DNA of 63,819 bases, counting the filler, from Aduncisulcus paluster (taxonomy: Eukaryota): assembly GCA_024181965.1 (NCBI GenBank). It is 8 parts of 8 records of this genome, joined end to end, with 100 filler letters (N's around TTAATTAATTAA, not from the genome) between each part and the next. Parts side by side here need not be neighbours in the genome. Positions count along the whole stretch, not along the records: positions 41,244 to 50,671 come from BQXS01011216.1; 7 more parts are not named here. One strand, written 5' to 3'. Position numbers and translations under genes: made by a program. The stretch's first letter is position 1, and each line of letters opens with the position of its first letter. Shown here in pieces: positions 1 to 63,819 of this stretch. Under the pieces are notes generated by a model. That model was not told the DNA's origin, made no database searches, and was given only the letters and a program-made list of their open reading frames with translations.

Positions 1-591
1 CCCATTTCTGTCCAACTCTTAGTGCATCACACATGCATGGAATGTTATTTTTGTTGTTCTTCTCGATATTGATGTGATCATGGTCTCAATTGGTGTGCAT
101 TTCCAAGTAAGAGCTGGTACTTCACCGTTTCTTGCCGAGAAAGATTGTTTTGATCTTCGAAAGGAACTCGATTCTGATTCCTATGATGGACTGATAATGT
201 ATTGTATTGTTTTGTTTTATTTTTTACTTTTTAATTCCCTACCAACATGTCTTATGAAGGAATTAACTTCACAAACTCTATCTTCAAGATGCCTTGTTTT
301 AAAATCCATAAAAACCAATTCCATTTTATTTAATTGTCGATTCCATTTTATTTGTTTCTCTGTTTCTCTATTCCCCATTTCTGTCCAACTCTTAGTGCAT
401 CACACATGCATGGAATGTTATTTTTGTTGTTCTTCTCGATATTGATGTGATCATGGTCTCAATTGGTGTGCATTTCCAAGTAAGAGCTGGTACTTCACCG
501 TTTCTTGCCGAGAAAGATTGTTTTGATCTTCGAAAGGAACTCGATTCTGATTCCTATGATGGACTGATAATGTATTGTATTGTTTTGTTTT
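1..591. repeat. Direct repeat, 373-bp offset (1-218 = 374-591)
   Basis: Sequence starting cccatttctgtccaactcttag recurs at 374 and is identical for about 218 nt; no N gap between copies. Confidence 0.85.
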
Positions 592-736
592 TTTGCTTCC
601 TTTTATCTCTCAATGTTCAGCATCCCATGTGCATTCATATCAAACTTCTGTCAAATGACTATTTCGAAGAAGACGCACGAAGGAATAAAAGTACAATGTC
701 CTTCTTTGTAGATGATATCATTATCCTTGGAGAGGA

Positions 737-1837
737 TTATTTCCATGGAAGTAGAGATAATCGTTCAACAATGATCTCTTCTGGAATGGCAGTAAATACA
801 AGGGAGTAGACTCCGAAAATTCGACAGTTCATCTCTTCCCACATCCCTTTCCCTTCAATCTCACACAATACAACATTCATCAAATCAATAGGAAGGAAGT
901 GCCATTCATATTTATGTTTAGGTCTTGTGAATTCATACTTCTTGTATGTCTTCTTATCATCACAATCGGTGAAAGTGAAGAAGAGACAAGGTGAACTACG
1001 ATTCTTATGAACACAGATATAAGCACCTTTCATAGGACTAGGTGATGGGAAAGGGATGGAAAGATGGGATAATTGTAAATAACATTCCCCTTTTAACATT
1101 CTTTGTGCATCTGAACTCTGATCATAATACTCAGATTCCTTACTATACGAATCATCCTTGCACTTAACCATTGAGAATGAAAGATCAACAATCTTTGGAT
1201 CATCTCGTGGAATGGGGATAGAATCTCTACCTTTAAATTCATTATCTCCTCCTTTAATAAACTCTGGTTTTACAACTGGAGCTTCAGCCCATAGTTTCTC
1301 TTTGGCTTCACGAGCTTTGACTTCTTCATGAGTTTCTTCTCTAATGAAAACAAGGTATTCGATTTCAAAATACTCTTCCTCTCTTCCTCTCCCTGTAATC
1401 TCACACAGAACAACATCAGGGAGATCAACAGGAAGGAAATACCAATACCAACCTTTAAGTTCAGGAAATTCAAATTTCTTGGATGTTTTCTCACGCTTTG
1501 AAGATGTAAGAGTGAAGATAAGGTGTGATGGAGGTAAAGAATAAGTAGAAACAAAAAGACAGATATAGACACCTTTCATTGGGGAAGATGAAGAGAAAGG
1601 AATGGAGATATCGGTAAAATGCCCACAATTCAACTCTCCTTTTATCATCTCTTGTGCATTATAACTCTGATCGTACTCTTCATCACCTTCTTTCTTGGTT
1701 CCATCTATTGCTGTGATAGTTGGAAGGTCTGCACTCTTGATATTGGGGGCATCTCCAGGAATAGAACAGCAACTGTAACCTCCTTCATGAATTATCTCAG
1801 CTTCCACAGTTTGAATAACCCCAGTGGATGAAATCAT
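737..1837 (-). CDS. Hypervariable beta-domain family protein, free two-domain (A+B) form, 366 aa
   Basis: Two tandem ~170-aa repeats with the motif SIPF.S.SPMKG.YIC...KKYEF...W.FLP.DL..VVLCEI.G; ends ERLSLLPWK like the paralogs at 33361 and 38291. Confidence 0.85.
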   Translation of the reverse strand: MISSTGVIQTVEAEIIHEGGYSCCSIPGDAPNIKSADLPTITAIDGTKKEGDEEYDQSYNAQEMIKGELNCGHFTDISIPFSSSSPMKGVYICLFVSTYSLPPSHLIFTLTSSKREKTSKKFEFPELKGWYWYFLPVDLPDVVLCEITGRGREEEYFEIEYLVFIREETHEEVKAREAKEKLWAEAPVVKPEFIKGGDNEFKGRDSIPIPRDDPKIVDLSFSMVKCKDDSYSKESEYYDQSSDAQRMLKGECYLQLSHLSIPFPSPSPMKGAYICVHKNRSSPCLFFTFTDCDDKKTYKKYEFTRPKHKYEWHFLPIDLMNVVLCEIEGKGMWEEMNCRIFGVYSLVFTAIPEEIIVERLSLLPWK

Positions 1838-2525
1838 TTGCCTAGAGATAGAATATTATCTTAAAACAAAAATAAGCAGAGAATAATAATTTTTTGTGAA
1901 TAGCAAACATTGCGAAAATCAAGGAGAACAGTCCGACAGAAAAAGACGACAAACGAACAAGGAACAAGGAACAACAAAAACAGCAAAACAGTGAGTGAAT
2001 TGGGGCGACAACGATTAAAATATGCCTTAATGTGCATTAAATAAAATAACTGACATACAGAAAATATATAATATGTTATTTACGCAGGAAAAGACGACGA
2101 CCAAACTCACAACCCCCGTCTGACAATCACAGAAAGTGATATTGCATAATATATAAATAAATATGTGTTGACTTTTTATTTGTTTCATATGTTGTATGTC
2201 ATCCTTGTGAATCCACTCCCGACACAAAATCGTCTCATAAGTCCCAGTTTTGCCAACATATCGAATTATAAAATATCTTCTGTTCTCCTTCATGATGTTA
2301 AGTTGCATCTATATCCCGTGAATATCATCGATACCTTGACATATCCATAGTTTGTGTTTTCAGAATTTCGATTCTATTCTTGGATTGAAATTGGATGATT
2401 TCAACGGATATTTCTTTGATAACTTTCCAGATTTTCCAACCATTATCTGAATCTTTAATTTTTATTATTCTTATTTATCTTATTCCACAAATATCTTCAA
2501 TTTCCCATTTTCTTGACATCACAAA

Positions 2526-3041
2526 ATGACAAGCATTTTTGCCGACTATAGTTTTGAAGGATTTTGGGATGAAAGTGATTATGCATTGAGAGCGTATGTA
2601 TCTGCTCAAACCCCATCAGATAAACTCATCAAGCAAATAGAAGATGAACTCGGTTATAAATTTCCTGCGTCATACATTGAATTTATGAAACTTCACAACG
2701 GTGGTACCCCCCACTATAATTGTATTTATTTGGAGGATGAAGAATATCCTTTACAAATCACAGGATTTTTTTGTCTTGGAGATGAATCCAAAACATATTC
2801 TCTCGTTAGATCTCACAATCGTATGGTTATTGGATGGGAATATCCTGCAACTGGTATCTATATCTGTGATTCCCCGTCTGCTGGACATGACATGTTCATG
2901 TTGGATTATGAAGGCTGTGAAGCTGGCGAAGAACCTCAAGTTGTTAACGTTGATCAAGAGGGTGATTATGAAAAGATTGTTGTGGCTCAAACATTTGAAG
3001 AGTTTATCAGAAAACTTGAAGTTGACAGAGGAGATGAATGA
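2526..3041 (+). CDS. SMI1/KNR4 (SUKH) family protein, bacterial immunity-protein type
   Basis: SDKLIKQIEDELGYKFPASYIEFMKLHNGG and ICDSPSAGHDMFMLDY...EPQVVNVDQE...VAQTFEEFIRKL match the SUKH signature. Confidence 0.88.
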   Translation: MTSIFADYSFEGFWDESDYALRAYVSAQTPSDKLIKQIEDELGYKFPASYIEFMKLHNGGTPHYNCIYLEDEEYPLQITGFFCLGDESKTYSLVRSHNRMVIGWEYPATGIYICDSPSAGHDMFMLDYEGCEAGEEPQVVNVDQEGDYEKIVVAQTFEEFIRKLEVDRGDE

Positions 3042-3572
3042 ACACATCAATAGCATTCCAGTATTGTTTACATGGTGTAATAAAGTACTCTAAAATTGAA
3101 TAGATCTTCACTCTCTTTCGTTTTATTTCTTTTTTGTGTTTTAAGGTGAGAATCACTGTGGTTCAACCACAAAGTAGCACCACCATAAACTTACAGTTGT
3201 CAATTCTGCCGGTACCGGCACTGCCGTACTTACTTATAGCCTTAGCTACGCCGAAAAAATTAATATATAAAGATAAAACTATTAGTAACGGGAAGTACCG
3301 TTATTTCTGTTTCATCCCTTTTCTATATCATCCACCTGTGTAGAAAAAGCACGCCAAGCTTCAGTGCTGCATGAAAACCGACCAGAAAATTCTTAAATTG
3401 CCAGTTTATTATAAATAAAATGGAATATTAACAAGATTATTTTTGATTGGGGTTCATGATGGTTGAAGCCAAAACTTCGTTTTTCAATTTGATCCAAACT
3501 TAAGAAGCTTGGAAATTCAGTTATTGTGAAAAACTATTTTATTGGTTAATTTAAATTGATATTGTCGAAAAT

Positions 3573-6500
3573 ATGCCTTATTTAACGTCTGGTAAAAAGC
3601 TGGGTGGAAATGGGCAAGAAAACCCCATTATATTGATTCCCGGTTACCTTGAAAGCACTTTAGTACATGAAGATAGCTTTGGCAAAATTTCTACGATTTA
3701 TCCAAAATTTTATGGTGCTGAATCTTCTGTTAAAGGTTTTTTATTAGATCATTCTATTCCCCACTCCTCAGTCAAAGGTTTAGTTGATGAAGAGAATGGA
3801 AATATTGATTCTGTATCTATTTCACGATTTTTTGGATCATCAAAATGGTCATTTATTTTTTCACCTCTTATTAAGAAACTCAAAGCTGAAGGATACATTC
3901 CTGGTGGGAATTTGTTTGTTTTCTCACACGATTGGAGACTTCATGATCTTGATGAGCTTAATAGAGCATTTTATCGACTTGTTGTGTTCGTCAAATCCAT
4001 CTGTAAGCAATCTGTCACGCTAATCTCGCATGGAAGCGGTGGAATATTTGTTAAACAGTTTTTGGCGTGTTACCCTAAGTTATATTGTTGTAAAAGCTCT
4101 TCTCATAGCTCACAATATTTATTCCAAGAACCTTTTATATCTGATTGGATCGCAGCTTCGTGTCCTTTCTATGGCGGGAGTATGGCTGCCCTTTCAACGA
4201 TTATTTTCCCATATTTACATCGTAAGGGGATCGCTGGATTGTCTGACCGATTCACTTCCTTATCATCACAGACAGAAGCCCTTCTAGCTCTGCAAAGCCC
4301 TGCTTTCTTGAGCATGCTCCCTCTTTCTCTGCTTGATCAGATGAAAACGCTTGCGCCGCGTGTCATTATGGCCGATCAAGCGTCTTTTGGCAAGCATAAA
4401 CACACATTGGATGACATTGAAGGTAAAGAACCATCAGATGCCTTCAAATCATTCGTTGTACCCCTTAATGTTACCATTTCGACGCTTGCTATCAATTCTT
4501 ATGCTGAAACTAACTGCCCAGAAATGGGACCAATGTCCTTCCCAATTGCTTCAGTGACTATGGGGGAATCTTCCAAAAATCCATCAAAACTCCCTTCTAT
4601 GCTATCCTGGTTCCGAAGCAGTCAATCGCATCACAATCGCCATACACACAAACAAAAGTCAGCAATGTCAACAGCACCAACCAACTCCCATGATGGACAA
4701 GCCATGCGTGAGCCTGATGATAGAACTTCGAGTGTCATTGATTCTATTTCTTCAACATTTCCGTCAGATATTGAAGAATATGGCCTTCCTGAAATAGAAG
4801 TCTCTGATTCGTCTGTATATTCCTTTCGATCTCCTCATAGTGATTGTGTTGCATCAAAGCATGTTAAAAATGTGGATGAAATTGATCTTGGAGCTGACAA
4901 GGGAACTCTTGGCCAACAAAGAAATGAAGAAATTCCTTCATCTTCCTCACTCTCAAAGGTTATGAGTGCACCTGTTTCTTCTAAACTTTCTTGTGAAACA
5001 ACTACTCCCGCAAGTGATGATCCAAGATTCAAACGTGAGTTCCATTCACATGACATTAAGTCTTCTCCTGAGTGTCAATATCATGATGTACGGTTCACAA
5101 CTCACCCTGAACACTGTAAATCCAATGAGCTTACATTTCCCCTCTTTGACATTCTCCAAAGATGTTCTTTCGACCTCTGTGGTCTTGATTCTTCTTCCAC
5201 ATGTTCTTTGGCAACAAGTTCTTCTTCTTCGACAATGGACTCGCCCCATTCATGGGCTGAACATGTCCATTTCCTTCTGTCTGTTCTCACAGCTCCGATG
5301 CCTCGGTGTCGAGGAAACGGCAGCACTGATGAATCTTCATCTTCATCTCCATCCTCTGCTCATCATTCGACTATTATTAGTTCATCTATGAGGAGTGGGG
5401 ATTATGACTCAACTAAACAAGGACACGGTGCCATTGTTCACGGAAGTAGTAATCCAAACTATACTGAACAATCAGCACAATCAGCACAATCTGTTCCATC
5501 AAGTACTCCATCAATTACTCCATTAAGTATTAGTACTCTAAAAGGAGAGAAGAAAGTTGAAGAAGTAGAGCATGGAGAGGTAGAAATTGAGAAAGAAGTA
5601 TATGAAGAGTATGAAGAAGAAGAAGAGGAAGAGGAAGAGGAGGAAGAGGAAGAGGAGGAAGAGGAGTCCCATCATTCTTTGAACACTGGTACACTTGGTA
5701 TTCATGTGCTTGGTATTCATGTGATCGGTGGGACTTTGATGCCCACACCGTGGCATACAACCATTCACACAGATAAGGAGAAAGAAAGAGAACAAATGGA
5801 TGCAGCCACGCATGATGTTCATCATGTTTATTCAGATAGAAAGGACGCTGGAGATATCCTGAAAGATATCGATATTGAGGAGGAAAAGGGACTTTTGGAT
5901 AACTCAACATTCCAGCAGAAAGATAAGAAAGAAGTGGATACTGGAAGAATTGATGATGGTCGTGAAAAGGATGTATTGTATTCAAATATCTTGGATGCTG
6001 TCACATCCATGTGTCTTGGCGATACTGATGATTCCTCAAAAATAACGAATCCGGTTTCAACTCCAATCGTTCCAAAAATATCTTCTTCGCGAGTCACACT
6101 GACATCTATTTTTGGAGACGGTATCATTCCCGATTTTTCTTCTCTTGCCCTCTCATGTGATGTCACCTCAAGGCTTTCACTGCCTCACACTGACTTCCAC
6201 AGTACTCTATCTTGTCCCGTCTCCATTGAATTTATTATGGAGACTCTCTCGCAAAAGGAAAAAGAAAGAGCAAAAAAAGCTATTGTTGGATCTGAGCCAA
6301 AACTTTTTAAACCTATTCCAAGTCAGACAAAGAGAATAAGAACAAAAACAAGAAGAAGAAGAAGAACAAGAAAGGTGACTCAAACTGTTGTAAACGAAAT
6401 GTCCAAAGAAGAGGTTATTCCTAACAGTCCTTCCTCTCTCGCTTCAACCCAAGAATTAGGTCAGTACAGTACAGCTCAGTGTAGTGCAGCTCAGTATGGT

Positions 6501-9500
6501 ACAGGTCAGTGTAGTGCAGGTCAGTTGGCTTCTTCTGATGATTCGAAGGTGATGATTGAAGAGCAACAAGAGAAAGAGAAAGATGACGAGGAAGAACAAG
6601 GCCAAGAAGAGTTTGAACAAGAAGAAGAGGAGGAATGTATCAATAATGAAAGACAGGTCCAGATCTTAGAGAAAGTTGCAGATGAAATGTATAGATCTGA
6701 TGTGAAGAGTAGCAAGAAAATTAGCATAATTACTACTAAAACTAGCCATGCTGAAAGATCTTCCTCTTCTCCTTCTTCCTCTTCTCCTTCTTCCTCTTCT
6801 CCTCCACAAGAAGATGAAGTTGGACAAGATAAGAAACCTGGTCGTAAATCTCTAAAAACTCTGGACTTTAAGAAGATTCCATTGATTGAAAATTCACGAT
6901 TCTTGTCCAAATTATTATCTCCAAGAATCATATCTCAAGGGAGAAAAAACAATACTGAAGGTATTTCGCCATTACTTATTGTACCTGGAGCCGGTGGAAG
7001 TATTCTCAGGTGTAAGGATAAATTGACAGGGAAAGATTTCGTTGTCTGGCCTCGTGTTATAGGGACTTGTGCTTATGTAGAACGCTTCATGTGGGGCAAA
7101 TACAATGCTGAAACTGAATTTTACGAACATTATCTATATCCTGAACGGTTTTCCATATATCCTGGTCGCGATAACCACGGGTTATATGGTGTAGAGAGTC
7201 TATTAACCGATATTCCCATCGTGGGGAATCGATTGGGAGGTCAATTCAGGTTTATGATTAATTTCTTTAAAAAGAAACGTGGTCTGGTACCTGGTGTAAC
7301 GATGTTTGGATTTCCATACGATTGGAGGCAGGACATGAGTGCTTCTTGGATGCTTGATGATTTACAAGAAGCTATCGAAAATGCTTATATCAAAAGCGGT
7401 GCAAGGAAAGTCGATATTGTGTGCCATTCCTTGGGTGGGCTTGTGCTCTTATATTACTATAAACTACGTCATGACCATTGCATGCAATTCGTGCGTTCTA
7501 TATCTTCAATTGGGACCCCGTATAGGGGTGCAGCAGGCATCGCTACAGGATCTCCCCTTCTTGGTTACTCGTTTAAATTGGGCTATCTCAATCAGAGAAC
7601 ATTCTCTATCTTGCAGGGGACTTGTCCTGCATACTTGCATCTTAGTCCCTGTGCATTTAGTGTTGTTAGGGGTGATATGGCAAGTGGAATGAGAATGCGA
7701 GTGAGAGAACGGAAGAAATACTCTGTGTCAGAGTGGATTGTTGAATGGAACAGACGTAAGACGGCAGAAATTGAGGAGATTCGGAAGAAACTATCCTCAC
7801 GCGATGGTTCTGATCGTGAATCTCTGGTAGCCCTTGACACTGAAGAATCTAATGAAAGTGGTTGTGCAAAAGGAGATGATGATACTGTGATAAATATCGA
7901 GTATAGTGCGGAATCGAGTCCCTTTGCCAACGTTGAGTTCTTTTTCCACCCTTCTCATGGTACTCTTGCTGTGTCACCATGTCGAGCTATCAGGGTGTCC
8001 CCCAATTGTACCACAAGAGATGGTTTTAAAGAGATTGCTGAAGCTAGATGGTCTACAGGATCTTCCTCAAATGACAACTCTGAATGGGTGACTCCTGGAA
8101 ATAGGGGTGAAAAAGAAGTGAGAGAAAGGATGGAATGGGTCAAGAAGCATCGTGAAGGCTTACTGTCTTCCAAACCCAAGGTTAACCCTACGATGGTCAG
8201 TTCCGATTGTACTGTCATTCTCAGTCAAGAATCAATAGTACAACAGTCAACCTCAAGGGAAGAAGAAGATGATTCTACAACAGACAATTCAACTCATACT
8301 TCCACTTCTTCTTCTTCCTTACAAGATGACCAAGACTATAGTCCATCGTTCAAACTTTTATCCGCTTTTATAAAACTCCCCGAAAAAGATGTTCTCCCTT
8401 TGCGAATCTGGAAGAAAACGTTGAAGCAATTCCAAACTGAAGACAAAGAAATCATGAGGAAAGAAATTGAAAGGATTGAGAAAGAAAGGAAAAGAATGGA
8501 AATTCTTGAGAAGAAGAAGGAAAGAAAACTCCACAAGATGCTCAAAACCTTTAAAAGTGATGTTTTACAGGTGCTTCCTCTCTCTTCTGCCATTCTTCGC
8601 GGAGATAAGAATGATAAAAAGCAAAAGGAAGAAGAGATAGAGCTTAAGGGAGATGATCAAATGAAGGATGGTTGTGATGTTGAAAAGGAAGAAAAGATCG
8701 AAGGCGAGGAACAACAAAAGATTATTCCTCATCTCATTCCTTCTCAATCGCCTATTTTGGGATCAGAATCTCCTATCATTCGTGAGAAAGAACCTCCATC
8801 TCTTGTTGGTGTTGAAACTCTGGATTCTTCTAAAAATAGAACCAAAGTTTCTCAAACTCAACCAATGCCACAACAGTCCAAACAACAAGATGTTGCTGTT
8901 CCTGATGCTACCCACACTCCTATTCCTTCGTTTTCTTCCATTTCTCAGCATATTACACCATTCTCCAGTGAATTCCCAATGTCACCTCTTCTACTGGAGA
9001 CAAGGAAATGGTATCATTCAGCGTTTATCTCTACAAATGGTCTAGATGAAGAGTACGTCACGAATGAAGAAATTCACTCCATTACAAAAGATCTTCTTGA
9101 ATCAGACAAATCCCTCCATGTCGATGGTGTTAACGTGTGGAAATATATCCAAGATACCATTGAAGAACGCAAGAAAACGGTATCAGACAAGGATATGAAA
9201 CGTAAATTCCTTAATGAAGTTCGGTTTGGTAGACAAAAACATACTGTTCCCGTCACATCTTTGAGTTCTGACATCCTTGATCCTCAAGATCTAATTGAAT
9301 CTATCGTTTCTGACGACCCTTTGTCAAAAAGTGCGAAAGAAATGGGTCAGTTAGTCAACCAAAGAGAAGGAGAATGGTGGAAAACTGGGGGATTTCATTC
9401 CGCCACATTTACTGCAGCCTCTTCTGTGGCTTGTGTCAGTGAGGTCCAATCAATATTAAAAAAGGAAGATGAAAAAGAAGGAGATGGTATCCATGCTCCA

Positions 9501-10580
9501 AAAATAGACAATGAGAAAGAGAGTGAGCTTGAACATTTTGAATGTGGTTCTGATCTCTGTGATGGTTGTGATGCCATTTCTCCTTCATCCCTTTGTAAAG
9601 AACCCATTCATAGTGATTCCACAATTGTTGTTGACTCTTCCTGTTCTCAAGTATCTCACTTGAAACCAGCAAAGAATCTCACTTCATGCCACATTGATGA
9701 TTCTGTTCGCACTGATTCTGCTCGCACTGATTCTGCTCGCACTGATCTCATGGTTGGAGGAACTGATCACCATCAACTCGATCACCATCAACAATGTCAA
9801 TCGATCACACCCTCAGTCGTGCCGTTTGGAGACACTGATTTGTTACACATGTATGACTTTGCTCGTGAATCTATGGATTATGCTCCACACCCGAATATTA
9901 AATTCGATGAGAATTGTTACCAACGTTACTGCGAACGAGCCTCCATCCCCATCCCGCCTGTTCCTGCCGATTTTTCATACAATGTCTTCTATGGACACTC
10001 AAAACCTACTGCGTGGGACTCTGTGTCAGGTGAAAGTGTTGAAGAAATGGGTGGTGATTGTGACTGCATCGGCTGCCAATGGGTTCGAGAGAGTGAACGT
10101 GGTCGTCATTTCCATTCATGTTCCTCTTCCTCTTCCTCCTCCTCTTCTTCCTCTTCTTCCTTACAACAGCAGAGAGATGTTCCCCTTGTTCCTAAAACAC
10201 ATCCTCTTACTTCACATCTTCTTCACCATCTTGTGAATAGACCATTGTCCTATACTTTCGTTCCCGGAGATGGAACGATCCCGATGTTACATGCGTTACC
10301 CCCTTTCAAGCCTTCGTCTCTTGTCGCAATAGCCAATACATCTCACTTTGGTCTTATGCGAAGTCTCTCTGTATGTGAAGGAATCTTACAAGTGATGGAA
10401 GAAAGGGATGAAATCGATCGGCAAAACTCGAGCACTCCACTATCTCAGAGGAATGATGGAGGAATTATTGGGTCAGGCGAAGTCAGTAGCGGAGAATCAA
10501 CTCCTAGGGTATTTGGAGGTGGTTTGCCTGGCGTAAAAAGTATTATCCAACGAATTCTGGGCGAATCTAGCGTAGAATAA
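3573..10580 (+). CDS. Giant protein with two LCAT/phospholipase A-like alpha/beta-hydrolase domains and long low-complexity inserts, 2335 aa
   Basis: Domain 1: PIILIPGYLES, FSHDWR, ISHGSGG, CPFYGG, GDGII. Domain 2: LLIVPGAGGS, FPYDWRQ, CHSLGG, GTPYRGA, GDGTIP, SHFGL. Confidence 0.85.
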   Translation: MPYLTSGKKLGGNGQENPIILIPGYLESTLVHEDSFGKISTIYPKFYGAESSVKGFLLDHSIPHSSVKGLVDEENGNIDSVSISRFFGSSKWSFIFSPLIKKLKAEGYIPGGNLFVFSHDWRLHDLDELNRAFYRLVVFVKSICKQSVTLISHGSGGIFVKQFLACYPKLYCCKSSSHSSQYLFQEPFISDWIAASCPFYGGSMAALSTIIFPYLHRKGIAGLSDRFTSLSSQTEALLALQSPAFLSMLPLSLLDQMKTLAPRVIMADQASFGKHKHTLDDIEGKEPSDAFKSFVVPLNVTISTLAINSYAETNCPEMGPMSFPIASVTMGESSKNPSKLPSMLSWFRSSQSHHNRHTHKQKSAMSTAPTNSHDGQAMREPDDRTSSVIDSISSTFPSDIEEYGLPEIEVSDSSVYSFRSPHSDCVASKHVKNVDEIDLGADKGTLGQQRNEEIPSSSSLSKVMSAPVSSKLSCETTTPASDDPRFKREFHSHDIKSSPECQYHDVRFTTHPEHCKSNELTFPLFDILQRCSFDLCGLDSSSTCSLATSSSSSTMDSPHSWAEHVHFLLSVLTAPMPRCRGNGSTDESSSSSPSSAHHSTIISSSMRSGDYDSTKQGHGAIVHGSSNPNYTEQSAQSAQSVPSSTPSITPLSISTLKGEKKVEEVEHGEVEIEKEVYEEYEEEEEEEEEEEEEEEEEESHHSLNTGTLGIHVLGIHVIGGTLMPTPWHTTIHTDKEKEREQMDAATHDVHHVYSDRKDAGDILKDIDIEEEKGLLDNSTFQQKDKKEVDTGRIDDGREKDVLYSNILDAVTSMCLGDTDDSSKITNPVSTPIVPKISSSRVTLTSIFGDGIIPDFSSLALSCDVTSRLSLPHTDFHSTLSCPVSIEFIMETLSQKEKERAKKAIVGSEPKLFKPIPSQTKRIRTKTRRRRRTRKVTQTVVNEMSKEEVIPNSPSSLASTQELGQYSTAQCSAAQYGTGQCSAGQLASSDDSKVMIEEQQEKEKDDEEEQGQEEFEQEEEEECINNERQVQILEKVADEMYRSDVKSSKKISIITTKTSHAERSSSSPSSSSPSSSSPPQEDEVGQDKKPGRKSLKTLDFKKIPLIENSRFLSKLLSPRIISQGRKNNTEGISPLLIVPGAGGSILRCKDKLTGKDFVVWPRVIGTCAYVERFMWGKYNAETEFYEHYLYPERFSIYPGRDNHGLYGVESLLTDIPIVGNRLGGQFRFMINFFKKKRGLVPGVTMFGFPYDWRQDMSASWMLDDLQEAIENAYIKSGARKVDIVCHSLGGLVLLYYYKLRHDHCMQFVRSISSIGTPYRGAAGIATGSPLLGYSFKLGYLNQRTFSILQGTCPAYLHLSPCAFSVVRGDMASGMRMRVRERKKYSVSEWIVEWNRRKTAEIEEIRKKLSSRDGSDRESLVALDTEESNESGCAKGDDDTVINIEYSAESSPFANVEFFFHPSHGTLAVSPCRAIRVSPNCTTRDGFKEIAEARWSTGSSSNDNSEWVTPGNRGEKEVRERMEWVKKHREGLLSSKPKVNPTMVSSDCTVILSQESIVQQSTSREEEDDSTTDNSTHTSTSSSSLQDDQDYSPSFKLLSAFIKLPEKDVLPLRIWKKTLKQFQTEDKEIMRKEIERIEKERKRMEILEKKKERKLHKMLKTFKSDVLQVLPLSSAILRGDKNDKKQKEEEIELKGDDQMKDGCDVEKEEKIEGEEQQKIIPHLIPSQSPILGSESPIIREKEPPSLVGVETLDSSKNRTKVSQTQPMPQQSKQQDVAVPDATHTPIPSFSSISQHITPFSSEFPMSPLLLETRKWYHSAFISTNGLDEEYVTNEEIHSITKDLLESDKSLHVDGVNVWKYIQDTIEERKKTVSDKDMKRKFLNEVRFGRQKHTVPVTSLSSDILDPQDLIESIVSDDPLSKSAKEMGQLVNQREGEWWKTGGFHSATFTAASSVACVSEVQSILKKEDEKEGDGIHAPKIDNEKESELEHFECGSDLCDGCDAISPSSLCKEPIHSDSTIVVDSSCSQVSHLKPAKNLTSCHIDDSVRTDSARTDSARTDLMVGGTDHHQLDHHQQCQSITPSVVPFGDTDLLHMYDFARESMDYAPHPNIKFDENCYQRYCERASIPIPPVPADFSYNVFYGHSKPTAWDSVSGESVEEMGGDCDCIGCQWVRESERGRHFHSCSSSSSSSSSSSSSLQQQRDVPLVPKTHPLTSHLLHHLVNRPLSYTFVPGDGTIPMLHALPPFKPSSLVAIANTSHFGLMRSLSVCEGILQVMEERDEIDRQNSSTPLSQRNDGGIIGSGEVSSGESTPRVFGGGLPGVKSIIQRILGESSVE

Positions 10581-11298
10581 TCTATTTATAGTTTGGTTTA
10601 TCAATCTATCATGTGAAGATAATTTGTATCTTCTTCTTTTTTTTTTTTTTTTTGTTTTGTTTTGTATTGTTTTGTTTTGTTTTTTCATTTACTTTTCTAT
10701 GTTATGGTATTTATTATATTTCGCTTTTTTCTTCATCTTATTTTATTTTTTGAATAAGAATGTTAGTTTTGTTATTTAGTTATTTTAATCGATCGGATTT
10801 TACTTTATAATTCCTGGTTGTATCAGATCTTTTTCTATTTTTCTTGATTTCTATTATACTATTTCTATTATTGGATTTTCTATAATTTGCAATTCTCTAT
10901 TTTTAGACATGTAGAGAATTTTATTTTTCTTCATCCAATACTGATACGTCGCCTATTTGTCCCTAAAATCGATGTCACCAACGAGATAATTGCCGTGTTC
11001 ATCACATTTTAATGATCCTCTCGGAATTGTTGGCCCTTCTAAATTTCAATGGCTAAGTTGGAGAAATCTCTGACTTATGGCTAACGAATATATTGAATAA
11101 ATTACTTTTAAATTCAATTTTACTTTTGACTACTGGTTAGCAGCCTGCTGAGACTCAGCAGTGCTGAGCTTATGCTAGACAACTTGCAAACATGAAATTA
11201 ATAATTAATGACAGTGATTGGTTGGTCATTACCCTATCAATTGCGTTTGTACAAACAGTTAAAAATTAAATTCATTAAAATATTATGAATTAATCATG

Positions 11299-14200
11299 TT
11301 ATTCTGACGTCTCATCAGAATAAATCAGTGCATAAGAATAAGAAAGTTCATCATTCGATTCATCAGTTTGATATTGCTTCATTTGGCTTGAAGTTCGTTT
11401 GTTTTCTGTACCGCTCCACAACTCTGGATTCGCGGGCCCAAATCTCCTCTTCCCATCCATAAAAGTAGTGAACCCGGGTTGTGATATTTCAACCTCCAGA
11501 GGTCGGCATTCATTTTGAATATAACCTCGTGAATGACATCTTTTCATGAATGTATCGTATTGTGGTTTTGAAAGCATCTCTAAGGGCATGAGTGCAATTA
11601 GTTTGCAACATAGAATCATTCCATTCCCATGGATATGAGCTTCAAACTGATCTAGCCATTTGTCAAACGGAATTTCACCAAAAATTCTTCTTTTAACATC
11701 ATCAGACTGGGCATGATAAATGTTGGAAATAATCTCCAAAAGTTTGTAATTCTCACCTTGGGCAATATTGAACGATTTATCAGATATGATGAGTGGCAAG
11801 AGATGTTTCTCAAAAATATCACGAGAAGAACTAAGAATAGACTCATTTTTGTAGTGAGATGTTATGTTGCACAAGAGAGAAATCAGGTTCTCAGATACCG
11901 TGTGGCCGTCGGAGAATTTGAAAGAAGAAGAATCATAGCTCAACAGATTACAAACGATCGTCAGCAAAAAATTCACCTTCCCCTCGTCTATCACTATTCG
12001 TGACAAGTCGTTAAGGAATCCAAGGAACTTATCAAATGTTGATTTCCATTTGTGTTCATGGATCCTTTCCACAATCAATTCATGCAACTCACTCTGATTT
12101 TTCAAAAATTCCTCAAGGAGAACACTGTCAAAACCATCGACAAAGCAAGCCCGAACAATATCACAATAGAATTCAAGGAACTCTTCCAAGATCGACACAT
12201 TCTTGCCCGATTTGGTGTGCCCAGTCTTCTTATCGGCAATGATGAAGGTGTGGACAACCTTGGGTACATTCACACAAACAGCCTTAGAATAGATATCTCT
12301 TACACAATCTCGAGAAAGTGACACACGTTGTCCACCACAATCATGATTCAACGTTCGAGCAATGAACTTGAACACAGCCAGAAGTTCATTTTTTCTATCC
12401 AAATCAAGCGGATGGAAAGCTTTGCTTTTGAAATACAAATTACTATCATCCCACAACTTGCAAGTTGACTCAGCATTACAGCCTTTAACCTCCTTCGCAA
12501 GGACAGAAAAGATATTCAGAGGTTGGCAAAACTTCTTGTATTCATTGAGTATATGTTCATCATCCCATTCGACGATACCCTTTTCATCAAACCATTCGAC
12601 GATACCCCCCCTTTCATGACACCACGTTATCAATGGGTCAAACCTTGGAGTCAAATGAAGCAACACTCTCGGGTCTGAGCATTTAGCAAACTGGATGATC
12701 ATCTCAACACATTCAGGAAGAGACTCGTCAGTTTCATCAACTTTCTTCCAATAGGACATCCAAGAGAATAATAGCTCAATAAGAGAGAGGTTTGAAATGG
12801 TATCCATTTTAGTAGTTTTAGAAGTAGTTTCAGTTACAGAAAGCCGAAAAAAGAGTCTCAATGCAGAACGGATAGCAACAATTGGAGATGCTGGAGAAAT
12901 TGTCTGGCGATGATGTTCTTTCCCCTTTCGTTGCTTCTTCTTCTTCTTTCTCTTCTTTTTCCTCTTTCTCTCCTTCTTTTTCTCCTTCTTTTCCCTTTCT
13001 TTCTCTCGCTTGAGTCTGGATAACTTCGATTTGTTTCTTGCAATACTCAATGATGCTCGGCATAACATCTTTGAAAAAAGAGAGTTTGGTACAAAAGTCA
13101 GATAATACACTGAGACATGCAAGAAGCTGAAGAAACGGTTGCATTAGACGAATGTTTGGGGAAGTTTGTTTTTGTAAGAAGACAACAAATGGTCCAACTT
13201 GCCGCTGGATGAACGTCAATACTTCTTCAAGAATAGCACGATTGTCTCCAGCAAAACAACACAAATTACTCAAAAATGACCATACATACCCACATTCAGA
13301 AACAAGACCATGGGTAAGACCATGACAAAGAGCAAACTCAAGAACTTTGCGACAANNNNNNNNNNNNNNNNNNNNTGCATTAGACGAATGTTTGGGGAAG
13401 TTTGTTTTTGTAAGAAGACAACAAATGGTCCAACTTGCCGCTGGATGAACGTCAATACTTCTTCAAGAATAGCACGATTGTCTCCAGCAAAACAACACAA
13501 ATTACTCAAAAATGACCATACATACCCACATTCAGAAACAAGACCATGGGTAAGACCATGACAAAGAGCAAACTCAAGAACTTTGCGACAACCAGAGAAC
13601 AAATGCACGTCTTTGCGTAAGATTCCCACACAATGGGAGCATATGGCACAATACAATCTGACGGTTTCTTGGATGTCCTTAGAGTCCTTCTCTCCTGGGT
13701 GTGACTCAGCATTGCAAACAATGACGTTGGATAGGCTTGGGTTGAATTTTTCGAACAACTTCCGAACACTCTCATTGGGCGATGCTTGTGGATGTGGAGT
13801 GGAAACACCAATAGTTGGAGTAGATTCCGCATTCTTCATCATCTCTAATAATCCTAAGCAAAGACTTGACACATATCCTGGCTTCATGGCTTTTTCAATT
13901 TTACCCTTATCCTGGTCAGAGTGGTGAAGACTCTTGGAGAGAATTTCATCCAAGTATCGAAATCCCCGCTTAACTTTGTCATCATATTCTGGAATCGAAC
14001 GATAGATCTTGATTTCTTCCAAAATGCTAAAAACGGATTTAATATAAATGTCATTAAACCGAAGAGAAAAATCCGGGTGATGTTTTTTATAATTCATCAA
14101 TTCAGGCACACATTCCTTTTGTATTTCATAGTAACAATGGTAGTGATGTTTTGACAGATCCAAGATAAGATTATCAAAGCTTGCATGTTCAGATTGGACT

Positions 14201-15477
14201 GAAGCATAATGTTTCATCCAAGGCTTGATGAGTTTTTTGACACATTCGAAGAGATCATCGAGAATCTTCGGCCTCTCCTTTTGATAAACATATATCCGAT
14301 AAAGATCATACACAAACTCGATCACTTTGTGGACATTCTTCCAAAGTAGTTTTTCATCTCTTTCATTCAGCAGATTCTCTGGACTGAAGATAGACAGCAT
14401 GTCCTCCGTAATAATATGGAGAAATCGGAAAATGATTGCATACCGCCTTGCAGACTCTTGCTCGCATTTTGCATCATTTTGACACACAATTGTCAGGATA
14501 TCGATCCAACTTGACACAATTTCTACATAATTGGAAGAAATCCGGACATTCTTTGACTGTGGAGAATGTATCGATGGAATGCAATTGGAATGCTCAATGT
14601 TGTCAGGGAGGACCTTTGAACAATATTCTTCGTCAAATTGTTCCCAAGATATTTTCTGTGAAGACACGGCTTCCACACCATCTTTCAGCAACTTCCGAGA
14701 ATTATTCAGAGCACATTTGACAATCTTTGTCATGTCATTTCCATCGAGATTCAAGAGAGCAAGCACACATCCATGTTTCAAACATTCCAAACACACCCGG
14801 TAATTCGTTTTGTTGTATTTAAATAGCTCACATACCAAATTGGCCCACGAATCAATAGCTTCTGAATTATGATCAGCTTTGAACTCATCAAGCCACTCAT
14901 TGACATGCCGAATAACATTGAGCTTTTCAATGAGATTAAGAAAAGAATCCTTGGAACGAGGTATCTTGGAAGCACGAAAAAGGAAAGACACAACATCCGC
15001 TTTGTCCGGATAGAGTTGAAACTCAAGCTTTCCTTGAACAAACACAGAGAGATACTGTCTCTTTGTTCCATCTGAACTCTCACAAATGGCTGGAAGGAAG
15101 TTCATGAGAATACGAAGCCATTTCTCCACATACTGTTTTGGGATATGTTCAACCTTGTCATACATGGTTTTCACGATCAATGCCACAAGATCCGGATGCA
15201 AAATGCGGTTTTGGGTTGAAAGATCGAGAAGAAATTTAAAACACGAATCGACTGACGATTTATCATTTTTCTCATGGCTAATTATTTCAATCAAATAATT
15301 TTTTAGGAAGGATTCCAAGTCGAATTTTGTGATCATGTCTCTCACAATCTCTGTGGATCTTTCCTTGGAGGCCAGAATAAACTCAAAGAACATGAATGAC
15401 ATTTCATTGCGGCGTTGAATGATAGGATCATCGCTTTGCCATTTTTTCAGAGAAGAGATCCAGTCTGCTATGGAACG
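11299..15477 (-). CDS. Large alpha-helical (ARM/HEAT-like) hypothetical protein, 5'-truncated; broken by a gap duplication and a probable +1 indel near 12920
   Basis: Frame is open from the contig edge at 15477. ORFs 13270-15402 and 12830-13273 join once the 236-nt duplication is removed. ORF 11299-13122 continues in the +1 frame, or is a separate gene from the ATG at 12807. Amphipathic Leu-rich helices throughout. Confidence 0.55.
13140..13591. other. 20-N scaffold gap (13356-13375) with duplicated flanks; same artefact at 18923-18942, 22141-22160, 27091-27110, 35834-35853, 44113-44132, 54177-54196
   Basis: In each case the sequence after the gap repeats about 160-270 nt lying before it (offsets 236, 250, 179, 253, 286, 193, 251). 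Removing the duplicate restores the reading frames. Confidence 0.92.
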
Positions 15478-15577
15478 NNNNNNNNNNNNNNNNNNNNNNN
15501 NNNNNNNNNNNNNNNNNNNNNTTAATTAATTAANNNNNNNNNNNNNNNNNNNNNNNNNNNNNNNNNNNNNNNNNNNN
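15478..15577. other. Artificial contig spacer N44-TTAATTAATTAA-N44; also at 30404-30503, 34417-34516, 41144-41243, 50672-50771, 55443-55542, 58924-59023
   Basis: Identical 100-nt linker with stops in all six frames; genes are truncated at its edges. Confidence 0.98.
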
Positions 15578-15925
15578 CTGGAAAACTATTATATTTTGTT
15601 GCAAGATGTTACTGAGAGCAGATATATCACGATCACCTGCAAAGCCATTACGTTTCCTCTCGTCACAATGAACTTTTAGAGCTTTTTTCATATCTCTCAT
15701 AGTCCCGAAATAATATTGGCAATTTTCAGTGAGATATGTCAAGACTAGATCTCGAAGTTCAACTGCATAATATTTCCTCCATTTTGGAGCAAGAAAGGGG
15801 GATTCTAACACGGCATGATAAAAACATAAATTTCCTGTCGCTTTAGCTTCTTTGAAGCAAAGGTTTATCACACCTTGTTTAATATCATGACGATCGAAAT
15901 AATCTGAAAGAAATAATTCTGTCAT
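15578..15925 (-). CDS. OTU-like cysteine protease domain protein, 3'-truncated
   Basis: KATGNLCFYHAV resembles the OTU catalytic GxGNCxYxA; later LRDLVLTYL and GDRDISALSNILQQNIIVF follow the OTU pattern. The catalytic His would lie beyond the contig edge. Confidence 0.6.
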
Positions 15926-16596
15926 TTAATAAAATTATGAATACTATTAATAATTATTGATATAATTACGGTGTTTTCAAAATTGTCTTAATCTTGTCAA
16001 CCAATATGGACTCCATCAACATTCTGATGTCAAAATCTTTATTACAGGCAAGCCAATAATATTTAGTTAAATATTTCTTATATATTACTCATTCATTATT
16101 TTAATTTCTGTATTTATATTATATATTTATCTTTATTTCCCAAGAAAAAAGGAATTTACGAGTAGCCGGGAAACTTTTACATCCAGCCGGGACCCGGTTC
16201 CCGGCTCATCCGGCCCGGCTACTCGTAATTGTCTGCTCACTGAGTTCTGCATTGGCAATGCAGATTTATATTCGTCAAGAAGAATGAAGTTCTCTGGATC
16301 TAGTGTTTCTTTATTAAAACCACGAGGCAGAAAAACAAGAAAACTGAGTACCAAAGCATAAGAGTGATATTAGACACAATGAGAAAATGCCAAATATTCA
16401 AACAACGAAACCCGATCTTTTTAAATCATTATGAAACAGAGAAGTGACATTATTAGTATAAAAATAAATAAGAATATGATAAATTCTTAGAAGAAGATAA
16501 AACCCAAGTAAAACAGAAAATAAACATTCAAAACTGTTGAATTAATCAATGAATTTGACCGCAAAAAGTTTGGCAAACCGATTTGTATTCATTGCT

Positions 16597-17721
16597 TTAA
16601 TTTCCACATTCAGCATCAATTGGCACAGAAGAGAAGGCAGAATACAACTCAGAGTCCACCATACAAACAGTTCCACCACCACGGTTAGCCTGAGATTCTT
16701 GTCTGTTGATATCACCAACACATACAAACTCAGCACCAGATGCGGTATAAAGCCCGCGAGATTCGAAAGTGTCGTTTCTCTCATCCTTCATGGCCCACTT
16801 TGAATGATCTTTGGTGTAGTGCCACGTGAGATCATCCCCAAAGTCGACATCCATGACATTGGCAATAGTGTAGGTCACGGTGCTGTTATTTGAACACAAA
16901 GGAGGGTATTCAGGACGCATCCATGTCTCTGTCATCAAGTTGGAGAGGAAGTATTGAGACACAAAGTCATCGTACAACTGGCCATCCCATTGCCTATTCT
17001 TGGCAAAGATAAGGAAGTTGTACCCACCTCTTGAGGAGAATGGGAGTAATTCAGCTGTGGACTTTGTGGTGTGAGATACCTTGCTGACAATGGAATAGAA
17101 CTCGGAAAGAGTCTGTTCACCGACGGTAGGGAGATTTTTGACATAATAAGAAGGGTAAATATCATAAAGATATTGAGAAACAGTGTCATTCAAAATGTCT
17201 GCATCCACATCCATACAGAGGAAAGATTGGCCATAAATAGCCTCATCATCAGGGTATTGATAGGTGTCCTCGGTAAATGGAGAGTGAGGGAAAGATGGAA
17301 CTGAGTGAACAAGCCAGAAACCGGTACCAGAACTCACATCAAAGGCAATAACACCCTTAGCATGAGCCTTGTAAGAATCTGAGGTTCCATCATCATGCTC
17401 ATCGTTATACATAATGACAACGGTTTCATCATAATCGGAAAGACCATAGAACTGAGAAAGGGTTAAAGTAAGAGCACCCACATTGCTATCTTGGAGAGAA
17501 TAGGGAGAAAACTCGAATTGTTTGGAGTTAACATCCAGATAAGTGTATCCAAATCCATTTTGGACATATTCTTCAGAGTGATCCTCGAGCATTGGAGCTT
17601 TCATGGTGATGAACCAATCGACAGCGTTTCCACTTTCATTTCTACATCCGAATTCACAAGAGATGAAAGGAACAATAATCAATAGATAGATACTAATCAA
17701 CCAAATGGATGAGGGTTGCAT
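16597..17721 (-). CDS. DNASE2: Deoxyribonuclease II, with signal peptide, 374 aa
   Basis: CRNESGNAVDWF, YNDE...AHAKG, GFWLVHSVPSFP, YGQSFLC, DHSKW, CVGDINRQESQANRGGGTVC. Start placed at MQPSSIWL. Confidence 0.95.
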   Translation of the reverse strand: MQPSSIWLISIYLLIIVPFISCEFGCRNESGNAVDWFITMKAPMLEDHSEEYVQNGFGYTYLDVNSKQFEFSPYSLQDSNVGALTLTLSQFYGLSDYDETVVIMYNDEHDDGTSDSYKAHAKGVIAFDVSSGTGFWLVHSVPSFPHSPFTEDTYQYPDDEAIYGQSFLCMDVDADILNDTVSQYLYDIYPSYYVKNLPTVGEQTLSEFYSIVSKVSHTTKSTAELLPFSSRGGYNFLIFAKNRQWDGQLYDDFVSQYFLSNLMTETWMRPEYPPLCSNNSTVTYTIANVMDVDFGDDLTWHYTKDHSKWAMKDERNDTFESRGLYTASGAEFVCVGDINRQESQANRGGGTVCMVDSELYSAFSSVPIDAECGN

Positions 17722-17958
17722 TGTAATACGTTTTGTTGACAAAGCAAGGTTGACGAAAAAGGAGACCGAAGTCGAATAAAATATTGGTGACCCTGAAAAG
17801 GGATATAACAGCATATTATTTCAGAATTATGTGGAATTTTTCTTATTATTTTGTTTTTTATTTTCCAATAAATTCTAGAAATAGAGCCATTTCATCTGAG
17901 ATCATCTCGGCATCTGGAACAGCGTCAACTTTAGAAATAATGTGAAGATACATTTCAT

Positions 17959-20900
17959 TTATTCAATAACAACAGTTTCTGAACTTGAATAAGAGGCGAA
18001 TAGACTGAGGGCCTGCTTTGTTCTTGAAGCCACACTTCCATCACCTTCATAAATTGCACACATACACAAATGGATTTTCATAGCACTCTCATCATACACA
18101 GTGAAGATGTCTCCACTGTACCTACATACGTCAGACATTGAATCACACTCACCAGTGTACATTTTGAGAGAAGTGGGAACATCGAATCTGACGGTTGAGG
18201 AGAACATGAACTGATCACCGTTGGTTACACTCATAGCAATAATCTCAGCTGTCTCAGATTTGAACGAGAGAGAAGTGGGAGATATCTCGGCATAAATCTC
18301 AGAATCACTCTTGTCAAGGAAACGAAGATATTCACTTCCGGTAATGTTTAAAACAGAATCTGAGCTTTCATCACTTATAGCATCAACAGACAATGTCACA
18401 CCACCTTCAGTGCTGCCGAGTCCTCCTTTCATTTCGATCACACCACCGTCAATGAGAGCATTGTTTGTGCTCTCAACATCACCTTGGATGACGGTAGTTG
18501 CAGAAAGTGTGAAGAACGAATCAGTAGTTGCAGATACATCATCAGAATCATACAATGAGATCGTTCCGGTCGTCAATGTTGTATCCCAAGTCATAGAAGG
18601 AAGTGAACGACGGAGATACATGTCTCCACTATCCACAGTAAAATCACTATCAATAAAAGTGAAGGTAGGAGCAGTCGTAGCAAATGTAAATGATGTCGTA
18701 TCATCATATTCGTCTCTCTCCAACATAAGAGTTCCTTCGTCATAGTTTCCAATCCTCAACCAGTCACCAACAGCAAAGATATCGCCACCAACGAGAGTGG
18801 TTGTGCTAATCTTGGCCACATCGAGACTCTGGTATGAGGTTTTGTAAAGACTGAGACCACCAGAACCATCAGAATCAGAGCCCCCAAATACGATGGAAGA
18901 TGATGTAATCAACGGACCATCANNNNNNNNNNNNNNNNNNNNATGTCGTATCATCATATTCGTCTCTCTCCAACATAAGAGTTCCTTCGTCATAGTTTCC
19001 AATCCTCAACCAGTCACCAACAGCAAAGATATCGCCACCAACGAGAGTGGTTGTGCTAATCTTGGCCACATCGAGACTCTGGTATGAGGTTTTGTAAAGA
19101 CTGAGACCACCAGAACCATCAGAATCAGAGCCCCCAAATACGATGGAAGATGATGTAATCAACGGACCATCAGAGAGGAAAACACCACCAGGGGCATCAA
19201 TTGAAAGTGCCGTTGACACTCCTGAGGTATCTTCATATAAATTGATAGGCTCAGATCCAAGGGATATCGTTTCACTGGAGACAATGAGGTTACCAGAGAT
19301 ATCGACATCAGCGTTACTGCCGACCGTCAACAGCATGGAAGACTCCTCAGTGACGGTAAGAGGAACAGAGTTGATCACAAGGGAGTCCGAATCAATCGTA
19401 ATATCTCCAGTCACATGGATAGGCTTGTCGATATAAAGCAATTCATCAGTGGTATCATAATACAACAGAACATCTTTGATATACAAATTCTTGTTAATGG
19501 AGCAATAAGAATTGCCAGAATAATTTTCAATCGAAAGGTTTGAACCCAAAGTGACGGTGGAACCGGTAACAATCAAATTCCCGGCGGTTTTGATATCAGT
19601 GTCAAAGAGGAACTTTGGATCAACAGAATCAACGGTCAGGTATTGTCCATTCAAACTAAGTGATGTTCCCAAAATAGATACATTGTTTCTCACTTCCATA
19701 TCATAAGCACTGAGAGATGATGATACAGTGAGAGTGTCAACGTCTGACATGTACAAAGAGGATTCAGCGTCTGTGATGGACTCTGACACGACTGTTAACA
19801 CCCCCTGAACATCCACACCACCCATATCTGCACCATTAAGCACAAGAACATCAGCCGAGTCCCTTGATCCTTGAGATATATCCACAGATCCAATGTGCAT
19901 CACGGACACAATCAGATCTTTGGAAATGGACAAGGAAGTATCATCGTTTGTGAGAGTTACACGTCCTCCGGCAGTTCCCCACTCAAAGATATCGCTTGGC
20001 TCGTACATGAAAGAGACTTCAACAAGGGGGTCAAATTGGAAGTTTGTCCCATCGTAATAAATCCGACCCCAATTATCATCATCATCCTCTTGGGTCGAAA
20101 GCAGAGATATGGGCTTATCCACAGTGAGATCATACAGTGTGTTCTGAGAGAGTGTGACCTTATGAGTCTCCACACCAAATGTAACACTGAGACCATTCCA
20201 AGTACTCTCAGTAGGGATAGCAATGCCATTCTGGAGAACCCCTTCGTCAGTGACCTCAAATATGGGATAAGTGTCGCCTGCACGAGAAATGGTTAAAGAT
20301 TCTGCAAAGATATCTGGAGCAGAAAGGGGATTATGGGCAGTGATTGCAGATGCTGTGAATGTCATAGAGGGAGAATCAACACCAAGAATAACACCAGTGG
20401 AGGCATCAGTACGGGATATATAGAAATATGAGGACTGGACCTTTGGAGTGATGGATACAGTGTTGTTCGATGAAAAAGAATCATTATCGCCATTGTCAGA
20501 GCTGATATTGTCTTGAATATTGCTTGAATATTGATGCTGTTTGTTTTGAGAGGAATTATTATTGTTGTAAATTGGTTGATCGAGATTGTATAATTTGTTT
20601 TTGTTAAAATCATTAGTAGTTAAATTAGGAGTATTATCCATGGTATCAATACGGTCAGTATTTGTTGAAGAGACGAGAGAACTCGATGTTAAACTATCAA
20701 ATGAGGACATGCTGTCAATTGGGAAGATAGCACCACTATCCACTTCAAGAATTCCTCCCACCTGTACGTGAGAAACGACAGTGGCTGAGAGCATCGTCGC
20801 AGGAGTAGCAAGAGATCCCATTGAGGACGTAGAGAGGAGTCCATCGAGAGTTGTGAACTTATATAGAAATCCTAGGCCGAGACCAATAAGAAGAATAAAA

Positions 20901-21352
20901 TTAACACTAAGTGATACAATAATAAGAATAAATTGTGTATGTTGTTTTTGTTGAAGCATTTCAACGACTTCTGACGAAGCCATATCACCAGTAGAAACGG
21001 GAGGAACACTGACTGAACTGTGACGGTGCTTATGCTTGTGATGATGGCGTGGTGATCCATTTCCAGTAATTCCTGACGATGAAACAGAAATTGGCGAGTG
21101 TGGCATCCGAGAATGATGGGAACTTCGATGGTGCGAGTGACTCCTGGTGGAACTGGTACTATCTCGCCGAATAGAACCAGAGTGAAAAGAAGCGAGGGGA
21201 GATTTTTGTGGATACCCCTTTGAATCGGAAGTATCAACAATTTCTTTGAGAGGAAGAGGGCGTTTCCTTGATGAAGAAGTACTTCTTCGGGTTACAGATG
21301 ATCTCCTTGAATCAGATTCATGTTCGTCAATTAAACTGTCCAAGAAGGGCAT
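17959..21352 (-). CDS. Type II single-pass membrane protein with long beta-strand-rich ectodomain, ~1047 aa after removing the gap duplication
   Basis: Basic Ser/His-rich N-terminus, one hydrophobic segment (FILIIVSLSVNFILLIGLGLGFLY), S/T/D/V-rich beta repeats and a C-terminal Cys cluster. ORFs 18920-21352 and 17959-19002 merge in frame. Confidence 0.75.
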
Positions 21353-21609
21353 AAATATTCAATAATAGTTGATATAATGTAAAAAATAAGAAAATAAATT
21401 TATAATTGGCTCAAAACTGGGGTGTTTTTTCAATAATAAAGAAAATTTTAAAAATATACTAAACAAACAATATATATTCTCTTCAAATGAGCTTTCTCTA
21501 ACAAAAAGTCTTTTTTAATTCTCTGATAGGTTTTGAATTTGGATATACACATCAAAACACCTGTAGAAAAAACTAGAAATATATTGAGAGAAATTAAAAC
21601 AGATTTCCA

Positions 21610-23153
21610 ATGACATCCCAATCATATTCCTATTTCAGCCACCTAAATTCAAAATTATTGAAGCTAAAAGAAGAAGACCCAACAATCACTCATTGGAGGA
21701 TGTCATTCGACAAATATGATTTATCTGAGTCAATACTAAAGGCTATAAAGAAATTAGGATGGTCAAAACCTACCGAAATCCAAGAAAAATCGATTGGACC
21801 AGGTTTGGAGAAGAAAGATATTTTAGGATTAGCTCCCACTGGTTCTGGTAAAACTGGTGCATTTGTTATCCCTTTATTGGAACAATTACTGTCAAATCCA
21901 AGACCATTTTATGGTCTTATTATTTCTCCCACTCGTGAGCTTGCTCTTCAGATAGCTGATGTTGTTGCCGCCTTGGGAACTGGAATAGGGGTTCATGTTG
22001 TTCGATTAGTGGGAGGTGTTGATATTGTGCATCAAGCTCTTCAATTAGGGAAGAATCCTCACATTATTGTGGCCACTCCTGGACGTTTGATAGATCATCT
22101 TGAAAATACTCGTGGGTTCAATTTAAAAAAGATTAAATATNNNNNNNNNNNNNNNNNNNNGGAATAGGGGTTCATGTTGTTCGATTAGTGGGAGGTGTTG
22201 ATATTGTGCATCAAGCTCTTCAATTAGGGAAGAATCCTCACATTATTGTGGCCACTCCTGGACGTTTGATAGATCATCTTGAAAATACTCGTGGGTTCAA
22301 TTTAAAAAAGATTAAATATTTCGTTCTTGATGAAGCTGATCGTATTTTGGCAGACGATTTTCAACTTGCCCTCGAAAAAATCATTGAGATGCTTCCCAAA
22401 CGTCACCAAACTTTGTTGTTTTCCGCCACTCTTTCAAAGGATATCGATGAGCTTCAAAAGCTAGCTCTTTCATCCCCTGTTCAGGTATCTGTTAAATCCA
22501 CCTCTTCCGGCAAAGATGATCCTTCAATTGATGGTATTTCCCTTTCATCTGTCGCCAAGTTAACTCAGAAAATGTTGTTCTGTCCTGCCGCAATGAAAGA
22601 TATGTATTTCTATGAATTACTTCAACGGATGTCGGGAAGATCAATGATTATATTCTGCAGTACAAGATCAAGAGTTGAGAAACTTCATTTCATGTTTAAC
22701 CAATTGGGACTAAGCAGCGTCCAATTGCACGGTAAAATGGCCCAAGCAAAGCGAATCGATGCCCTAAATAACTTTAAAACTGATGATACAAAAAGGATAT
22801 TGATTGCCACTGATGTGGCTGCCAGAGGGCTGGATGTTCCAAATTTGGATGTTGTTATCAATTATGACGTTGCTAATGACCCTAAGACCCATATTCATCG
22901 TATTGGACGTACAGCTAGAGCTGGAAAAAGTGGTTTGGCAATCACTATCGTCACACAATATGATATTGAGGATATTTTAACTATCGAGAAACAAATTGGG
23001 AAGAAGATGGAACCAGAGAAAGTAACAAAGGATCAAGCACTCAAACATAAAGGAATTATATCATCTGCGCAAGAATATGCAACTCAAATGGTCAAAATGC
23101 AGGAGAAAAGAAAATCTACGAAGGGAAAGAAAGGGAAAAGGAAAGGGAAATAG
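21610..23153 (+). CDS. RRP3: DEAD-box RNA helicase DDX47/Rrp3
   Basis: PTEIQ, APTGSGKT, PTRELA, TPGRLIDHLENTRGFNL, DEAD, SAT, ARGLD, HRIGRTARAG. Two ORFs merge after removing the 179-nt duplication. Confidence 0.9.
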
Positions 23154-23430
23154 GGACATTAAAAGCAGATTTATTGTTCAATATAATAACGATTAATAAA
23201 ACTTTCCATATTGGAAATTCAGAATTGACCGCCAAAAATGAAAATCGTTCCATAATGATATTCTGAGACACAAAAAAAATATAATTTCATTATTCTTACA
23301 AAAAAAGAATATATCTATCAGTGGCTTACAATAAATATGTTATTGGAGTAGTATTCTTCTACTCGATTTTTTCCGGGTTATCATCGTAACTTCTTAACTA
23401 TATATAACTATATTTCGTTAAAATATATAG

Positions 23431-25041
23431 ATGAACAGCTTTACTTGCACTTTTCAATTCTTTTTACTCTTATTTTCCTGGTTTTTCATATCCAACACAT
23501 TTCTCAATTTTTCTTATGCCATAGATACTGATGACGATTCATCCATTTTCATTACATCCAGGAGTACTGTAACACTCGCTGCTTTCAATTATATGGCCTC
23601 AGATATCATTAATGAGATTATTACAATGATAATGAGCGCTTCCATTCCATCGTTTAGTCTAAATGATATTGACACTCCTATTGGTGTTGTTGATCTTTCC
23701 TTTTCAGATATTCAGATAAATTCCATGACCATGAATGAATTTAATATATTCTTCCTTGAAGACACGACTGAAATTGAAGTAAGCTTATCGAATGTATATT
23801 TCCAAATTAGTCTTGACTTTTCTTATAAGCTTTGTACCTTTCCATACTCAACAGACTCTGGAAATCTCATTATCACATCGGATGGTGCCAGTTTTGTTGG
23901 ATTTGCCCATATCATTCAGGTGAGTCATGTTCCTTCCCTCACTGTGGACTCAGCCAAGTTCTCATTGGGCGATTTCTCTCTTAGTCTCCGTGGTTCTTCC
24001 AGTATCTTGTCCACAATCATCCAGATAGCCACTCCACTCATTCAATATACAATCGAGACGTCCATGAACACACTATTCGCAGATGTTGTCAATCAAGTGA
24101 TCAACTCTCTTCTCTATGCAGTTCCCTGCATTCAATTGAACGATACCACCGCCATCGATATTCGTCAGCCGTGTAGTGGTGATATTTTCACTGACTTTGC
24201 CTCTAATCCTGCTTCCAGTCTGTATTATGGCACTGATGTTGAGCGTTACACCCCGTCCAGTTCCTACTCAAGCTCTGTCGTGCCCTATATTGTCGATGAT
24301 AGTGCGGACCAGCGTATCTTCTCACCCGAGATGCTGATATCTCTGATTGATGTGTACAGGCAACGTGGCATGTTCACAGTCTCACTCTATCCCGATGAGG
24401 TTCCATCTGCATTCCCCTTTGATCTGACTGTCTCTGGCTTGACCCAGTTCTTTGATATCACTCTGCCCGCATCCTCTCCTTTCACTCTTGACTCACCTGT
24501 TTACCTCTCCCTTGAGCTCCCTGAGACACCTTCTTACACAATGATGGCTGGATGTATTGCTTTGAATATGGACTTGAAGGCTAAGTGGTACGTGTTCTCT
24601 GAGAGTGATCACTCACAGGACTCTGAGCTTGTGTCGTTCGATCTTGGTCTTGTAGTCGCTACAACTATCGCCAATACATACTCAACTAACGGTCAAACCA
24701 TTGTCGGATTTTCTTTTGAATTCTCTGCATATACCGTTGAGATTACGGATTCTGATGTTGATTACACAAATGAATCCATTGGATCGTTATATCACACCGT
24801 TTTGCTTGACCTTTCTTATTCTGACCGGATGAATGCCTGGGCATTGGATCTTGGTTATCCATTCTCAACAAGTAACGACACCACTGTAGGATTTGTTGAT
24901 TCTGAGATCTGGTATGGTGATGATTATTTCGCTATCCTCCTCTCCTTGCAATGGTTTGGTTCTAGTGGTGTGAATAATAGTAACGAAGTGTATCTATCTA
25001 AATGGAACATAAGTGATGACGAAAGTATTTGTCTTCCATGA
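23431..25041 (+). CDS. Secreted BPI/LBP/CETP-like (TULIP) lipid-binding protein
   Basis: Signal peptide, then TVTLAAFNY...SIPSFSLNDIDTPIGVVDLSFSDIQI, typical of the BPI N-terminal barrel; 536 aa fits two barrels. Confidence 0.7.
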   Translation: MNSFTCTFQFFLLLFSWFFISNTFLNFSYAIDTDDDSSIFITSRSTVTLAAFNYMASDIINEIITMIMSASIPSFSLNDIDTPIGVVDLSFSDIQINSMTMNEFNIFFLEDTTEIEVSLSNVYFQISLDFSYKLCTFPYSTDSGNLIITSDGASFVGFAHIIQVSHVPSLTVDSAKFSLGDFSLSLRGSSSILSTIIQIATPLIQYTIETSMNTLFADVVNQVINSLLYAVPCIQLNDTTAIDIRQPCSGDIFTDFASNPASSLYYGTDVERYTPSSSYSSSVVPYIVDDSADQRIFSPEMLISLIDVYRQRGMFTVSLYPDEVPSAFPFDLTVSGLTQFFDITLPASSPFTLDSPVYLSLELPETPSYTMMAGCIALNMDLKAKWYVFSESDHSQDSELVSFDLGLVVATTIANTYSTNGQTIVGFSFEFSAYTVEITDSDVDYTNESIGSLYHTVLLDLSYSDRMNAWALDLGYPFSTSNDTTVGFVDSEIWYGDDYFAILLSLQWFGSSGVNNSNEVYLSKWNISDDESICLP

Positions 25042-26134
25042 ATAATATATGACTATATACTGTATTATCCAATCCAGTTCCAGAACCTCTTCTTATTATT
25101 ATTATTTTATTTTTTTTTTATTTTTTATTTTTATCGTAATCACAATGATATCATATAAATTGTTATATATTTTATTTAGTTGAAATATATATTTATCTTC
25201 ATTTTCTATTTTCTCCAACCGTTTGTTATCTCCCAAATCTTGTGGCTCCACATGTTAACTCCATGTTAACTCCAATGATATTAATAATATTCTGTAGACT
25301 GTATATTTATTTGTTCCCTAATATTCCAATAATAATATATTTCTGTCTTTATCTTCTGGTTTGAGATTTGATTGACGACTTTTTGTTTTGTTTTGTTTGG
25401 AAATACAATATATCCTCTCTCTTTTGGGTTAGAACTTTCTGTATTTTAATCCCCATAATATAAATACAACTCTAATATTTCTTTTTTTTATTTTCATTTA
25501 ATGTTTTTTTTTTTATTTATTTCAAATGATTATTCTGCCATAATTCTATAATATAATGACCTACGGTTTCTTCTTAATCGTATTTTTTTTATTTTGGTCC
25601 CGTCCAATCATAATAATCTTCTTATAGTAATAGTGACATACAAACAACTACAAAAAAAATGTCAAACAAAACAACCACTAATTTCAGAATAATATCATCA
25701 ATAATATTTTCCTCTTTTCCGGGGTAGATGTATCAAAGGATGTATTTCTTCTTCTTCTTTCTGCCTTGTTACATGTTTCATTTTTGATCTCCCCGTCAGT
25801 ATTTTTAGCTTCTACGGAAATGTTATTTCTCTTAAGATTCTCACCAAATAAATGAATAAAATTATAATTTTCTTGTCAATTTCAATGCTGATTGGCCCAA
25901 CCATCCCACATATTAATTGATGTTATAACATGGAATAATCGGGAAACAATAAATAAAACTCAGTTGAATTCCTATTCTTATGATTTTTTTTATAGTTTTA
26001 GTTCCATTGATTCGTTTCTATTTCGGCAATTACTAGATTAACTCATGACGAGTCAACTTAGTTTCGTGATCTCGTCAGGTTTTGACACCACTACCTCCAA
26101 GATAATTTCAGGTGACGATTTAGTAATATAATTT

Positions 26135-28562
26135 ATGGACCGAAAAGAGACGTCATCGATGGAGATTTCCTCTACTACTGTTGGAAGTGCTTCTTCTCTC
26201 CCTTCAAGTGTAATTGATGATAAATCTGTCATGTCTGGTGGAGAAATCAAATGTTTGGCAGATTTAAGTGCCAAAATGAGTTCACTTTCGCCTCAAATAG
26301 GGGATTTTGATAAGGAAACATTCCATTATGTTCCTTGGCATGTTGTTCAACCTTATAATCCACCTTGTGAGGTGAAATCTGGAGGAGTTGTAAATGAAGA
26401 TGAAGATATTGTTCGCCGCCATAAAGCTGTTATCTTTGATATAGTCAAACAGATTGGGAAAAACCTTATACGCTTTAAAAACATTATTTCTGTTTCACTT
26501 CCAGTTGTTATTTTTGAACCACGTTCTTTACATCAGAGAATTGCTGATAATTTTGCTTATATTGATTTTCTTCACCGTTCTAATCTAAGGTATAAACAGT
26601 CACCCTCTGATTTGCTTCGCTTCCTTCCAGACTGTTATAAAGATCATTTGCCGATGAACTGGGAGATTCATCCCGAATTCATCAGACCTATTCAGCGTTA
26701 CTTGCTTCATTCAGCCAGGTTCTTGGATGTGATCTGTTTTGCTATTTCTGCACTTAGTATTGTTCCACGTTGTCATAGAAAACCATTTAACCCCGTTCTT
26801 GGAGAGACTTGGAGTGCAGAATATCCAGGAACTGGATGCCGCGTGTATTTTGAGCAAGCCACTCACCATCCTCCTGCATCAAGGTGGATTCTTCGTTCAA
26901 GGGAAAGAGAAAACCACGAGAGACGAGGGTTTGAATTTATTGGTGTTGGTGTGTATTGGGCATCCTTGGGTGCTGCAAATTTGAAAGGTGGTCAAAAGGG
27001 GTTCTCCCAAGTTTCATTCTTTGATGATGATGAATCAAAGCCTTTTCAAGACTCTTCTCATCCTTCCCAGCGAATTATTTTCTCGTATCCNNNNNNNNNN
27101 NNNNNNNNNNGCCACTCACCATCCTCCTGCATCAAGGTGGATTCTTCGTTCAAGGGAAAGAGAAAACCACGAGAGACGAGGGTTTGAATTTATTGGTGTT
27201 GGTGTGTATTGGGCATCCTTGGGTGCTGCAAATTTGAAAGGTGGTCAAAAGGGGTTCTCCCAAGTTTCATTCTTTGATGATGATGAATCAAAGCCTTTTC
27301 AAGACTCTTCTCATCCTTCCCAGCGAATTATTTTCTCGTATCCTGCTTTCCACATCAATAATCTATTCTTTGGCCAGCGTGTGTGTTATATGAATGGCTC
27401 TATGCAAATCGTTGACCCTGATAATGGATTTGTCTTCGAAATTACAATGGACAAGTGTGCCCCAGGCCAAACATTTGAAGGCTTTAAGGATGGAAAATGT
27501 CCCGTTGATAATTTTGCTGGACAGATCACCCATTATCCTGAGTGTTGTCTCCCCTTACAAATGCTCCCCAAGAAGGAGATTCTCGATGGAGCAAAAGGAT
27601 GTGTGGTCTCAGTTCCATCCTCAAGGGATGTGAAGAAACGTTTCTCCGAATGGAAATCAAATGGAAAGCGCCAAAAGATTATGATACAAAGAGGTCATGC
27701 CGATATCATTCGTGGCTCTTGTCTCGATGAACCATTTGTTGTATGTGATGCGTATGGTAGCTACATTGATAAACTATACATTGGTTCAAAGTCTTATTGG
27801 GGCATAACAAAAGTTAAGACGGAGCCTTTCTCTTCCCGTGGGTATGAATTCATGCTCTCCCAAGGAAAAGAAGCAAGGGAGGGTGAAGTTCGAGATGGGA
27901 AAATGGGAGAAGATAAGGATGCAAGAGAGAAAGGAGTTACCGCAAGTGGAGCTACTAGTGAACTTGTTTCTGCTTTGTCTTTCCCTATCGATGCCCATGA
28001 TCCCACTTCTGTCCCTCTTCTCTCCTCTGCAGACAAATCCTCCAAGGTCCCGAAAGGAATTCAGTTCAAACAACAACCGATTGATCCTGAAAAACATCCA
28101 AGACAGTCAGATATCCTTCCCACACATTTACCCTCAGACTCTGACATTACTCCAATATCATCCCCTCTGAGTTCCAAGGGATCTGGATCATCCTCGTCCG
28201 CTTCTATTTCTGTATCCCCTGACATTGGATCTTCTGCCCGTTCGTCCAGCAGTACTAGTTCAACCATTGTTACTGCCGAGACCGATGAAGCGAAGTTGCC
28301 TCCATTGTCAACAGTTGATTCTTTCTATTTCCACGATGGTATGATAACACCCATGTTACGACTTCCACGACCAATTGAAGAGTGTTTGCATAGCGATAGT
28401 AGGTTTAGACTCGATTTACTCGCTCTTGGAAAAGGAGATGAAGAAGAAAGTCAAAAACAGAAGGAAATTCTCGAAAATGAAAGGAGGAGACTTCGAAAGT
28501 TAAGAAGAGATGGAGATAAAGATGATTTGAAGAAGAAAAAGAAGTTAGGAAAAAGAAAATGA
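26135..28562 (+). CDS. Oxysterol-binding protein-related protein, ~724 aa
   Basis: SVSLPVVIFEPRS, KPFNPVLGET, EQATHHPP (EQVSHHPP signature), SDSRFRLDL. Two ORFs merge after removing the 253-nt duplication. Confidence 0.92.
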
Positions 28563-29168
28563 GAGAATTTATCAGCGACGCACTTGTTTCTTGAAATCTT
28601 ACCACTATATACTATATACCAAATATTTTCTCGATCCTCTTATAAAATAGTCTTTGAAAAAACTAAAGACAAATGAAATGTGGAGACATATCGTCGGTAA
28701 GATCTTCAAATAATAATGTATAATCACGGAATGATTTGATGGTTGGTTTTGTGATTTGTTGTTAATATGCAACAAAATCAATATGTTTTATGATCATTAA
28801 TATGAATGATATTGTTTTGGTTCTGATTATGATTCGGCATTCCTTAAAATGTTGATATTCTCTCGTCATTTTCGATGTTTCATTTATATATCATAGCAAA
28901 TGTTATGAAAGGAAAAAATAAATAATATTTGTTTTTAACTGTTCCTTTTTTTCAATTTTTATCATTTTAATAGTTGCAACCCCTAGATTATTTCCGTTTC
29001 CCATTTTTTCCTGTTATGGTGAGGTTACACATTATTATGTAATAAAATTAATGGGTGCTCTCGAAATTGTATAATATTGTATTATGTGAGTTGTTTGATG
29101 ATTTATTATGGGTGTCGTTTTGCGATTAAACGGACGACGTATTCTTTTCGACAATTCATCCAATAATA

Positions 29169-30403
29169 ATGCTCAAATTCGGCAAATTATTTATTGTATT
29201 GCTTTTAATAGCAATGTGCGCTTTCAACTATGTCTATTCTGTTCCTGAGGATATGGGTATTTGTGGTGGAACTGGAACCATCAAAGTTCTTGTTTCCGAC
29301 ACTGGTAGTGACTCTCTAGACTATACCACCTCAGATTGTCGTGAAAAAGACACTCCATGTGAGACTGCATATGGTGCTTGGCAGTTTGCTTTGAACCTTG
29401 ATGATCCTGATGTGGAAACTGACAAAATTCATTGTATTCTCATTTCTCTTGAACGCGAAAAAGAAGATGATCCATTAATCATTGAATTTGGTCAACAAAT
29501 TGCGATTGACAATACTATCTATGACACATTCCCTAAATATGGTTCCAAAGGCGAAGTTTCTGGTCTTCAGATCGTGTCTTCATCGTTCTTGGAGGAGGAT
29601 AAATTGGGTCTTCCCGGTCAAGATACCGCTGTTCTTAACACCATGGATGATGAAACATATGTGACCTTCGGAATGGTCCACTTTGTTGATGGTGACCCCA
29701 GAACAGAAGGTAATCCCGTTTCCCGCTCTACCAACGGTTACATCAAGTTCTTCAACGTTGGATATGGTAGCACCGATGAAACTGCTGACCCTACCAGTGT
29801 TTACTTTGTGGACGCCATGAACTTTGAAGCTGGAATGATCACCCTGTTCAACGTTGATAACACGTTGTATGACACTGCAGACACTCCTTTGTTCAGTGCC
29901 ACTGTTTTCGGAAACATTGCTATGAATGAATTCTCTAACATCACGCTTGGATCCCATTCCATGTTCGAATGTACCCAGTTCAAGTCTTACTTTGGTGGCT
30001 ACACGAACATTGTGAAGACAGCTGACTCTGGAGACTGTCCTGGTGGTGCTGTTGCATGTGTTATTGGAACTGGGGAAGAGTCTATCGCTCTTGAATATGG
30101 TGAGTTCAGCAACTGTACATCCGTTGGTTCTGGAGCTGTCTTCCACCTTGAAAACGCTGGATCCATCACATTTACTTACAGTGCTTTTGAGGATAACGAG
30201 TGTACCGGTGGTGATGGTGGTGCCTTGTACTTGCAAGATGTCGCCAAGCCCAAGTTTGTCAATGTAACCTGTGATGGCAACACTGCTGCTGGAAATGGTG
30301 GATGTATGTATGTCAATGAACAGACTGTTGGTGCTGAGAACTTTACTCTCGACAATGGCTATTTCACCAACAATACTGCTTCTGCTGGAAATGGAGGTGC
30401 CAT
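29169..30403 (+). CDS. Secreted/surface right-handed beta-helix protein with GGA / FxxN repeats, 3'-truncated
   Basis: Signal peptide; repeats FEDNECTGGDGGALY, DGNTAAGNGGCMY, FTNNTASAGNGGA like Pmp/pectin-lyase-type beta-helices. Confidence 0.7.
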
Positions 30404-30503
30404 NNNNNNNNNNNNNNNNNNNNNNNNNNNNNNNNNNNNNNNNNNNNTTAATTAATTAANNNNNNNNNNNNNNNNNNNNNNNNNNNNNNNNNNNNNNNNN
30501 NNN

Positions 30504-30943
<440 letters not shown>

Positions 30944-31286
30944 TGATTCGTGGCAAAACATGATTTTTGAATTACTCACTGCTACTAAAGACAAATCAAC
31001 CAATGAAAGGATAAAATTTGATATTTATTGAATATTAATATTTATTTCTATTAACATTGCTTATGAATTATACTTTATAGCCATGTAGAAGCCAATCATT
31101 CCCATTTAATAGAATTTCATATTCATAATAATATCAATAATTTAAAAAGCTTTTATGGAGTCTGATTCTCAATTTTCAGAACAATGATTATGTTATTCTT
31201 ATTCCACCAAGCTGAAGGAATGGAATCCAATTTTGTGATCGATTATAAACATATATACATCAATCATCACCATCTTTCAATATACT

Positions 31287-33278
31287 ATGAGTAATGCCTT
31301 TGAAAGATATGCTTATGTATATGCGAAAGAGCTTGGAATCAGTGAAACTTCATGCAAGACAATTACTAATGCTTGTGGATTCTTATCAATTATCTCAAGC
31401 AAAATAGACCAACTCAAAGCACTTCCGTATTCAAAAGATAAAGGTGTATGCTTTCATATTTCAAAAACTCTTCGCATTTGTAATATCATTATTATTCCCT
31501 GTATAAAGATGAATGACGTGCATGTTCAATGCTGTCAATATATTATCAACCCCTCTTTGTTTTTACTGATCACAATATTTTCTCAAGAAATTAAATCATC
31601 ATCCATCGATTATGTTTTATGTCAAGAACTGGAAAGTTGTCTTATCAGTGAAGTTGAACTCGCTATCTCTCTTCTTCAATGCCTAACAAAGATATATTCT
31701 GATCCTTGCTTTCTTCAAACTTGGCAATTGGTTATTAAGGCCTGTATCCTTTTGGCCCGGGATACTGTGTCGCATCCTCTCTCTCCATCGGCATTTTATC
31801 CCCAATCGCGTACAGACCAATCGATTTCTCTTCCTTCTTGTTCCTCATACCCCTTCTCAATTAATTGTGTCCGTGTGTGTCAATCTGTCTTCCATGCACT
31901 GATATGTTCGTTCCATTCCCTTGTCTTGGGTCCTCACAGGGGCCCTGACACAACATACGCATACCATCAACACGCCCTTCACCCCCACGAAGACAAGGTT
32001 GATAATAGCGAGCTAGATAGAGATAGAGAACGACTGATGGACCCCCCACAACTGGGTTCTTCCACCACCTCCATGCCTTCACGTGTGGAGAGCTCGAGTG
32101 AGTGTGAGGAAGATAGTGAGAGTGGGGTGATCGAAGACGATGAGAATGAGGAAGAAGATGGAAAAACGGTGTCCTCAGCACCACCTTCATGTGGCACAGT
32201 TCCTTGTTCAGTCCCTCCACGATCTCACTGGCTCTCATCAGTTTTTGTTTATCTTGTATGCATCCAGAGTCTTCTGCCATCCATAGATATCCGTTCTATT
32301 ACTTCAGAGCTCCAGCGTAAAGAATTAACACACGCCCTTCACGTGGCCGGACAGCGGCTTGTCGCAAAAGTTGTTGTCTTGTCCTCCTCTTCCAACGATT
32401 CAATGGATTCAATGCTGGAACAAGGGCATTTACCCTCAGATGAGGAGTATGAACAGCGTGCCAGCATGAAATCCAAGCTTAGAATGCAATCAGAGAAGAT
32501 ATTATCGTTGTGTTTATCGATTCTTATTGCAATTGACGCCAATAATGAGACAATTGCAATGGTGGTTCAATGTGTCCGAGGCTGTATGGCACAAGAAGAA
32601 GAGTGGAAGGCAAAACCAACAATGAGCATCACACCTTACATTAAAACAACATTGTTTTCGAATCATGTTTCTCAATTATCATCTATTTTTAGCAAAAAAC
32701 TTTCACTTTCTCAATTATTTGTTCTTATTGATACTCCCATTGTCACCAGTTTGATCTGTTATGGTTCGATTGTACAATACCCATCTTATTCGCTATTCCT
32801 CCATTCTATTTGCTCTCTTTCTTTTTCATTATCCTCTCTCTCTTCTCTTTACTCCTTCCGACTCCCATCTTCCTCCTCTTCCTCGTCACTGGCCAGCCTC
32901 CTCCTTCGTGATGTCATGCAGATTGCCGGAATAAGGATAAAACGATGTGTGATTTCGGATTCGTACGTCTCTCTTTGTGCTGGAGGCTTCTTATCTCCTT
33001 CTTTTATCTCCGCCAAGGAGGAAGAGGAAAGAGAGAAGAGACGAGGGAAGGAAGAGGAAAGAGAAGATGTTCTCGATGCTGCTCGTTTAACGACACCGGA
33101 TTCATCAGGTGGATGTGCCTTGAGCTGGTATCCAATTACAACTTTATATAACCCATCGGTTTCTTCTCTTACGCATGCTGCAGCCATACTAAGACTTGGA
33201 AATACTTTGCCCGTGTGCGATAAGGTTGTTATTGAGGCACACACTCTATTATCAAAAACTCGAAGTCGGTTTGAGTAA
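31287..33278 (+). CDS. Hypothetical protein, 663 aa
   Basis: Long ORF with helical and low-complexity segments; no family recognised. Confidence 0.6.
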   Translation: MSNAFERYAYVYAKELGISETSCKTITNACGFLSIISSKIDQLKALPYSKDKGVCFHISKTLRICNIIIIPCIKMNDVHVQCCQYIINPSLFLLITIFSQEIKSSSIDYVLCQELESCLISEVELAISLLQCLTKIYSDPCFLQTWQLVIKACILLARDTVSHPLSPSAFYPQSRTDQSISLPSCSSYPFSINCVRVCQSVFHALICSFHSLVLGPHRGPDTTYAYHQHALHPHEDKVDNSELDRDRERLMDPPQLGSSTTSMPSRVESSSECEEDSESGVIEDDENEEEDGKTVSSAPPSCGTVPCSVPPRSHWLSSVFVYLVCIQSLLPSIDIRSITSELQRKELTHALHVAGQRLVAKVVVLSSSSNDSMDSMLEQGHLPSDEEYEQRASMKSKLRMQSEKILSLCLSILIAIDANNETIAMVVQCVRGCMAQEEEWKAKPTMSITPYIKTTLFSNHVSQLSSIFSKKLSLSQLFVLIDTPIVTSLICYGSIVQYPSYSLFLHSICSLSFSLSSLSSLYSFRLPSSSSSSSLASLLLRDVMQIAGIRIKRCVISDSYVSLCAGGFLSPSFISAKEEEEREKRRGKEEEREDVLDAARLTTPDSSGGCALSWYPITTLYNPSVSSLTHAAAILRLGNTLPVCDKVVIEAHTLLSKTRSRFE

Positions 33279-33360
33279 TATTACCTTTTTTTAGAGTCTA
33301 TAATATAGTATATTACTATACTAATAAATTCTACATATCAGACATTTGCCAAACAACTGG

Positions 33361-34416
33361 TTATTTCCATGGAAGTAGAGATAATCGTTCAGCTGCAATT
33401 GTTTCCTCGGGCATAGTAAATACGAGGGAGTTGATCCAGAAATCTCGACTATTCTTATCATTCCACATTCCTTTCCCTTCAATCTCACATAACACAACAT
33501 TCATCAAATCAATAGGAAGAAAGTACCATTCAAATTCATGCTTAGGTTTTGTAAATTCATATTTCTTGAATGTCTTCTTACCATCACAATCAGTGAAAGT
33601 GAAGAGAAGAGAGGGTGAACCGCCATACTTATCCACACAGATATAAGCCCCTTTCATTGGACTAGGTAATGGGAAAGGGATGGAAAGATGGGATAAACAA
33701 ACACAACATTCTCCTTTTAACATTCTTTGTGCTTGTGAACTCATATCATACTCCTCAGATTCCTTACAAACCGAATCTTTCTTGCACTTAACCATTGAGA
33801 ATAAAGGAGCTACAAGCTTGGGATCATCTCGTAGAATGGGAATAGAATCTCTACCTTCAGATTCTTCATCTCCTTCCTTAACAAACTCTGGTTTCACAAC
33901 AGGAGTTTCAGACCATAGTTTCTCTCTGGCTTCACGAGATAAGGTTTCTTCAGAAGTTTCTTGTCGAATTAAAACAAGGGATTCGATACAAAAATTCTCT
34001 TCTTCTCTTCTTTTCCCTCTAATCTCACACAAAACAACATCAGGGAGATCAACAGAAAGGAAATACCAATGTTTACCTTCAAATCCAGAAAATTCGTATT
34101 TCTTGGATATTTTATCACCCTTCGAAGATGTAAGAGTGAAGGTAAGATATTCTGGATGATACCAACCACCAAATAGACAGATATATACCCCTTTCATTGG
34201 GGAACATAGGGAGAAAGGAATGGAGATATGAGTAAAGTGACCATTATTTACCTCTCCTCTCATCATATCTTCTGCTTCAACACTTTGATCGTACTCTTCG
34301 TCATCTTCTTCCTTGGTTCCATCTATTGCTGTGATAGTTGTGATTTCTGAACTCTTAATATTCGGGGCATCTCGAGGAATTGGACAGCAATTAATATTCC
34401 CTTCATGAATAAACTC
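33361..34416 (-). CDS. Hypervariable beta-domain family protein, free two-domain form, 5'-truncated at contig edge
   Basis: Collinear with 737-1837 and 38291-39367; frame open upstream of the annotated ATG (EFIHEGNINCCPIPRDAPN); ends ERLSLLPWK. Confidence 0.85.
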   Translation of the reverse strand, partial: EFIHEGNINCCPIPRDAPNIKSSEITTITAIDGTKEEDDEEYDQSVEAEDMMRGEVNNGHFTHISIPFSLCSPMKGVYICLFGGWYHPEYLTFTLTSSKGDKISKKYEFSGFEGKHWYFLSVDLPDVVLCEIRGKRREEENFCIESLVLIRQETSEETLSREAREKLWSETPVVKPEFVKEGDEESEGRDSIPILRDDPKLVAPLFSMVKCKKDSVCKESEEYDMSSQAQRMLKGECCVCLSHLSIPFPLPSPMKGAYICVDKYGGSPSLLFTFTDCDGKKTFKKYEFTKPKHEFEWYFLPIDLMNVVLCEIEGKGMWNDKNSRDFWINSLVFTMPEETIAAERLSLLPWK

Positions 34417-34516
34417 NNNNNNNNNNNNNNNNNNNNNNNNNNNNNNNNNNNNNNNNNNNNTTAATTAATTAANNNNNNNNNNNNNNNNNNNNNNNNNNNN
34501 NNNNNNNNNNNNNNNN

Positions 34517-35300
34517 ATCCTTTCTTCTTGAACCTTCTGAACATTACTTCTGGTCCTTTCTAGTTTATGAGTGAGGACTATAAGCTCACCTTCAAGCTTT
34601 TTCTTTAATTTAAGCGCAGAATCTATGTCGGAATTACGATTTTCGATGGCTTTTAAAAGAGAATTGAATTGGGATTTATATGATTCAATATCACGGAAGA
34701 GAGACAATATAACGGTCTCAGATTCCTTAACAATCTCTTCGGCTTCAGCTTTTTCCCGTTCTTGGGCCATGACCTGCTCTTTTAAACGTTTGGCTTCTTT
34801 CTCTTTATCTGTTATATTCTCTTGCATCTTCAGCATTATCGCATCACGATCACGGGCTTCTCTATCTAATTTTGTCGCTTCTTCCTCAGTTTTATGCACA
34901 GTTCTCTGAGCTATAAGGGAAGCACTATCCACTTCTTCACAATACCGAGATATTTGATCTTTTCTTTCAGTCAGCTTTTGCAATTCGCCTTCTGTTCTCT
35001 TTAAAATTGCTTTTTGGTCAAGTATATTACGTTGAAGTTCTTCATATTCGGCTAGAGCACGTTGTTTTTCTCCACGACTGTTCGCTCTTTTTCTTTGAAC
35101 TCCTCGATGTATTGGTCAGTGGTAGCAATGCTTTCAGTCAGAAATGCAACTTCATCTTGTCTTTTGAAGAGTAAAACACCGGCTTCTTCCCTCTCTTTTG
35201 TTGCTGCTGTGAGTTGTGAGGCTAATGCAAGACTTTCCTCTTCAAACTCCTTCAATTCCTTCAATAAGTTGTCTCTGACTAACTTTTGGAAGGCTTCCAT
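34517..35300 (-). CDS. CCDC40/FAP172-like axonemal coiled-coil protein, partial, with a 1-nt frameshift near 35085
   Basis: MEAFQKLVRDNL...EREEAGVLLFKRQDEVAFL resembles the CCDC40 N-terminal motif. One extra A in GAAAAAGAG joins the two ORFs as FKEKRANSRGEKQRALAEYEEL. Confidence 0.6.
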
Positions 35301-36209
35301 TTTGTCTAGTGCAAAAACGACAAAAATGTTGAAAAGGTGCAAACAAAAGAATAAAATGATCAATACATATTATTTTGTTAAATTATTAACAAATATATTT
35401 TGAAAATGCTATTATTACATTATATGATTAATATTATCCTGTTTAAATCGAGCAACTTGCTGTCTTGAAGACATTTTCGAAAATAAGTAGATGACATGAA
35501 TATATATCACAGATCAATCAACACACGCATCAAGAAGAAATAGAACAAACCAAATAAGATAATAATTTTTTGGTAGAGGTTCCCCCACTTTTCTCAGCCA
35601 CCGCCGGTGGAAAGTTTGTATTTTTTTGTTTTTGTTTTTGTTTTTTTGGGAAAAAAATATATAAAAGAAATGTACAGTGCAACCACCGTACAGGGGGGAC
35701 CCCCACGGATGGGGGTAAAAGGGGGGAAATTTACTACATAGATTGGCAGAAAATAAAAGAATCAAGTTCATTGGGCAGATCAAGTTCTCTTCTTATGTTG
35801 TTTGAACTGTTCAGAGAGAGAGGGAGAGAAGGANNNNNNNNNNNNNNNNNNNNTTTTGGTAGAGGTTCCCCCACTTTTCTCAGCCACCGCCGGTGGAAAG
35901 TTTGTATTTTTTTGTTTTTGTTTTTGTTTTTTTGGGAAAAAAATATATAAAAGAAATGTACAGTGCAACCACCGTACAGGGGGGACCCCCACGGATGGGG
36001 GTAAAAGGGGGGAAATTTACTACATAGATTGGCAGAAAATAAAAGAATCAAGTTCATTGGGCAGATCAAGTTCTCTTCTTATGTTGTTTGAACTGTTCAG
36101 AGAGAGAGGGAGAGAAGGAAAAAGCTTGGATTCGGCAAAACAAAGGAAAGATCACGAATCGAGAATCATCCAAGAATAAGATGATGTGACACACAGATTG
36201 GGGAATAGC

Positions 36210-36280
36210 ATTGATGTTATTGATGTTATTGATGTTATTGATGTTATTGATGTTATTGATGTTATTGATGTTATTGATGT
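36210..36280. repeat. 9-bp minisatellite (ATTGATGTT) x about 8
   Basis: Directly visible perfect tandem array. Confidence 0.95.
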
Positions 36281-38290
36281 GTTATTCGAGATTCAAATGA
36301 GTTAAGCGAGGGATAGTTGTGTCAATTTCTCAATAACTTTCAGAGACAATGGGTGGAAACCAGGAGCAACGAACAGAACCAGAAAGTTGAGTGTTTTATA
36401 TTTGTAGCAATATTTTAGGGAGTAGTATGGCAAATAACAAACGGTTGAGTTCAGTTATATGGCAATAAAAAGAACAATAAGGTATCAAAAGGTTCGAGAA
36501 TCAAACAGATATCATTGACAAACAACAATAAGCATTCGAAGGGGAATAATGGCATGGATACCGAGTTGCAATGACTGTAAGCTATGTTTTTATCATGATA
36601 CTCCAGGAATATTGGGAATTATTTGGAAAAATATTCTTAAGAGGTTGTACAATGAAGATGTTATGAAGGCTCAATATAAAGAGGGGAATCAAATCAATAA
36701 AAACATGCCATTTGCTCCACAAGATGTTTTTGACACGGAATTCGATATTTTATAGTGTTTTATACTCTTATTCTCATCGATAAAAAACTCGTCTCAAGAA
36801 AGGGCATAAAATATCATATTTCGATGTTTGGGAGTTAATATTTCAGTTAGAAACAATTAGGAACAATACATTTGGTGGGAATCACTTTCTGTAAAATTGT
36901 ATATCGAACAAAATTATCTTGATGAAACTGAATCATTGGATAAAGCATTAATTTTGCTGGGATCGAAGATTTTATTGATTAAAAAAGAATAAATTGTCGT
37001 TACAGTTATTTTTATTGCTATATTATATCAAATAGATCCAGGGATCAAACACAGTGTGTTTCATGCGCATTAGATGTTACAATGGCGATAAAATACACCG
37101 TGGAAGATGATCTTAAAGAATCATATCAATCCATCGTAAGTTGGTATTAATAATATTTGGAGACTGAAGTGGGAGATTTCTTTCTGAAAGTGAAGCAATC
37201 ATTGCTTGATAGCAAGGATGGTTGTTATGGCACTGAAATTGAGGTTACATCTCACATGTCAGAAGTGGAGCAGCAATACGAATGTATCAAGGAAATTGGC
37301 ATCAACCAAAACGAATAGTAGAAATAATAAGTAACTTATTATAAGTTAGATGAATAGATATATCAATAAAAACAAGTGATAGCGCATGTAATCAAGTTGT
37401 TTCGGAGAGAATCGCAAAGAGATCTCAACCACCATGAATTGTATTGAATGATAGATCGATTCTATTTCACACCACATCATGTGTATGATACGATAGTTTT
37501 CTTGAAGAATCAATCACATCTTGGCATTTGCACCACCGAATTATTGGTATTTTGTGACAAAATGAATAAAATTTAACATATTTGCTAATCATCCGAGAAG
37601 TTAAAAAGAATGGCCTTGTGAGAATGAACATGAGGATAGGGTGAGTATTGTTGGATAAAACTCAGAATTGGAAGAGAGTTATTATCAAGCACACTCATAA
37701 TTGATTGGAGAGATATCGTGTAATCAAGCTTTGGGGGAGGGGAACGGGAAAAGGTATAGCAGCAAGAAATCACCAAAAACACCAAAACGACAATAGGAGG
37801 CCCGAGACGATGGTATTCACGGATTACAACATGAATGTGGCATCATTGGGGAGGAACTTGATAATCCAATATGTAAACAAAACTCGGGAGTTATGAAAAG
37901 ATTTTGTAAAATTTTGTGTCAGGAGTGGATTCACAAGGATTGCATGCAATATATGGTCCAAGGAAAATGGTTATATATTTTTATGTATATATTATACGGT
38001 ATCACTTTCCAAGATTGTCACATTGGCAATCGAGTCGTTGTGTATTCGCTTCTCGTTGTTTTGTTTGTGTTAATAACAACTTGTATGTTTACTATATCTC
38101 ACATCTTTTATTAAATGTACATTAAGACATATTTTAATCTGTGACATTCAATTATACTCACTATATTGTGCTGTGTGGTCGTTTCTTGTTCCTTTCCTGT
38201 TTGTTTTATCTTTTTCATTCTGTTTGTTCACAAATATTATTATCATCTTGTTTATTTTTATTTTTTAGATAAGATTCTATCTCTATTCAA

Positions 38291-39367
38291 ATGAGGTCAT
38301 CCATTGGTGTTATTCAAACTGTGGGGCCTGAATTTATACATGAAGGAGATAAGTATTGTTCTCCAATTCCTGGAGATGCCCCCAATATTAAGAGTGCAGA
38401 GTTTCCAACTATCAAAGCAATAGATGGATCTAAGAAAGAAGGTGATAAAGAGTACGATCAGAGTTCTAAAGCACAAAAGATGATGAAAGGAGAGTATAAT
38501 TGTGGATATTTTACTCATATCTCCATTCATTTCTCTTCATCTTCCCCAATGAAAGGGGCTTATATCTGTCTATCAAGCTTTTCACCTCCATCACACCTTA
38601 TCTTCACTCTCACATCTTCAAAGGGTGATAAAACATCCAAGAAATACGAATTTCCTGAATTTTATGATGATTGTTGGTATTTCCTTCCTGTTGATCTCCC
38701 TGGTGTTGTATTGTGTGAGATTACAGGGAAAGGAAGAAAGAAAGAGTGGTTTAGAATCGATTCCCTTGTTTTCATTAGAGAAGAAACTCCTGAAGAAATC
38801 AAATCTCGTGAAGCCAGAGAAAAACTTAGGTCTGAAGCTCCAGTTGTGAAACCAGAGTTTGTTAAGGAAGGAAGGGGAGATTCTATTCCCATTCCACGAG
38901 ATGATCCAAAGCTTGTAGATCCTTCATTCTCGATGGTTAAGTGCAAGCTTGATGCGTTTAGTAAGGAATCTGAGTTTTATGATATGAGGTCAAAAGCACA
39001 AGCAATGTTAAAAGGGGAATGGGGTGTATGGTTATCCCATCTTTCTATCCCTTTCCCATCACCTAGTCCAATGAAAGGTGCTTATATCTGTGTGAATTGT
39101 AATATAAGTTCACCCTCTCTTCTTTTCACTTTCACTGATTGTGATGGTAAGAAGACATCCAAGAAGTATGAATTCACAAAACTTAAACATTTTCATGAAT
39201 GGCACTTCCTTCCTATTGATTTGCCAAATGTTGTATTGTGTGAGATTGAAGGGAAAGGAGCGTGGATAAATAAGAATAGTCGAAATTTCTGCATCTACTC
39301 CCTTGTATTTACTATGCCCGAGGAAACCATTGCAGCTGAACGATTATCTCTACTTCCATGGAAATAA
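38291..39367 (+). CDS. Hypervariable beta-domain family protein, free two-domain form, 358 aa
   Basis: Full-length paralog of 737-1837 with the same scaffold motifs and ERLSLLPWK end. Confidence 0.87.
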   Translation: MRSSIGVIQTVGPEFIHEGDKYCSPIPGDAPNIKSAEFPTIKAIDGSKKEGDKEYDQSSKAQKMMKGEYNCGYFTHISIHFSSSSPMKGAYICLSSFSPPSHLIFTLTSSKGDKTSKKYEFPEFYDDCWYFLPVDLPGVVLCEITGKGRKKEWFRIDSLVFIREETPEEIKSREAREKLRSEAPVVKPEFVKEGRGDSIPIPRDDPKLVDPSFSMVKCKLDAFSKESEFYDMRSKAQAMLKGEWGVWLSHLSIPFPSPSPMKGAYICVNCNISSPSLLFTFTDCDGKKTSKKYEFTKLKHFHEWHFLPIDLPNVVLCEIEGKGAWINKNSRNFCIYSLVFTMPEETIAAERLSLLPWK

Positions 39368-40715
39368 TCCAATGATTATGATATTGTCTGCAAAAGATAT
39401 GAGACTATTGTTTCCTTGTATGGCTTCACAGAACAATGATATTCTTTCTTTCGCCCAGATCTGAGAGAGAGATAATACCGAGAAAGGATAGTACATTTCA
39501 TATGCTCAGGATTTGAATAATTCAGAATGAAAATGAAAATGAACGCTTTCCATCCATTTCTCACCATTATTAGGCCCCTTTGAATAAAGATAGAAGTTGA
39601 TGTTCTAAAAATAGATTTTCTAAAAATAGAAATACAAAGTGTGATTTCTTCTAAATTCATGATTATAACTCGTTATTTCCATGATTCGTGCACAATTTAG
39701 CGAATGTTCACAAGTTGACGAGGTAATACTTTTCGATTTCAGTCCTGACTTGAGATAGAGTTTCAACGGTAAGTTTGAACGCATAAACAAGGTTTTGGAT
39801 CGATATTGGATATGGTATGACCAAATATCCGTGTAACTTGAGAATATCCAAACATGTGTTCTAAAAATAGAATGTCTAAAAATAGAATAAGGACAATATT
39901 TTTGAATGTTCAAGAAAGGAATTTCGACATATATATCTTTCAGGATTGAGAATGTGTGGGTTTCTAACCACCAACTAACTGAAGAGATCACGAAAGAATG
40001 ATTGGAAATGAAAGTTTCATTCGACATTTTCCTTTCTTCTTCATATTCCATTCCTTCCAACCATTTCAATGATTGCATACAAACTTTCTCGGGTGAAATT
40101 TGTGAACCATTTATTCATCAGATTTATTCAACTAGAATGCTCTTTCTTCTTCAATCCAGAAAACCATCCATCAAGAAGATCCTTAACATTATCATACACT
40201 TCAACAGCATGTAATGGATCACAACATAAGTTGGAGAAGAATAATAAAACATGTTCATATGATATCACTTGAGAGTGTTGACTGGTTACAATTTACTAAA
40301 TAAACGAAAAGGCTTGTGTTCTATAATTAGAACATCCTGAGAAGGTGACAGAGAGGGTGATTGAAAATCGAAAATACATCAATTCTCGATAACGCTCAGT
40401 TACTGAGCTCAGTATCTTTGTATATCTTCAACCAATCTCTGACATATGGTTTGATGAGGGTATGATATTATGTTCAAATTTTGAGTTCAAATGGAACATG
40501 ACATGATCAAATAAAGATACATTGTGTGAAATTAATAAAACATTGTTTTATTTCACCAAGCTTTCTCAAAAATATCGACCTCGTTAAAAAGAATAATAAA
40601 TAAATAAAATAATATGTCATTAAAATGTATATTGGAAAAAAACTATCAGAATGGATAGAAACAGATTAGTAATAGGAATATTACATATTCTACGTACCTT
40701 ATGAAGCCAAGATAA

Positions 40716-41143
40716 TTGGAACAAATGAAATTAAAAACAAAACAATTAGAAGACATTTTAATGAGAAAAAGACGTTCCAAAACAGTTTATGCCATTCTTC
40801 ATGGTTCGCTTGGTGTGAACAAAAAAGACATCCTTGAAATATTATCTTTTACAACATCTTCAGAGCTAAAAATTATAAACAATTCTAATATACAATGTTT
40901 ATTTTGTAAAAGAGAGTTTTTAAACTCTTATTCGTCATTAATTGACCACATTATCTCACGTTCTCATATTCAGTGCCTTAAAGAGAATTTAAAACCACAA
41001 AAACAATTAATACTTAAATTTTTTGATTATATTATTGAAAAGGCTACAGTTACAGAGACATCCCTATTTCGAATTGCCAAAATAATAGATATTGAAATGA
41101 TGGAGATTATTCAAAAACTCCCAAGGCCCATTCATATCCCAAC
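40716..41143 (+). CDS. Hypothetical protein fragment with a C2H2-like zinc finger, 3'-truncated
   Basis: CLFCKREFLNSYSSLIDHIISRSH fits CxxC...H...H; start uncertain. Confidence 0.4.
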
Positions 41144-41243
41144 NNNNNNNNNNNNNNNNNNNNNNNNNNNNNNNNNNNNNNNNNNNNTTAATTAATTAAN
41201 NNNNNNNNNNNNNNNNNNNNNNNNNNNNNNNNNNNNNNNNNNN

Positions 41244-41942
41244 GCCAACAATTTCGTGTGTGGTGTCAATAGTTCTGGTGAAACTGCCTGTGTGTGTGCG
41301 ACAGGATTCTACCTTGACACAGCCTCTAACGTCTGTGTTGCTGCTGCTGATGGTGCATGTGACTCTTGTGGTGGAGAAAGAGGAGAATGTGTTTACTCGA
41401 CCGATCTTTCAACCGCTATCTGTGAATGTTTCGATGGATGGTTTGGAGATGAATGTTCACGACAATGTCCGACAGATGCAGACGGAAATGTTTGTAGCAC
41501 CAATGGTACTTGCAGTTCTGTGTTTAATACATGCTCTTGTTCCGATGACACATTCTTTGGGTCTGCATGTCAATTGGTATGTATCGCTGACGACAATTGT
41601 TCTGGAAATGGAACGTGTGTGTTTGCAATAGAAAATGATTCAGAGCTTGTGACGTGTCAATGTTATGATGGTTTTGGAGGAGACTCATGTGAAACAATTC
41701 TCTCTACGTCTTCATTGGAAACGTGGCAACTTGTCCTGATCATTTGTGGAGGTGTTGCAGTTGTTGTTGTTGCAATTGTAATCGTGAAGTGTTGTTGCTG
41801 TTCTTCGAAGGGGGAGAAGGGGCCTAAAGCTGATAGACAATTGCATTCCATTGCTCCTATAATGCATCCAGCACCTGTTATGCAAATTTCTCATAATCCC
41901 CTTGCTTTGTTAGACGTTAGCAATTTATTGGATGAAGTATAA
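41244..41942 (+). CDS. Cys-rich EGF-like repeat type I membrane protein, C-terminal part
   Basis: Repeated CxCxxG(F/W)xGxxC units, TM segment LVLIICGGVAVVVVAIVIV, juxtamembrane CCCC. Confidence 0.85.
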   Translation, partial: ANNFVCGVNSSGETACVCATGFYLDTASNVCVAAADGACDSCGGERGECVYSTDLSTAICECFDGWFGDECSRQCPTDADGNVCSTNGTCSSVFNTCSCSDDTFFGSACQLVCIADDNCSGNGTCVFAIENDSELVTCQCYDGFGGDSCETILSTSSLETWQLVLIICGGVAVVVVAIVIVKCCCCSSKGEKGPKADRQLHSIAPIMHPAPVMQISHNPLALLDVSNLLDEV

Positions 41943-42293
41943 ATGTTGGAATAGATCTCGAACGATTCATTCCTGAAGAAAGTCCATACGCAAGACACAT
42001 CTTGAGATGACTCGCAGAAGTGGAACAAATTCCAACGAAATAATACAAAAATAACGTGAACATGACTTCACCGTCCCGGTTGTCAAATGGACTGAAATAT
42101 TGAGGTATTCCTGATCATTTGTTGTTGAAGATGAGAAGAAATGGAGGTCCAATGTATGCATTGCATACTATGCAATATAAGAAGTAAAGTATACTCCATA
42201 TGATCCATGAACAGTTTCCTCATTGCAAGTTATCTTCAAAATATTTCTATTCCAAGAGAACAATCCAATGTATGGCCACTCCATAATAGAGTT

Positions 42294-45200
42294 CTAACAT
42301 ACAGAATCGTCAGAATACTCATATAAACCATCACAGCCTCCCTCCTTGCCATAACTTGCTTTCCCTTCAACATTCCCAAATAATTCACAAATATCTCCAT
42401 CCAATTTACCTTGTCGTTTTATGATATCCTCAATTTTTGGACATTTCCACCCTTCTCCAATTCTTGGAAGTGAATCTTTGATGATTTGCACCTTCTCACG
42501 GGCTTCATGCACACTCATGCGATTGATGGATTCATACTGAGTAAGACCAATGAAAACTTCGTTCATAACATTATACACCTTCGAATCAGTGGGTTTTAGA
42601 GATTGGAAAATAGGGCAATCAGAGAGCTTTGTGAGTTTGTCTTCCTTCATAAGGTTTAAAAGACAATCAATAAATTTTGATGGATCAAGAATCCTCTGTA
42701 AAATAGGAATTCTGGAATAAGGAGTATACCCCAAGAATAGAGCGAGAATTGATACTCCAAGAGAATATCCGTCACTTCTCTGATCTTGAATTCCTCTAAA
42801 AGCTTCAGGTGAATTGTATACAAGAGTTCCACAAGTGGACTGTTCTGGTTGTTGGGGTTCTTTTTCCGTTGTTCCCATTCTCGTTGAGTGGGTTAAAGAT
42901 GATGAAATTGTTTCTTGGAGGAACATTAATCCAAGATCAGCGAGAACAACGATGCATTCTCCATCTTTGGAATCAACACGAACAAGGAAATTTGCAGGTT
43001 TTATGTCTCGATGGACAAGACCTGATTTTGCCTCAAACACATCATCAAGGCATTCAATCATTCCAACACAGAGAGCACTCAATTTCAGAGGGTTTGTTCG
43101 AGAAGAATCAAAGCACCAACTCTTCGCAAAATCTTCAACAGAACCTCCAGCACAATATTCCATGATAAACCCATAGAGACCTTTTCGATAGTCTTCATCA
43201 AATAGATCAAGAATATACAAGGGACGGGGAATACGATGAGATAATAGAGGATTTGAAAATAATTTGAGTTGGTTTTCAAATTCATTTCGGCAATTACGAA
43301 TAATATTTCTCAAATCTCTATGATCAATCTTCCACATATCGGGCAAAGGGATCACCTTCTTCAGAACACAATGAATAATAGGAATATCAACCTTAACAAG
43401 AAGAACTTCACCAAATAAACCACTTCCAATTTTACAGAGAGGAGAAACACTTAACTCGGATTTTCTAGTAATAGAAGGAATTTTCATGGAGATTGGAGAA
43501 AAAAATGATATAGGAGACGGGGGAATATCGTCACCTCGGACAAAGATAAGGGAGCGGATGGAGAAAGATCTTCTTCTTCCTTGTTCCCAACTTCCTTTTT
43601 CTTGTATTTCACACTTCTTAACGTCAGATATTCCAAAAGGAAGGAAAACCCATTGATACTCATATGAATATTCAGGTTCTGCGAATTCATACTTCTTGCT
43701 TGTCTTCTTATCGTCACAATCAGTGAAAGTGAAGAGAAGAGAGGGTGTACTATAATCCTTATCCACACAGATATAAGCACCTTTCATTGGACTAGGTGAT
43801 GGGAAAGGGATAGAAAGATGGGATAATGTCACTTCTCCTTCACCTTTTAACATTTTTTGAGCCTTTTCACTTCGGTCATACTCCTCAGATTCCTTACAAT
43901 ACGAATCATGCTTTCCCTTGACCATCTCAAAAGAAGGGTTATTAACGGCTGCATTACCACGTGGAATGGGGATGGCAGATGCATTGCCAGAATTAACAAA
44001 CTCTGATTTAATGGTGGGCTACATATCATTTTTGAAAAAGAGATATATAATGGTATTAGAAACAAATCGAGAGATAATATTGTCAAACAAGATTAGCGTG
44101 AATCGTATCAAANNNNNNNNNNNNNNNNNNNNTATTAACGGCTGCATTACCACGTGGAATGGGGATGGCAGATGCATTGCCAGAATTAACAAACTCTGAT
44201 TTAATGGTGGGCTACATATCATTTTTGAAAAAGAGATATATAATGGTATTAGAAACAAATCGAGAGATAATATTGTCAAACAAGATTAGCGTGAATCGTA
44301 TCAAATAATAAAACAAAGAAATGTGAAAATATTAAACAAATAAAATATAATGAACATACAGCTTTAGACCATTGTTCCTCAATGGATTCTCGAATACAAC
44401 GTTCTTCAGGGGTTTCTTCTCGAAAGAAAACGAGGGAGGGGATGTGAAAGTATCGGCTATTCTTCTCTTTCCACATTCCTTTCCCTTCAATCTCACACAA
44501 TACAACGTTATCCAAATCAATAGGAAGGAAGTGCCATTCATATGAATGTTCAGGTTTTGTGAATTCATACTTCTTGGATGTCTTCTTACCATCACAATCA
44601 GTGAGAGTGAAGAGAAGAGAGGGTGAACTAGCATTCTTATTCACACAGATATAAGCACCTTTCATTGGACTAGGTGATGGGAAAGGGATGGAAAGATGGG
44701 ATAAGTAAACACTACATTCCCCTTTTAACATTCTTTGTGCATTTGAACTCTGATCATACTCCTCAGATTCCTTACTCACCGAATCATCCTTGCACTTAAC
44801 CTTTGAGAATGAAGGATCTATAACATTTGGATCATCACGTGAAATGGGAATAAAACCTCTACCTTGCGATTTTCCATCTCCTTCCTTAACAAATTCTGGT
44901 TTTACAACAGGAGCTTCAGACCATAGTTTTTCCTCGGCTTCACGAGTAATGACTTCATCTAAGGTTTCTTCGCGAATGAAAACAAGGGATACAATCGAAA
45001 AAATATCATCAAAATACTCCTCTTCAACAAGAGAGTCGATTTTAGAAGACTCTTCATCTTCAAAATACTCTTTCTTTCTTCCTTTCCCTGTAATCTCACA
45101 CAGAACAACATCAGAGAGATCAATAGGAAGAAAGAACCAGCTATCATTTTCTAATTCAGGAAATTCATATTTTTTAAACATTTTTGAGCCCTTTGAAGAT

Positions 45201-47798
45201 GTAAGAGAGAAGATAAGGTGTGAGGTTGATCGGGTATATCCTCCTCCAATACAAATATAAGCACCTTTAATGGGGGTAGATGTGGAGAAAGGAAGGGAGA
45301 TATCTGTAAATTTTCCCCGATTACCCTCTCCTTTCATCATCTTTTGTGCTGCAGAACACTGATCATATTCTCTATCACCTTTTCTCTTGGTCCTATTCTT
45401 GGACTCGATAGCAGTTATATCAGGACTCTTAATATTCGGGCAATCTCGAGGAATTGGAGAGCTAGATTCGTCACCTTCATGAATAAACTCTGATTTAATG
45501 GTGGGCTACATATCATTTTTGAAAAAGAGATATATAATGGTATTAGAAACAAATCGAGAGATAATATTGAAAAATAAGATTAGCGTGAATCGTATCAAAT
45601 AATAAAACAAAGAAATGTGAAAATATTAAACCAATAAAATATAATGAACATACAGCTTTAGACCATTGTTCCTCGATGGATTCTCGAATACAACGTTCTT
45701 CAGGGGTTTCTTCTCGAAAGAATATGAGGGAGGAGATGTCAAAACATCGACTATTCTTCTCTTTCCACATTCCTTTCCCTTCAATCTCACACAATACAAC
45801 ATTATCCAAATCAATAGGAAGGAAGTGCCATTCATAGTCATTTTCAGGTTTTGTGAATTCATACTTCTTGGATGTCTTCTTACCATCACAATCAGTGAGA
45901 GTGAAGAGAAGAGAGGGTGAACTATCATACTCATTCACACAGATATAAGCACCTTTCATTGGACTAGGTGATGGGAAAGGGATAGAAAGATGGGATAATG
46001 TCACTTCTCCTTCACCTTTTAACATTTTTTGAGCCTTTTCACTTCGGTCATACTCCTCAGATTCCTTACAATACGAATCATGCTTTCCCTTGACCATCTC
46101 AAAAGAAGGGTTATTAACGGCTGCATTACCACGTGGAATGGGGATGGCAGATGCATTGCCAGAATTAACAAACTCTGATTTAATGGTGGGCTACATATCA
46201 TTTTTGAAAAAGAGATATATAATGGTATTAGAAACAAATCGAGAGATAATATTGTCAAACAAGATTAGCGTGAATCGTATCAAATAATAAAACAAAGAAA
46301 TGTGAAAATATTAAACAAATAAAATATAATGAACATACAGCTTTAGACCATTGTTCCTCAATGGATTCTCGAATACAACGTTCTTCAGGGGTTTCTTCTC
46401 GAAAGAAAACGAGGGAGGGGATGATAAAACCTCGACAATTCTTCATTTTCCACATTCCTTTCCCTTCAATCTCACACAATACAACATTATCCAAATCAAT
46501 AGGAAGGAAGTGCCATTCATATGAATGTTCAGGTCTTGTGAATTCATACTTCTTGGATGTCTTCTTACCATCACAATCAGTGAAAGTGAAGAGAAGAGAG
46601 GGTGAACTATAATCTTCATCCACACAGATATAAGCACCTTTCATTGGACTAGGTGATGGGAAAGGAATGGAAAGATGGGATAAGTAAACACTACATTCAC
46701 CTTTCAACATTTCTTGTGCATCTGAACTCTGATCATAATACTCAGATTCCTTACTAAACGCATCATCCTTGCCCTTAACCTTTGAAAATGAAGGATCAAC
46801 AAGCTTTGGACCATCAGGTGGAATGGGAATAGAATCTCTACCACCTTCCTGAACAAACTCTGGTTTCACGACTGGAGCGTCAGACCAGAGTTTGTTTCGA
46901 AAAGCTTCTTTGGCTTCACGAAATATAGTTTCTTCATGTGTTTCTTCTCGAAAAAATATGAGGGATTCGATTTCAAAAGACTCTTTCTTTCTTCCTTTCC
47001 CTGAAATCTCACACAGAACAACATCAGAGAGATCAATTGGGAGATAGAACCAACTATCATTTTCTAATTCAGGAAATTCATATTTTTTAAACATTTTCTC
47101 CCCCTTTGAAGATGTTAGAGAGAAGATAAGGTGTGAGGGTGGAGAACTGGATGATTCTTCTCCAATACAAATATAAGCACCTTTAATGGGAGTAGATGTG
47201 GAGAAAGGAAGGGAAATATCTGTAAATACTCCTCCATTACCTCCCCAATAAATCTCCTCTCCTTTCATCATCTTTTGTGCATTAATACTCTGATCATAAT
47301 CTTCATCACCTTTTCCCTTGGTCCTATTCTTAGCTTCAATAACAGTTATATCAGGACTCTTAACATTCGGGGAATCCCGAGGAATTGGAGAGCTAGATTC
47401 GTCACCTTCATGAATAAACTTTGGTTTAACCTCTTGAATCTAATAAATTAATTGAGTTTTTGGTCGAAATGAAGCAATAAAAAACACCCGAAACAGAAAA
47501 TGGGTTATGAAAGCAATATGGGCATTATTTTTCAAATTAATGATATAAAACATCATAAAATGTGATAAATAACCTTCATGAATAAACTTTGGTTTAACTT
47601 CTTGAATCTAACAAATTAATTGGGCATTTGGTGGAAATAAAGCAATAAAAAACACCCGAAACAGAAAAGGGGTTATGAAAGCAATATGGGCATTATTTTT
47701 CAAATTAATGATATCAAACATCATAAAATGTATAAATTCAATAACTTTCAGAAACATACAATATCTTGGCTACGTTCTGAGCTTGGTTTTGGATCCAT
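42294..47798 (-). CDS. Multi-exon gene: six hypervariable beta-domains fused to a C-terminal protein kinase, ~1515 aa. Exons 47798-47760, 47439-46339, 46190-45654, 45505-44360, 44018-42294
   Basis: GTATGT donors and TAG acceptors give in-frame joins WSKA|PTIKSEF, matching the unspliced WSEAPVVKPEF of free paralogs. Exon lengths 39, 1101, 537, 1146, 1725 are all multiples of 3. Kinase motifs IGSGLFGEV, VLKK, HRDIKPANFL, DLG, GTLVYNSPE, DGYSLG. The 20-N gap at 44113 could hide more units. Confidence 0.82.
44212..46338 (-). repeat. Three near-identical 148-nt phase-0 introns (46338-46191, 45653-45506, 44359-44212)
   Basis: Each reads GTATGTTCATTATATTTT...CACGCTAATCTT...AAAATGATATGTAG with only a few substitutions. 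Confidence 0.88.
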
Positions 47799-48995
47799 TG
47801 TGTTCTAAAATGTCTATGATGAGAACACGAACAATAATAAAAATAATATGATAATTTTAACAAAGAATGTCACCACAATCATCGAACAATTTAGTGAGTT
47901 TCAAGGAGGAAATGACGACAAGAACAAAAAAGAACAGCCAGCGAGAGAACCAGTGAATAAAACAGGGTGATTATGGATTGACAAGAAGTTAATATCTAAT
48001 TAACGAAAAATTATGACATACAATATTTTCAATATTTCTTTTACAACGGGAAGAAATGAAGTTTTAGAATTCAAAACTCTGTATAATAACAATGCAAGAT
48101 GACATTGCAGAATATATCGATTAAAAAATATAAATGGTTTCTTTCTAACATACATTGGATACTAGTATTGTCATTCCACTCCTGACACAAAATCGTTTCC
48201 TAAGTCCCGAGTTTTGTTCACATATTGGATTGTAAAGTTTTATTGTTTGATGATAAGTTGTAGTTGTAATCTGTGAATGTTGTGGATTAATTGGTAAATG
48301 ACTATATTTGTCTGATTCCTGGTTTCTCCCCTCCAGAGCTTGTTTGATTTTGCAATATCATTTGTTTTAGATTTTTTTGTTTTAAATTCTCCGTTGAGAG
48401 TTAGTGAATCCTTAGTTTCTTTTCCAAGTGGTGTAATAATCCTGCTTTATGTTGTTGACTCAAACAATGGTGATGTTGGACACTCCATCTCTTAGAGCAG
48501 TAGCATAATTCACTGGATATAAGAGCTATATGAGATGAGATATTGTCCGATCCAGTTGTTTCTGAAGATAATCCAAACACTCCAGTAATCTACATCGACT
48601 CTGGTTTCTTGATCATTTGGGTGCTAAACCGAACCATTTAAACACTGGATATTGGGAAGTTTCTATGTCGGAAGTATAGCTGTAGAATTTATTCTTAACT
48701 CTTCAATAGTAACAAATGCGCCTTTGTTGCAGAGTCTATTCTTGCTATTTTTTCAAGACGTCTTCTACCACATTCCAGTGGAAAAACTCAAGGAATATGT
48801 ATTAACACTGACATAATAATCTGTTGAGTCAAGAATGATTCTATTTGATCTGGCTCTCTTCAAGATCATGAAGTTCATGAAATGATTTAAGATCCGCAAT
48901 ATTAGAGTGCACTCGGTGCACATTTGCAAATTATTTGTATAATTTATTATCCAATAATATCAATAAAACCTGAAAAAAAGCCATAAAACCGAAGA

Positions 48996-50671
48996 TTAAG
49001 CGAAACTTAAGATCCCCCCCAATTTCTCCAACATTTCCCTAGTGACATCGAGTGTAATACCCTCGATTGATCCAGCCTTCTCCACTTCATCTCTGATAGC
49101 ACTGAACACACACTTATCAATGGCTGTTGTCAGAGATCCATAAGGAACACCTCCAATAAAAGCTACATCCTCTTCCAAGGCTCTCATTACACTCTCCACT
49201 CCTGCAGGCAAGGCATCCTTCTTGATCCTCACAGCGAAAGGAAGAGAGGAGAGATGGTTCTCGATCACTAATTGGACAGCCTCAGCGCCAGTCACTCCGG
49301 GGATACCAACTTTCTCAGAGAACACACCTGCCACACCAAGCTGAGTCATGACTGAAAGACTGTTGCAGGTGCAGATCACACACAGGGAATGGCCAGGCTG
49401 GGAACGAATGGATAACGCAGACACAAGGGTCTGGAAGATAGGGTTAGAGAAACGCTGACCAATGGCAACATACTCGATGAGTTTCTCAATGCCATCAATG
49501 ATAAGGACTGCCTGAGGACACTTTCTGGCATCCTCAAATGCCCTGACAATCTCGTCACACTTACGAAGCTCACCACGAACTCTAGTGATAAGTTTCTCAG
49601 CAGATATGACTTTTGTGAAAGGAATTCCACTCTCCAATGCACACACAGCTGCCACAACACTCTTCCCAATGCCGTGTTCACCGTGTATCAGGATGGAACT
49701 ATGACTGGTAATACCTACTTTCATACGTTCAATAGAGTCACGAACAGAAGAGACAGTCTCACGTACCATGTCTGAATATAACAAAAGATGGGATGATGTG
49801 AGCTTACCGTACATGGGAGAGGAAGGAGAAGGAACAGGGACAGACTTGGGGAGCATTGTCTTGATGTCATCTTGGTCACTCCCAAAGGCAGCATGGACTT
49901 CTTCGAGGGCACCAATAAAGTCATCACGGGTGACCAAGAGTTTAGATGCACCCGTCTGGAGATCCTGGATACTCTTCTGGATGTCGGAGAGTCTTAACAC
50001 TCTTGACATGGCAAATGAACGGGCACTCTTAACAAGACCGGCCAGCTCGGCACCAGTGAAGTTCTTTGTCTTCGCAGCAAGCTCTTCAAGGTCGACATCA
50101 TCTGCCAGCACACCATTCTCAGTCATTACTTTCGTGTGGATACGCAAGATCTCCACCCTACCTTCCTCATTGGGCAATTCAATGGGAACATGCACCTCGA
50201 AACGACCAGGTCTGAGTAAGGCTTCATCAATGAGGTCTTTCCTATTTGTCATACCAATCACAAGGATGTTGGAGAGTGCATCCACACCATCTAGCTTGGA
50301 CAGGATCTGATTCACAATACTATCATGGACTCCTGTACTGTCACTCCTTGTACCTCTCTGGCGACAAATGGCATCGATCTCGTCGAATATGATAAGATGC
50401 AACTCACTGTCGTCTCCTTTCTCAGCCTGCTCTTCCTCGGCATCCTTGAAGAGCTCTCGAATATTCTCCTCGGACTGTCCTACATACTTGTTCAAAATGG
50501 AGGGACCGTTCACAACCTTAGGCTCCTTCGTGTGCAGCATCTTTCCAATCTGACGGGCAAGAAGAGTCTTTCCAGTTCCTGGAGGTCCATATAAAAGCAT
50601 TCCACGAACATGCTCAACTCCCATCTTCTTCACCATGTCGGGAGGGAACACACGAGAGGCAAACACACGTC
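48996..50671 (-). CDS. NSF: Vesicle-fusing ATPase NSF/Sec18, 5'-truncated
   Basis: FASRVFPP, GPPGTGKTLLARQIG, LHLIIFDEIDAIC, GMTNRKDLIDEALLRPGRFEV, D2 domain with IGQRFSN. Confidence 0.95.
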
Positions 50672-51321
50672 NNNNNNNNNNNNNNNNNNNNNNNNNNNNN
50701 NNNNNNNNNNNNNNNTTAATTAATTAANNNNNNNNNNNNNNNNNNNNNNNNNNNNNNNNNNNNNNNNNNNNTCAGTGGAAATATTTCTCGTTTGCATCGT
50801 TTGATGCCCAATTATATGCATATGTCATGTCTTAAGCATGATTCGCTGCATTCATGCTTTAAACCAAGAGATCTGCCAGCAACATTGAACGGTATCATCT
50901 CGTGTGCTTATTTATTCCTCTTTTATAAACGTTTAAATGGAGTATCCCTTCCTTTGTCGATTTGTACACACAAGATGCTGAACAGAAAGAATGTGAGTTC
51001 AAAACCATTAACCTTGATGGCCCTCAGCTATACAATACAGTGTACACCCAATACAATCTCCTAACAAGAGCGTGATTTCTGTATTACCCCCCTCTTTATT
51101 GAACTCAGCAAATTGGATGATTAATTGATCGTTGCCACCGAGATTATATTTTTAAAAAGACTTTAATAATCAATTGAGTATTTAAATGTCGTTTTTTATG
51201 AATGATTTCGTCCTCCTTCGGACCTTGTGAAGATTCCTCAGAATCCTGAGGCAAAAATGGATCCAATAATAGAACGTGACATTTGTTTGTTTTGCATCCA
51301 TACTCAACCAAGAAAACGGCA

Positions 51322-52896
51322 ATGAAGGATCCAAAGTGTAATTTGATGGCACTCATATTCGTGTGTGCCATAATGATTTGCTTGTCTCAAGTGACTGCAA
51401 CATATGTAAAGAATGACTCCAATATTAATAATGATGAAGTTGAACAATTTTGTGATGTCAAAATAGGCTATCTCAGTGATAATTACGGTAATCCTGTCCC
51501 AAAAGTTCTTGAGTCATCTATTAATAGTTTTGCTGATACAAGTTGGGGATCTCAAAATCTATTTATTCTGGGAATTTTTTTTTTATATGTTGCCTCTCAA
51601 ATTCTTTTGAACTTTTTAGTCTATGCTTTTGGTTGTTTTCTGATTGCTATTTATGATTTTGATGTTGCTACATGTTTTCGTACGTATTGCAAAATTGTTG
51701 CGGCTTTTATGCCTAAGGGAGAAGAATCTTCATATGATACATCAAGAGAGAGTTCTTCAAACTCTTATATTCCAAGAGAAAGTTCTTCAAACTCTTATAT
51801 TCCAAGAGAAAGTTCTTCAAACTCTTATATTCCAAGTAGTAATGATGACACTTGTGCAACCTACTTCTTAATTGTCTCAATTTGCTTCATTATATTCGTT
51901 GTTGTCGTATGGGCGTGGGAGGAAATATTAGATATTGTGCGTAAAATAGTTGCGTTTTTTGTGGCCTTCGTATTATTCATCGTATTATATTTTTTCAAAG
52001 ATTGGATTAAAGTTATGATAAATTATTCGAAGAAATACCTTCTACACAAGGTTATGTTCGCTTTAAATCACAAAGAAAAGTGGATAATATGGATATGTTC
52101 ATTGTTACCTCTTCAGAGTATTGGGTTAATTCTATTATACCGGCATCTTTCTATTTTTCAACTCGTTTTTAGTTATCTGATTTTGGTAATATCGCTAGGT
52201 TTTTGTTGTAAAGAGATTTTATCAAATAATTATGATGTAACTGATCTAAGATGTTTTGCCTCATCAGTTCACATTGGGTTTGTATTTTTACTGAATTTGT
52301 TTGTGGTACATAATGGAATCGTCACAAGTCTATTATTTTTTTGGGTTCCATTTGCATTATGTTCAATTTTCCCTCTCTGTTTGCGTTGGATAGAGAATGA
52401 ATCAAGAAATGTTGCAAATAATATGGCCCATATAGTTTTTTCTATTGCCACAGCTTATACGGGTTTGGTTCTTCTCTACCTTGACTATCATTTCTCAATC
52501 AAGGTATTTCATATCTTTGGTCTCTTCCAGATTATTGTTTCTGGAATTTCCTATGTAGCATATCGTTTTGATATTGTTCCTGCTTTCGACTTCTTCGGTT
52601 ACATTCCTCTTGATATGATTCCACTGATTTTGTTTGGAATATATTATATTCCAATTTCTGGATGGATGGTATTGGTGGTTACAGGAATAATTATATGTTT
52701 TGCAATTGGTGTTAATCCTCTCAAAAATATTATAAAGATGATATCAAAATGGTTTCAAAGGAAGAAAACTCCGTTAAAAAAATCGTCATCTCAGTCTTAC
52801 ACGCCTTCTTCAATTTCATTTTATTCATATTCATATTCACAGTATATTCCTAAGCCGAAAAAGAGTTGTTTTTCTTTTTTTGCCTGTTGTTCATGA
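51322..52896 (+). CDS. Signal-peptide multi-pass membrane protein, paralog 1
   Basis: MKDPKCNLMALIFVCAIMICLSQVTA signal, roughly 11-13 hydrophobic segments, C-terminal FFACCS. Start placed at the first ATG. Confidence 0.75.
   Translation: MKDPKCNLMALIFVCAIMICLSQVTATYVKNDSNINNDEVEQFCDVKIGYLSDNYGNPVPKVLESSINSFADTSWGSQNLFILGIFFLYVASQILLNFLVYAFGCFLIAIYDFDVATCFRTYCKIVAAFMPKGEESSYDTSRESSSNSYIPRESSSNSYIPRESSSNSYIPSSNDDTCATYFLIVSICFIIFVVVVWAWEEILDIVRKIVAFFVAFVLFIVLYFFKDWIKVMINYSKKYLLHKVMFALNHKEKWIIWICSLLPLQSIGLILLYRHLSIFQLVFSYLILVISLGFCCKEILSNNYDVTDLRCFASSVHIGFVFLLNLFVVHNGIVTSLLFFWVPFALCSIFPLCLRWIENESRNVANNMAHIVFSIATAYTGLVLLYLDYHFSIKVFHIFGLFQIIVSGISYVAYRFDIVPAFDFFGYIPLDMIPLILFGIYYIPISGWMVLVVTGIIICFAIGVNPLKNIIKMISKWFQRKKTPLKKSSSQSYTPSSISFYSYSYSQYIPKPKKSCFSFFACCS
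51742..51836 (+). repeat. 30-bp coding tandem repeat x3 (RESSSNSYIP)
   Basis: Unit caagagaaagttcttcaaactcttatattc repeated three times. Confidence 0.9.
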
Positions 52897-53127
52897 AGAT
52901 AATTGAATTGTTTACACAGTTTCAGCCCTGTTAACACAAAATAAACATCTGTATTCTAAAAATAGAAAATCTAAAAATAGAATCCAAATTCCAAAATTGC
53001 ACTCTATGACTCATAGAGCTCATAGTATGAGCCCATTCCCGAGATTTATCGTGAAAAAGGTCTATAAATACTATTATGTGTGACTTGATTATATTTATTA
53101 CAAAATTTATTTAAGTTAATTTCAATT

Positions 53128-54892
53128 TCAATATTTTTTTAATGAACAACAACGAAACTGTTTGAAAATCCCTAATATTTTAGTCAGTATCGAATTCTTT
53201 CTCGGCTTTTGCAATGTAATTTGAGTAACAGAAGTATCAGAAATATATATAGCTTGAATTGAAATTGAGGGTGCTGATGATTGGCGTGACGGAAAAGAAT
53301 TAGAAGCTGAATTGGACCCAATATTTGTTTCAAGCGAATCCCAGAGGAAACAGGCCCCGACAACTCCAACACTCGACAATAATATCCACCGAATAAAAGG
53401 GACATGATACATTCCGAAGAAAATGAGTGGAATCAGATCAGGAGGGATATAATCCAGGAGAATACGGAAGAATTTGTTGTGGAAACTAACAAAAATATCA
53501 AAACAATGTATAAAAAAGGAAATTCCAGAAATAATAATTTGGAAAATGCCAAAACTATGAAATGTATCTATTGAGAAATAAGAGTCAAGGTAGAGAAGAA
53601 CAATGCCCGGATAAGCTGAGATTACAAAACAAAATATTTGAACATAAATGTTTGCTTCCACATCATCCTCTTTCTCAAGAATATAGTGGGGTAAGAGGAA
53701 ATACAAAATTAGAGGAATCCAAAACAACATGACTGATATGGAGAAGTTATATGTCAAATCCATGTCAAAATCCACAAATAGATTCAATATAAACAATATT
53801 CCGATATAAAATGAGCATAAAGAACTCGTTCTCATACCTTTAGAGCAATAGAAGAGACAAATAACAAGAAATCACAAAACAAGACTCCGAGTCCAATATA
53901 ATATAGAATTGAATTAAATTTATGACTACTCATGAGCAATACCGAACCTGAAAGACCAAAACAACAAGTGGCAATTATTCCTGGTAGATAACGCCGTCCT
54001 TTCCGAAAATATTTCTTCCTCTTGTCTCCTGCAATTTTCTTCACATTATCACAAAAATATTCAAGTGTACATATCACCCAAAGACCCAAGGAACAAATCA
54101 CTAAAACTATTTTGAAAAAAAAGGGATCGATGGACGAAAAAAGACGAAGGAATACAATGACATGTCCAATGATAACNNNNNNNNNNNNNNNNNNNNACCT
54201 GAAAGACCAAAACAACAAGTGGCAATTATTCCTGGTAGATAACGCCGTCCTTTCCGAAAATATTTCTTCCTCTTGTCTCCTGCAATTTTCTTCACATTAT
54301 CACAAAAATATTCAAGTGTACATATCACCCAAAGACCCAAGGAACAAATCACTAAAACTATTTTGAAAAAAAAGGGATCGATGGACGAAAAAAGACGAAG
54401 GAATACAATGACATGTCCAATGATAACAGAAGTAGAGAGTGAATCCCAGAATGAGATATCACCCGAAAACTCAAAAGACAAAATATCGATCCAAAAACGA
54501 AAATAACCAGCGAATTGATGCGTCAAAAATTCCAAAATATTTTTATATGACAAGAAACATGAAATAAAAAGGATATAAAAAATTTCAAAAATGGTAACAA
54601 AAGCCATAAATATTAATGGGGTAATCAGTAATAGAGCCAATATTAGAATAAAACCAACAAAAATGGCCCCATCCTCACTGAAAGTACAATCAAATGAAGA
54701 AGAATCAAATTTTGGAATTAAATTCCCATCCTCAGAAGTAAAATAGCAAATATCAGAGAAATTTCTTTTTCTTGAAACATTTATTTCCCCTCCAGGATAA
54801 TGTTTCACATATGTTGCAGTCACTTGAGACAAGCAAATCATTATGGCACACACGAATATGAGTGCCATCAAATTACACTTTGGATCCTTCAT
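53128..54892 (-). CDS. Signal-peptide multi-pass membrane protein, paralog 2; gap duplication plus a frameshift near 53870 (possible pseudogene)
   Basis: Same first ~29 aa as paralog 1; later homology AYPGIVLLYLDSYFSIDTFHSFGIFQIIISGIS vs AYTGLVLLYLDYHFSIKVFHIFGLFQIIVSGIS; ends RCCSLKKY. Confidence 0.65.
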
Positions 54893-56122
54893 TGCCGTTT
54901 TCTTGGTTGAGTATGGATGCAAAACAAACAAATGTCACGTTCTATTATTGGATCCATTTTTGCCTCAGGATTCTGAGGAATCTTCACAAGGTCCGAAGGA
55001 GGACGAAATCATTCATAAAAAACGACATTTAAATACTCAATTGATTATTAAAGTCTTTTTAAAAATATAATCTCGGTGGCAACGATCAATTAATCATCCA
55101 ATTTGCTGAGTTCAATAAAGAGGGGGGTAATACAGAAATCACGCTCTTGTTAGGAGATTGTATTGGGTGTACACTGTATTGTATAGCTGAGGGCCATCAA
55201 GGTTAATGGTTTTGAACTCACATTCTTTCTGTTCAGCATCTTGTGTGTACAAATCGACAAAGGAAGGGATACTCCATTTAAACGTTTATAAAAGAGGAAT
55301 AAATAAGCACACGAGATGATACCGTTCAATGTTGCTGGCAGATCTCTTGGTTTAAAGCATGAATGCAGCGAATCATGCTTAAGACATGACATATGCATAT
55401 AATTGGGCATCAAACGATGCAAACGAGAAATATTTCCACTGANNNNNNNNNNNNNNNNNNNNNNNNNNNNNNNNNNNNNNNNNNNNTTAATTAATTAANN
55501 NNNNNNNNNNNNNNNNNNNNNNNNNNNNNNNNNNNNNNNNNNCTATCTCCAAGTTAGAACATGATTTTATCAACTGAAAAATCGAAAATGATTATTGTAT
55601 AAATTATTATGATCCCGATTAACGATTCCATGCACCAGCTTCACTTCATTGGTCAAAGCCATCTTCCAAAGTCCAATTTGAGGCAAATATTAGCGACAAG
55701 ATCCTGTCATGTTCTTTGAAACATTCATTAGGCATGCCATGAAACAAAGAACTGCGATGAAAATAATCTTTATCTTGCTGGAATGCACCTTTGTTATGAT
55801 GAGATCGTAACCCACTTTTAGATGCTCTCTATTCCACGATTATGCTTGTCACAATATTTTCTAATAATATATTCGATGATATATATCCTTTTAATTTATA
55901 TTCTATATTCTTCAACGGTATTGGTTCTCTAAAACCGATTATCGCTGAAATTTATTCCATACAATTCACATTCGATTATATATCAACATATCTACATATC
56001 AATTCATCACTTGAAAGTGAAACAACAAGGAAAAAATGTGGTGAAGTGAAGTGAGATGATAAGCGAAGACTCGAGAAGCTGAAGAGATAACTCTGTTTTA
56101 TTTCCATGTCCAATCATCTTGG

Positions 56123-58923
56123 TCAGCTATAGTAGGCATCTAACACCTGGGCCATATGCACCAATGAACGAGATAAATGTGTCAATCCAGCATTTTGACA
56201 TATGATAGAATTACGAGCAGCACATAATGCACTAGCTCTAGCCAGCGACTGCAGAGCTACAATGTCACATTTATATATCCTTCCAATACTCCACAGTAAA
56301 GAATCTATTGGCTTGCTATCATATTTAACTGTTTCTGCCATTACCATGCAAGATGAACCAGATGCCAGACCTCGTCGTCTGCATTTCCATTGCTGGACTT
56401 GAGCTTGAAAACCATCGACGAGATCAGCAACAAGAAGAGCATTGAAGGCCACCAAGAGTGCATATTCTTTCTTTGGGTCTATTCTTCCCGAAGAAAAAGA
56501 TCTCAAGGCCATATATTCTTCTTCAACGCCCATTCGTCTGAGCATCGTTCTTTCTGCCTTTGTGCACTCAATTTCCATTCTCTCTTCAAGAACACGCACT
56601 CTATCGCTGCTGAGAACAGTGACCATCGATGGACAAAGAGTCTGAGAAGTTGAAGAAGAAGAAGAAGGAAGAAAAGAAGAGGAACTGGAAGAAACAACGA
56701 GGGATTGTTGTTTAATAAGCTTGGGAATACAAAAGAACGCCAAGTGTTTGGATGAGGTCATTAATATCCCTTCTTCACAGGCTTCACATCTGATATAGAG
56801 AAGAGTGGATGAAATAAGGAGAGGAGGAAGAGGAATAATGTGGAACTGAGTGAAAGATTTCGGTGAGAAACTCAAAACGTAGTGATAAGAAGCTATTTTT
56901 AGTTTGGAGTCAGTTGATTCTTCTTTGTGACTTAATGTTTTGTTTGACTTTCTTTCTTCAGGAAGGCGAAAGGAGAGGTGTTTCTTGGAATCTAAATATG
57001 GAACATGAAGTAGTTCGGTTCTAAAAATAATATGTTCGGAAATAAGTCTAAAAATAGATTCATGAACAAGGAACCGAATTATCTCATCCGATTCTATTTT
57101 TAGAAAAATAAAAAGATATTTAGAGCACATTTCAACAAATTCTTCTTCCGAAAATATCAATTGTGATGCAAAACAGGATAAAAACAAAGAACAAAGATAA
57201 CGAATAAGCTTATCAAAGATTTCAGAAAACTCATTGGCTATATCTTTTCTTTTCAATCGTATTAAAAGATTGTGATGTTCCTTACAATTATCAATATTTT
57301 TAGAGGTTTCTTCTATCATCTCTTCTGCTTCCTTATTTCTTGTTCTCAAGACACCCTTTTCTTTAATTCCTTTTAACATTTTCTCGGCCAATTCCTCTTT
57401 TCTTTCCTCTTTTCCTTCCTCTTCCATTGTTAGTTTATCTGGCGATTCGACGATGGATTGCAAATGCTCAAACAATGGCTCCCAAGCTGATGCAAAGGAT
57501 AATCTAATTATAGAAGGTTGAGAAACAAACTCATAGAATGATTTAAACAGAGGTGACAGTTGTGGCATTAAAGAGGAAGAGGAAGAAGAGGAAGAAGAGG
57601 AAGAAGAAGTTGCAGATGTGTTTCTTTCACTTGAAAACAGTGGATAAAATGGATTTTGCCAAGGAATCTGATTAACACTAGAAGAAAAGAGAGAAGAGGA
57701 AGAAGAAGAGGAGGAGGAGGAAGAGGGAAGAAGAAGAAGAGGAGGAGGAAGAGGAAGTTGTAATATGTGAGATCTGAGGCCTTGAAAAAGATTGAAATGC
57801 ACCTGAAGAATTTAATTGACCATTTCTTGAGAAAGAAGAAGGATGTTGAGGTAATACCTGAGCACTTCCAATCGTAACAGAATCGTCTATTTTTGGAAAC
57901 ACTGAAGGTGAAACAAAAATATTTTTAGGTGTAGAAATCGGAGTCGAAGGAAACATTATTCCAGGTTTCGGTGTGACAGGAATTGGTGTGAAAGGTGAAT
58001 CTACAAAAGGATTTCCAGCTGTTTTGTGAGGAATCATTGAAGGAGTCATTAAAGCCGGAATAATAGATGTGGATAGACCTATATTTGGACTAGGAGCACC
58101 AAATATCCTATTTTTAGAAATCCTATTTTTAGAAATCGGTGTGGAAGTAGTCGCCGAATACAAAACCGTTGTTGCAGAATCCTCAGGTTTTTCCTTCTTT
58201 GTGTCATGTCTAATTATCGATTTACCATTATTCCTCTTTCCTTTCATCCGGCTTTTCTTTGGAATAACCATTCCACCGATACACAGAATAACATCTCCAT
58301 CATCCTTGCAAGATGAACACATTTGACAGAACTGATACCGGCTTAAAACCATTCCACCGTCTTTCCTACTACTCGTCTTTCCAGCTAAAGTCTTTCCAGC
58401 TATAGTCTTTCCAGCTATAGTCTTTCCACAAGTACGAGAAGTGGAAGAGGAGGAGGAAGAGGAGGAGGAAGAGGAGGAGGAAGAGGAGGAGGATGAGGAG
58501 GAGGAAGAGGAGGAGGATGAAGCAGAACGAGACTGTATGGATATTGCTTTATGAGGAGTATTTGGTGAAGAAGAACACTGATCAGATGGGAATACTGATG
58601 ATAAAACCTTTGATGAAGGAGAGACTGTATTTTGTTCAACAGATCCATAACCTCCGATGCACACTCTATTGGCTTTAAAAGAAGATGTCGTTAGAGATGT
58701 TGTTGCAACGACAAGACGGACTTTCCCAGAATGCAACTCGTCCTCAATAAAAGCTCTATTTGACAAGGATAATGAAGAGTTGTGATAGGCAATCGAAAGA
58801 GAGAGAAGAATAGAGAGAGGAGAAGGAAGAAGAGGAGAAAGGCGTTGAATACGATCACATTGGTCACATTTATGGGGGTGGGGCTTCTTAACAAATCTAT
58901 TTTTAGATTGAAATTGAGAAACA
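56123..58923 (-). CDS. Degenerate HELQ/Pol-theta-like Ski2-type helicase, C-terminal part, 5'-truncated, with a +1 indel near 57725
   Basis: IAYHNSSLSLSNRAFIEDELHSGKVRLVVATTSL...ANRVCI (motifs IV-V), YQFCQM (motif VI remnant) and ratchet-like ALLVADL...LQSLARASALCAARNSIICQNAGL. One extra C in the poly-Ser tract splits the two ORFs. Confidence 0.65.
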
Positions 58924-59023
58924 NNNNNNNNNNNNNNNNNNNNNNNNNNNNNNNNNNNNNNNNNNNNTTAATTAATTAANNNNNNNNNNNNNNNNNNNNN
59001 NNNNNNNNNNNNNNNNNNNNNNN

Positions 59024-60762
59024 CTCTCAACTTTTTCTTCTTCCTCTTCCTCTTTTGACAATGTTTGATGATTCATACGAGTTTCAGATTTAATATGAAC
59101 TCTAACACCTTCTTCTTCCTCCTTCACTCTAGACTCTGTTTTGATCACACGGGGGGTTTTATCTTCAACTTTATCTTCTCCTTCTCCTCCTTCCCCTTCC
59201 TCCCCTTCGCCATGTTTCTTGGTTGATAGTGTCATTTGTTCTTCAAACCTCTTTCTTTCTTCTTCTAACCGCAGCATTTCACAGAGAACATATCCACGTG
59301 CCCACTCTGAACGCATCACACACACAGACGAGGCAGTGGCGTTGAATGTGCTGTTCTGGGCAGGATACGCAGGCGTGATTATCTGCATGATTTGCTTTAC
59401 ATGGGTTTTGTCATGGGGATTGTAGAACAATCCGGGCATGGTGTCATGAGGCTTACCTTGCTCATCAAGAGTCTCAATGCGACCCAAGAGGCATGGATGG
59501 TGTCTCCAATTCGTGTCGATACACTGCAAAAACCGAGGAGTGAAGGGAGTGGATGGTAAAGAGGACCCACATGAAGCCATGGAAGCAACAGACGCAGAGT
59601 GGTTATACATGTGAGTCATGTGATGGAGCAGCATGGAAGACAAAGTCATGGTCGGGAATAGAGTGGACAAAAGAAGACGTTCATCTGCTGTTAGGAATGG
59701 GTGAGCAACTGAAGCGGCAATAAGTAACAGAGCCCATGCGGAAGAGGGTAATGATGTTGGAATGTCAGTGGGTCCAATGGAAGCACCACTTTCAAGACTC
59801 GAAGAAAACGAATGAGATGGGCGCAAATCAGTAGATTGTTTCAGGAGGTGATGATAAGAGAACGTTGATTTCTCATCGCTAAGAGAGCGACCAGATTCTT
59901 TCTTTGCCTTTAATTTCTTCATGTATGGGAAAATAATCTTATTTTCAATGAAATTAACACTATGGGACTTGCTGAAGGACATTGATTGCAAGAAACAATA
60001 CTTGAAAAACTCCTTTAATACAACAATTCCAACTGCTTTTGGCTTTTCCTTACATACATTTGCAACAACAATGGCCCAGTTGACTCCTCCAAAATATCCA
60101 AGGACATTTCCGTATATTCCGCGTTTTTTAGCCCAGAGTCTGACAGCACGAAGAACCATCTTGAACACTGTTTTGTTCGGAAGAACGGAAAGAATCTTAT
60201 CACTAACACGTGGACCATTCAAAGCTCTAATCGATTTTTCATCGATATCACGAAGAATTTCATTACTTCCGAGATTATATGAATCATCAATGCGATCGTT
60301 CCGAATGATTGCAAAAATCAAATCAATATCGACTGAATCAAATATCATTTTTATAATTGGCACATATGCTCCAGGAACAGACTTAAAATCGACAACTTTA
60401 GAATGAGAACGGAGGATGGGTACAAGTCCGGTTGTCTCATCGAAAATATCATCTCTATCGACAAAACATGGAAGGACACAAAGAGTATCAATATCAGAAT
60501 TGGGGGATTGTACACCTAATCGAAACGATCCAAAGGGTTCCAGCTTTGCAAGATGTTGTGGTTTCAATAGTTTAGTATGCTCGTCATATTTCCGATTCAC
60601 CCAGCGAATAACAATTGATTCTATTTCTTTTAAAGCAATTTGACGTTTTTTAGTCTCTCGAGAATGCTCATAAAGATTTGCAGAACGTAATACATTTCTA
60701 AGCTTATCCGTTAAATAAAAATCATTTCTCTCCCTTACTATGCGTTCATCAATACTGCTCAT
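59024..60762 (-). CDS. PAP1: Canonical poly(A) polymerase, 3'-truncated
   Basis: FGSFRLGVQSPNSDIDTL, AYVPIIKM, DIDLIFA, LNGPRV, WAKKRGIYGNVLGYFGGVNWA, MQIITPAYPAQNSTFN. Confidence 0.95.
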
Positions 60763-61077
60763 ATGTGATTATTAAGCTTCAAAATAATATTAAAAAACAA
60801 ATCGGGAGCAAAATTGATTATGAAAATTCAGCCTTTAAAATGTAATATTAGCAAGCCAAGAACCGAAAAGTCATAATATATTGAAGTTTATTGTTATGAA
60901 ATTTGCAAATGTTCTCGAGAAAAATTCGAGTTTTCATGATTAAAAGAAAATTGGATATGGACTGCAAATCTATGTATATATGACAATAATTAACAAATTA
61001 GAATATGAAACGCTATCTATATATTCAAGATAATATTTAGAGTTGATGAATGATATAACGTGATCAGGAAGAACAAT

Positions 61078-61377
61078 TTAACCCAAAGGAGAAATTGCGT
61101 CCAAATATTCAGAAAAGGATGATATTTCTGCAATTTGTTCCTTAAACTTTTTGTAAATGGTTTCATTATACATCATTTTATCACATAATTCTTTCATTCG
61201 TTTCACCTTTTCATCCAACTTTTCTTTCATCACTTTAACAGAATATAATGATTCACATATCTTTTGCTCACTTTTCTTAAGGTCTTTTGTTGAGTCTAAT
61301 GCCTCATCACTGAGTTTCTTTGCGTTTTCTCGTAACAATTGTTCATAATGGACTGTTTTCTCTCCAAGGGACGACAT
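61078..61377 (-). CDS. Small coiled-coil protein, 99 aa
   Basis: Heptad-rich K/E ORF flanked by AT-rich intergenic DNA, divergent from the 61561 ORF. Confidence 0.55.
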   Translation of the reverse strand: MSSLGEKTVHYEQLLRENAKKLSDEALDSTKDLKKSEQKICESLYSVKVMKEKLDEKVKRMKELCDKMMYNETIYKKFKEQIAEISSFSEYLDAISPLG

Positions 61378-61560
61378 AGATTTAGGATTATATATGATTA
61401 TTGATTAAAATTAAAAAATAGTGGGCAATAAGTGAAAAATAGTTCTTATATTGGGCTCAAATCGATTTTTTGGACTTTCTCGACACAGCCTTTTATATTG
61501 ACATCATCCAAGGTTGTTACAAAACATATAAAATAATATAGTTAATATAAAAGTGAATAT

Positions 61561-63819
61561 ATGATTTTTGAATCAATTTCAGATGAATTGGAAGCTACAA
61601 TTTCAAAATGTTTGTTAGATCCTGAAGGGCAGTCTAAATTAACTTATGAGCATAATAATCTTATTGAAAATTGTGGAAAAGTTGTTCATAGTCTTGGAAT
61701 GATTCTATTATCAGCCTCTCAAGACAATCGACCAAATTTCCCCGATCACCCATTAGACTGGTTGTCTGAACAAAAAGAATCGTTTGCATATGATAAAACC
61801 AGCCATAGAATTCATATTTCCCGGTATATTTCTGAAGATACCTATAGAATGGATGTGGATTGTTCCGATGGTTTGTTTAATTGTACGATATCTATTTCGA
61901 ATGCTGCTTATTATTTCGTGAAGATTATTCGGTCATTAAAAAAGCTTTCAACATTTATTTCTTCATCTCTTAGGCTAAAAATGCATTTATCTCTTCAATC
62001 AGTAATCACCCTTCTCACGAAGAAATCTGTCTTTCCTTTCCCAATAACTCATGCAAGACACGTTTGTTGTAATTGTGGAACCATAGGTGGCTGTGTATGT
62101 GCTGCTCATTTGCATTGGACCCTTGAGAATGAGCTCTTTGAATCAGAATACTCTCCTGCGAAGAAAAAGATGAAAGGAGATGAAGAAGAGAAACAAGAAG
62201 CCGATAGACAATTGAGATTATTGCTTGCTACTGAAGAAAAACTTAAAACTATGGAATATGTCGATTTTTCTTTATTTCAATCATACTCGAAAGAATGCCG
62301 GATAAAACGGAAAGATAAGAAGAAATGTAAAGAATCCGGATCATCACGTGGGGGATTATCCCCTCGAAATGCAGAAACAGTTGATCCTACCTTTATCCAA
62401 GCCGTTTCTGCCCCAGAACCCCATGAATCCTCACCAAAAGAAGGACTTGAGCATGGATCTGATGTAATATCGGAGAATGAGCAAGATGACAAGAAGGAAT
62501 TGTCAGGATCGTCCAAGGTTGCTGACATATCCTCCACTTCTTCTTCTACGACCCCCAAATATCTCCCCTCTCCCCCAACTCCTTCCACTCTGCTCTCTCT
62601 CTTCTCTCCCTTCCTCTTCTCCTCGATAACATTCTCTCTGTCATCACCTCATGACATTAGTGCGGCAAGATGTGCTGGTTTGTCCCTCATGCAACTCTCT
62701 TCTCTGCTGATTCACTGTGAAAAAGCTGTTCATGAAAAAGTGGAACCTAAAATCATATCAATTATTTTGCAATGTTTGACACATCCCCTGAAGATTCTTG
62801 TGGCTGCCACGCTATACGTCCTCCCAGATCTCATTCCTTATCTTCCTTCCTTCTTGACAAATCCTCTTTGTGTACACAAATGTGTCAATACATGCATTAA
62901 GGTGCTGGCTCTTTGTGAACAGCGTGGGGCAATTGGAGAGCTCACATCGTCTATGGTTGTGGCTCAAGTCGTTCATTTGTGCGCCATTATGATGCCTCAC
63001 ATGCGCAGACAGGCCTCAGAGTGGAGAAAGAAGAGAGATCAACGCCGTAACTCATCGCGAGGCCAATCTAACCATCCTTTGGCCTCTCTCTCCTCCTCTC
63101 TCTCTTCCCCTGCCCTCACTAAGAGTGTTCTCAATCTCAATTCTGTTCTTGGATCTCCGTCGAACTCTTTCCTCTACTTATCTTCCAAGGAACTTCTCGG
63201 CGCTCTTTCTTCCTCATCGTCCAGTCTCATGGTTGCATCATTATCTTCCTCTGCATCCTCTTCTAGTGTGTCTTCTATTGGTTTAGAGCAACCACAGGCA
63301 ACCACAGGAGTCCACCATGCTTCAAAAAGGGCCATTTCTCATGATCAACAAGACGAAATCTCTGAACAGATTGTCTCCACTGGAGTTGTTGATCCTTCTC
63401 CATACGCCCTCTCTTCGTTCTTCTCTGACTGTGCTTCCCAACTCCTTATCTCCTTGTCGACTCTCATCTCTTCTCCTTCTCCACACGACCATTCTCTTCC
63501 CTCTCTCTCGCATCTCTGCTCTGTGTCAAGCTCCATTCCTCGATTGACTGACACTGAAAGGGAGGGTATCAGGGCCAGAGCTGAGGGTGAGGGTGTCTGG
63601 GTGTGCGTCGAGGATATGTGTGCTTGGGAGGATACCGATGCCATTCGAGAGAGGTCAACACCCACCCAGGATTTGGAGGAAGGTGCAGGCATGAACGGTG
63701 ATGGAGATCAGGTTGCGACTGCAGATAGGATTGGTGCAGTGAGTCCTGCTTCTTCATCGAGTCGTGAACATACAAGAACAAGACAAGAAGACAAGGATGA
63801 GATGGAAGAAGAGGAGGAG
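61561..63819 (+). CDS. Hypothetical protein, about 753 codons and running off the window end (absent from the ORF track)
   Basis: ATG at 61561 opens MIFESISDELEATISKCLLDPEG...; I saw no in-frame stop in the stretches read, and it ends ...DEMEEEEE. Contains a CCNC...CVC..H cluster. Confidence 0.7.
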   Translation, partial: MIFESISDELEATISKCLLDPEGQSKLTYEHNNLIENCGKVVHSLGMILLSASQDNRPNFPDHPLDWLSEQKESFAYDKTSHRIHISRYISEDTYRMDVDCSDGLFNCTISISNAAYYFVKIIRSLKKLSTFISSSLRLKMHLSLQSVITLLTKKSVFPFPITHARHVCCNCGTIGGCVCAAHLHWTLENELFESEYSPAKKKMKGDEEEKQEADRQLRLLLATEEKLKTMEYVDFSLFQSYSKECRIKRKDKKKCKESGSSRGGLSPRNAETVDPTFIQAVSAPEPHESSPKEGLEHGSDVISENEQDDKKELSGSSKVADISSTSSSTTPKYLPSPPTPSTLLSLFSPFLFSSITFSLSSPHDISAARCAGLSLMQLSSLLIHCEKAVHEKVEPKIISIILQCLTHPLKILVAATLYVLPDLIPYLPSFLTNPLCVHKCVNTCIKVLALCEQRGAIGELTSSMVVAQVVHLCAIMMPHMRRQASEWRKKRDQRRNSSRGQSNHPLASLSSSLSSPALTKSVLNLNSVLGSPSNSFLYLSSKELLGALSSSSSSLMVASLSSSASSSSVSSIGLEQPQATTGVHHASKRAISHDQQDEISEQIVSTGVVDPSPYALSSFFSDCASQLLISLSTLISSPSPHDHSLPSLSHLCSVSSSIPRLTDTEREGIRARAEGEGVWVCVEDMCAWEDTDAIRERSTPTQDLEEGAGMNGDGDQVATADRIGAVSPASSSSREHTRTRQEDKDEMEEEEE

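What the first reader, a model, noticed from the sequence alone, without database searches (positions are those of the whole stretch)
8829..58907. Over-represented quasi-palindromic 12-mer TCTAAAAATAGA, often as 15-bp-period pairs and inside coding sequence
Seen: exact copies at 8829, 39604, 39619, 39860, 39875, 52955, 52970 and 57047 (+), and 10896, 57093 and 58896 (-). One-mismatch copies lie at 6105, 9497, 32682, 58107 and 58122. Four pairs have exactly 15-bp periodicity (39604/39619, 39860/39875, 52955/52970, 58107/58122). In CDSs it is read in different frames and strands (SKNR, SKNRISKNRI, SIFR, LKIE), so selection is on DNA rather than protein. A rough hand estimate at ~65% AT gives about 0.05 expected copies versus 11 seen, on four different contigs. 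Inference: a genome-wide iterated DNA signal, conceptually like cyanobacterial HIP1 or uptake sequences. It could be a chromatin or replication protein site, or a product of biased repair that also makes 15-bp duplications.
Basis: partly seen in the sequence, partly recalled or inferred. Interest (0 to 1): 0.72.

Follow-up and report, generated by a model that had tools for sequence, protein, structure and literature searches.

The report
Over-represented MEF2-type DNA word, flagellate genome
A 12-letter DNA word that equals the best known docking site of MEF2-type MADS-box proteins occurs hundreds of times too often in these contigs of a free-living relative of Giardia, inside genes as well as between them and often as exact pairs 15 letters apart, so it is most likely a protein docking site kept at the DNA level, with its role still open.

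Summary
TCTAAAAATAGA occurs 11 times exactly, against 0.02-0.10 expected. Its 10-bp core CTAAAAATAG occurs 15 times against 0.1-0.4. Four same-strand pairs lie exactly 15 bp apart, against 0.002 expected. Flanks are unrelated, so this is not one repeat family. The excess persists in coding DNA under codon-aware shuffles: 7 seen against 0.92 and 0.15.

The core is the highest-affinity 10-mer found for MEF2B by SELEX-seq (PMC7470950). MEF2-type MADS genes are the only MADS type reported in fornicates: Spironucleus 1, Kipferlia 2, Giardia 0 (PMC10484287, Supp. Table 1).

My best reading is a docking word for a MEF2-type MADS dimer, with pairs and clusters as multi-dimer sites. It does not behave like an ordinary promoter site. 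No exact copy lies within 200 nt upstream of 22 start codons. Two of four convergent spacers carry it, and 7 of 15 cores are coding. Exact copies outnumber one-mismatch variants. Copies are also clustered (p about 1e-4), unlike HIP1 or uptake sequences.

No MADS gene could be sought in this organism, and no reads could be laid. Earlier notes of this scan hold nothing on this word.

The parts
8829..8840 (+). Exact copy inside the 2341-codon open frame 3555-10577 (LCAT domain gene). Sense strand, read as S-K-N-R.
10896..10907 (-). Exact copy in a convergent spacer. It lies 316 nt past the stop of the + gene and 392 nt past the stop of the - gene. It overlaps a palindrome with 9-bp arms.
39604..39630 (+). 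Head-to-tail pair of exact copies, 15-bp period, spacer TTT. It lies 237 nt past the stop of gene 38273-39364 and about 1.1 kb upstream of the ATG of a C2H2 gene at 40725.
39860..39886 (+). Second head-to-tail pair of exact copies, spacer ATG, 256 bp from the first pair. The 164-codon frame that overlaps it has no coding signal.
40320..40331 (.). TCTATAATTAGA: the same half-sites with a different A/T centre. It is the fifth site in the same 1.35-kb spacer and has the same tgtgt left flank as the pair at 39860.
52955..52981 (+). Head-to-tail pair of exact copies, spacer AAA, in a 237-bp convergent spacer between two paralogous genes. It lies 59 nt and 147 nt past their stops.
57047..57104 (.). 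Inverted pair of exact copies (57047 +, 57093 -), 46 bp start to start, inside the 562-codon frame 56126-57811 (minus strand). Read as S-I-F-R and L-K-I-E.
   Evidence: (I23)
58107..58133 (-). Perfect 15-bp tandem duplication of TCTAAAAATAGG (one mismatch), in frame, read as ISKNRISKNRI. It lies in a low-complexity coding region that also holds an unrelated 15-bp repeat array at 58359-58428.
58896..58907 (-). Exact copy 130 nt upstream of the listed start of ORF 57678-58766 (minus strand) and 17 nt from the contig end.
6105..6116 (-). TCCAAAAATAGA variant, antisense in the LCAT gene (read as SIFG).
9497..9508 (+). TCCAAAAATAGA variant, sense in the LCAT gene (read as PKID).
57886..57897 (-). 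TCCAAAAATAGA variant, sense in frame 57681-58922 (read as FPKID).
17874..17885 (+). TCTAGAAATAGA variant, 60 nt upstream of the ATG of the DNase II gene (minus strand, ATG at 17814). It is the only copy with at most one mismatch that lies close to a start codon.
32682..32693 (-). GCTAAAAATAGA: full 10-bp core, antisense in frame 31239-33275.
56892..56903 (-). ACTAAAAATAGC: full 10-bp core, sense in frame 56126-57811 (read as LKI).
57503..57514 (.). TCTAATTATAGA: the same half-sites with a different A/T centre, inside frame 56126-57811.

Best explanation
TCTAAAAATAGA is a docking word for a sequence-specific dimeric DNA-binding protein, and it is kept at the DNA level. The most likely reader is a MEF2-type MADS-domain dimer. 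Each 12-mer (half-sites TCTA and TAGA around an A-tract) would take one dimer. Head-to-tail pairs at 15 bp would place two dimers side by side. Local clusters would act as multi-dimer platforms: five sites in the 1.35-kb spacer at 39.6-40.3 kb, and eight or nine sites and near-sites across contig 7.

Copies can persist inside genes because two of the three frames on either strand read the word without a stop.

Shown: the excess, the exactness, the 15-bp phasing, the spread over frames and strands, the unrelated flanks, and the identity of the core with the optimal MEF2 site.

Inferred: The positions point to gene-end, insulating or chromatin-organising work more than to classic promoter activation.
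For: 1. The core CTAAAAATAG fits the MEF2 consensus YTAW4TAR and is the 10-mer of highest relative affinity in MEF2B SELEX-seq. The best site there holds the longest possible A-tract (PMC7470950, passages read).

2. The whole CTA-W4-TAG family is in excess: 20 sites against about 0.75 expected. The other A/T centres give 5 sites against 0.63, and the half-sites are strict. This is the pattern expected of a MADS reader: fixed half-sites and a tolerant centre.

3. The commonest variant is T to C at the second core base (CCAAAAATAG, 3 seen against 0.3 expected). The same paper reports this substitution as tolerated.

4. Flanks: T at -1 in 13 of 15 copies and A at +1 in 12 of 15. This agrees with the K...M flanks I recall for the RSRF/MEF2 consensus. 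That consensus is recalled, not taken from a call.

5. Fornicates have MEF2-type and no SRF-type MADS genes: Spironucleus salmonicida 1, Kipferlia bialata 2 (found by HMM scan), Giardia 0 (PMC10484287, Supp. Table 1 rows). Earlier notes name the organism as Aduncisulcus paluster. [quoted passage not shown]

6. Constraint falls on the word and not on its surroundings. In the three non-coding pairs, 0 of 36 compared word positions differ, against 5 of 9 spacer positions. Flanks are unrelated. The coding excess survives codon-aware nulls.

7. A single-strand fold is weak, about -1.5 to -2 kcal/mol per word. The duplex sequence, not a hairpin, is therefore the likely signal.
Against: 1. No MADS gene was shown in this organism. 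No genome is held, none of 70 window ORFs scanned has a MADS domain, and earlier notes have none.

2. The positions are not promoter-like. None of the 11 exact copies lies within 200 nt upstream of the first ATG of 22 ORFs. By my reading of the ORF map, 0 of 4 divergent spacers carry a copy and 2 of 4 convergent spacers do. 7 of 15 cores lie in long ORFs.

3. The site population is much sharper than the MEF2 consensus. The Y and R alternatives are not in excess: TTAAAAATAG 0 against 0.30, CTAAAAATAA 1 against 0.28. The AAAA centre takes 15 of 20 sites. Exact copies (11) outnumber one-mismatch copies (7), although 36 times more one-mismatch words exist. A published MADS target list shows many different centres (table in PMC8745200).

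4. An excess of 100-fold or more of a perfect 10- to 12-mer, in coding DNA too, is not usual for transcription-factor sites (my own knowledge).

5. The in-frame pair at 58107 lies in a gene that also repeats an unrelated 15-bp unit 4.6 times. That one pair may be plain slippage.
Confidence: 0.4

Rival explanations
1. The word is a docking site for another, still unknown sequence-specific protein with a general role. Possible roles are a roadblock to transcription at gene ends, an insulator, a nucleosome organiser or a replication-origin factor. The match to MEF2 sites would then be a coincidence of A-tract palindromes.
For: Intergenic copies lie mostly past stop codons: 59, 237 and 316 nt downstream. 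Two of 4 convergent spacers carry the word and 0 of 4 divergent spacers do (my reading). The population is sharper than MEF2 degeneracy. In six related phage loci from metagenomes the same word at the same 15-bp phase sits inside a replication-initiator-like gene, as iterons do. So other protein families can read such an array.
Against: There is no candidate reader. The spacer counts are tiny. Copies inside long ORFs would block or disturb the very genes that hold them. The exact match of core, centre preference and tolerated variant to MEF2 data would be left unexplained.
Confidence: 0.25
2. The word is spread or kept by a DNA-level process and not by a cellular function. It could be remains or binding repeats of a mobile element, or the product of a site-specific nuclease or transposase followed by repair, with 15-bp duplications as fill-in products.
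For: Exact copies outnumber variants, as for words spread by copying or drive. Copies cluster in direct and inverted orientation. Copies collect in convergent spacers, where earlier notes of this scan place repair-scar palindromes, and two such odd palindromes lie right beside the pair at 52955. A Ty1/copia-type element from a metagenome carries 4 exact copies just 3' of its pol gene. The pair at 58107 is a perfect 15-bp duplication.
Against: Nothing beyond the 12-mer is shared between sites. The window has no inverted terminal repeats, no target duplications and no transposase, integrase or reverse-transcriptase gene. A test for a solo LTR around the 39.6-kb cluster gave only chance-level matches. 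In three pairs the spacers differ while the words are intact, which simple duplication does not predict. A specific protein that recognises the word is still needed.
Confidence: 0.2
3. The word is an evenly dispersed genome-wide word of the HIP1, uptake-sequence or Chi kind.
For: The excess over every null is very large. The word occurs on both strands and in coding and non-coding DNA. Exact copies dominate over variants.
Against: Copies are strongly clustered by contig (p about 1e-4), and three contigs totalling 29 kb have none. Half of the copies form phased pairs. The organism is a eukaryote, for which no DNA-uptake or Chi machinery is known (my own knowledge). Only 63 kb could be examined.
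Confidence: 0.06
4. The word is an RNA-level signal, such as an intron 3' end with fused branch point (as in Giardia and Trichomonas) or a polyadenylation or termination signal.
For: The word ends in TAG or AG on both strands and holds CTAA, which looks like a branch point. GT often lies just upstream. Some copies follow stop codons.
Against: Real introns of the kinase gene in this window run GTATGT...ATATGTAG over about 160 nt and lack the word. The word occurs in both orientations relative to genes and in frame inside ORFs of 400 to 2300 codons. At 8829, the candidate segments from a GT to the word's AG are 29, 31 and 35 nt long by my reading, so removing any of them would break the frame. 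Only 2 of the 17 readable 3' flanks (of 20 printed) contain the word in the 160 nt after the stop, and those two share one spacer.
Confidence: 0.03
5. The word is a sequencing or assembly artefact.
For: The published assembly of the organism named by earlier notes is short-read only, with N50 4.6 kb (PMC9933649, whole text). One copy lies 17 nt from a contig end. Contig 6 has suspicious perfect inverted ends.
Against: Copies sit in frame in long ORFs with unique flanks on four contigs. The word is not part of the Illumina adapter sequences as I recall them (recalled, not tested).
Confidence: 0.02

Closest known systems
MEF2 / RSRF binding site, YTA(A/T)4TAR. The same site type is used by yeast Rlm1/Smp1 and plant MIKC* MADS factors (those two are recalled, not from a call).
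   Same: The 10-bp core is identical to the optimal MEF2B site. Half-sites are strict and the centre is A/T only, with the A-tract preferred. C is tolerated at the second base. MEF2-type genes exist in fornicates.
   Different: The excess is 100-fold or more. Exact copies dominate. The Y and R alternatives are not used. Copies lie in coding DNA and past gene ends, not in proximal promoters. Head-to-tail pairs at 15 bp occur. The reader protein has not been shown in this organism.
HIP1 of cyanobacteria and DNA uptake sequences (USS/DUS) of Pasteurellaceae and Neisseriaceae
   Same: A short word far in excess of any composition null, on both strands and in several reading frames, with exact copies dominating.
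   Different: Those words are spread rather evenly through bacterial genomes (my own knowledge). Here copies are clustered and paired, and the organism is a eukaryote.
Iterons of phage and plasmid replication initiators (lambda O / ori type)
   Same: Head-to-tail repeats of a short word at a fixed phase. Six related metagenomic phage loci carry this very word at 15-bp phase inside a replication-initiator-like gene.
   Different: The window has pairs, not arrays of four or more, and no initiator gene next to them. The sites are dispersed over many loci of a nuclear genome.
General regulatory factor sites of yeast (Reb1, Abf1, Rap1, Mcm1) that position nucleosomes, stop polymerase as roadblocks or flank replication origins (recalled)
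   Same: Abundant, high-information sites whose work is architectural. Mcm1 is itself a MADS protein. The position at gene ends fits roadblock termination.
   Different: As I recall, those yeast sites lie between genes and are rare inside them. Nothing here shows termination or origin activity.
Subterminal 12-bp TnpA-binding repeats of En/Spm (CACTA) transposons (recalled)
   Same: A 12-bp word in several direct and inverted copies within a few hundred bp.
   Different: No element ends, no target duplication and no transposase were found.

Membership tests
MEF2-type MADS-box binding site | 10-bp core fitting YTA(A/T)4TAR | tested here: met
   There are 15 copies of CTAAAAATAG, which is the top-affinity MEF2B 10-mer.
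   Other A/T centres are in excess (5 against 0.63) and CCAAAAATAG gives 3 against 0.3. TTAAAAATAG gives 0 against 0.30 and CTAAAAATAA gives 1 against 0.28, and AAAA takes 15 of 20 sites.
MEF2-type MADS-box binding site | A MEF2-type MADS protein is encoded by the organism | not testable with these tools
   No genome is held. None of 70 window ORFs scanned has a MADS domain. The literature reports the gene in two other fornicates, Spironucleus and Kipferlia, and not in Giardia.
MEF2-type MADS-box binding site | Sites lie in promoters or enhancers of target genes | tested here: not met
   0 of 11 exact copies lie within 200 nt upstream of 22 ATGs. 7 of 15 cores are in long ORFs. Three intergenic loci lie 59-316 nt past stop codons. 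One cluster lies 0.4-1.1 kb upstream of a C2H2 gene.
MEF2-type MADS-box binding site | Binding of the protein to the site | not testable with these tools
   This needs EMSA, DAP-seq or ChIP.
HIP1 / USS / DUS-type iterated genome word | Large excess over Markov and codon-aware nulls, on both strands and in several frames | tested here: met
HIP1 / USS / DUS-type iterated genome word | Roughly even dispersion through the genome | tested here: not met
   Counts per contig are 2, 0, 1, 4, 0, 2, 6, 0 against 3.7, 3.5, 0.9, 1.6, 2.2, 1.1, 0.8, 1.1 expected. The p value is 0.00003, or 0.00012 with pairs collapsed. Only 63 kb were examined.
Iterons of a replication initiator | Array of phased direct repeats at or inside an initiator gene or origin | tested here: not met
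   The window has pairs only and no initiator-like gene. The feature is met in metagenomic phage loci L001, L008, L011, L018, L022 and L026.
Transposon terminal or subterminal repeats, or solo LTR | Shared element sequence beyond the word, inverted terminal repeats, target duplication, element genes | tested here: not met
   Flanks are unrelated. No transposase, integrase or RT domain was found. The TG...CA plus target-duplication test gave chance-level matches.
Fused branch-point and 3' splice-site motif of metamonad introns | Lies at the 3' end of introns, on the sense strand only, and is removed from the mRNA | tested here: not met
   Real introns in the window end in ATATGTAG and lack the word. 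Copies lie in frame and on both strands. No RNA reads could be laid.

The most novel reading that the evidence does not exclude
A eukaryote with a true genome-wide DNA word. If the density seen here holds (one core per 4.2 kb), a 29-Mb genome would carry thousands of exact copies. The word would be kept at the DNA level inside and between genes. It would be read by a MEF2-type MADS protein that has been turned from a gene-specific activator into a general organiser of gene ends, chromatin or replication in a lineage known for reduced replication and transcription machinery.
Probability: 0.15. Interest if true: 0.8.

Novelty: new variant of a known kind. Interest (0 to 1): 0.55.

Why it matters
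Almost nothing is known about gene control or chromosome organisation in free-living relatives of Giardia. A single 12-bp word, with an obvious candidate reader that is present in some fornicates and lost in Giardia, gives a direct experimental handle. One can express the MADS domain, test binding and map occupancy.

If the density seen here holds across the genome, it would be a rare eukaryotic case of a sequence word maintained even inside coding DNA. It would also offer a way to ask what MADS proteins did before they became developmental regulators.

If the word instead turns out to be spread by a mobile element or a nuclease, it would join the repair scars already noted in this genome as evidence of an unusually active DNA-breakage history.

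Tried and rejected
**RNA and DNA reads.** One search listed two runs, X1 (DNA?) and X2 (RNA by guess only), and no RNA holder is on record. So nothing was laid, and there is no evidence either way on transcripts or on independent reads.

**Whole genome.** None is held.

**Intron 3' motif.** Rejected.

**General polyadenylation or terminator signal.** Rejected. Of 20 3' flanks printed, 17 are readable. Only 2 of those 17 contain the word in the 160 nt after the stop, and those two share the spacer at 52955. One more flank has a variant directly after the stop at 10581.

**Core promoter element.** Rejected.

**Hairpin or cruciform signal.** Weak, -2.4 to -3.8 kcal/mol for pairs.

**Repeat family.** Rejected.

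**Solo LTR at 39.4-40.4 kb.** Only chance-level matches.

**Paralogue comparison of the 3' flanks of genes 740-1855 and 38273-39364.** Similarity fades about 170 nt past the stop, before the pair, so insertion and substitution cannot be told apart.

**Metagenome scan for the 27-bp pair.** It returned 26 loci in at least 14 unrelated groups: phage, giant virus, bacteria, a copia-type element and unknowns. None is related to the window beyond the word. This shows the pair is not unique to this organism but says little about it.

**Homologues of the motif-rich ORF 56126-57811.** None among proteins of 309-984 aa. The Atlas search gave only weak, unnamed hits of 0.78.

**Earlier notes of this scan.** Nothing on this word or on MADS in this genome.

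**Literature.** A full-text search for CTAAAAATAG found 71 papers. The 25 listed are mostly MEF2/MADS or unrelated primers, and none concerns metamonads. Searches for MADS with Giardia, Trichomonas or Kipferlia gave no paper on cis-elements in fornicates.

Full report
**What the window is.** The 63,819 bases are eight contigs joined by N44-TTAATTAATTAA-N44, with further 20-N gaps. G+C is 32-43%. The ORFs are long and eukaryotic: LCAT, DNase II, oxysterol-binding protein, protein kinase, AAA ATPase, poly(A) polymerase, DEAD helicase and many orphans. Earlier notes of this scan name the genome as Aduncisulcus paluster, a free-living fornicate. I did not verify the name. The contig sizes and G+C fit the published draft, which I read in full (PMC9933649): 29.4 Mb, 25,863 contigs, N50 4.6 kb, 39.1% G+C, 11,743 introns, Illumina only. 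No whole genome is held for the window, so every count below refers to 62,979 non-N bases.

Dinucleotide shuffles give 0.02, and 0 of 100 shuffles reach 11.
- At up to 1 mismatch there are 18 copies against 1.41 expected. At up to 2 mismatches there are 46 against 16.8.
- The 10-bp core CTAAAAATAG occurs 15 times.
- Markov models of order 0-5, also trained with the copies masked, expect 0.02-0.10 for the 12-mer and 0.10-0.40 for the core.
- Flanks of 150 bp around the 15 cores share nothing except where neighbouring sites overlap. This is not one repeat family.
- In 44.4 kb of long ORFs there are 7 cores. Synonymous codon shuffling gives 0.92 and codon-order shuffling gives 0.15, and 0 of 300 shuffles reach 7 in either case.
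The third, an independent sequencing technology, could not be run.

**Anatomy of the word.**
- It has two 4-bp half-sites, TCTA and TAGA, around four A/T bases.
- Of the 20 CTA-W4-TAG sites in the window, 15 have the AAAA (or TTTT) centre.
- The other centres are still in excess, 5 against 0.63 expected.
- Base -1 is T in 13 of 15 cores and base +1 is A in 12 of 15. Nothing further out is conserved.
- Among the 30 single-base variants of the core, only CCAAAAATAG stands out, with 3 against 0.3 expected.
- The mismatch spectrum is very sharp: 11 exact, 7 with one mismatch and 28 with two, against roughly 0.02, 1.4 and 15.4 expected.

**Where the copies lie.**
- Seven cores lie in long open frames, 5 in sense and 2 in antisense. 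They are read as SKNR, SIFR/SIFS or LKI. One frame on each strand is closed by TAA or TAG, and both open frames are used.
- The frames at 56126-57811 and 57681-58922 have the best codon score in the ORF frame, including the 230-nt stretch that holds three word-like copies.
- The two short frames over the 39.6-kb cluster have no coding signal, so I count those copies as non-coding.
- Eight cores are non-coding. That gives 0.43 per kb, against 0.16 per kb in coding DNA (p = 0.046, or 0.20 with pairs collapsed).
- No exact copy lies within 200 nt upstream of the first ATG of 22 ORFs. One variant lies 60 nt upstream of the DNase II gene.
- Intergenic copies lie past stop codons: 59 and 147 nt (pair at 52955), 237 nt (pair at 39604), and 316 and 392 nt (10896).
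- By my reading of the ORF map, 2 of 4 convergent spacers and 0 of 4 divergent spacers hold a copy. These numbers are small.
- The 1.35-kb spacer between gene 38273-39364 and a C2H2 gene (ATG at 40725) holds five sites.
- Copies are clustered. Counts per contig are 2, 0, 1, 4, 0, 2, 6, 0 (p = 0.00003, or 0.00012 with pairs collapsed).

**The pairs.** Four same-strand pairs are exactly 15 bp apart, against 0.002 expected.
- In the three non-coding pairs the 12-mers are identical, while 5 of the 9 spacer positions differ from the three bases that follow the second copy. If these pairs began as duplications, only the word has been kept. If they did not, the 15-bp phase itself is selected.
- The fourth pair (58107/58122) is a perfect in-frame 15-bp duplication. 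It lies in a low-complexity gene that also repeats an unrelated 15-bp unit 4.6 times, so it may be plain slippage.
- An inverted pair (57047/57093) lies inside an ORF (I23).

**What it is not.**
- It is not an intron end.
- It is not a general 3'-end signal.
- It is not a core promoter element.
- It is not a stable hairpin.
- It is not a solo LTR.
- The window holds no transposase, integrase, reverse transcriptase or MADS domain.

**What it matches.**
- MEF2 proteins bind YTAW4TAR. In MEF2B SELEX-seq the 10-mer of highest affinity was CTAAAAATAG, the best site held the longest A-tract, and C at the second position was tolerated (PMC7470950, passages).
- A full-text search shows the same 10-mer in use as the MEF2/MADS site in schistosomes, flies, mammals and rice (listing; table of PMC8745200).
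- A survey of MADS genes reports MEF2-type and no SRF-type genes in fornicates: Spironucleus salmonicida 1, Kipferlia bialata 2 (found by HMM scan), Giardia 0. Parabasalids have none (PMC10484287, text passages; Supp. Table 1 rows).
- So a MEF2-type gene is on record in two other fornicates, one of them free-living. Whether this organism kept it could not be tested.

**Against the MADS reading.**
- The reader protein has not been shown.
- The positions are not promoter-like.
- Y and R alternatives of the consensus are not in excess.
- The AAAA centre and exact copies dominate far more than in ordinary target sets, as the many centres in the rice table show.
- An excess of 100-fold or more that extends into coding DNA is unusual for a transcription-factor site.

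These points keep open an unknown reader with an architectural role, or a copying or drive process.

**Related sequences elsewhere.** A scan of metagenome contigs for the 27-bp pair gave 26 loci in at least 14 unrelated groups.
- One group is phage. Six loci carry about four 15-bp units inside a replication-initiator-like gene, like iterons.
- Others are a giant-virus contig (L021, capsid gene), bacterial contigs (L013, L017) and a Ty1/copia-type element with 4 exact copies just 3' of pol (L016).
- None is related to the window beyond the word, and no RNA family was found in them.

This shows that phased arrays of the word can serve as protein-binding repeats in other systems. It does not bear on the organism itself.

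**Mechanism and odds.**
- I put 0.4 on a MEF2-type MADS dimer reading the word, with pairs and clusters as multi-dimer platforms and a role nearer to gene-end or chromatin organisation than to promoter activation.
- The rivals are: another reader with a general role (0.25), a mobile-element or nuclease-and-repair process (0.2), an evenly dispersed HIP1/USS-like word (0.06), an RNA-level signal (0.03) and an artefact (0.02).

**Novelty and score.** The site type is known. Its behaviour here is not what is described for MADS sites: density, exactness, presence in coding DNA, position at gene ends and 15-bp pairs. Nothing on cis-elements of free-living fornicates turned up in my searches. I class it as a new variant of a known kind, with interest 0.55. 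Earlier notes of this scan hold nothing on this word.

Noticed in passing
window 50772-55442 (contig 6): The contig ends are perfect inverted copies of each other over 639 nt (50772-51410 and 54804-55442, 100% complementary). Inner arms are 73% alike (52414-52590 and 53479-53655), and two convergent paralogous genes are 43% identical as proteins. This is either a real palindromic duplication with recently homogenised ends or a fold-back assembly artefact.
   Followed up: partly
window 53002-53031: Two abutting odd perfect palindromes, CTCTATGA-C-TCATAGAG (17 nt) and CTCATA-G-TATGAG (13 nt), lie 20 nt from the pair at 52955 in the convergent spacer. They belong to the class earlier notes of this scan call repair scars behind gene ends.
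   Followed up: no
window 58359-58428: A 15-bp unit (GTCTTTCCAGCTATA on +) is repeated 4.6 times in frame, read as GKTIAGKTIAGKTLAGKT on the minus strand. It lies in the same orphan gene that holds the ISKNRISKNRI pair. Five-codon tandem duplication seems common in this gene.
   Followed up: no
window 45506-45660 and 46190-46300 (minus strand): Two nearly identical introns of about 160 nt (GTATGTTCATTATATTTT...GATATGTAG) separate the repeated exons of the kinase gene. An earlier first-reader note describes them as cloned introns.
   Followed up: partly
window 740-1855 (-) and 38273-39364 (+): These are paralogous orphan genes on different contigs. Their 5' flanks are alike, and their 3' flanks are alike for about 170 nt. 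The downstream region of the first holds an internal direct duplication of about 150 nt.
   Followed up: partly
window 36210-36280: A perfect 9-bp tandem repeat (ATTGATGTT, 7.9 copies) lies in a stretch of strong G-over-C skew (36-38 kb) with few ORFs.
   Followed up: no
L004, L005, L010, L014, L015 (metagenome loci): A family of related contigs (85-90% identity over about 1.4 kb, 36-50% G+C) carries the word as a 44-bp perfect palindrome around a G+C-rich hairpin, with one more head-to-tail copy at 15 bp. No Pfam or Rfam match was found nearby, and the organism is unknown.
   Followed up: partly
L016:3001-3160 (metagenome locus): A Ty1/copia-type retroelement (rve, RVT_2) of an unknown eukaryote has four exact copies and several variants of the word within 160 bp just downstream of pol. 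That is where the 3' LTR is expected, so this would be a cluster of MEF2-type sites in an LTR.
   Followed up: no

Follow-up and report, generated by a model that had tools for sequence, protein, structure and literature searches.

What is the function of a gene whose exons coincide with protein domains and whose introns are almost copies of one another? Such a gene is found in Aduncisulcus paluster, a free-living protist (fornicate) and a relative of Giardia. It occupies positions 47798-42294, on the minus strand, of the window, by which we mean the whole stretch of 63,819 nucleotides that was analysed. A preliminary description of this DNA saw in it a sensor kinase whose specificity could be reshuffled by alternative splicing or by recombination between identical introns. 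The window is made of eight contigs placed end to end with artificial linkers (N44-TTAATTAATTAA-N44) between them, and the scaffold of the kinase gene spans window positions 41244-50671 (9428 nt). The features of the locus are as follows.

Exon 1, 47760-47798, minus strand: 39 nt, 13-codon leader MDPKPSSERSQDI, start codon at 47798-47796.
Intron 1, 47440-47759, minus strand: 320 nt, GTATGT...TAG, phase 0.
Exon 2, 46339-47439, minus strand: 1101 nt, 367 codons; domains A1 (46876-47439) and B1 (46339-46875).
Intron 2, 46191-46338, minus strand: 148 nt, phase 0, between WSKA and PTIKSEF; 148/148 identical to intron 4.
Exon 3, 45654-46190, minus strand: 537 nt, 179 codons; domain C1, a recombinant copy.
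Intron 3, 45506-45653, minus strand: 148 nt, phase 0, between WSKA and PTIKSEF; 144/148 against introns 2 and 4.
Exon 4, 44360-45505, minus strand: 1146 nt, 382 codons; domains A2 (44912-45505) and B2 (44360-44911).
Intron 4, 44212-44359, minus strand: 148 nt, between WSKA and PTIKSEF; complete copy on the right-hand contig.
Assembly artefact, 44113-44305, no strand: 20 N (44113-44132) followed by 173 nt that exactly repeat 43940-44112.
Exon 5, 42294-44018, minus strand: 1725 nt including the stop, 574 codons; domain C2 (43524-44018) and the kinase.

The open reading frame fragments thus read as a single gene of five phase-0 exons in the order leader, A1-B1, C1, A2-B2 and C2-kinase, much as the preliminary description had it. 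All donors are GTATGT and all acceptors are TAG. The exon lengths are all divisible by three, so all introns are phase 0 and the internal exons stay in frame. A1 and B1 follow one another in exon 2 without an intervening intron. In A2 a variable loop is extended by an acidic insertion of 21 residues, and C2 has no linker helix. In exon 5, C2 is followed by a linker of about 20 residues that is modelled with low confidence, by the protein kinase domain (Pfam match at 42648-43433) and by a disordered tail. Within intron 1 a stretch of 168 nt is duplicated in tandem (47404-47563 and 47572-47731 agree at 94%), so that the acceptor and the initial 34 nt or so of exon 2 are repeated as a pseudo-exon. 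The leader type of exon 1 also opens 15 of the 320 family proteins that we collected. GenBank already lists the gene, as the hypothetical protein ADUPG1_009374 (P0121, 1539 aa), with the same junctions and an exon 2 that is 100% identical; the contig recorded for P0121 has the length of our scaffold, 9428 nt. Gene models of A. paluster were made by Braker2 with RNA-seq hints (PMC9933649). A single spliced gene is therefore supported, with splicing predicted from sequence signals and from automatic annotation. Contigs of run X2, whose RNA nature is a guess, cover 42200-43080, 43142-43295 and 43268-43741 without differences. No reads or contigs joining across any intron of the gene were seen in the runs examined.

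The gap at 44113 had raised the question of the number of units. It is more simply accounted for, since the 20 N are flanked by an overlap identical at 173 of 173 positions, and such a flanking overlap is present at all seven 20-N gaps of the window. Most likely, then, the gap is an unmerged contig overlap and conceals no units. The terminal 94 nt of intron 4 are consequently found again at 44019-44112 on the left-hand contig, and the overlap has produced a spurious 24-aa mini-exon in the public model; the encoded protein would more probably be a soluble one of about 1515 residues. The 20-N gaps of this assembly duplicate 159-266 nt, and the false repeats enter predicted proteins. Users of the assembly should be aware of these gaps as a source of spurious protein repeats.

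All six domains of the protein are homologous: A is 38-47% identical to B and C, and B is 60-80% identical to C. Hence C, which had been introduced as a domain type of its own, is a B-type copy. In an AlphaFold2 model of exon 2 (A1-B1; 74 sequences, pLDDT 92.9, pTM 0.86) there are two sandwiches, each of which leads into a long helix, so that a module of about 180 aa consists of a galactose-binding-domain-like beta sandwich and a helical linker. A Foldseek search with the repeat model returned tandem CBM32 (E 2e-10), and also DDR1, neuropilin b1b2 and factor VIII. With VIA-align, 78 chains had Z >= 8, and galactose-binding-domain-like jelly-rolls superposed over most of the domain. The top single-domain matches had Z of about 11-12 over 118-153 residues with rmsd 2.6-3.9; they include APC10 (Z 12.2, 153 aligned, rmsd 3.9), muskelin (11.6), IFT25 (11.3), a PITH protein (11.2) and several CBM32s (about 11). 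The Z values of DOC, PITH, IFT25 and CBM32 are tied within 1 and do not separate functional classes. None of 12 domain copies matched the Pfam families of this fold (F5_F8_type_C, ANAPC10, PITH etc.) even at E <= 10, and a Pfam scan of exons 2-4 at E <= 1 gave no hits except a chance match to 3-PAP.

The fold is one used elsewhere for recognition, and by analogy a recognition role may be suggested for the repeats, though a common fold does not establish a function. Where would recognition take place? In an entropy profile of 627 near-full copies, the maxima are at domain positions 61-64, 86-90, 115-119 and 142-150. By the strand order of the model these positions fall in alternate loops, which would place them at one end of the sandwich. 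The loops have dN/dS values of 0.54-1.75, exceeding 1 in 6 of 15 pairs, and the core has 0.14-0.74; a value near 1 on about 28 codons fits relaxed and diversifying selection alike.

Kinases are marked by a glycine loop, the beta-3 lysine, HRDxKxxN, the DFG aspartate and the APE glutamate. The full catalytic set can be read in P0121 as GSGLFG, VLKK, HRDIKPAN, DLG (in place of DFG) and SPE, exactly as first reported. Pfam recognizes Pkinase (PF00069) in residues 196-457 of exon 5 with 58 bits (cut-off 31.7; E 1.3e-15). The model is bilobal, with a C-lobe pLDDT above 90, and all 47 matches listed by Foldseek are kinases (target-normalised TM 0.64-0.79). By fold the nearest are tyrosine-kinase and TKL-type structures (FGFR, TrkA, JAK2, B-Raf); among the best 60 of 245 PDB sequence matches CDPK, RIPK1 and TTK are on top at E of about 1e-8. 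Outside A. paluster the closest kinase relatives are found at E 1e-8 or worse. The kinase looks divergent and, by its motifs, catalytically competent. The protein begins with a hydrophilic N-terminus. On the crude Kyte-Doolittle scale no signal-like or membrane-like segment is seen, the top 19-aa mean (1.83) lying within kinase beta strands, so the protein is probably intracellular, as had been proposed. By the same hydropathy it does not qualify as a receptor kinase in the strict membrane-spanning sense (e.g. DDR).

The repeat family is large. The collected set comprises at least 320 proteins with 852 copies, and it looks confined to A. paluster. All but two of 120 listed sequence matches are named A. 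paluster (the two have no source), as are 89 of 89 long family matches. A search of 1.84 billion representatives with a 12-copy profile yielded no more than 168 clusters at E <= 0.001. Of these, 20 were looked up, namely the two best and 18 among the weakest on the list, and all 20 are from A. paluster. The basic form of the family is an intron-less two-domain A-B protein; tandem arrays reach 15 copies. About a third of the proteins (98 of 320) have a related kinase, with the repeats N-terminal to it in 95 of the 98. The recorded sequence lacks both HRD and DFG/DLG in 28 of these 98, many of which are partial, and part of the 28 may be pseudokinases. A search of the literature at the level of titles and abstracts, together with the genome note (PMC9933649), revealed no paper on the family. 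The module thus seems to be an undescribed galactose-binding-domain-like sandwich without a Pfam model.

We know other systems that resemble parts of this one. APC10/DOC, PITH proteins (TXNL1, PITHD1), the muskelin discoidin domain and IFT25 have a similar jelly-roll sandwich (Z 10.8-12.2 over 118-153 residues) and share the cytosolic setting, and TXNL1 carries thioredoxin, as do some members of the repeat family. They show no sequence similarity to the repeat in the Pfam comparison above, whereas the repeat has an N-terminal extension of about 60 residues and a C-terminal linker helix, and occurs in long arrays and in hundreds of copies in one species. DDR1 and DDR2, like our gene, combine a discoidin-like sandwich with a kinase (DDR1 is the Foldseek match 4ag4_A, E 5.5e-07). 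In contrast to them, the protein described here has six sandwiches where they have one, lacks a signal peptide and a membrane segment, shows no detected sequence relation to them and has an HRDIKPAN catalytic loop, which we take to be of the serine/threonine type. The NEK expansion of Giardia is a lineage-specific kinase radiation in a fornicate. It too joins species-specific divergent kinases to repeated non-catalytic modules, but in our gene the kinase is coupled to a beta sandwich and not to an ankyrin repeat or coiled coil, and no NEK is among the best 60 PDB matches.

How did the introns come to be so similar? The preliminary description was right that three near-identical 148-mers sit at one junction type, and two of them are fully identical. 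A fully identical intron is a little unusual while the flanking exons have dS 0.15-0.29, as is a clean chimeric exon that has been kept. That exon is C1. Its 5' half is identical to C2 at 255 of 255 positions (187 of 255 to B1), while its 3' half agrees with B1 at 262 of 282 and with B2 at 266 of 282 positions (93-94%) but with C2 at only 181 of 264. By sequence comparison, recombination between C2 and a B-type copy gave rise to C1. Moreover, the 488-nt tract at positions 45936-46423 (minus strand) recurs without a single difference in unit 2, where its counterpart lies at 44444-44133 and goes on at 44112-43764. The tract is made up of 85 nt from the end of B, the intron and 255 nt from the start of C. 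Just outside it, the adjoining 100 nt on the two sides differ at 10 and 16 positions, and dS is 0.29 for A1-A2 and 0.145 for B1-B2 despite the identical tract. These alignments indicate that recombination between repeats did occur, at least once. The suggestion of unequal recombination through the identical introns thus stands for the recombination itself and is unsupported as to its position. The breakpoints are exonic, in a 45-nt core common to all four B/C copies and at the end of B, with the intron carried inside the homogenised tract; identical introns are for this reason best seen as passengers of a recent event.

The pattern is familiar from tandem exon duplication and exon shuffling, with phase-0 introns exactly at domain borders, and from concerted evolution by gene conversion, with a homogenised tract younger than the surrounding duplication. 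C1 and its homogenised intron offer a small, clean example of concerted evolution inside a gene. Near-identical introns of fixed length also bring introner-like elements to mind. When the intron was compared with the window by BLAST, three full copies and one partial copy appeared, all at one homologous junction of the kinase gene, which speaks against such elements within the window. The introns spread because the flanking exons were duplicated, and duplication with recombination is an ordinary explanation of the pattern.

Several readings of the locus can be weighed. The one that we favour, though with appreciable doubt, is that a family so far seen only in A. paluster has given rise to a protein of six sandwiches and a kinase, with introns as passengers of recombination and in-frame modularity as a by-product of introns placed exactly at domain borders. 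Variable loops at one end of each sandwich would contact ligands or partner proteins, and through this binding the sandwiches would recruit or regulate the kinase, which a flexible linker joins to the six-module N-terminal part. The protein might then act as an intracellular counterpart of the discoidin-domain kinases. The gene itself arose through tandem duplication of units of the A-B and the B type, and misaligned repeats later underwent unequal crossing-over or gene conversion, which remodelled it and gave the chimeric C1 and the homogenised tract. If instead the repeats are structural or adaptor modules, of ubiquitin-ligase, proteasome or flagellar cargo type, the kinase would be one of several delivered enzymes. 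The best single-domain structural matches (APC10/DOC, the DOC domains of HECTD3 and HERC2, PITH, TXNL1, IFT25) agree with this, as do family fusions to thioredoxin (P0059, P0095) and, by precomputed Pfam labels, to AAA, LRR, nitroreductase, MSP and GTPase domains. Yet part of these fusions may be merged gene models of the draft annotation, the Z values do not split adaptors from carbohydrate-binding modules, and variable loops at one end suit diversified recognition better than a fixed adaptor. We consider this reading rather unlikely.

It is also unlikely, slightly more so, that the locus is largely an assembly product, a short-read chimera or collapse among more than 800 similar domains in which intron identity, C1 and unit number would be unreal. 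The draft has an N50 of 4.6 kb and was built from 150-nt paired reads of fragments of about 500 nt (PMC9933649), and thousands of paralogous contigs map to the stretch. The identical tract exceeds the read length, so that no single read can phase it, and contains the scaffold gap, therefore unit order and perfect identity could be owed partly to assembly. On the other hand, the crossover in C1 lies within a shared 45-nt stretch that single 150-nt reads span. Contigs of a DNA run cover the unit-specific C2-kinase, A2/B2 and A1 regions without differences and at similar depth (1291, 1269 and 1224 for C2-kinase; 1238 and 1245 for A2/B2; 1170 and 1160 for A1 with intron 1). The WSKAPTIKSEF junction, moreover, occurs in 11 of the 320 proteins, on other contigs, and is therefore not restricted to the kinase locus. 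Least probable, to the point that we would be surprised by it, is a programmed diversity device, in which the spliceosome, or unequal recombination in the soma or the germline, would exploit the identical introns to leave out or multiply internal exons, so that one locus gave many sensor combinations. The internal exons are indeed symmetric (0-0) and donors and acceptors are the same, so any donor-acceptor pair would be in frame, and repeat recombination took place at least once. However, the sole documented event has its breakpoints in exons, and the gap that hinted at hidden units is a routine artefact. Contigs of one run, possibly RNA, show no exon skipping and no joint spanning an intron, repeat-family contigs there being very short. 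Seven joints are listed for the runs examined, none of them at an exon border; each either connects corresponding sites of the two units or includes additional letters, as expected of contigs derived from paralogues. The 148-nt intron matches no RNA family and its predicted folding is ordinary (z 0.56). The near-equal depths above are a weak hint of fixed copy number, contig depth being a poor measure.

The free two-domain paralogs of the preliminary description lie at 794-1816, 33382-34416 and 38312-39346. Since the window is made of joined contigs, these three genes are on other contigs and their linkage to the kinase gene is unsupported. To call the proteins receptor, adaptors or decoys is speculation.

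Whatever its function is, the module is present in roughly 2% of the predicted proteins (at least 320 of 15,316; PMC9933649) of one poorly studied species. A bolder and rather unlikely suggestion is that the family serves as an intracellular repertoire for diversified recognition, with hundreds of sandwich domains whose binding apices vary and about 100 of them wired to kinases, renewed by unequal recombination and possibly by exon skipping at the interchangeable phase-0 introns. If true, it would parallel, in a protist, the expanded innate-receptor families and be directed against viruses, bacterial prey or environmental ligands. The repeated fusion of the module upstream of a divergent kinase clade offers a testable case of how a signalling repertoire may be built from one recognition fold.

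Between 47798 and 42294 on the minus strand, open frames splice through canonical borders into five exons of 39, 1101, 537, 1146 and 1725 nt. Since all these lengths are divisible by three, each intron of the repeat-kinase gene is in phase 0, and each begins with GTATGT and ends with TAG. Three of the introns split the same peptide, WSKAPTIKSEF, between WSKA and PTIKSEF. The preliminary description had proposed exactly this anatomy (five exons, phase-0 introns and three 148-mers at one common junction), and it is correct.

Introns of the repeat-kinase gene
47440-47759, minus strand: intron 1, 320 nt, without relation to the 148-mers
46191-46338, minus strand: intron 2, 148 nt
45506-45653, minus strand: intron 3, 148 nt
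44212-44359, minus strand: intron 4, 148 nt

Introns 2 and 4 are identical at 148/148 positions and intron 3 matches at 144/148. A window-wide BLAST of the 148-nt intron returned these three copies and, besides them, just one partial copy of 94 nt at 44019-44112. No RNA gene was found inside the intron by Rfam and fold score: an Rfam scan of the 9428-nt contig gave two chance rows only (PCA3_2, 20.5 and 16.9 bits, for a gathering score of 100), and the fold z-score of the 148-nt intron, 0.56, is not unusual. Inside intron 1 there is a 168-nt tandem duplication (47404-47731, minus strand; copies 94% identical). It takes in the acceptor together with ~34 nt from the start of exon 2, giving an out-of-frame pseudo-exon.

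The gene is real, but it is already present in the public annotation. Its public model is the Aduncisulcus paluster protein P0121 (ADUPG1_009374), of 1539 aa, which agrees with exon 2 at 100% identity and has the very same junctions. P0121 also carries a false mini-exon of 24 residues that derives from a duplicated overlap in the assembly; the merged protein would have 1515 residues. Gene models of A. paluster were made by Braker2 with RNA-seq hints, on a MaSuRCA assembly of 150-nt paired reads with an N50 of 4.6 kb, and the genome counts 15,316 proteins and 11,743 introns (PMC9933649).

How the window was put together bears on what can be said about the surroundings of the gene. The window consists of eight contigs with seven N44-TTAATTAATTAA-N44 spacers between them; this form was read directly at 41144-41243 and 50672-50771, and for the other five it follows from the same 44-12-44 gap pattern.

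Spacers and 20-N gaps of the window
15478-15577, 30404-30503, 34417-34516, 41144-41243, 50672-50771, 55443-55542, 58924-59023: spacers
13356, 18923, 22141, 27091, 35834, 44113, 54177: 20-N gaps, each with an exact flanking duplicate

Because the window consists of joined contigs, arguments from gene neighbourhood across spacers are void. The scaffold carrying the repeat-kinase gene is 41244-50671; its length, 9428 nt, is also that on record for the contig of P0121. All three two-domain paralogs (794-1816, 33382-34416 and 38312-39346) lie on other contigs, which gives no ground for calling these free paralogs neighbours of the gene. Its only neighbours on the scaffold are two partial ORFs unrelated to the repeat family. 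By eye, the upstream one (48996-50671, minus strand) has AAA ATPase motifs and looks NSF-like, and the downstream one (41244-41942, plus strand) is rich in cysteine and EGF-like in appearance, with a hydrophobic segment. On another contig, 3555-10580 (plus strand) is a single open frame of 2341 codons. It has long runs of serine, of glutamate and of low complexity, and lipase-like GxSxG motifs in two places, SHGSGG and CHSLGG.

The 20-N gap within the gene (44113-44132) had been taken as a possible mark of hidden repeat units. It has 173 identical nt on its two sides, and an exact flanking duplicate of 159-266 nt is found at all seven 20-N gaps of the window. Since seven of seven show such an overlap, the gap is most likely a routine overlap of unmerged contigs and no mark of hidden units, which takes away the chief support for variation in copy number. 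Unmerged overlaps duplicate peptide stretches in predicted proteins, as with the 24 aa in P0121. The ORFs flanking the gap at 22141 have a repeated GIGVHVVRLVGG... stretch, and their motifs suggest a DEAD-box helicase.

How, then, did the introns come to be identical? When unit 1 (A1-B1, intron and C1) is compared with unit 2 (A2-B2, intron and C2), most 60-nt windows show 60-95% identity and seven consecutive ones are identical at 60/60. The identical tract measures 488 nt (45936-46423): 85 nt at the end of B, the entire intron, and 255 nt at the start of C. In its flanks, the adjoining 100 nt on each side hold 10 and 16 differences. Given a dS of 0.29 for A1-A2 and 0.145 for B1-B2, some tens of differences would be expected in a neutral 148-nt intron of equal age, and none was found. 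The four B/C copies explain why. Over alignment columns 1-270, C1 equals C2 at 255/255 positions and B1 at merely 187/255, whereas from column 271 it agrees with B1 at 262/282, with B2 at 266/282 and with C2 at just 181/264. The switch point lies within a 45-nt stretch identical in all four B/C copies, the SHLSIPFPSPSPMKGAYICV core. C1 is therefore a recombinant whose 5' half is of C2 type and whose 3' half is of B type. Such a product is expected when repeats misalign and undergo unequal crossing-over or gene conversion. The introns are passengers within the exchanged tract, both breakpoints lying in exon sequence. Of the suggestion that specificity could be reshuffled by unequal recombination between identical introns, the substance survives in the C1 chimera and the 488-nt tract, while the introns as the sites of exchange find no support. 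Support for a shuffling mechanism ends at this one past recombination event.

Signs of alternative splicing were looked for in public reads, available as short contigs from two runs of one sample: X1, which is probably DNA, and X2, which is RNA by guess only, no run being on record as RNA. Among the joints listed for the short contigs of both runs there is none of 148 nt, none at an exon border and none that crosses an intron or skips an exon. Seven listed joints, with skips of 72 to 2141 nt, were considered as isoforms and rejected; they are read as contigs of paralogues because they link homologous places of both units or carry extra letters. X2 contigs cover 42200-43080, 43142-43295 and 43268-43741 of the C2-kinase exon with zero differences. 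Where introns 2 and 4 lie, the depth bins of X2 are almost empty while X1 is present, and this blank in X2 is evidence neither way. Of the X2 contigs, two that show 4 and 6 differences end exactly at 44018 and 44360 and continue with 9 and 21 unmatched letters. They probably come from paralogues, and their ends, in one run, hint at splicing at these borders weakly at most. Unit-specific DNA contigs have similar depths (1291, 1269 and 1224 for C2-kinase; 1238 and 1245 for A2/B2; 1170 and 1160 for A1 with intron 1), a weak hint, contig depth being a poor measure, that each unit is present once. Extra genomic copies of the intron had been considered from the summed depth of the intron bins and were dropped, because copy number cannot be read from summed depth.

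The repeated module itself deserves more attention. All six domains of the gene are homologous, A sharing 38-47% identity with B and C, and B 60-80% with C; the 'C' domain is a B-subtype. In no domain copy did a Pfam family of the galactose-binding-domain-like fold match, even at E <= 10; at that threshold the 12 window copies gave three single matches, all unrelated. Fold modelling nevertheless points to this fold. An AlphaFold2 model of exon 2, from an alignment of exon 2 with 73 two-domain relatives, has a pLDDT of 92.9 and a pTM of 0.86, and predicts a beta sandwich for the module, with an extended stretch containing a short helix before it and a long helix after it. With Foldseek, tandem CBM32 domains are closest to the A-B pair (E 2e-10), and DDR1, neuropilin b1b2, factor VIII C1-C2 and allantoicase match as well.

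Single-domain matches in a second structure search, independent of Foldseek, ranked by Z
APC10: Z 12.2, 153 residues aligned, rmsd 3.9
Muskelin discoidin domain: Z 11.6
IFT25: Z 11.3
PITH protein: Z 11.2
Several CBM32 modules: Z about 11
TXNL1 and HERC2 DOC domain: Z 10.8 each

The predicted fold is thus a galactose-binding-domain-like jelly roll, whose functional subclass is not separable because the Z values are tied. An ESM Atlas search with the module yielded no family, just bacterial clusters without names, at 0.88-0.90. Some relatives bear the UniRef label 'NudC domain-containing', which Pfam did not reproduce on the three family proteins P0004, P0007 and P0013.

In 627 near-full-length copies the strands have low entropy, and the peaks are at domain positions 61-64, 86-90, 115-119 and 142-150; the N-terminal extension, at 38-47, is variable as well. 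By the strand order of the model, these four segments would be alternate inter-strand loops, the loops in between being the conserved turns PSPSP, DSDG and DN. Since strands run end to end and alternate loops share one end, the variable positions should, going by the secondary-structure string, form a single apex. The binding sites of discoidin and CBM32 domains are at such an apex, and we liken the variable apex of the module to these. Among the 12 window copies, Nei-Gojobori dN/dS is 0.54-1.75 in the loops, exceeding 1 for 6 of the 15 pairs, and 0.14-0.74 in the core. Loop change is either relaxed or diversifying, two possibilities that ~28 loop codons do not separate. In A2, a variable loop holds a 21-residue acidic insertion, DEESSKIDSLVEEEYFDDIFS (44980-45045, minus strand), found neither in A1 nor in the three paralogues of the window. 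One contig of the DNA run skips 72 nt there, with 9 other letters, and is probably from an insertion-free paralogue.

Exon 5 matches Pfam Pkinase with 58 bits (cut-off 31.7). The motifs read in the preliminary description (Gly loop, VLKK, HRDIKPAN and SPE, with DLG for DFG) are present in P0121: GSGLFG, VLKK, HRDIKPAN, DLG and SPE, followed further on by DGYSLG and the arginine in INRMSVHEA. The C2-kinase model has a pLDDT of 78 overall and above 90 in the C-lobe, its low-confidence parts being only the first 15 residues, linker 164-181, activation segment 373-392 and tail 544-574. From motifs and fold we predict that the kinase is probably active. DLG and HRDIKPAN are features of NEK6/7; a NEK assignment was dropped, no NEK being among the best 60 of 245 solved-structure matches. 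The closest solved relatives by sequence among those 60 are CDPKs, RIPK1 and TTK, at merely E ~1e-8, and the folds closest to the model are of tyrosine-kinase and TKL type (FGFR, TrkA, JAK2, B-Raf, RET). In a large protein search, all relatives below E 1e-13 are from A. paluster, at 34-55% identity, and the next come at E 1e-8. By these sequence distances the kinase clade is divergent and apparently lineage-specific. Hydropathy of the whole repeat-kinase protein reveals no membrane-spanning hydrophobic segment. For this reason 'intracellular' is a reasonable part of the proposed intracellular receptor kinase, while the segment that a receptor of the membrane type would need was not found; as an architecture, a modular sensor-kinase is reasonable.

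How widespread is the module? A word-indexed search yielded 167 relatives of 201-643 aa, 118 of the 120 listed being from A. paluster and two without source, and 89 of 644-2000 aa, all from A. paluster. A profile built from the 12 window copies found just 168 clusters at E <= 0.001 among 1.84 billion representatives; of the 150 listed, the 20 looked up (the two strongest and 18 among the weakest) were all A. paluster. The proteins collected number at least 320, with at least 852 domain copies.

Domain copies per protein, first 319 proteins collected
1, 2, 3, 4 and 5 copies: 53, 164, 32, 27 and 21 proteins
6, 7, 8, 9 and 15 copies: 9, 5, 5, 2 and 1 proteins

The most frequent form is an A-B protein of ~365 aa without introns; MSSST opens 44 of 320 family proteins, and RLSLLPWK closes 37 of 83 such two-domain proteins. 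A sub-group has traits in common with the repeat-kinase gene: an MDPK leader opens 15 of 320, and the WSKAPTIKSEF junction occurs 15 times in 11 of 320. The 13-residue leader MDPK..SQDI (window 47739-47900) recurs in the family proteins P0001, P0008, P0122, P0123, P0130, P0132, P0133, P0151 and others, which suggests a 5' exon common to a sub-family and perhaps a common upstream region.

A related kinase is present in 98 of 320 family proteins, with the repeats N-terminal to it in 95 of the 98; a hand count of precomputed Pfam labels finds a kinase in 47 of the 89 long relatives. Two members, P0059 and P0095, end in a thioredoxin domain (Pfam E 1.3e-21 and 1.1e-14). Human TXNL1 combines thioredoxin with PITH, which has the same fold as the module, in the reverse order. 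Other partners, by Pfam label alone, are AAA, LRR, nitroreductase, MSP, chromo and GTPase, and some domain fusions may be merged gene models.

We found no published description of the module in the literature at title and abstract level or in the main text of PMC9933649. With its galactose-binding-domain-like sandwich, the module forms a family that is undescribed, apparently restricted to one species and at least 852 copies strong. It is this family that is the part worth keeping, with about one third of its collected members feeding a private kinase clade.
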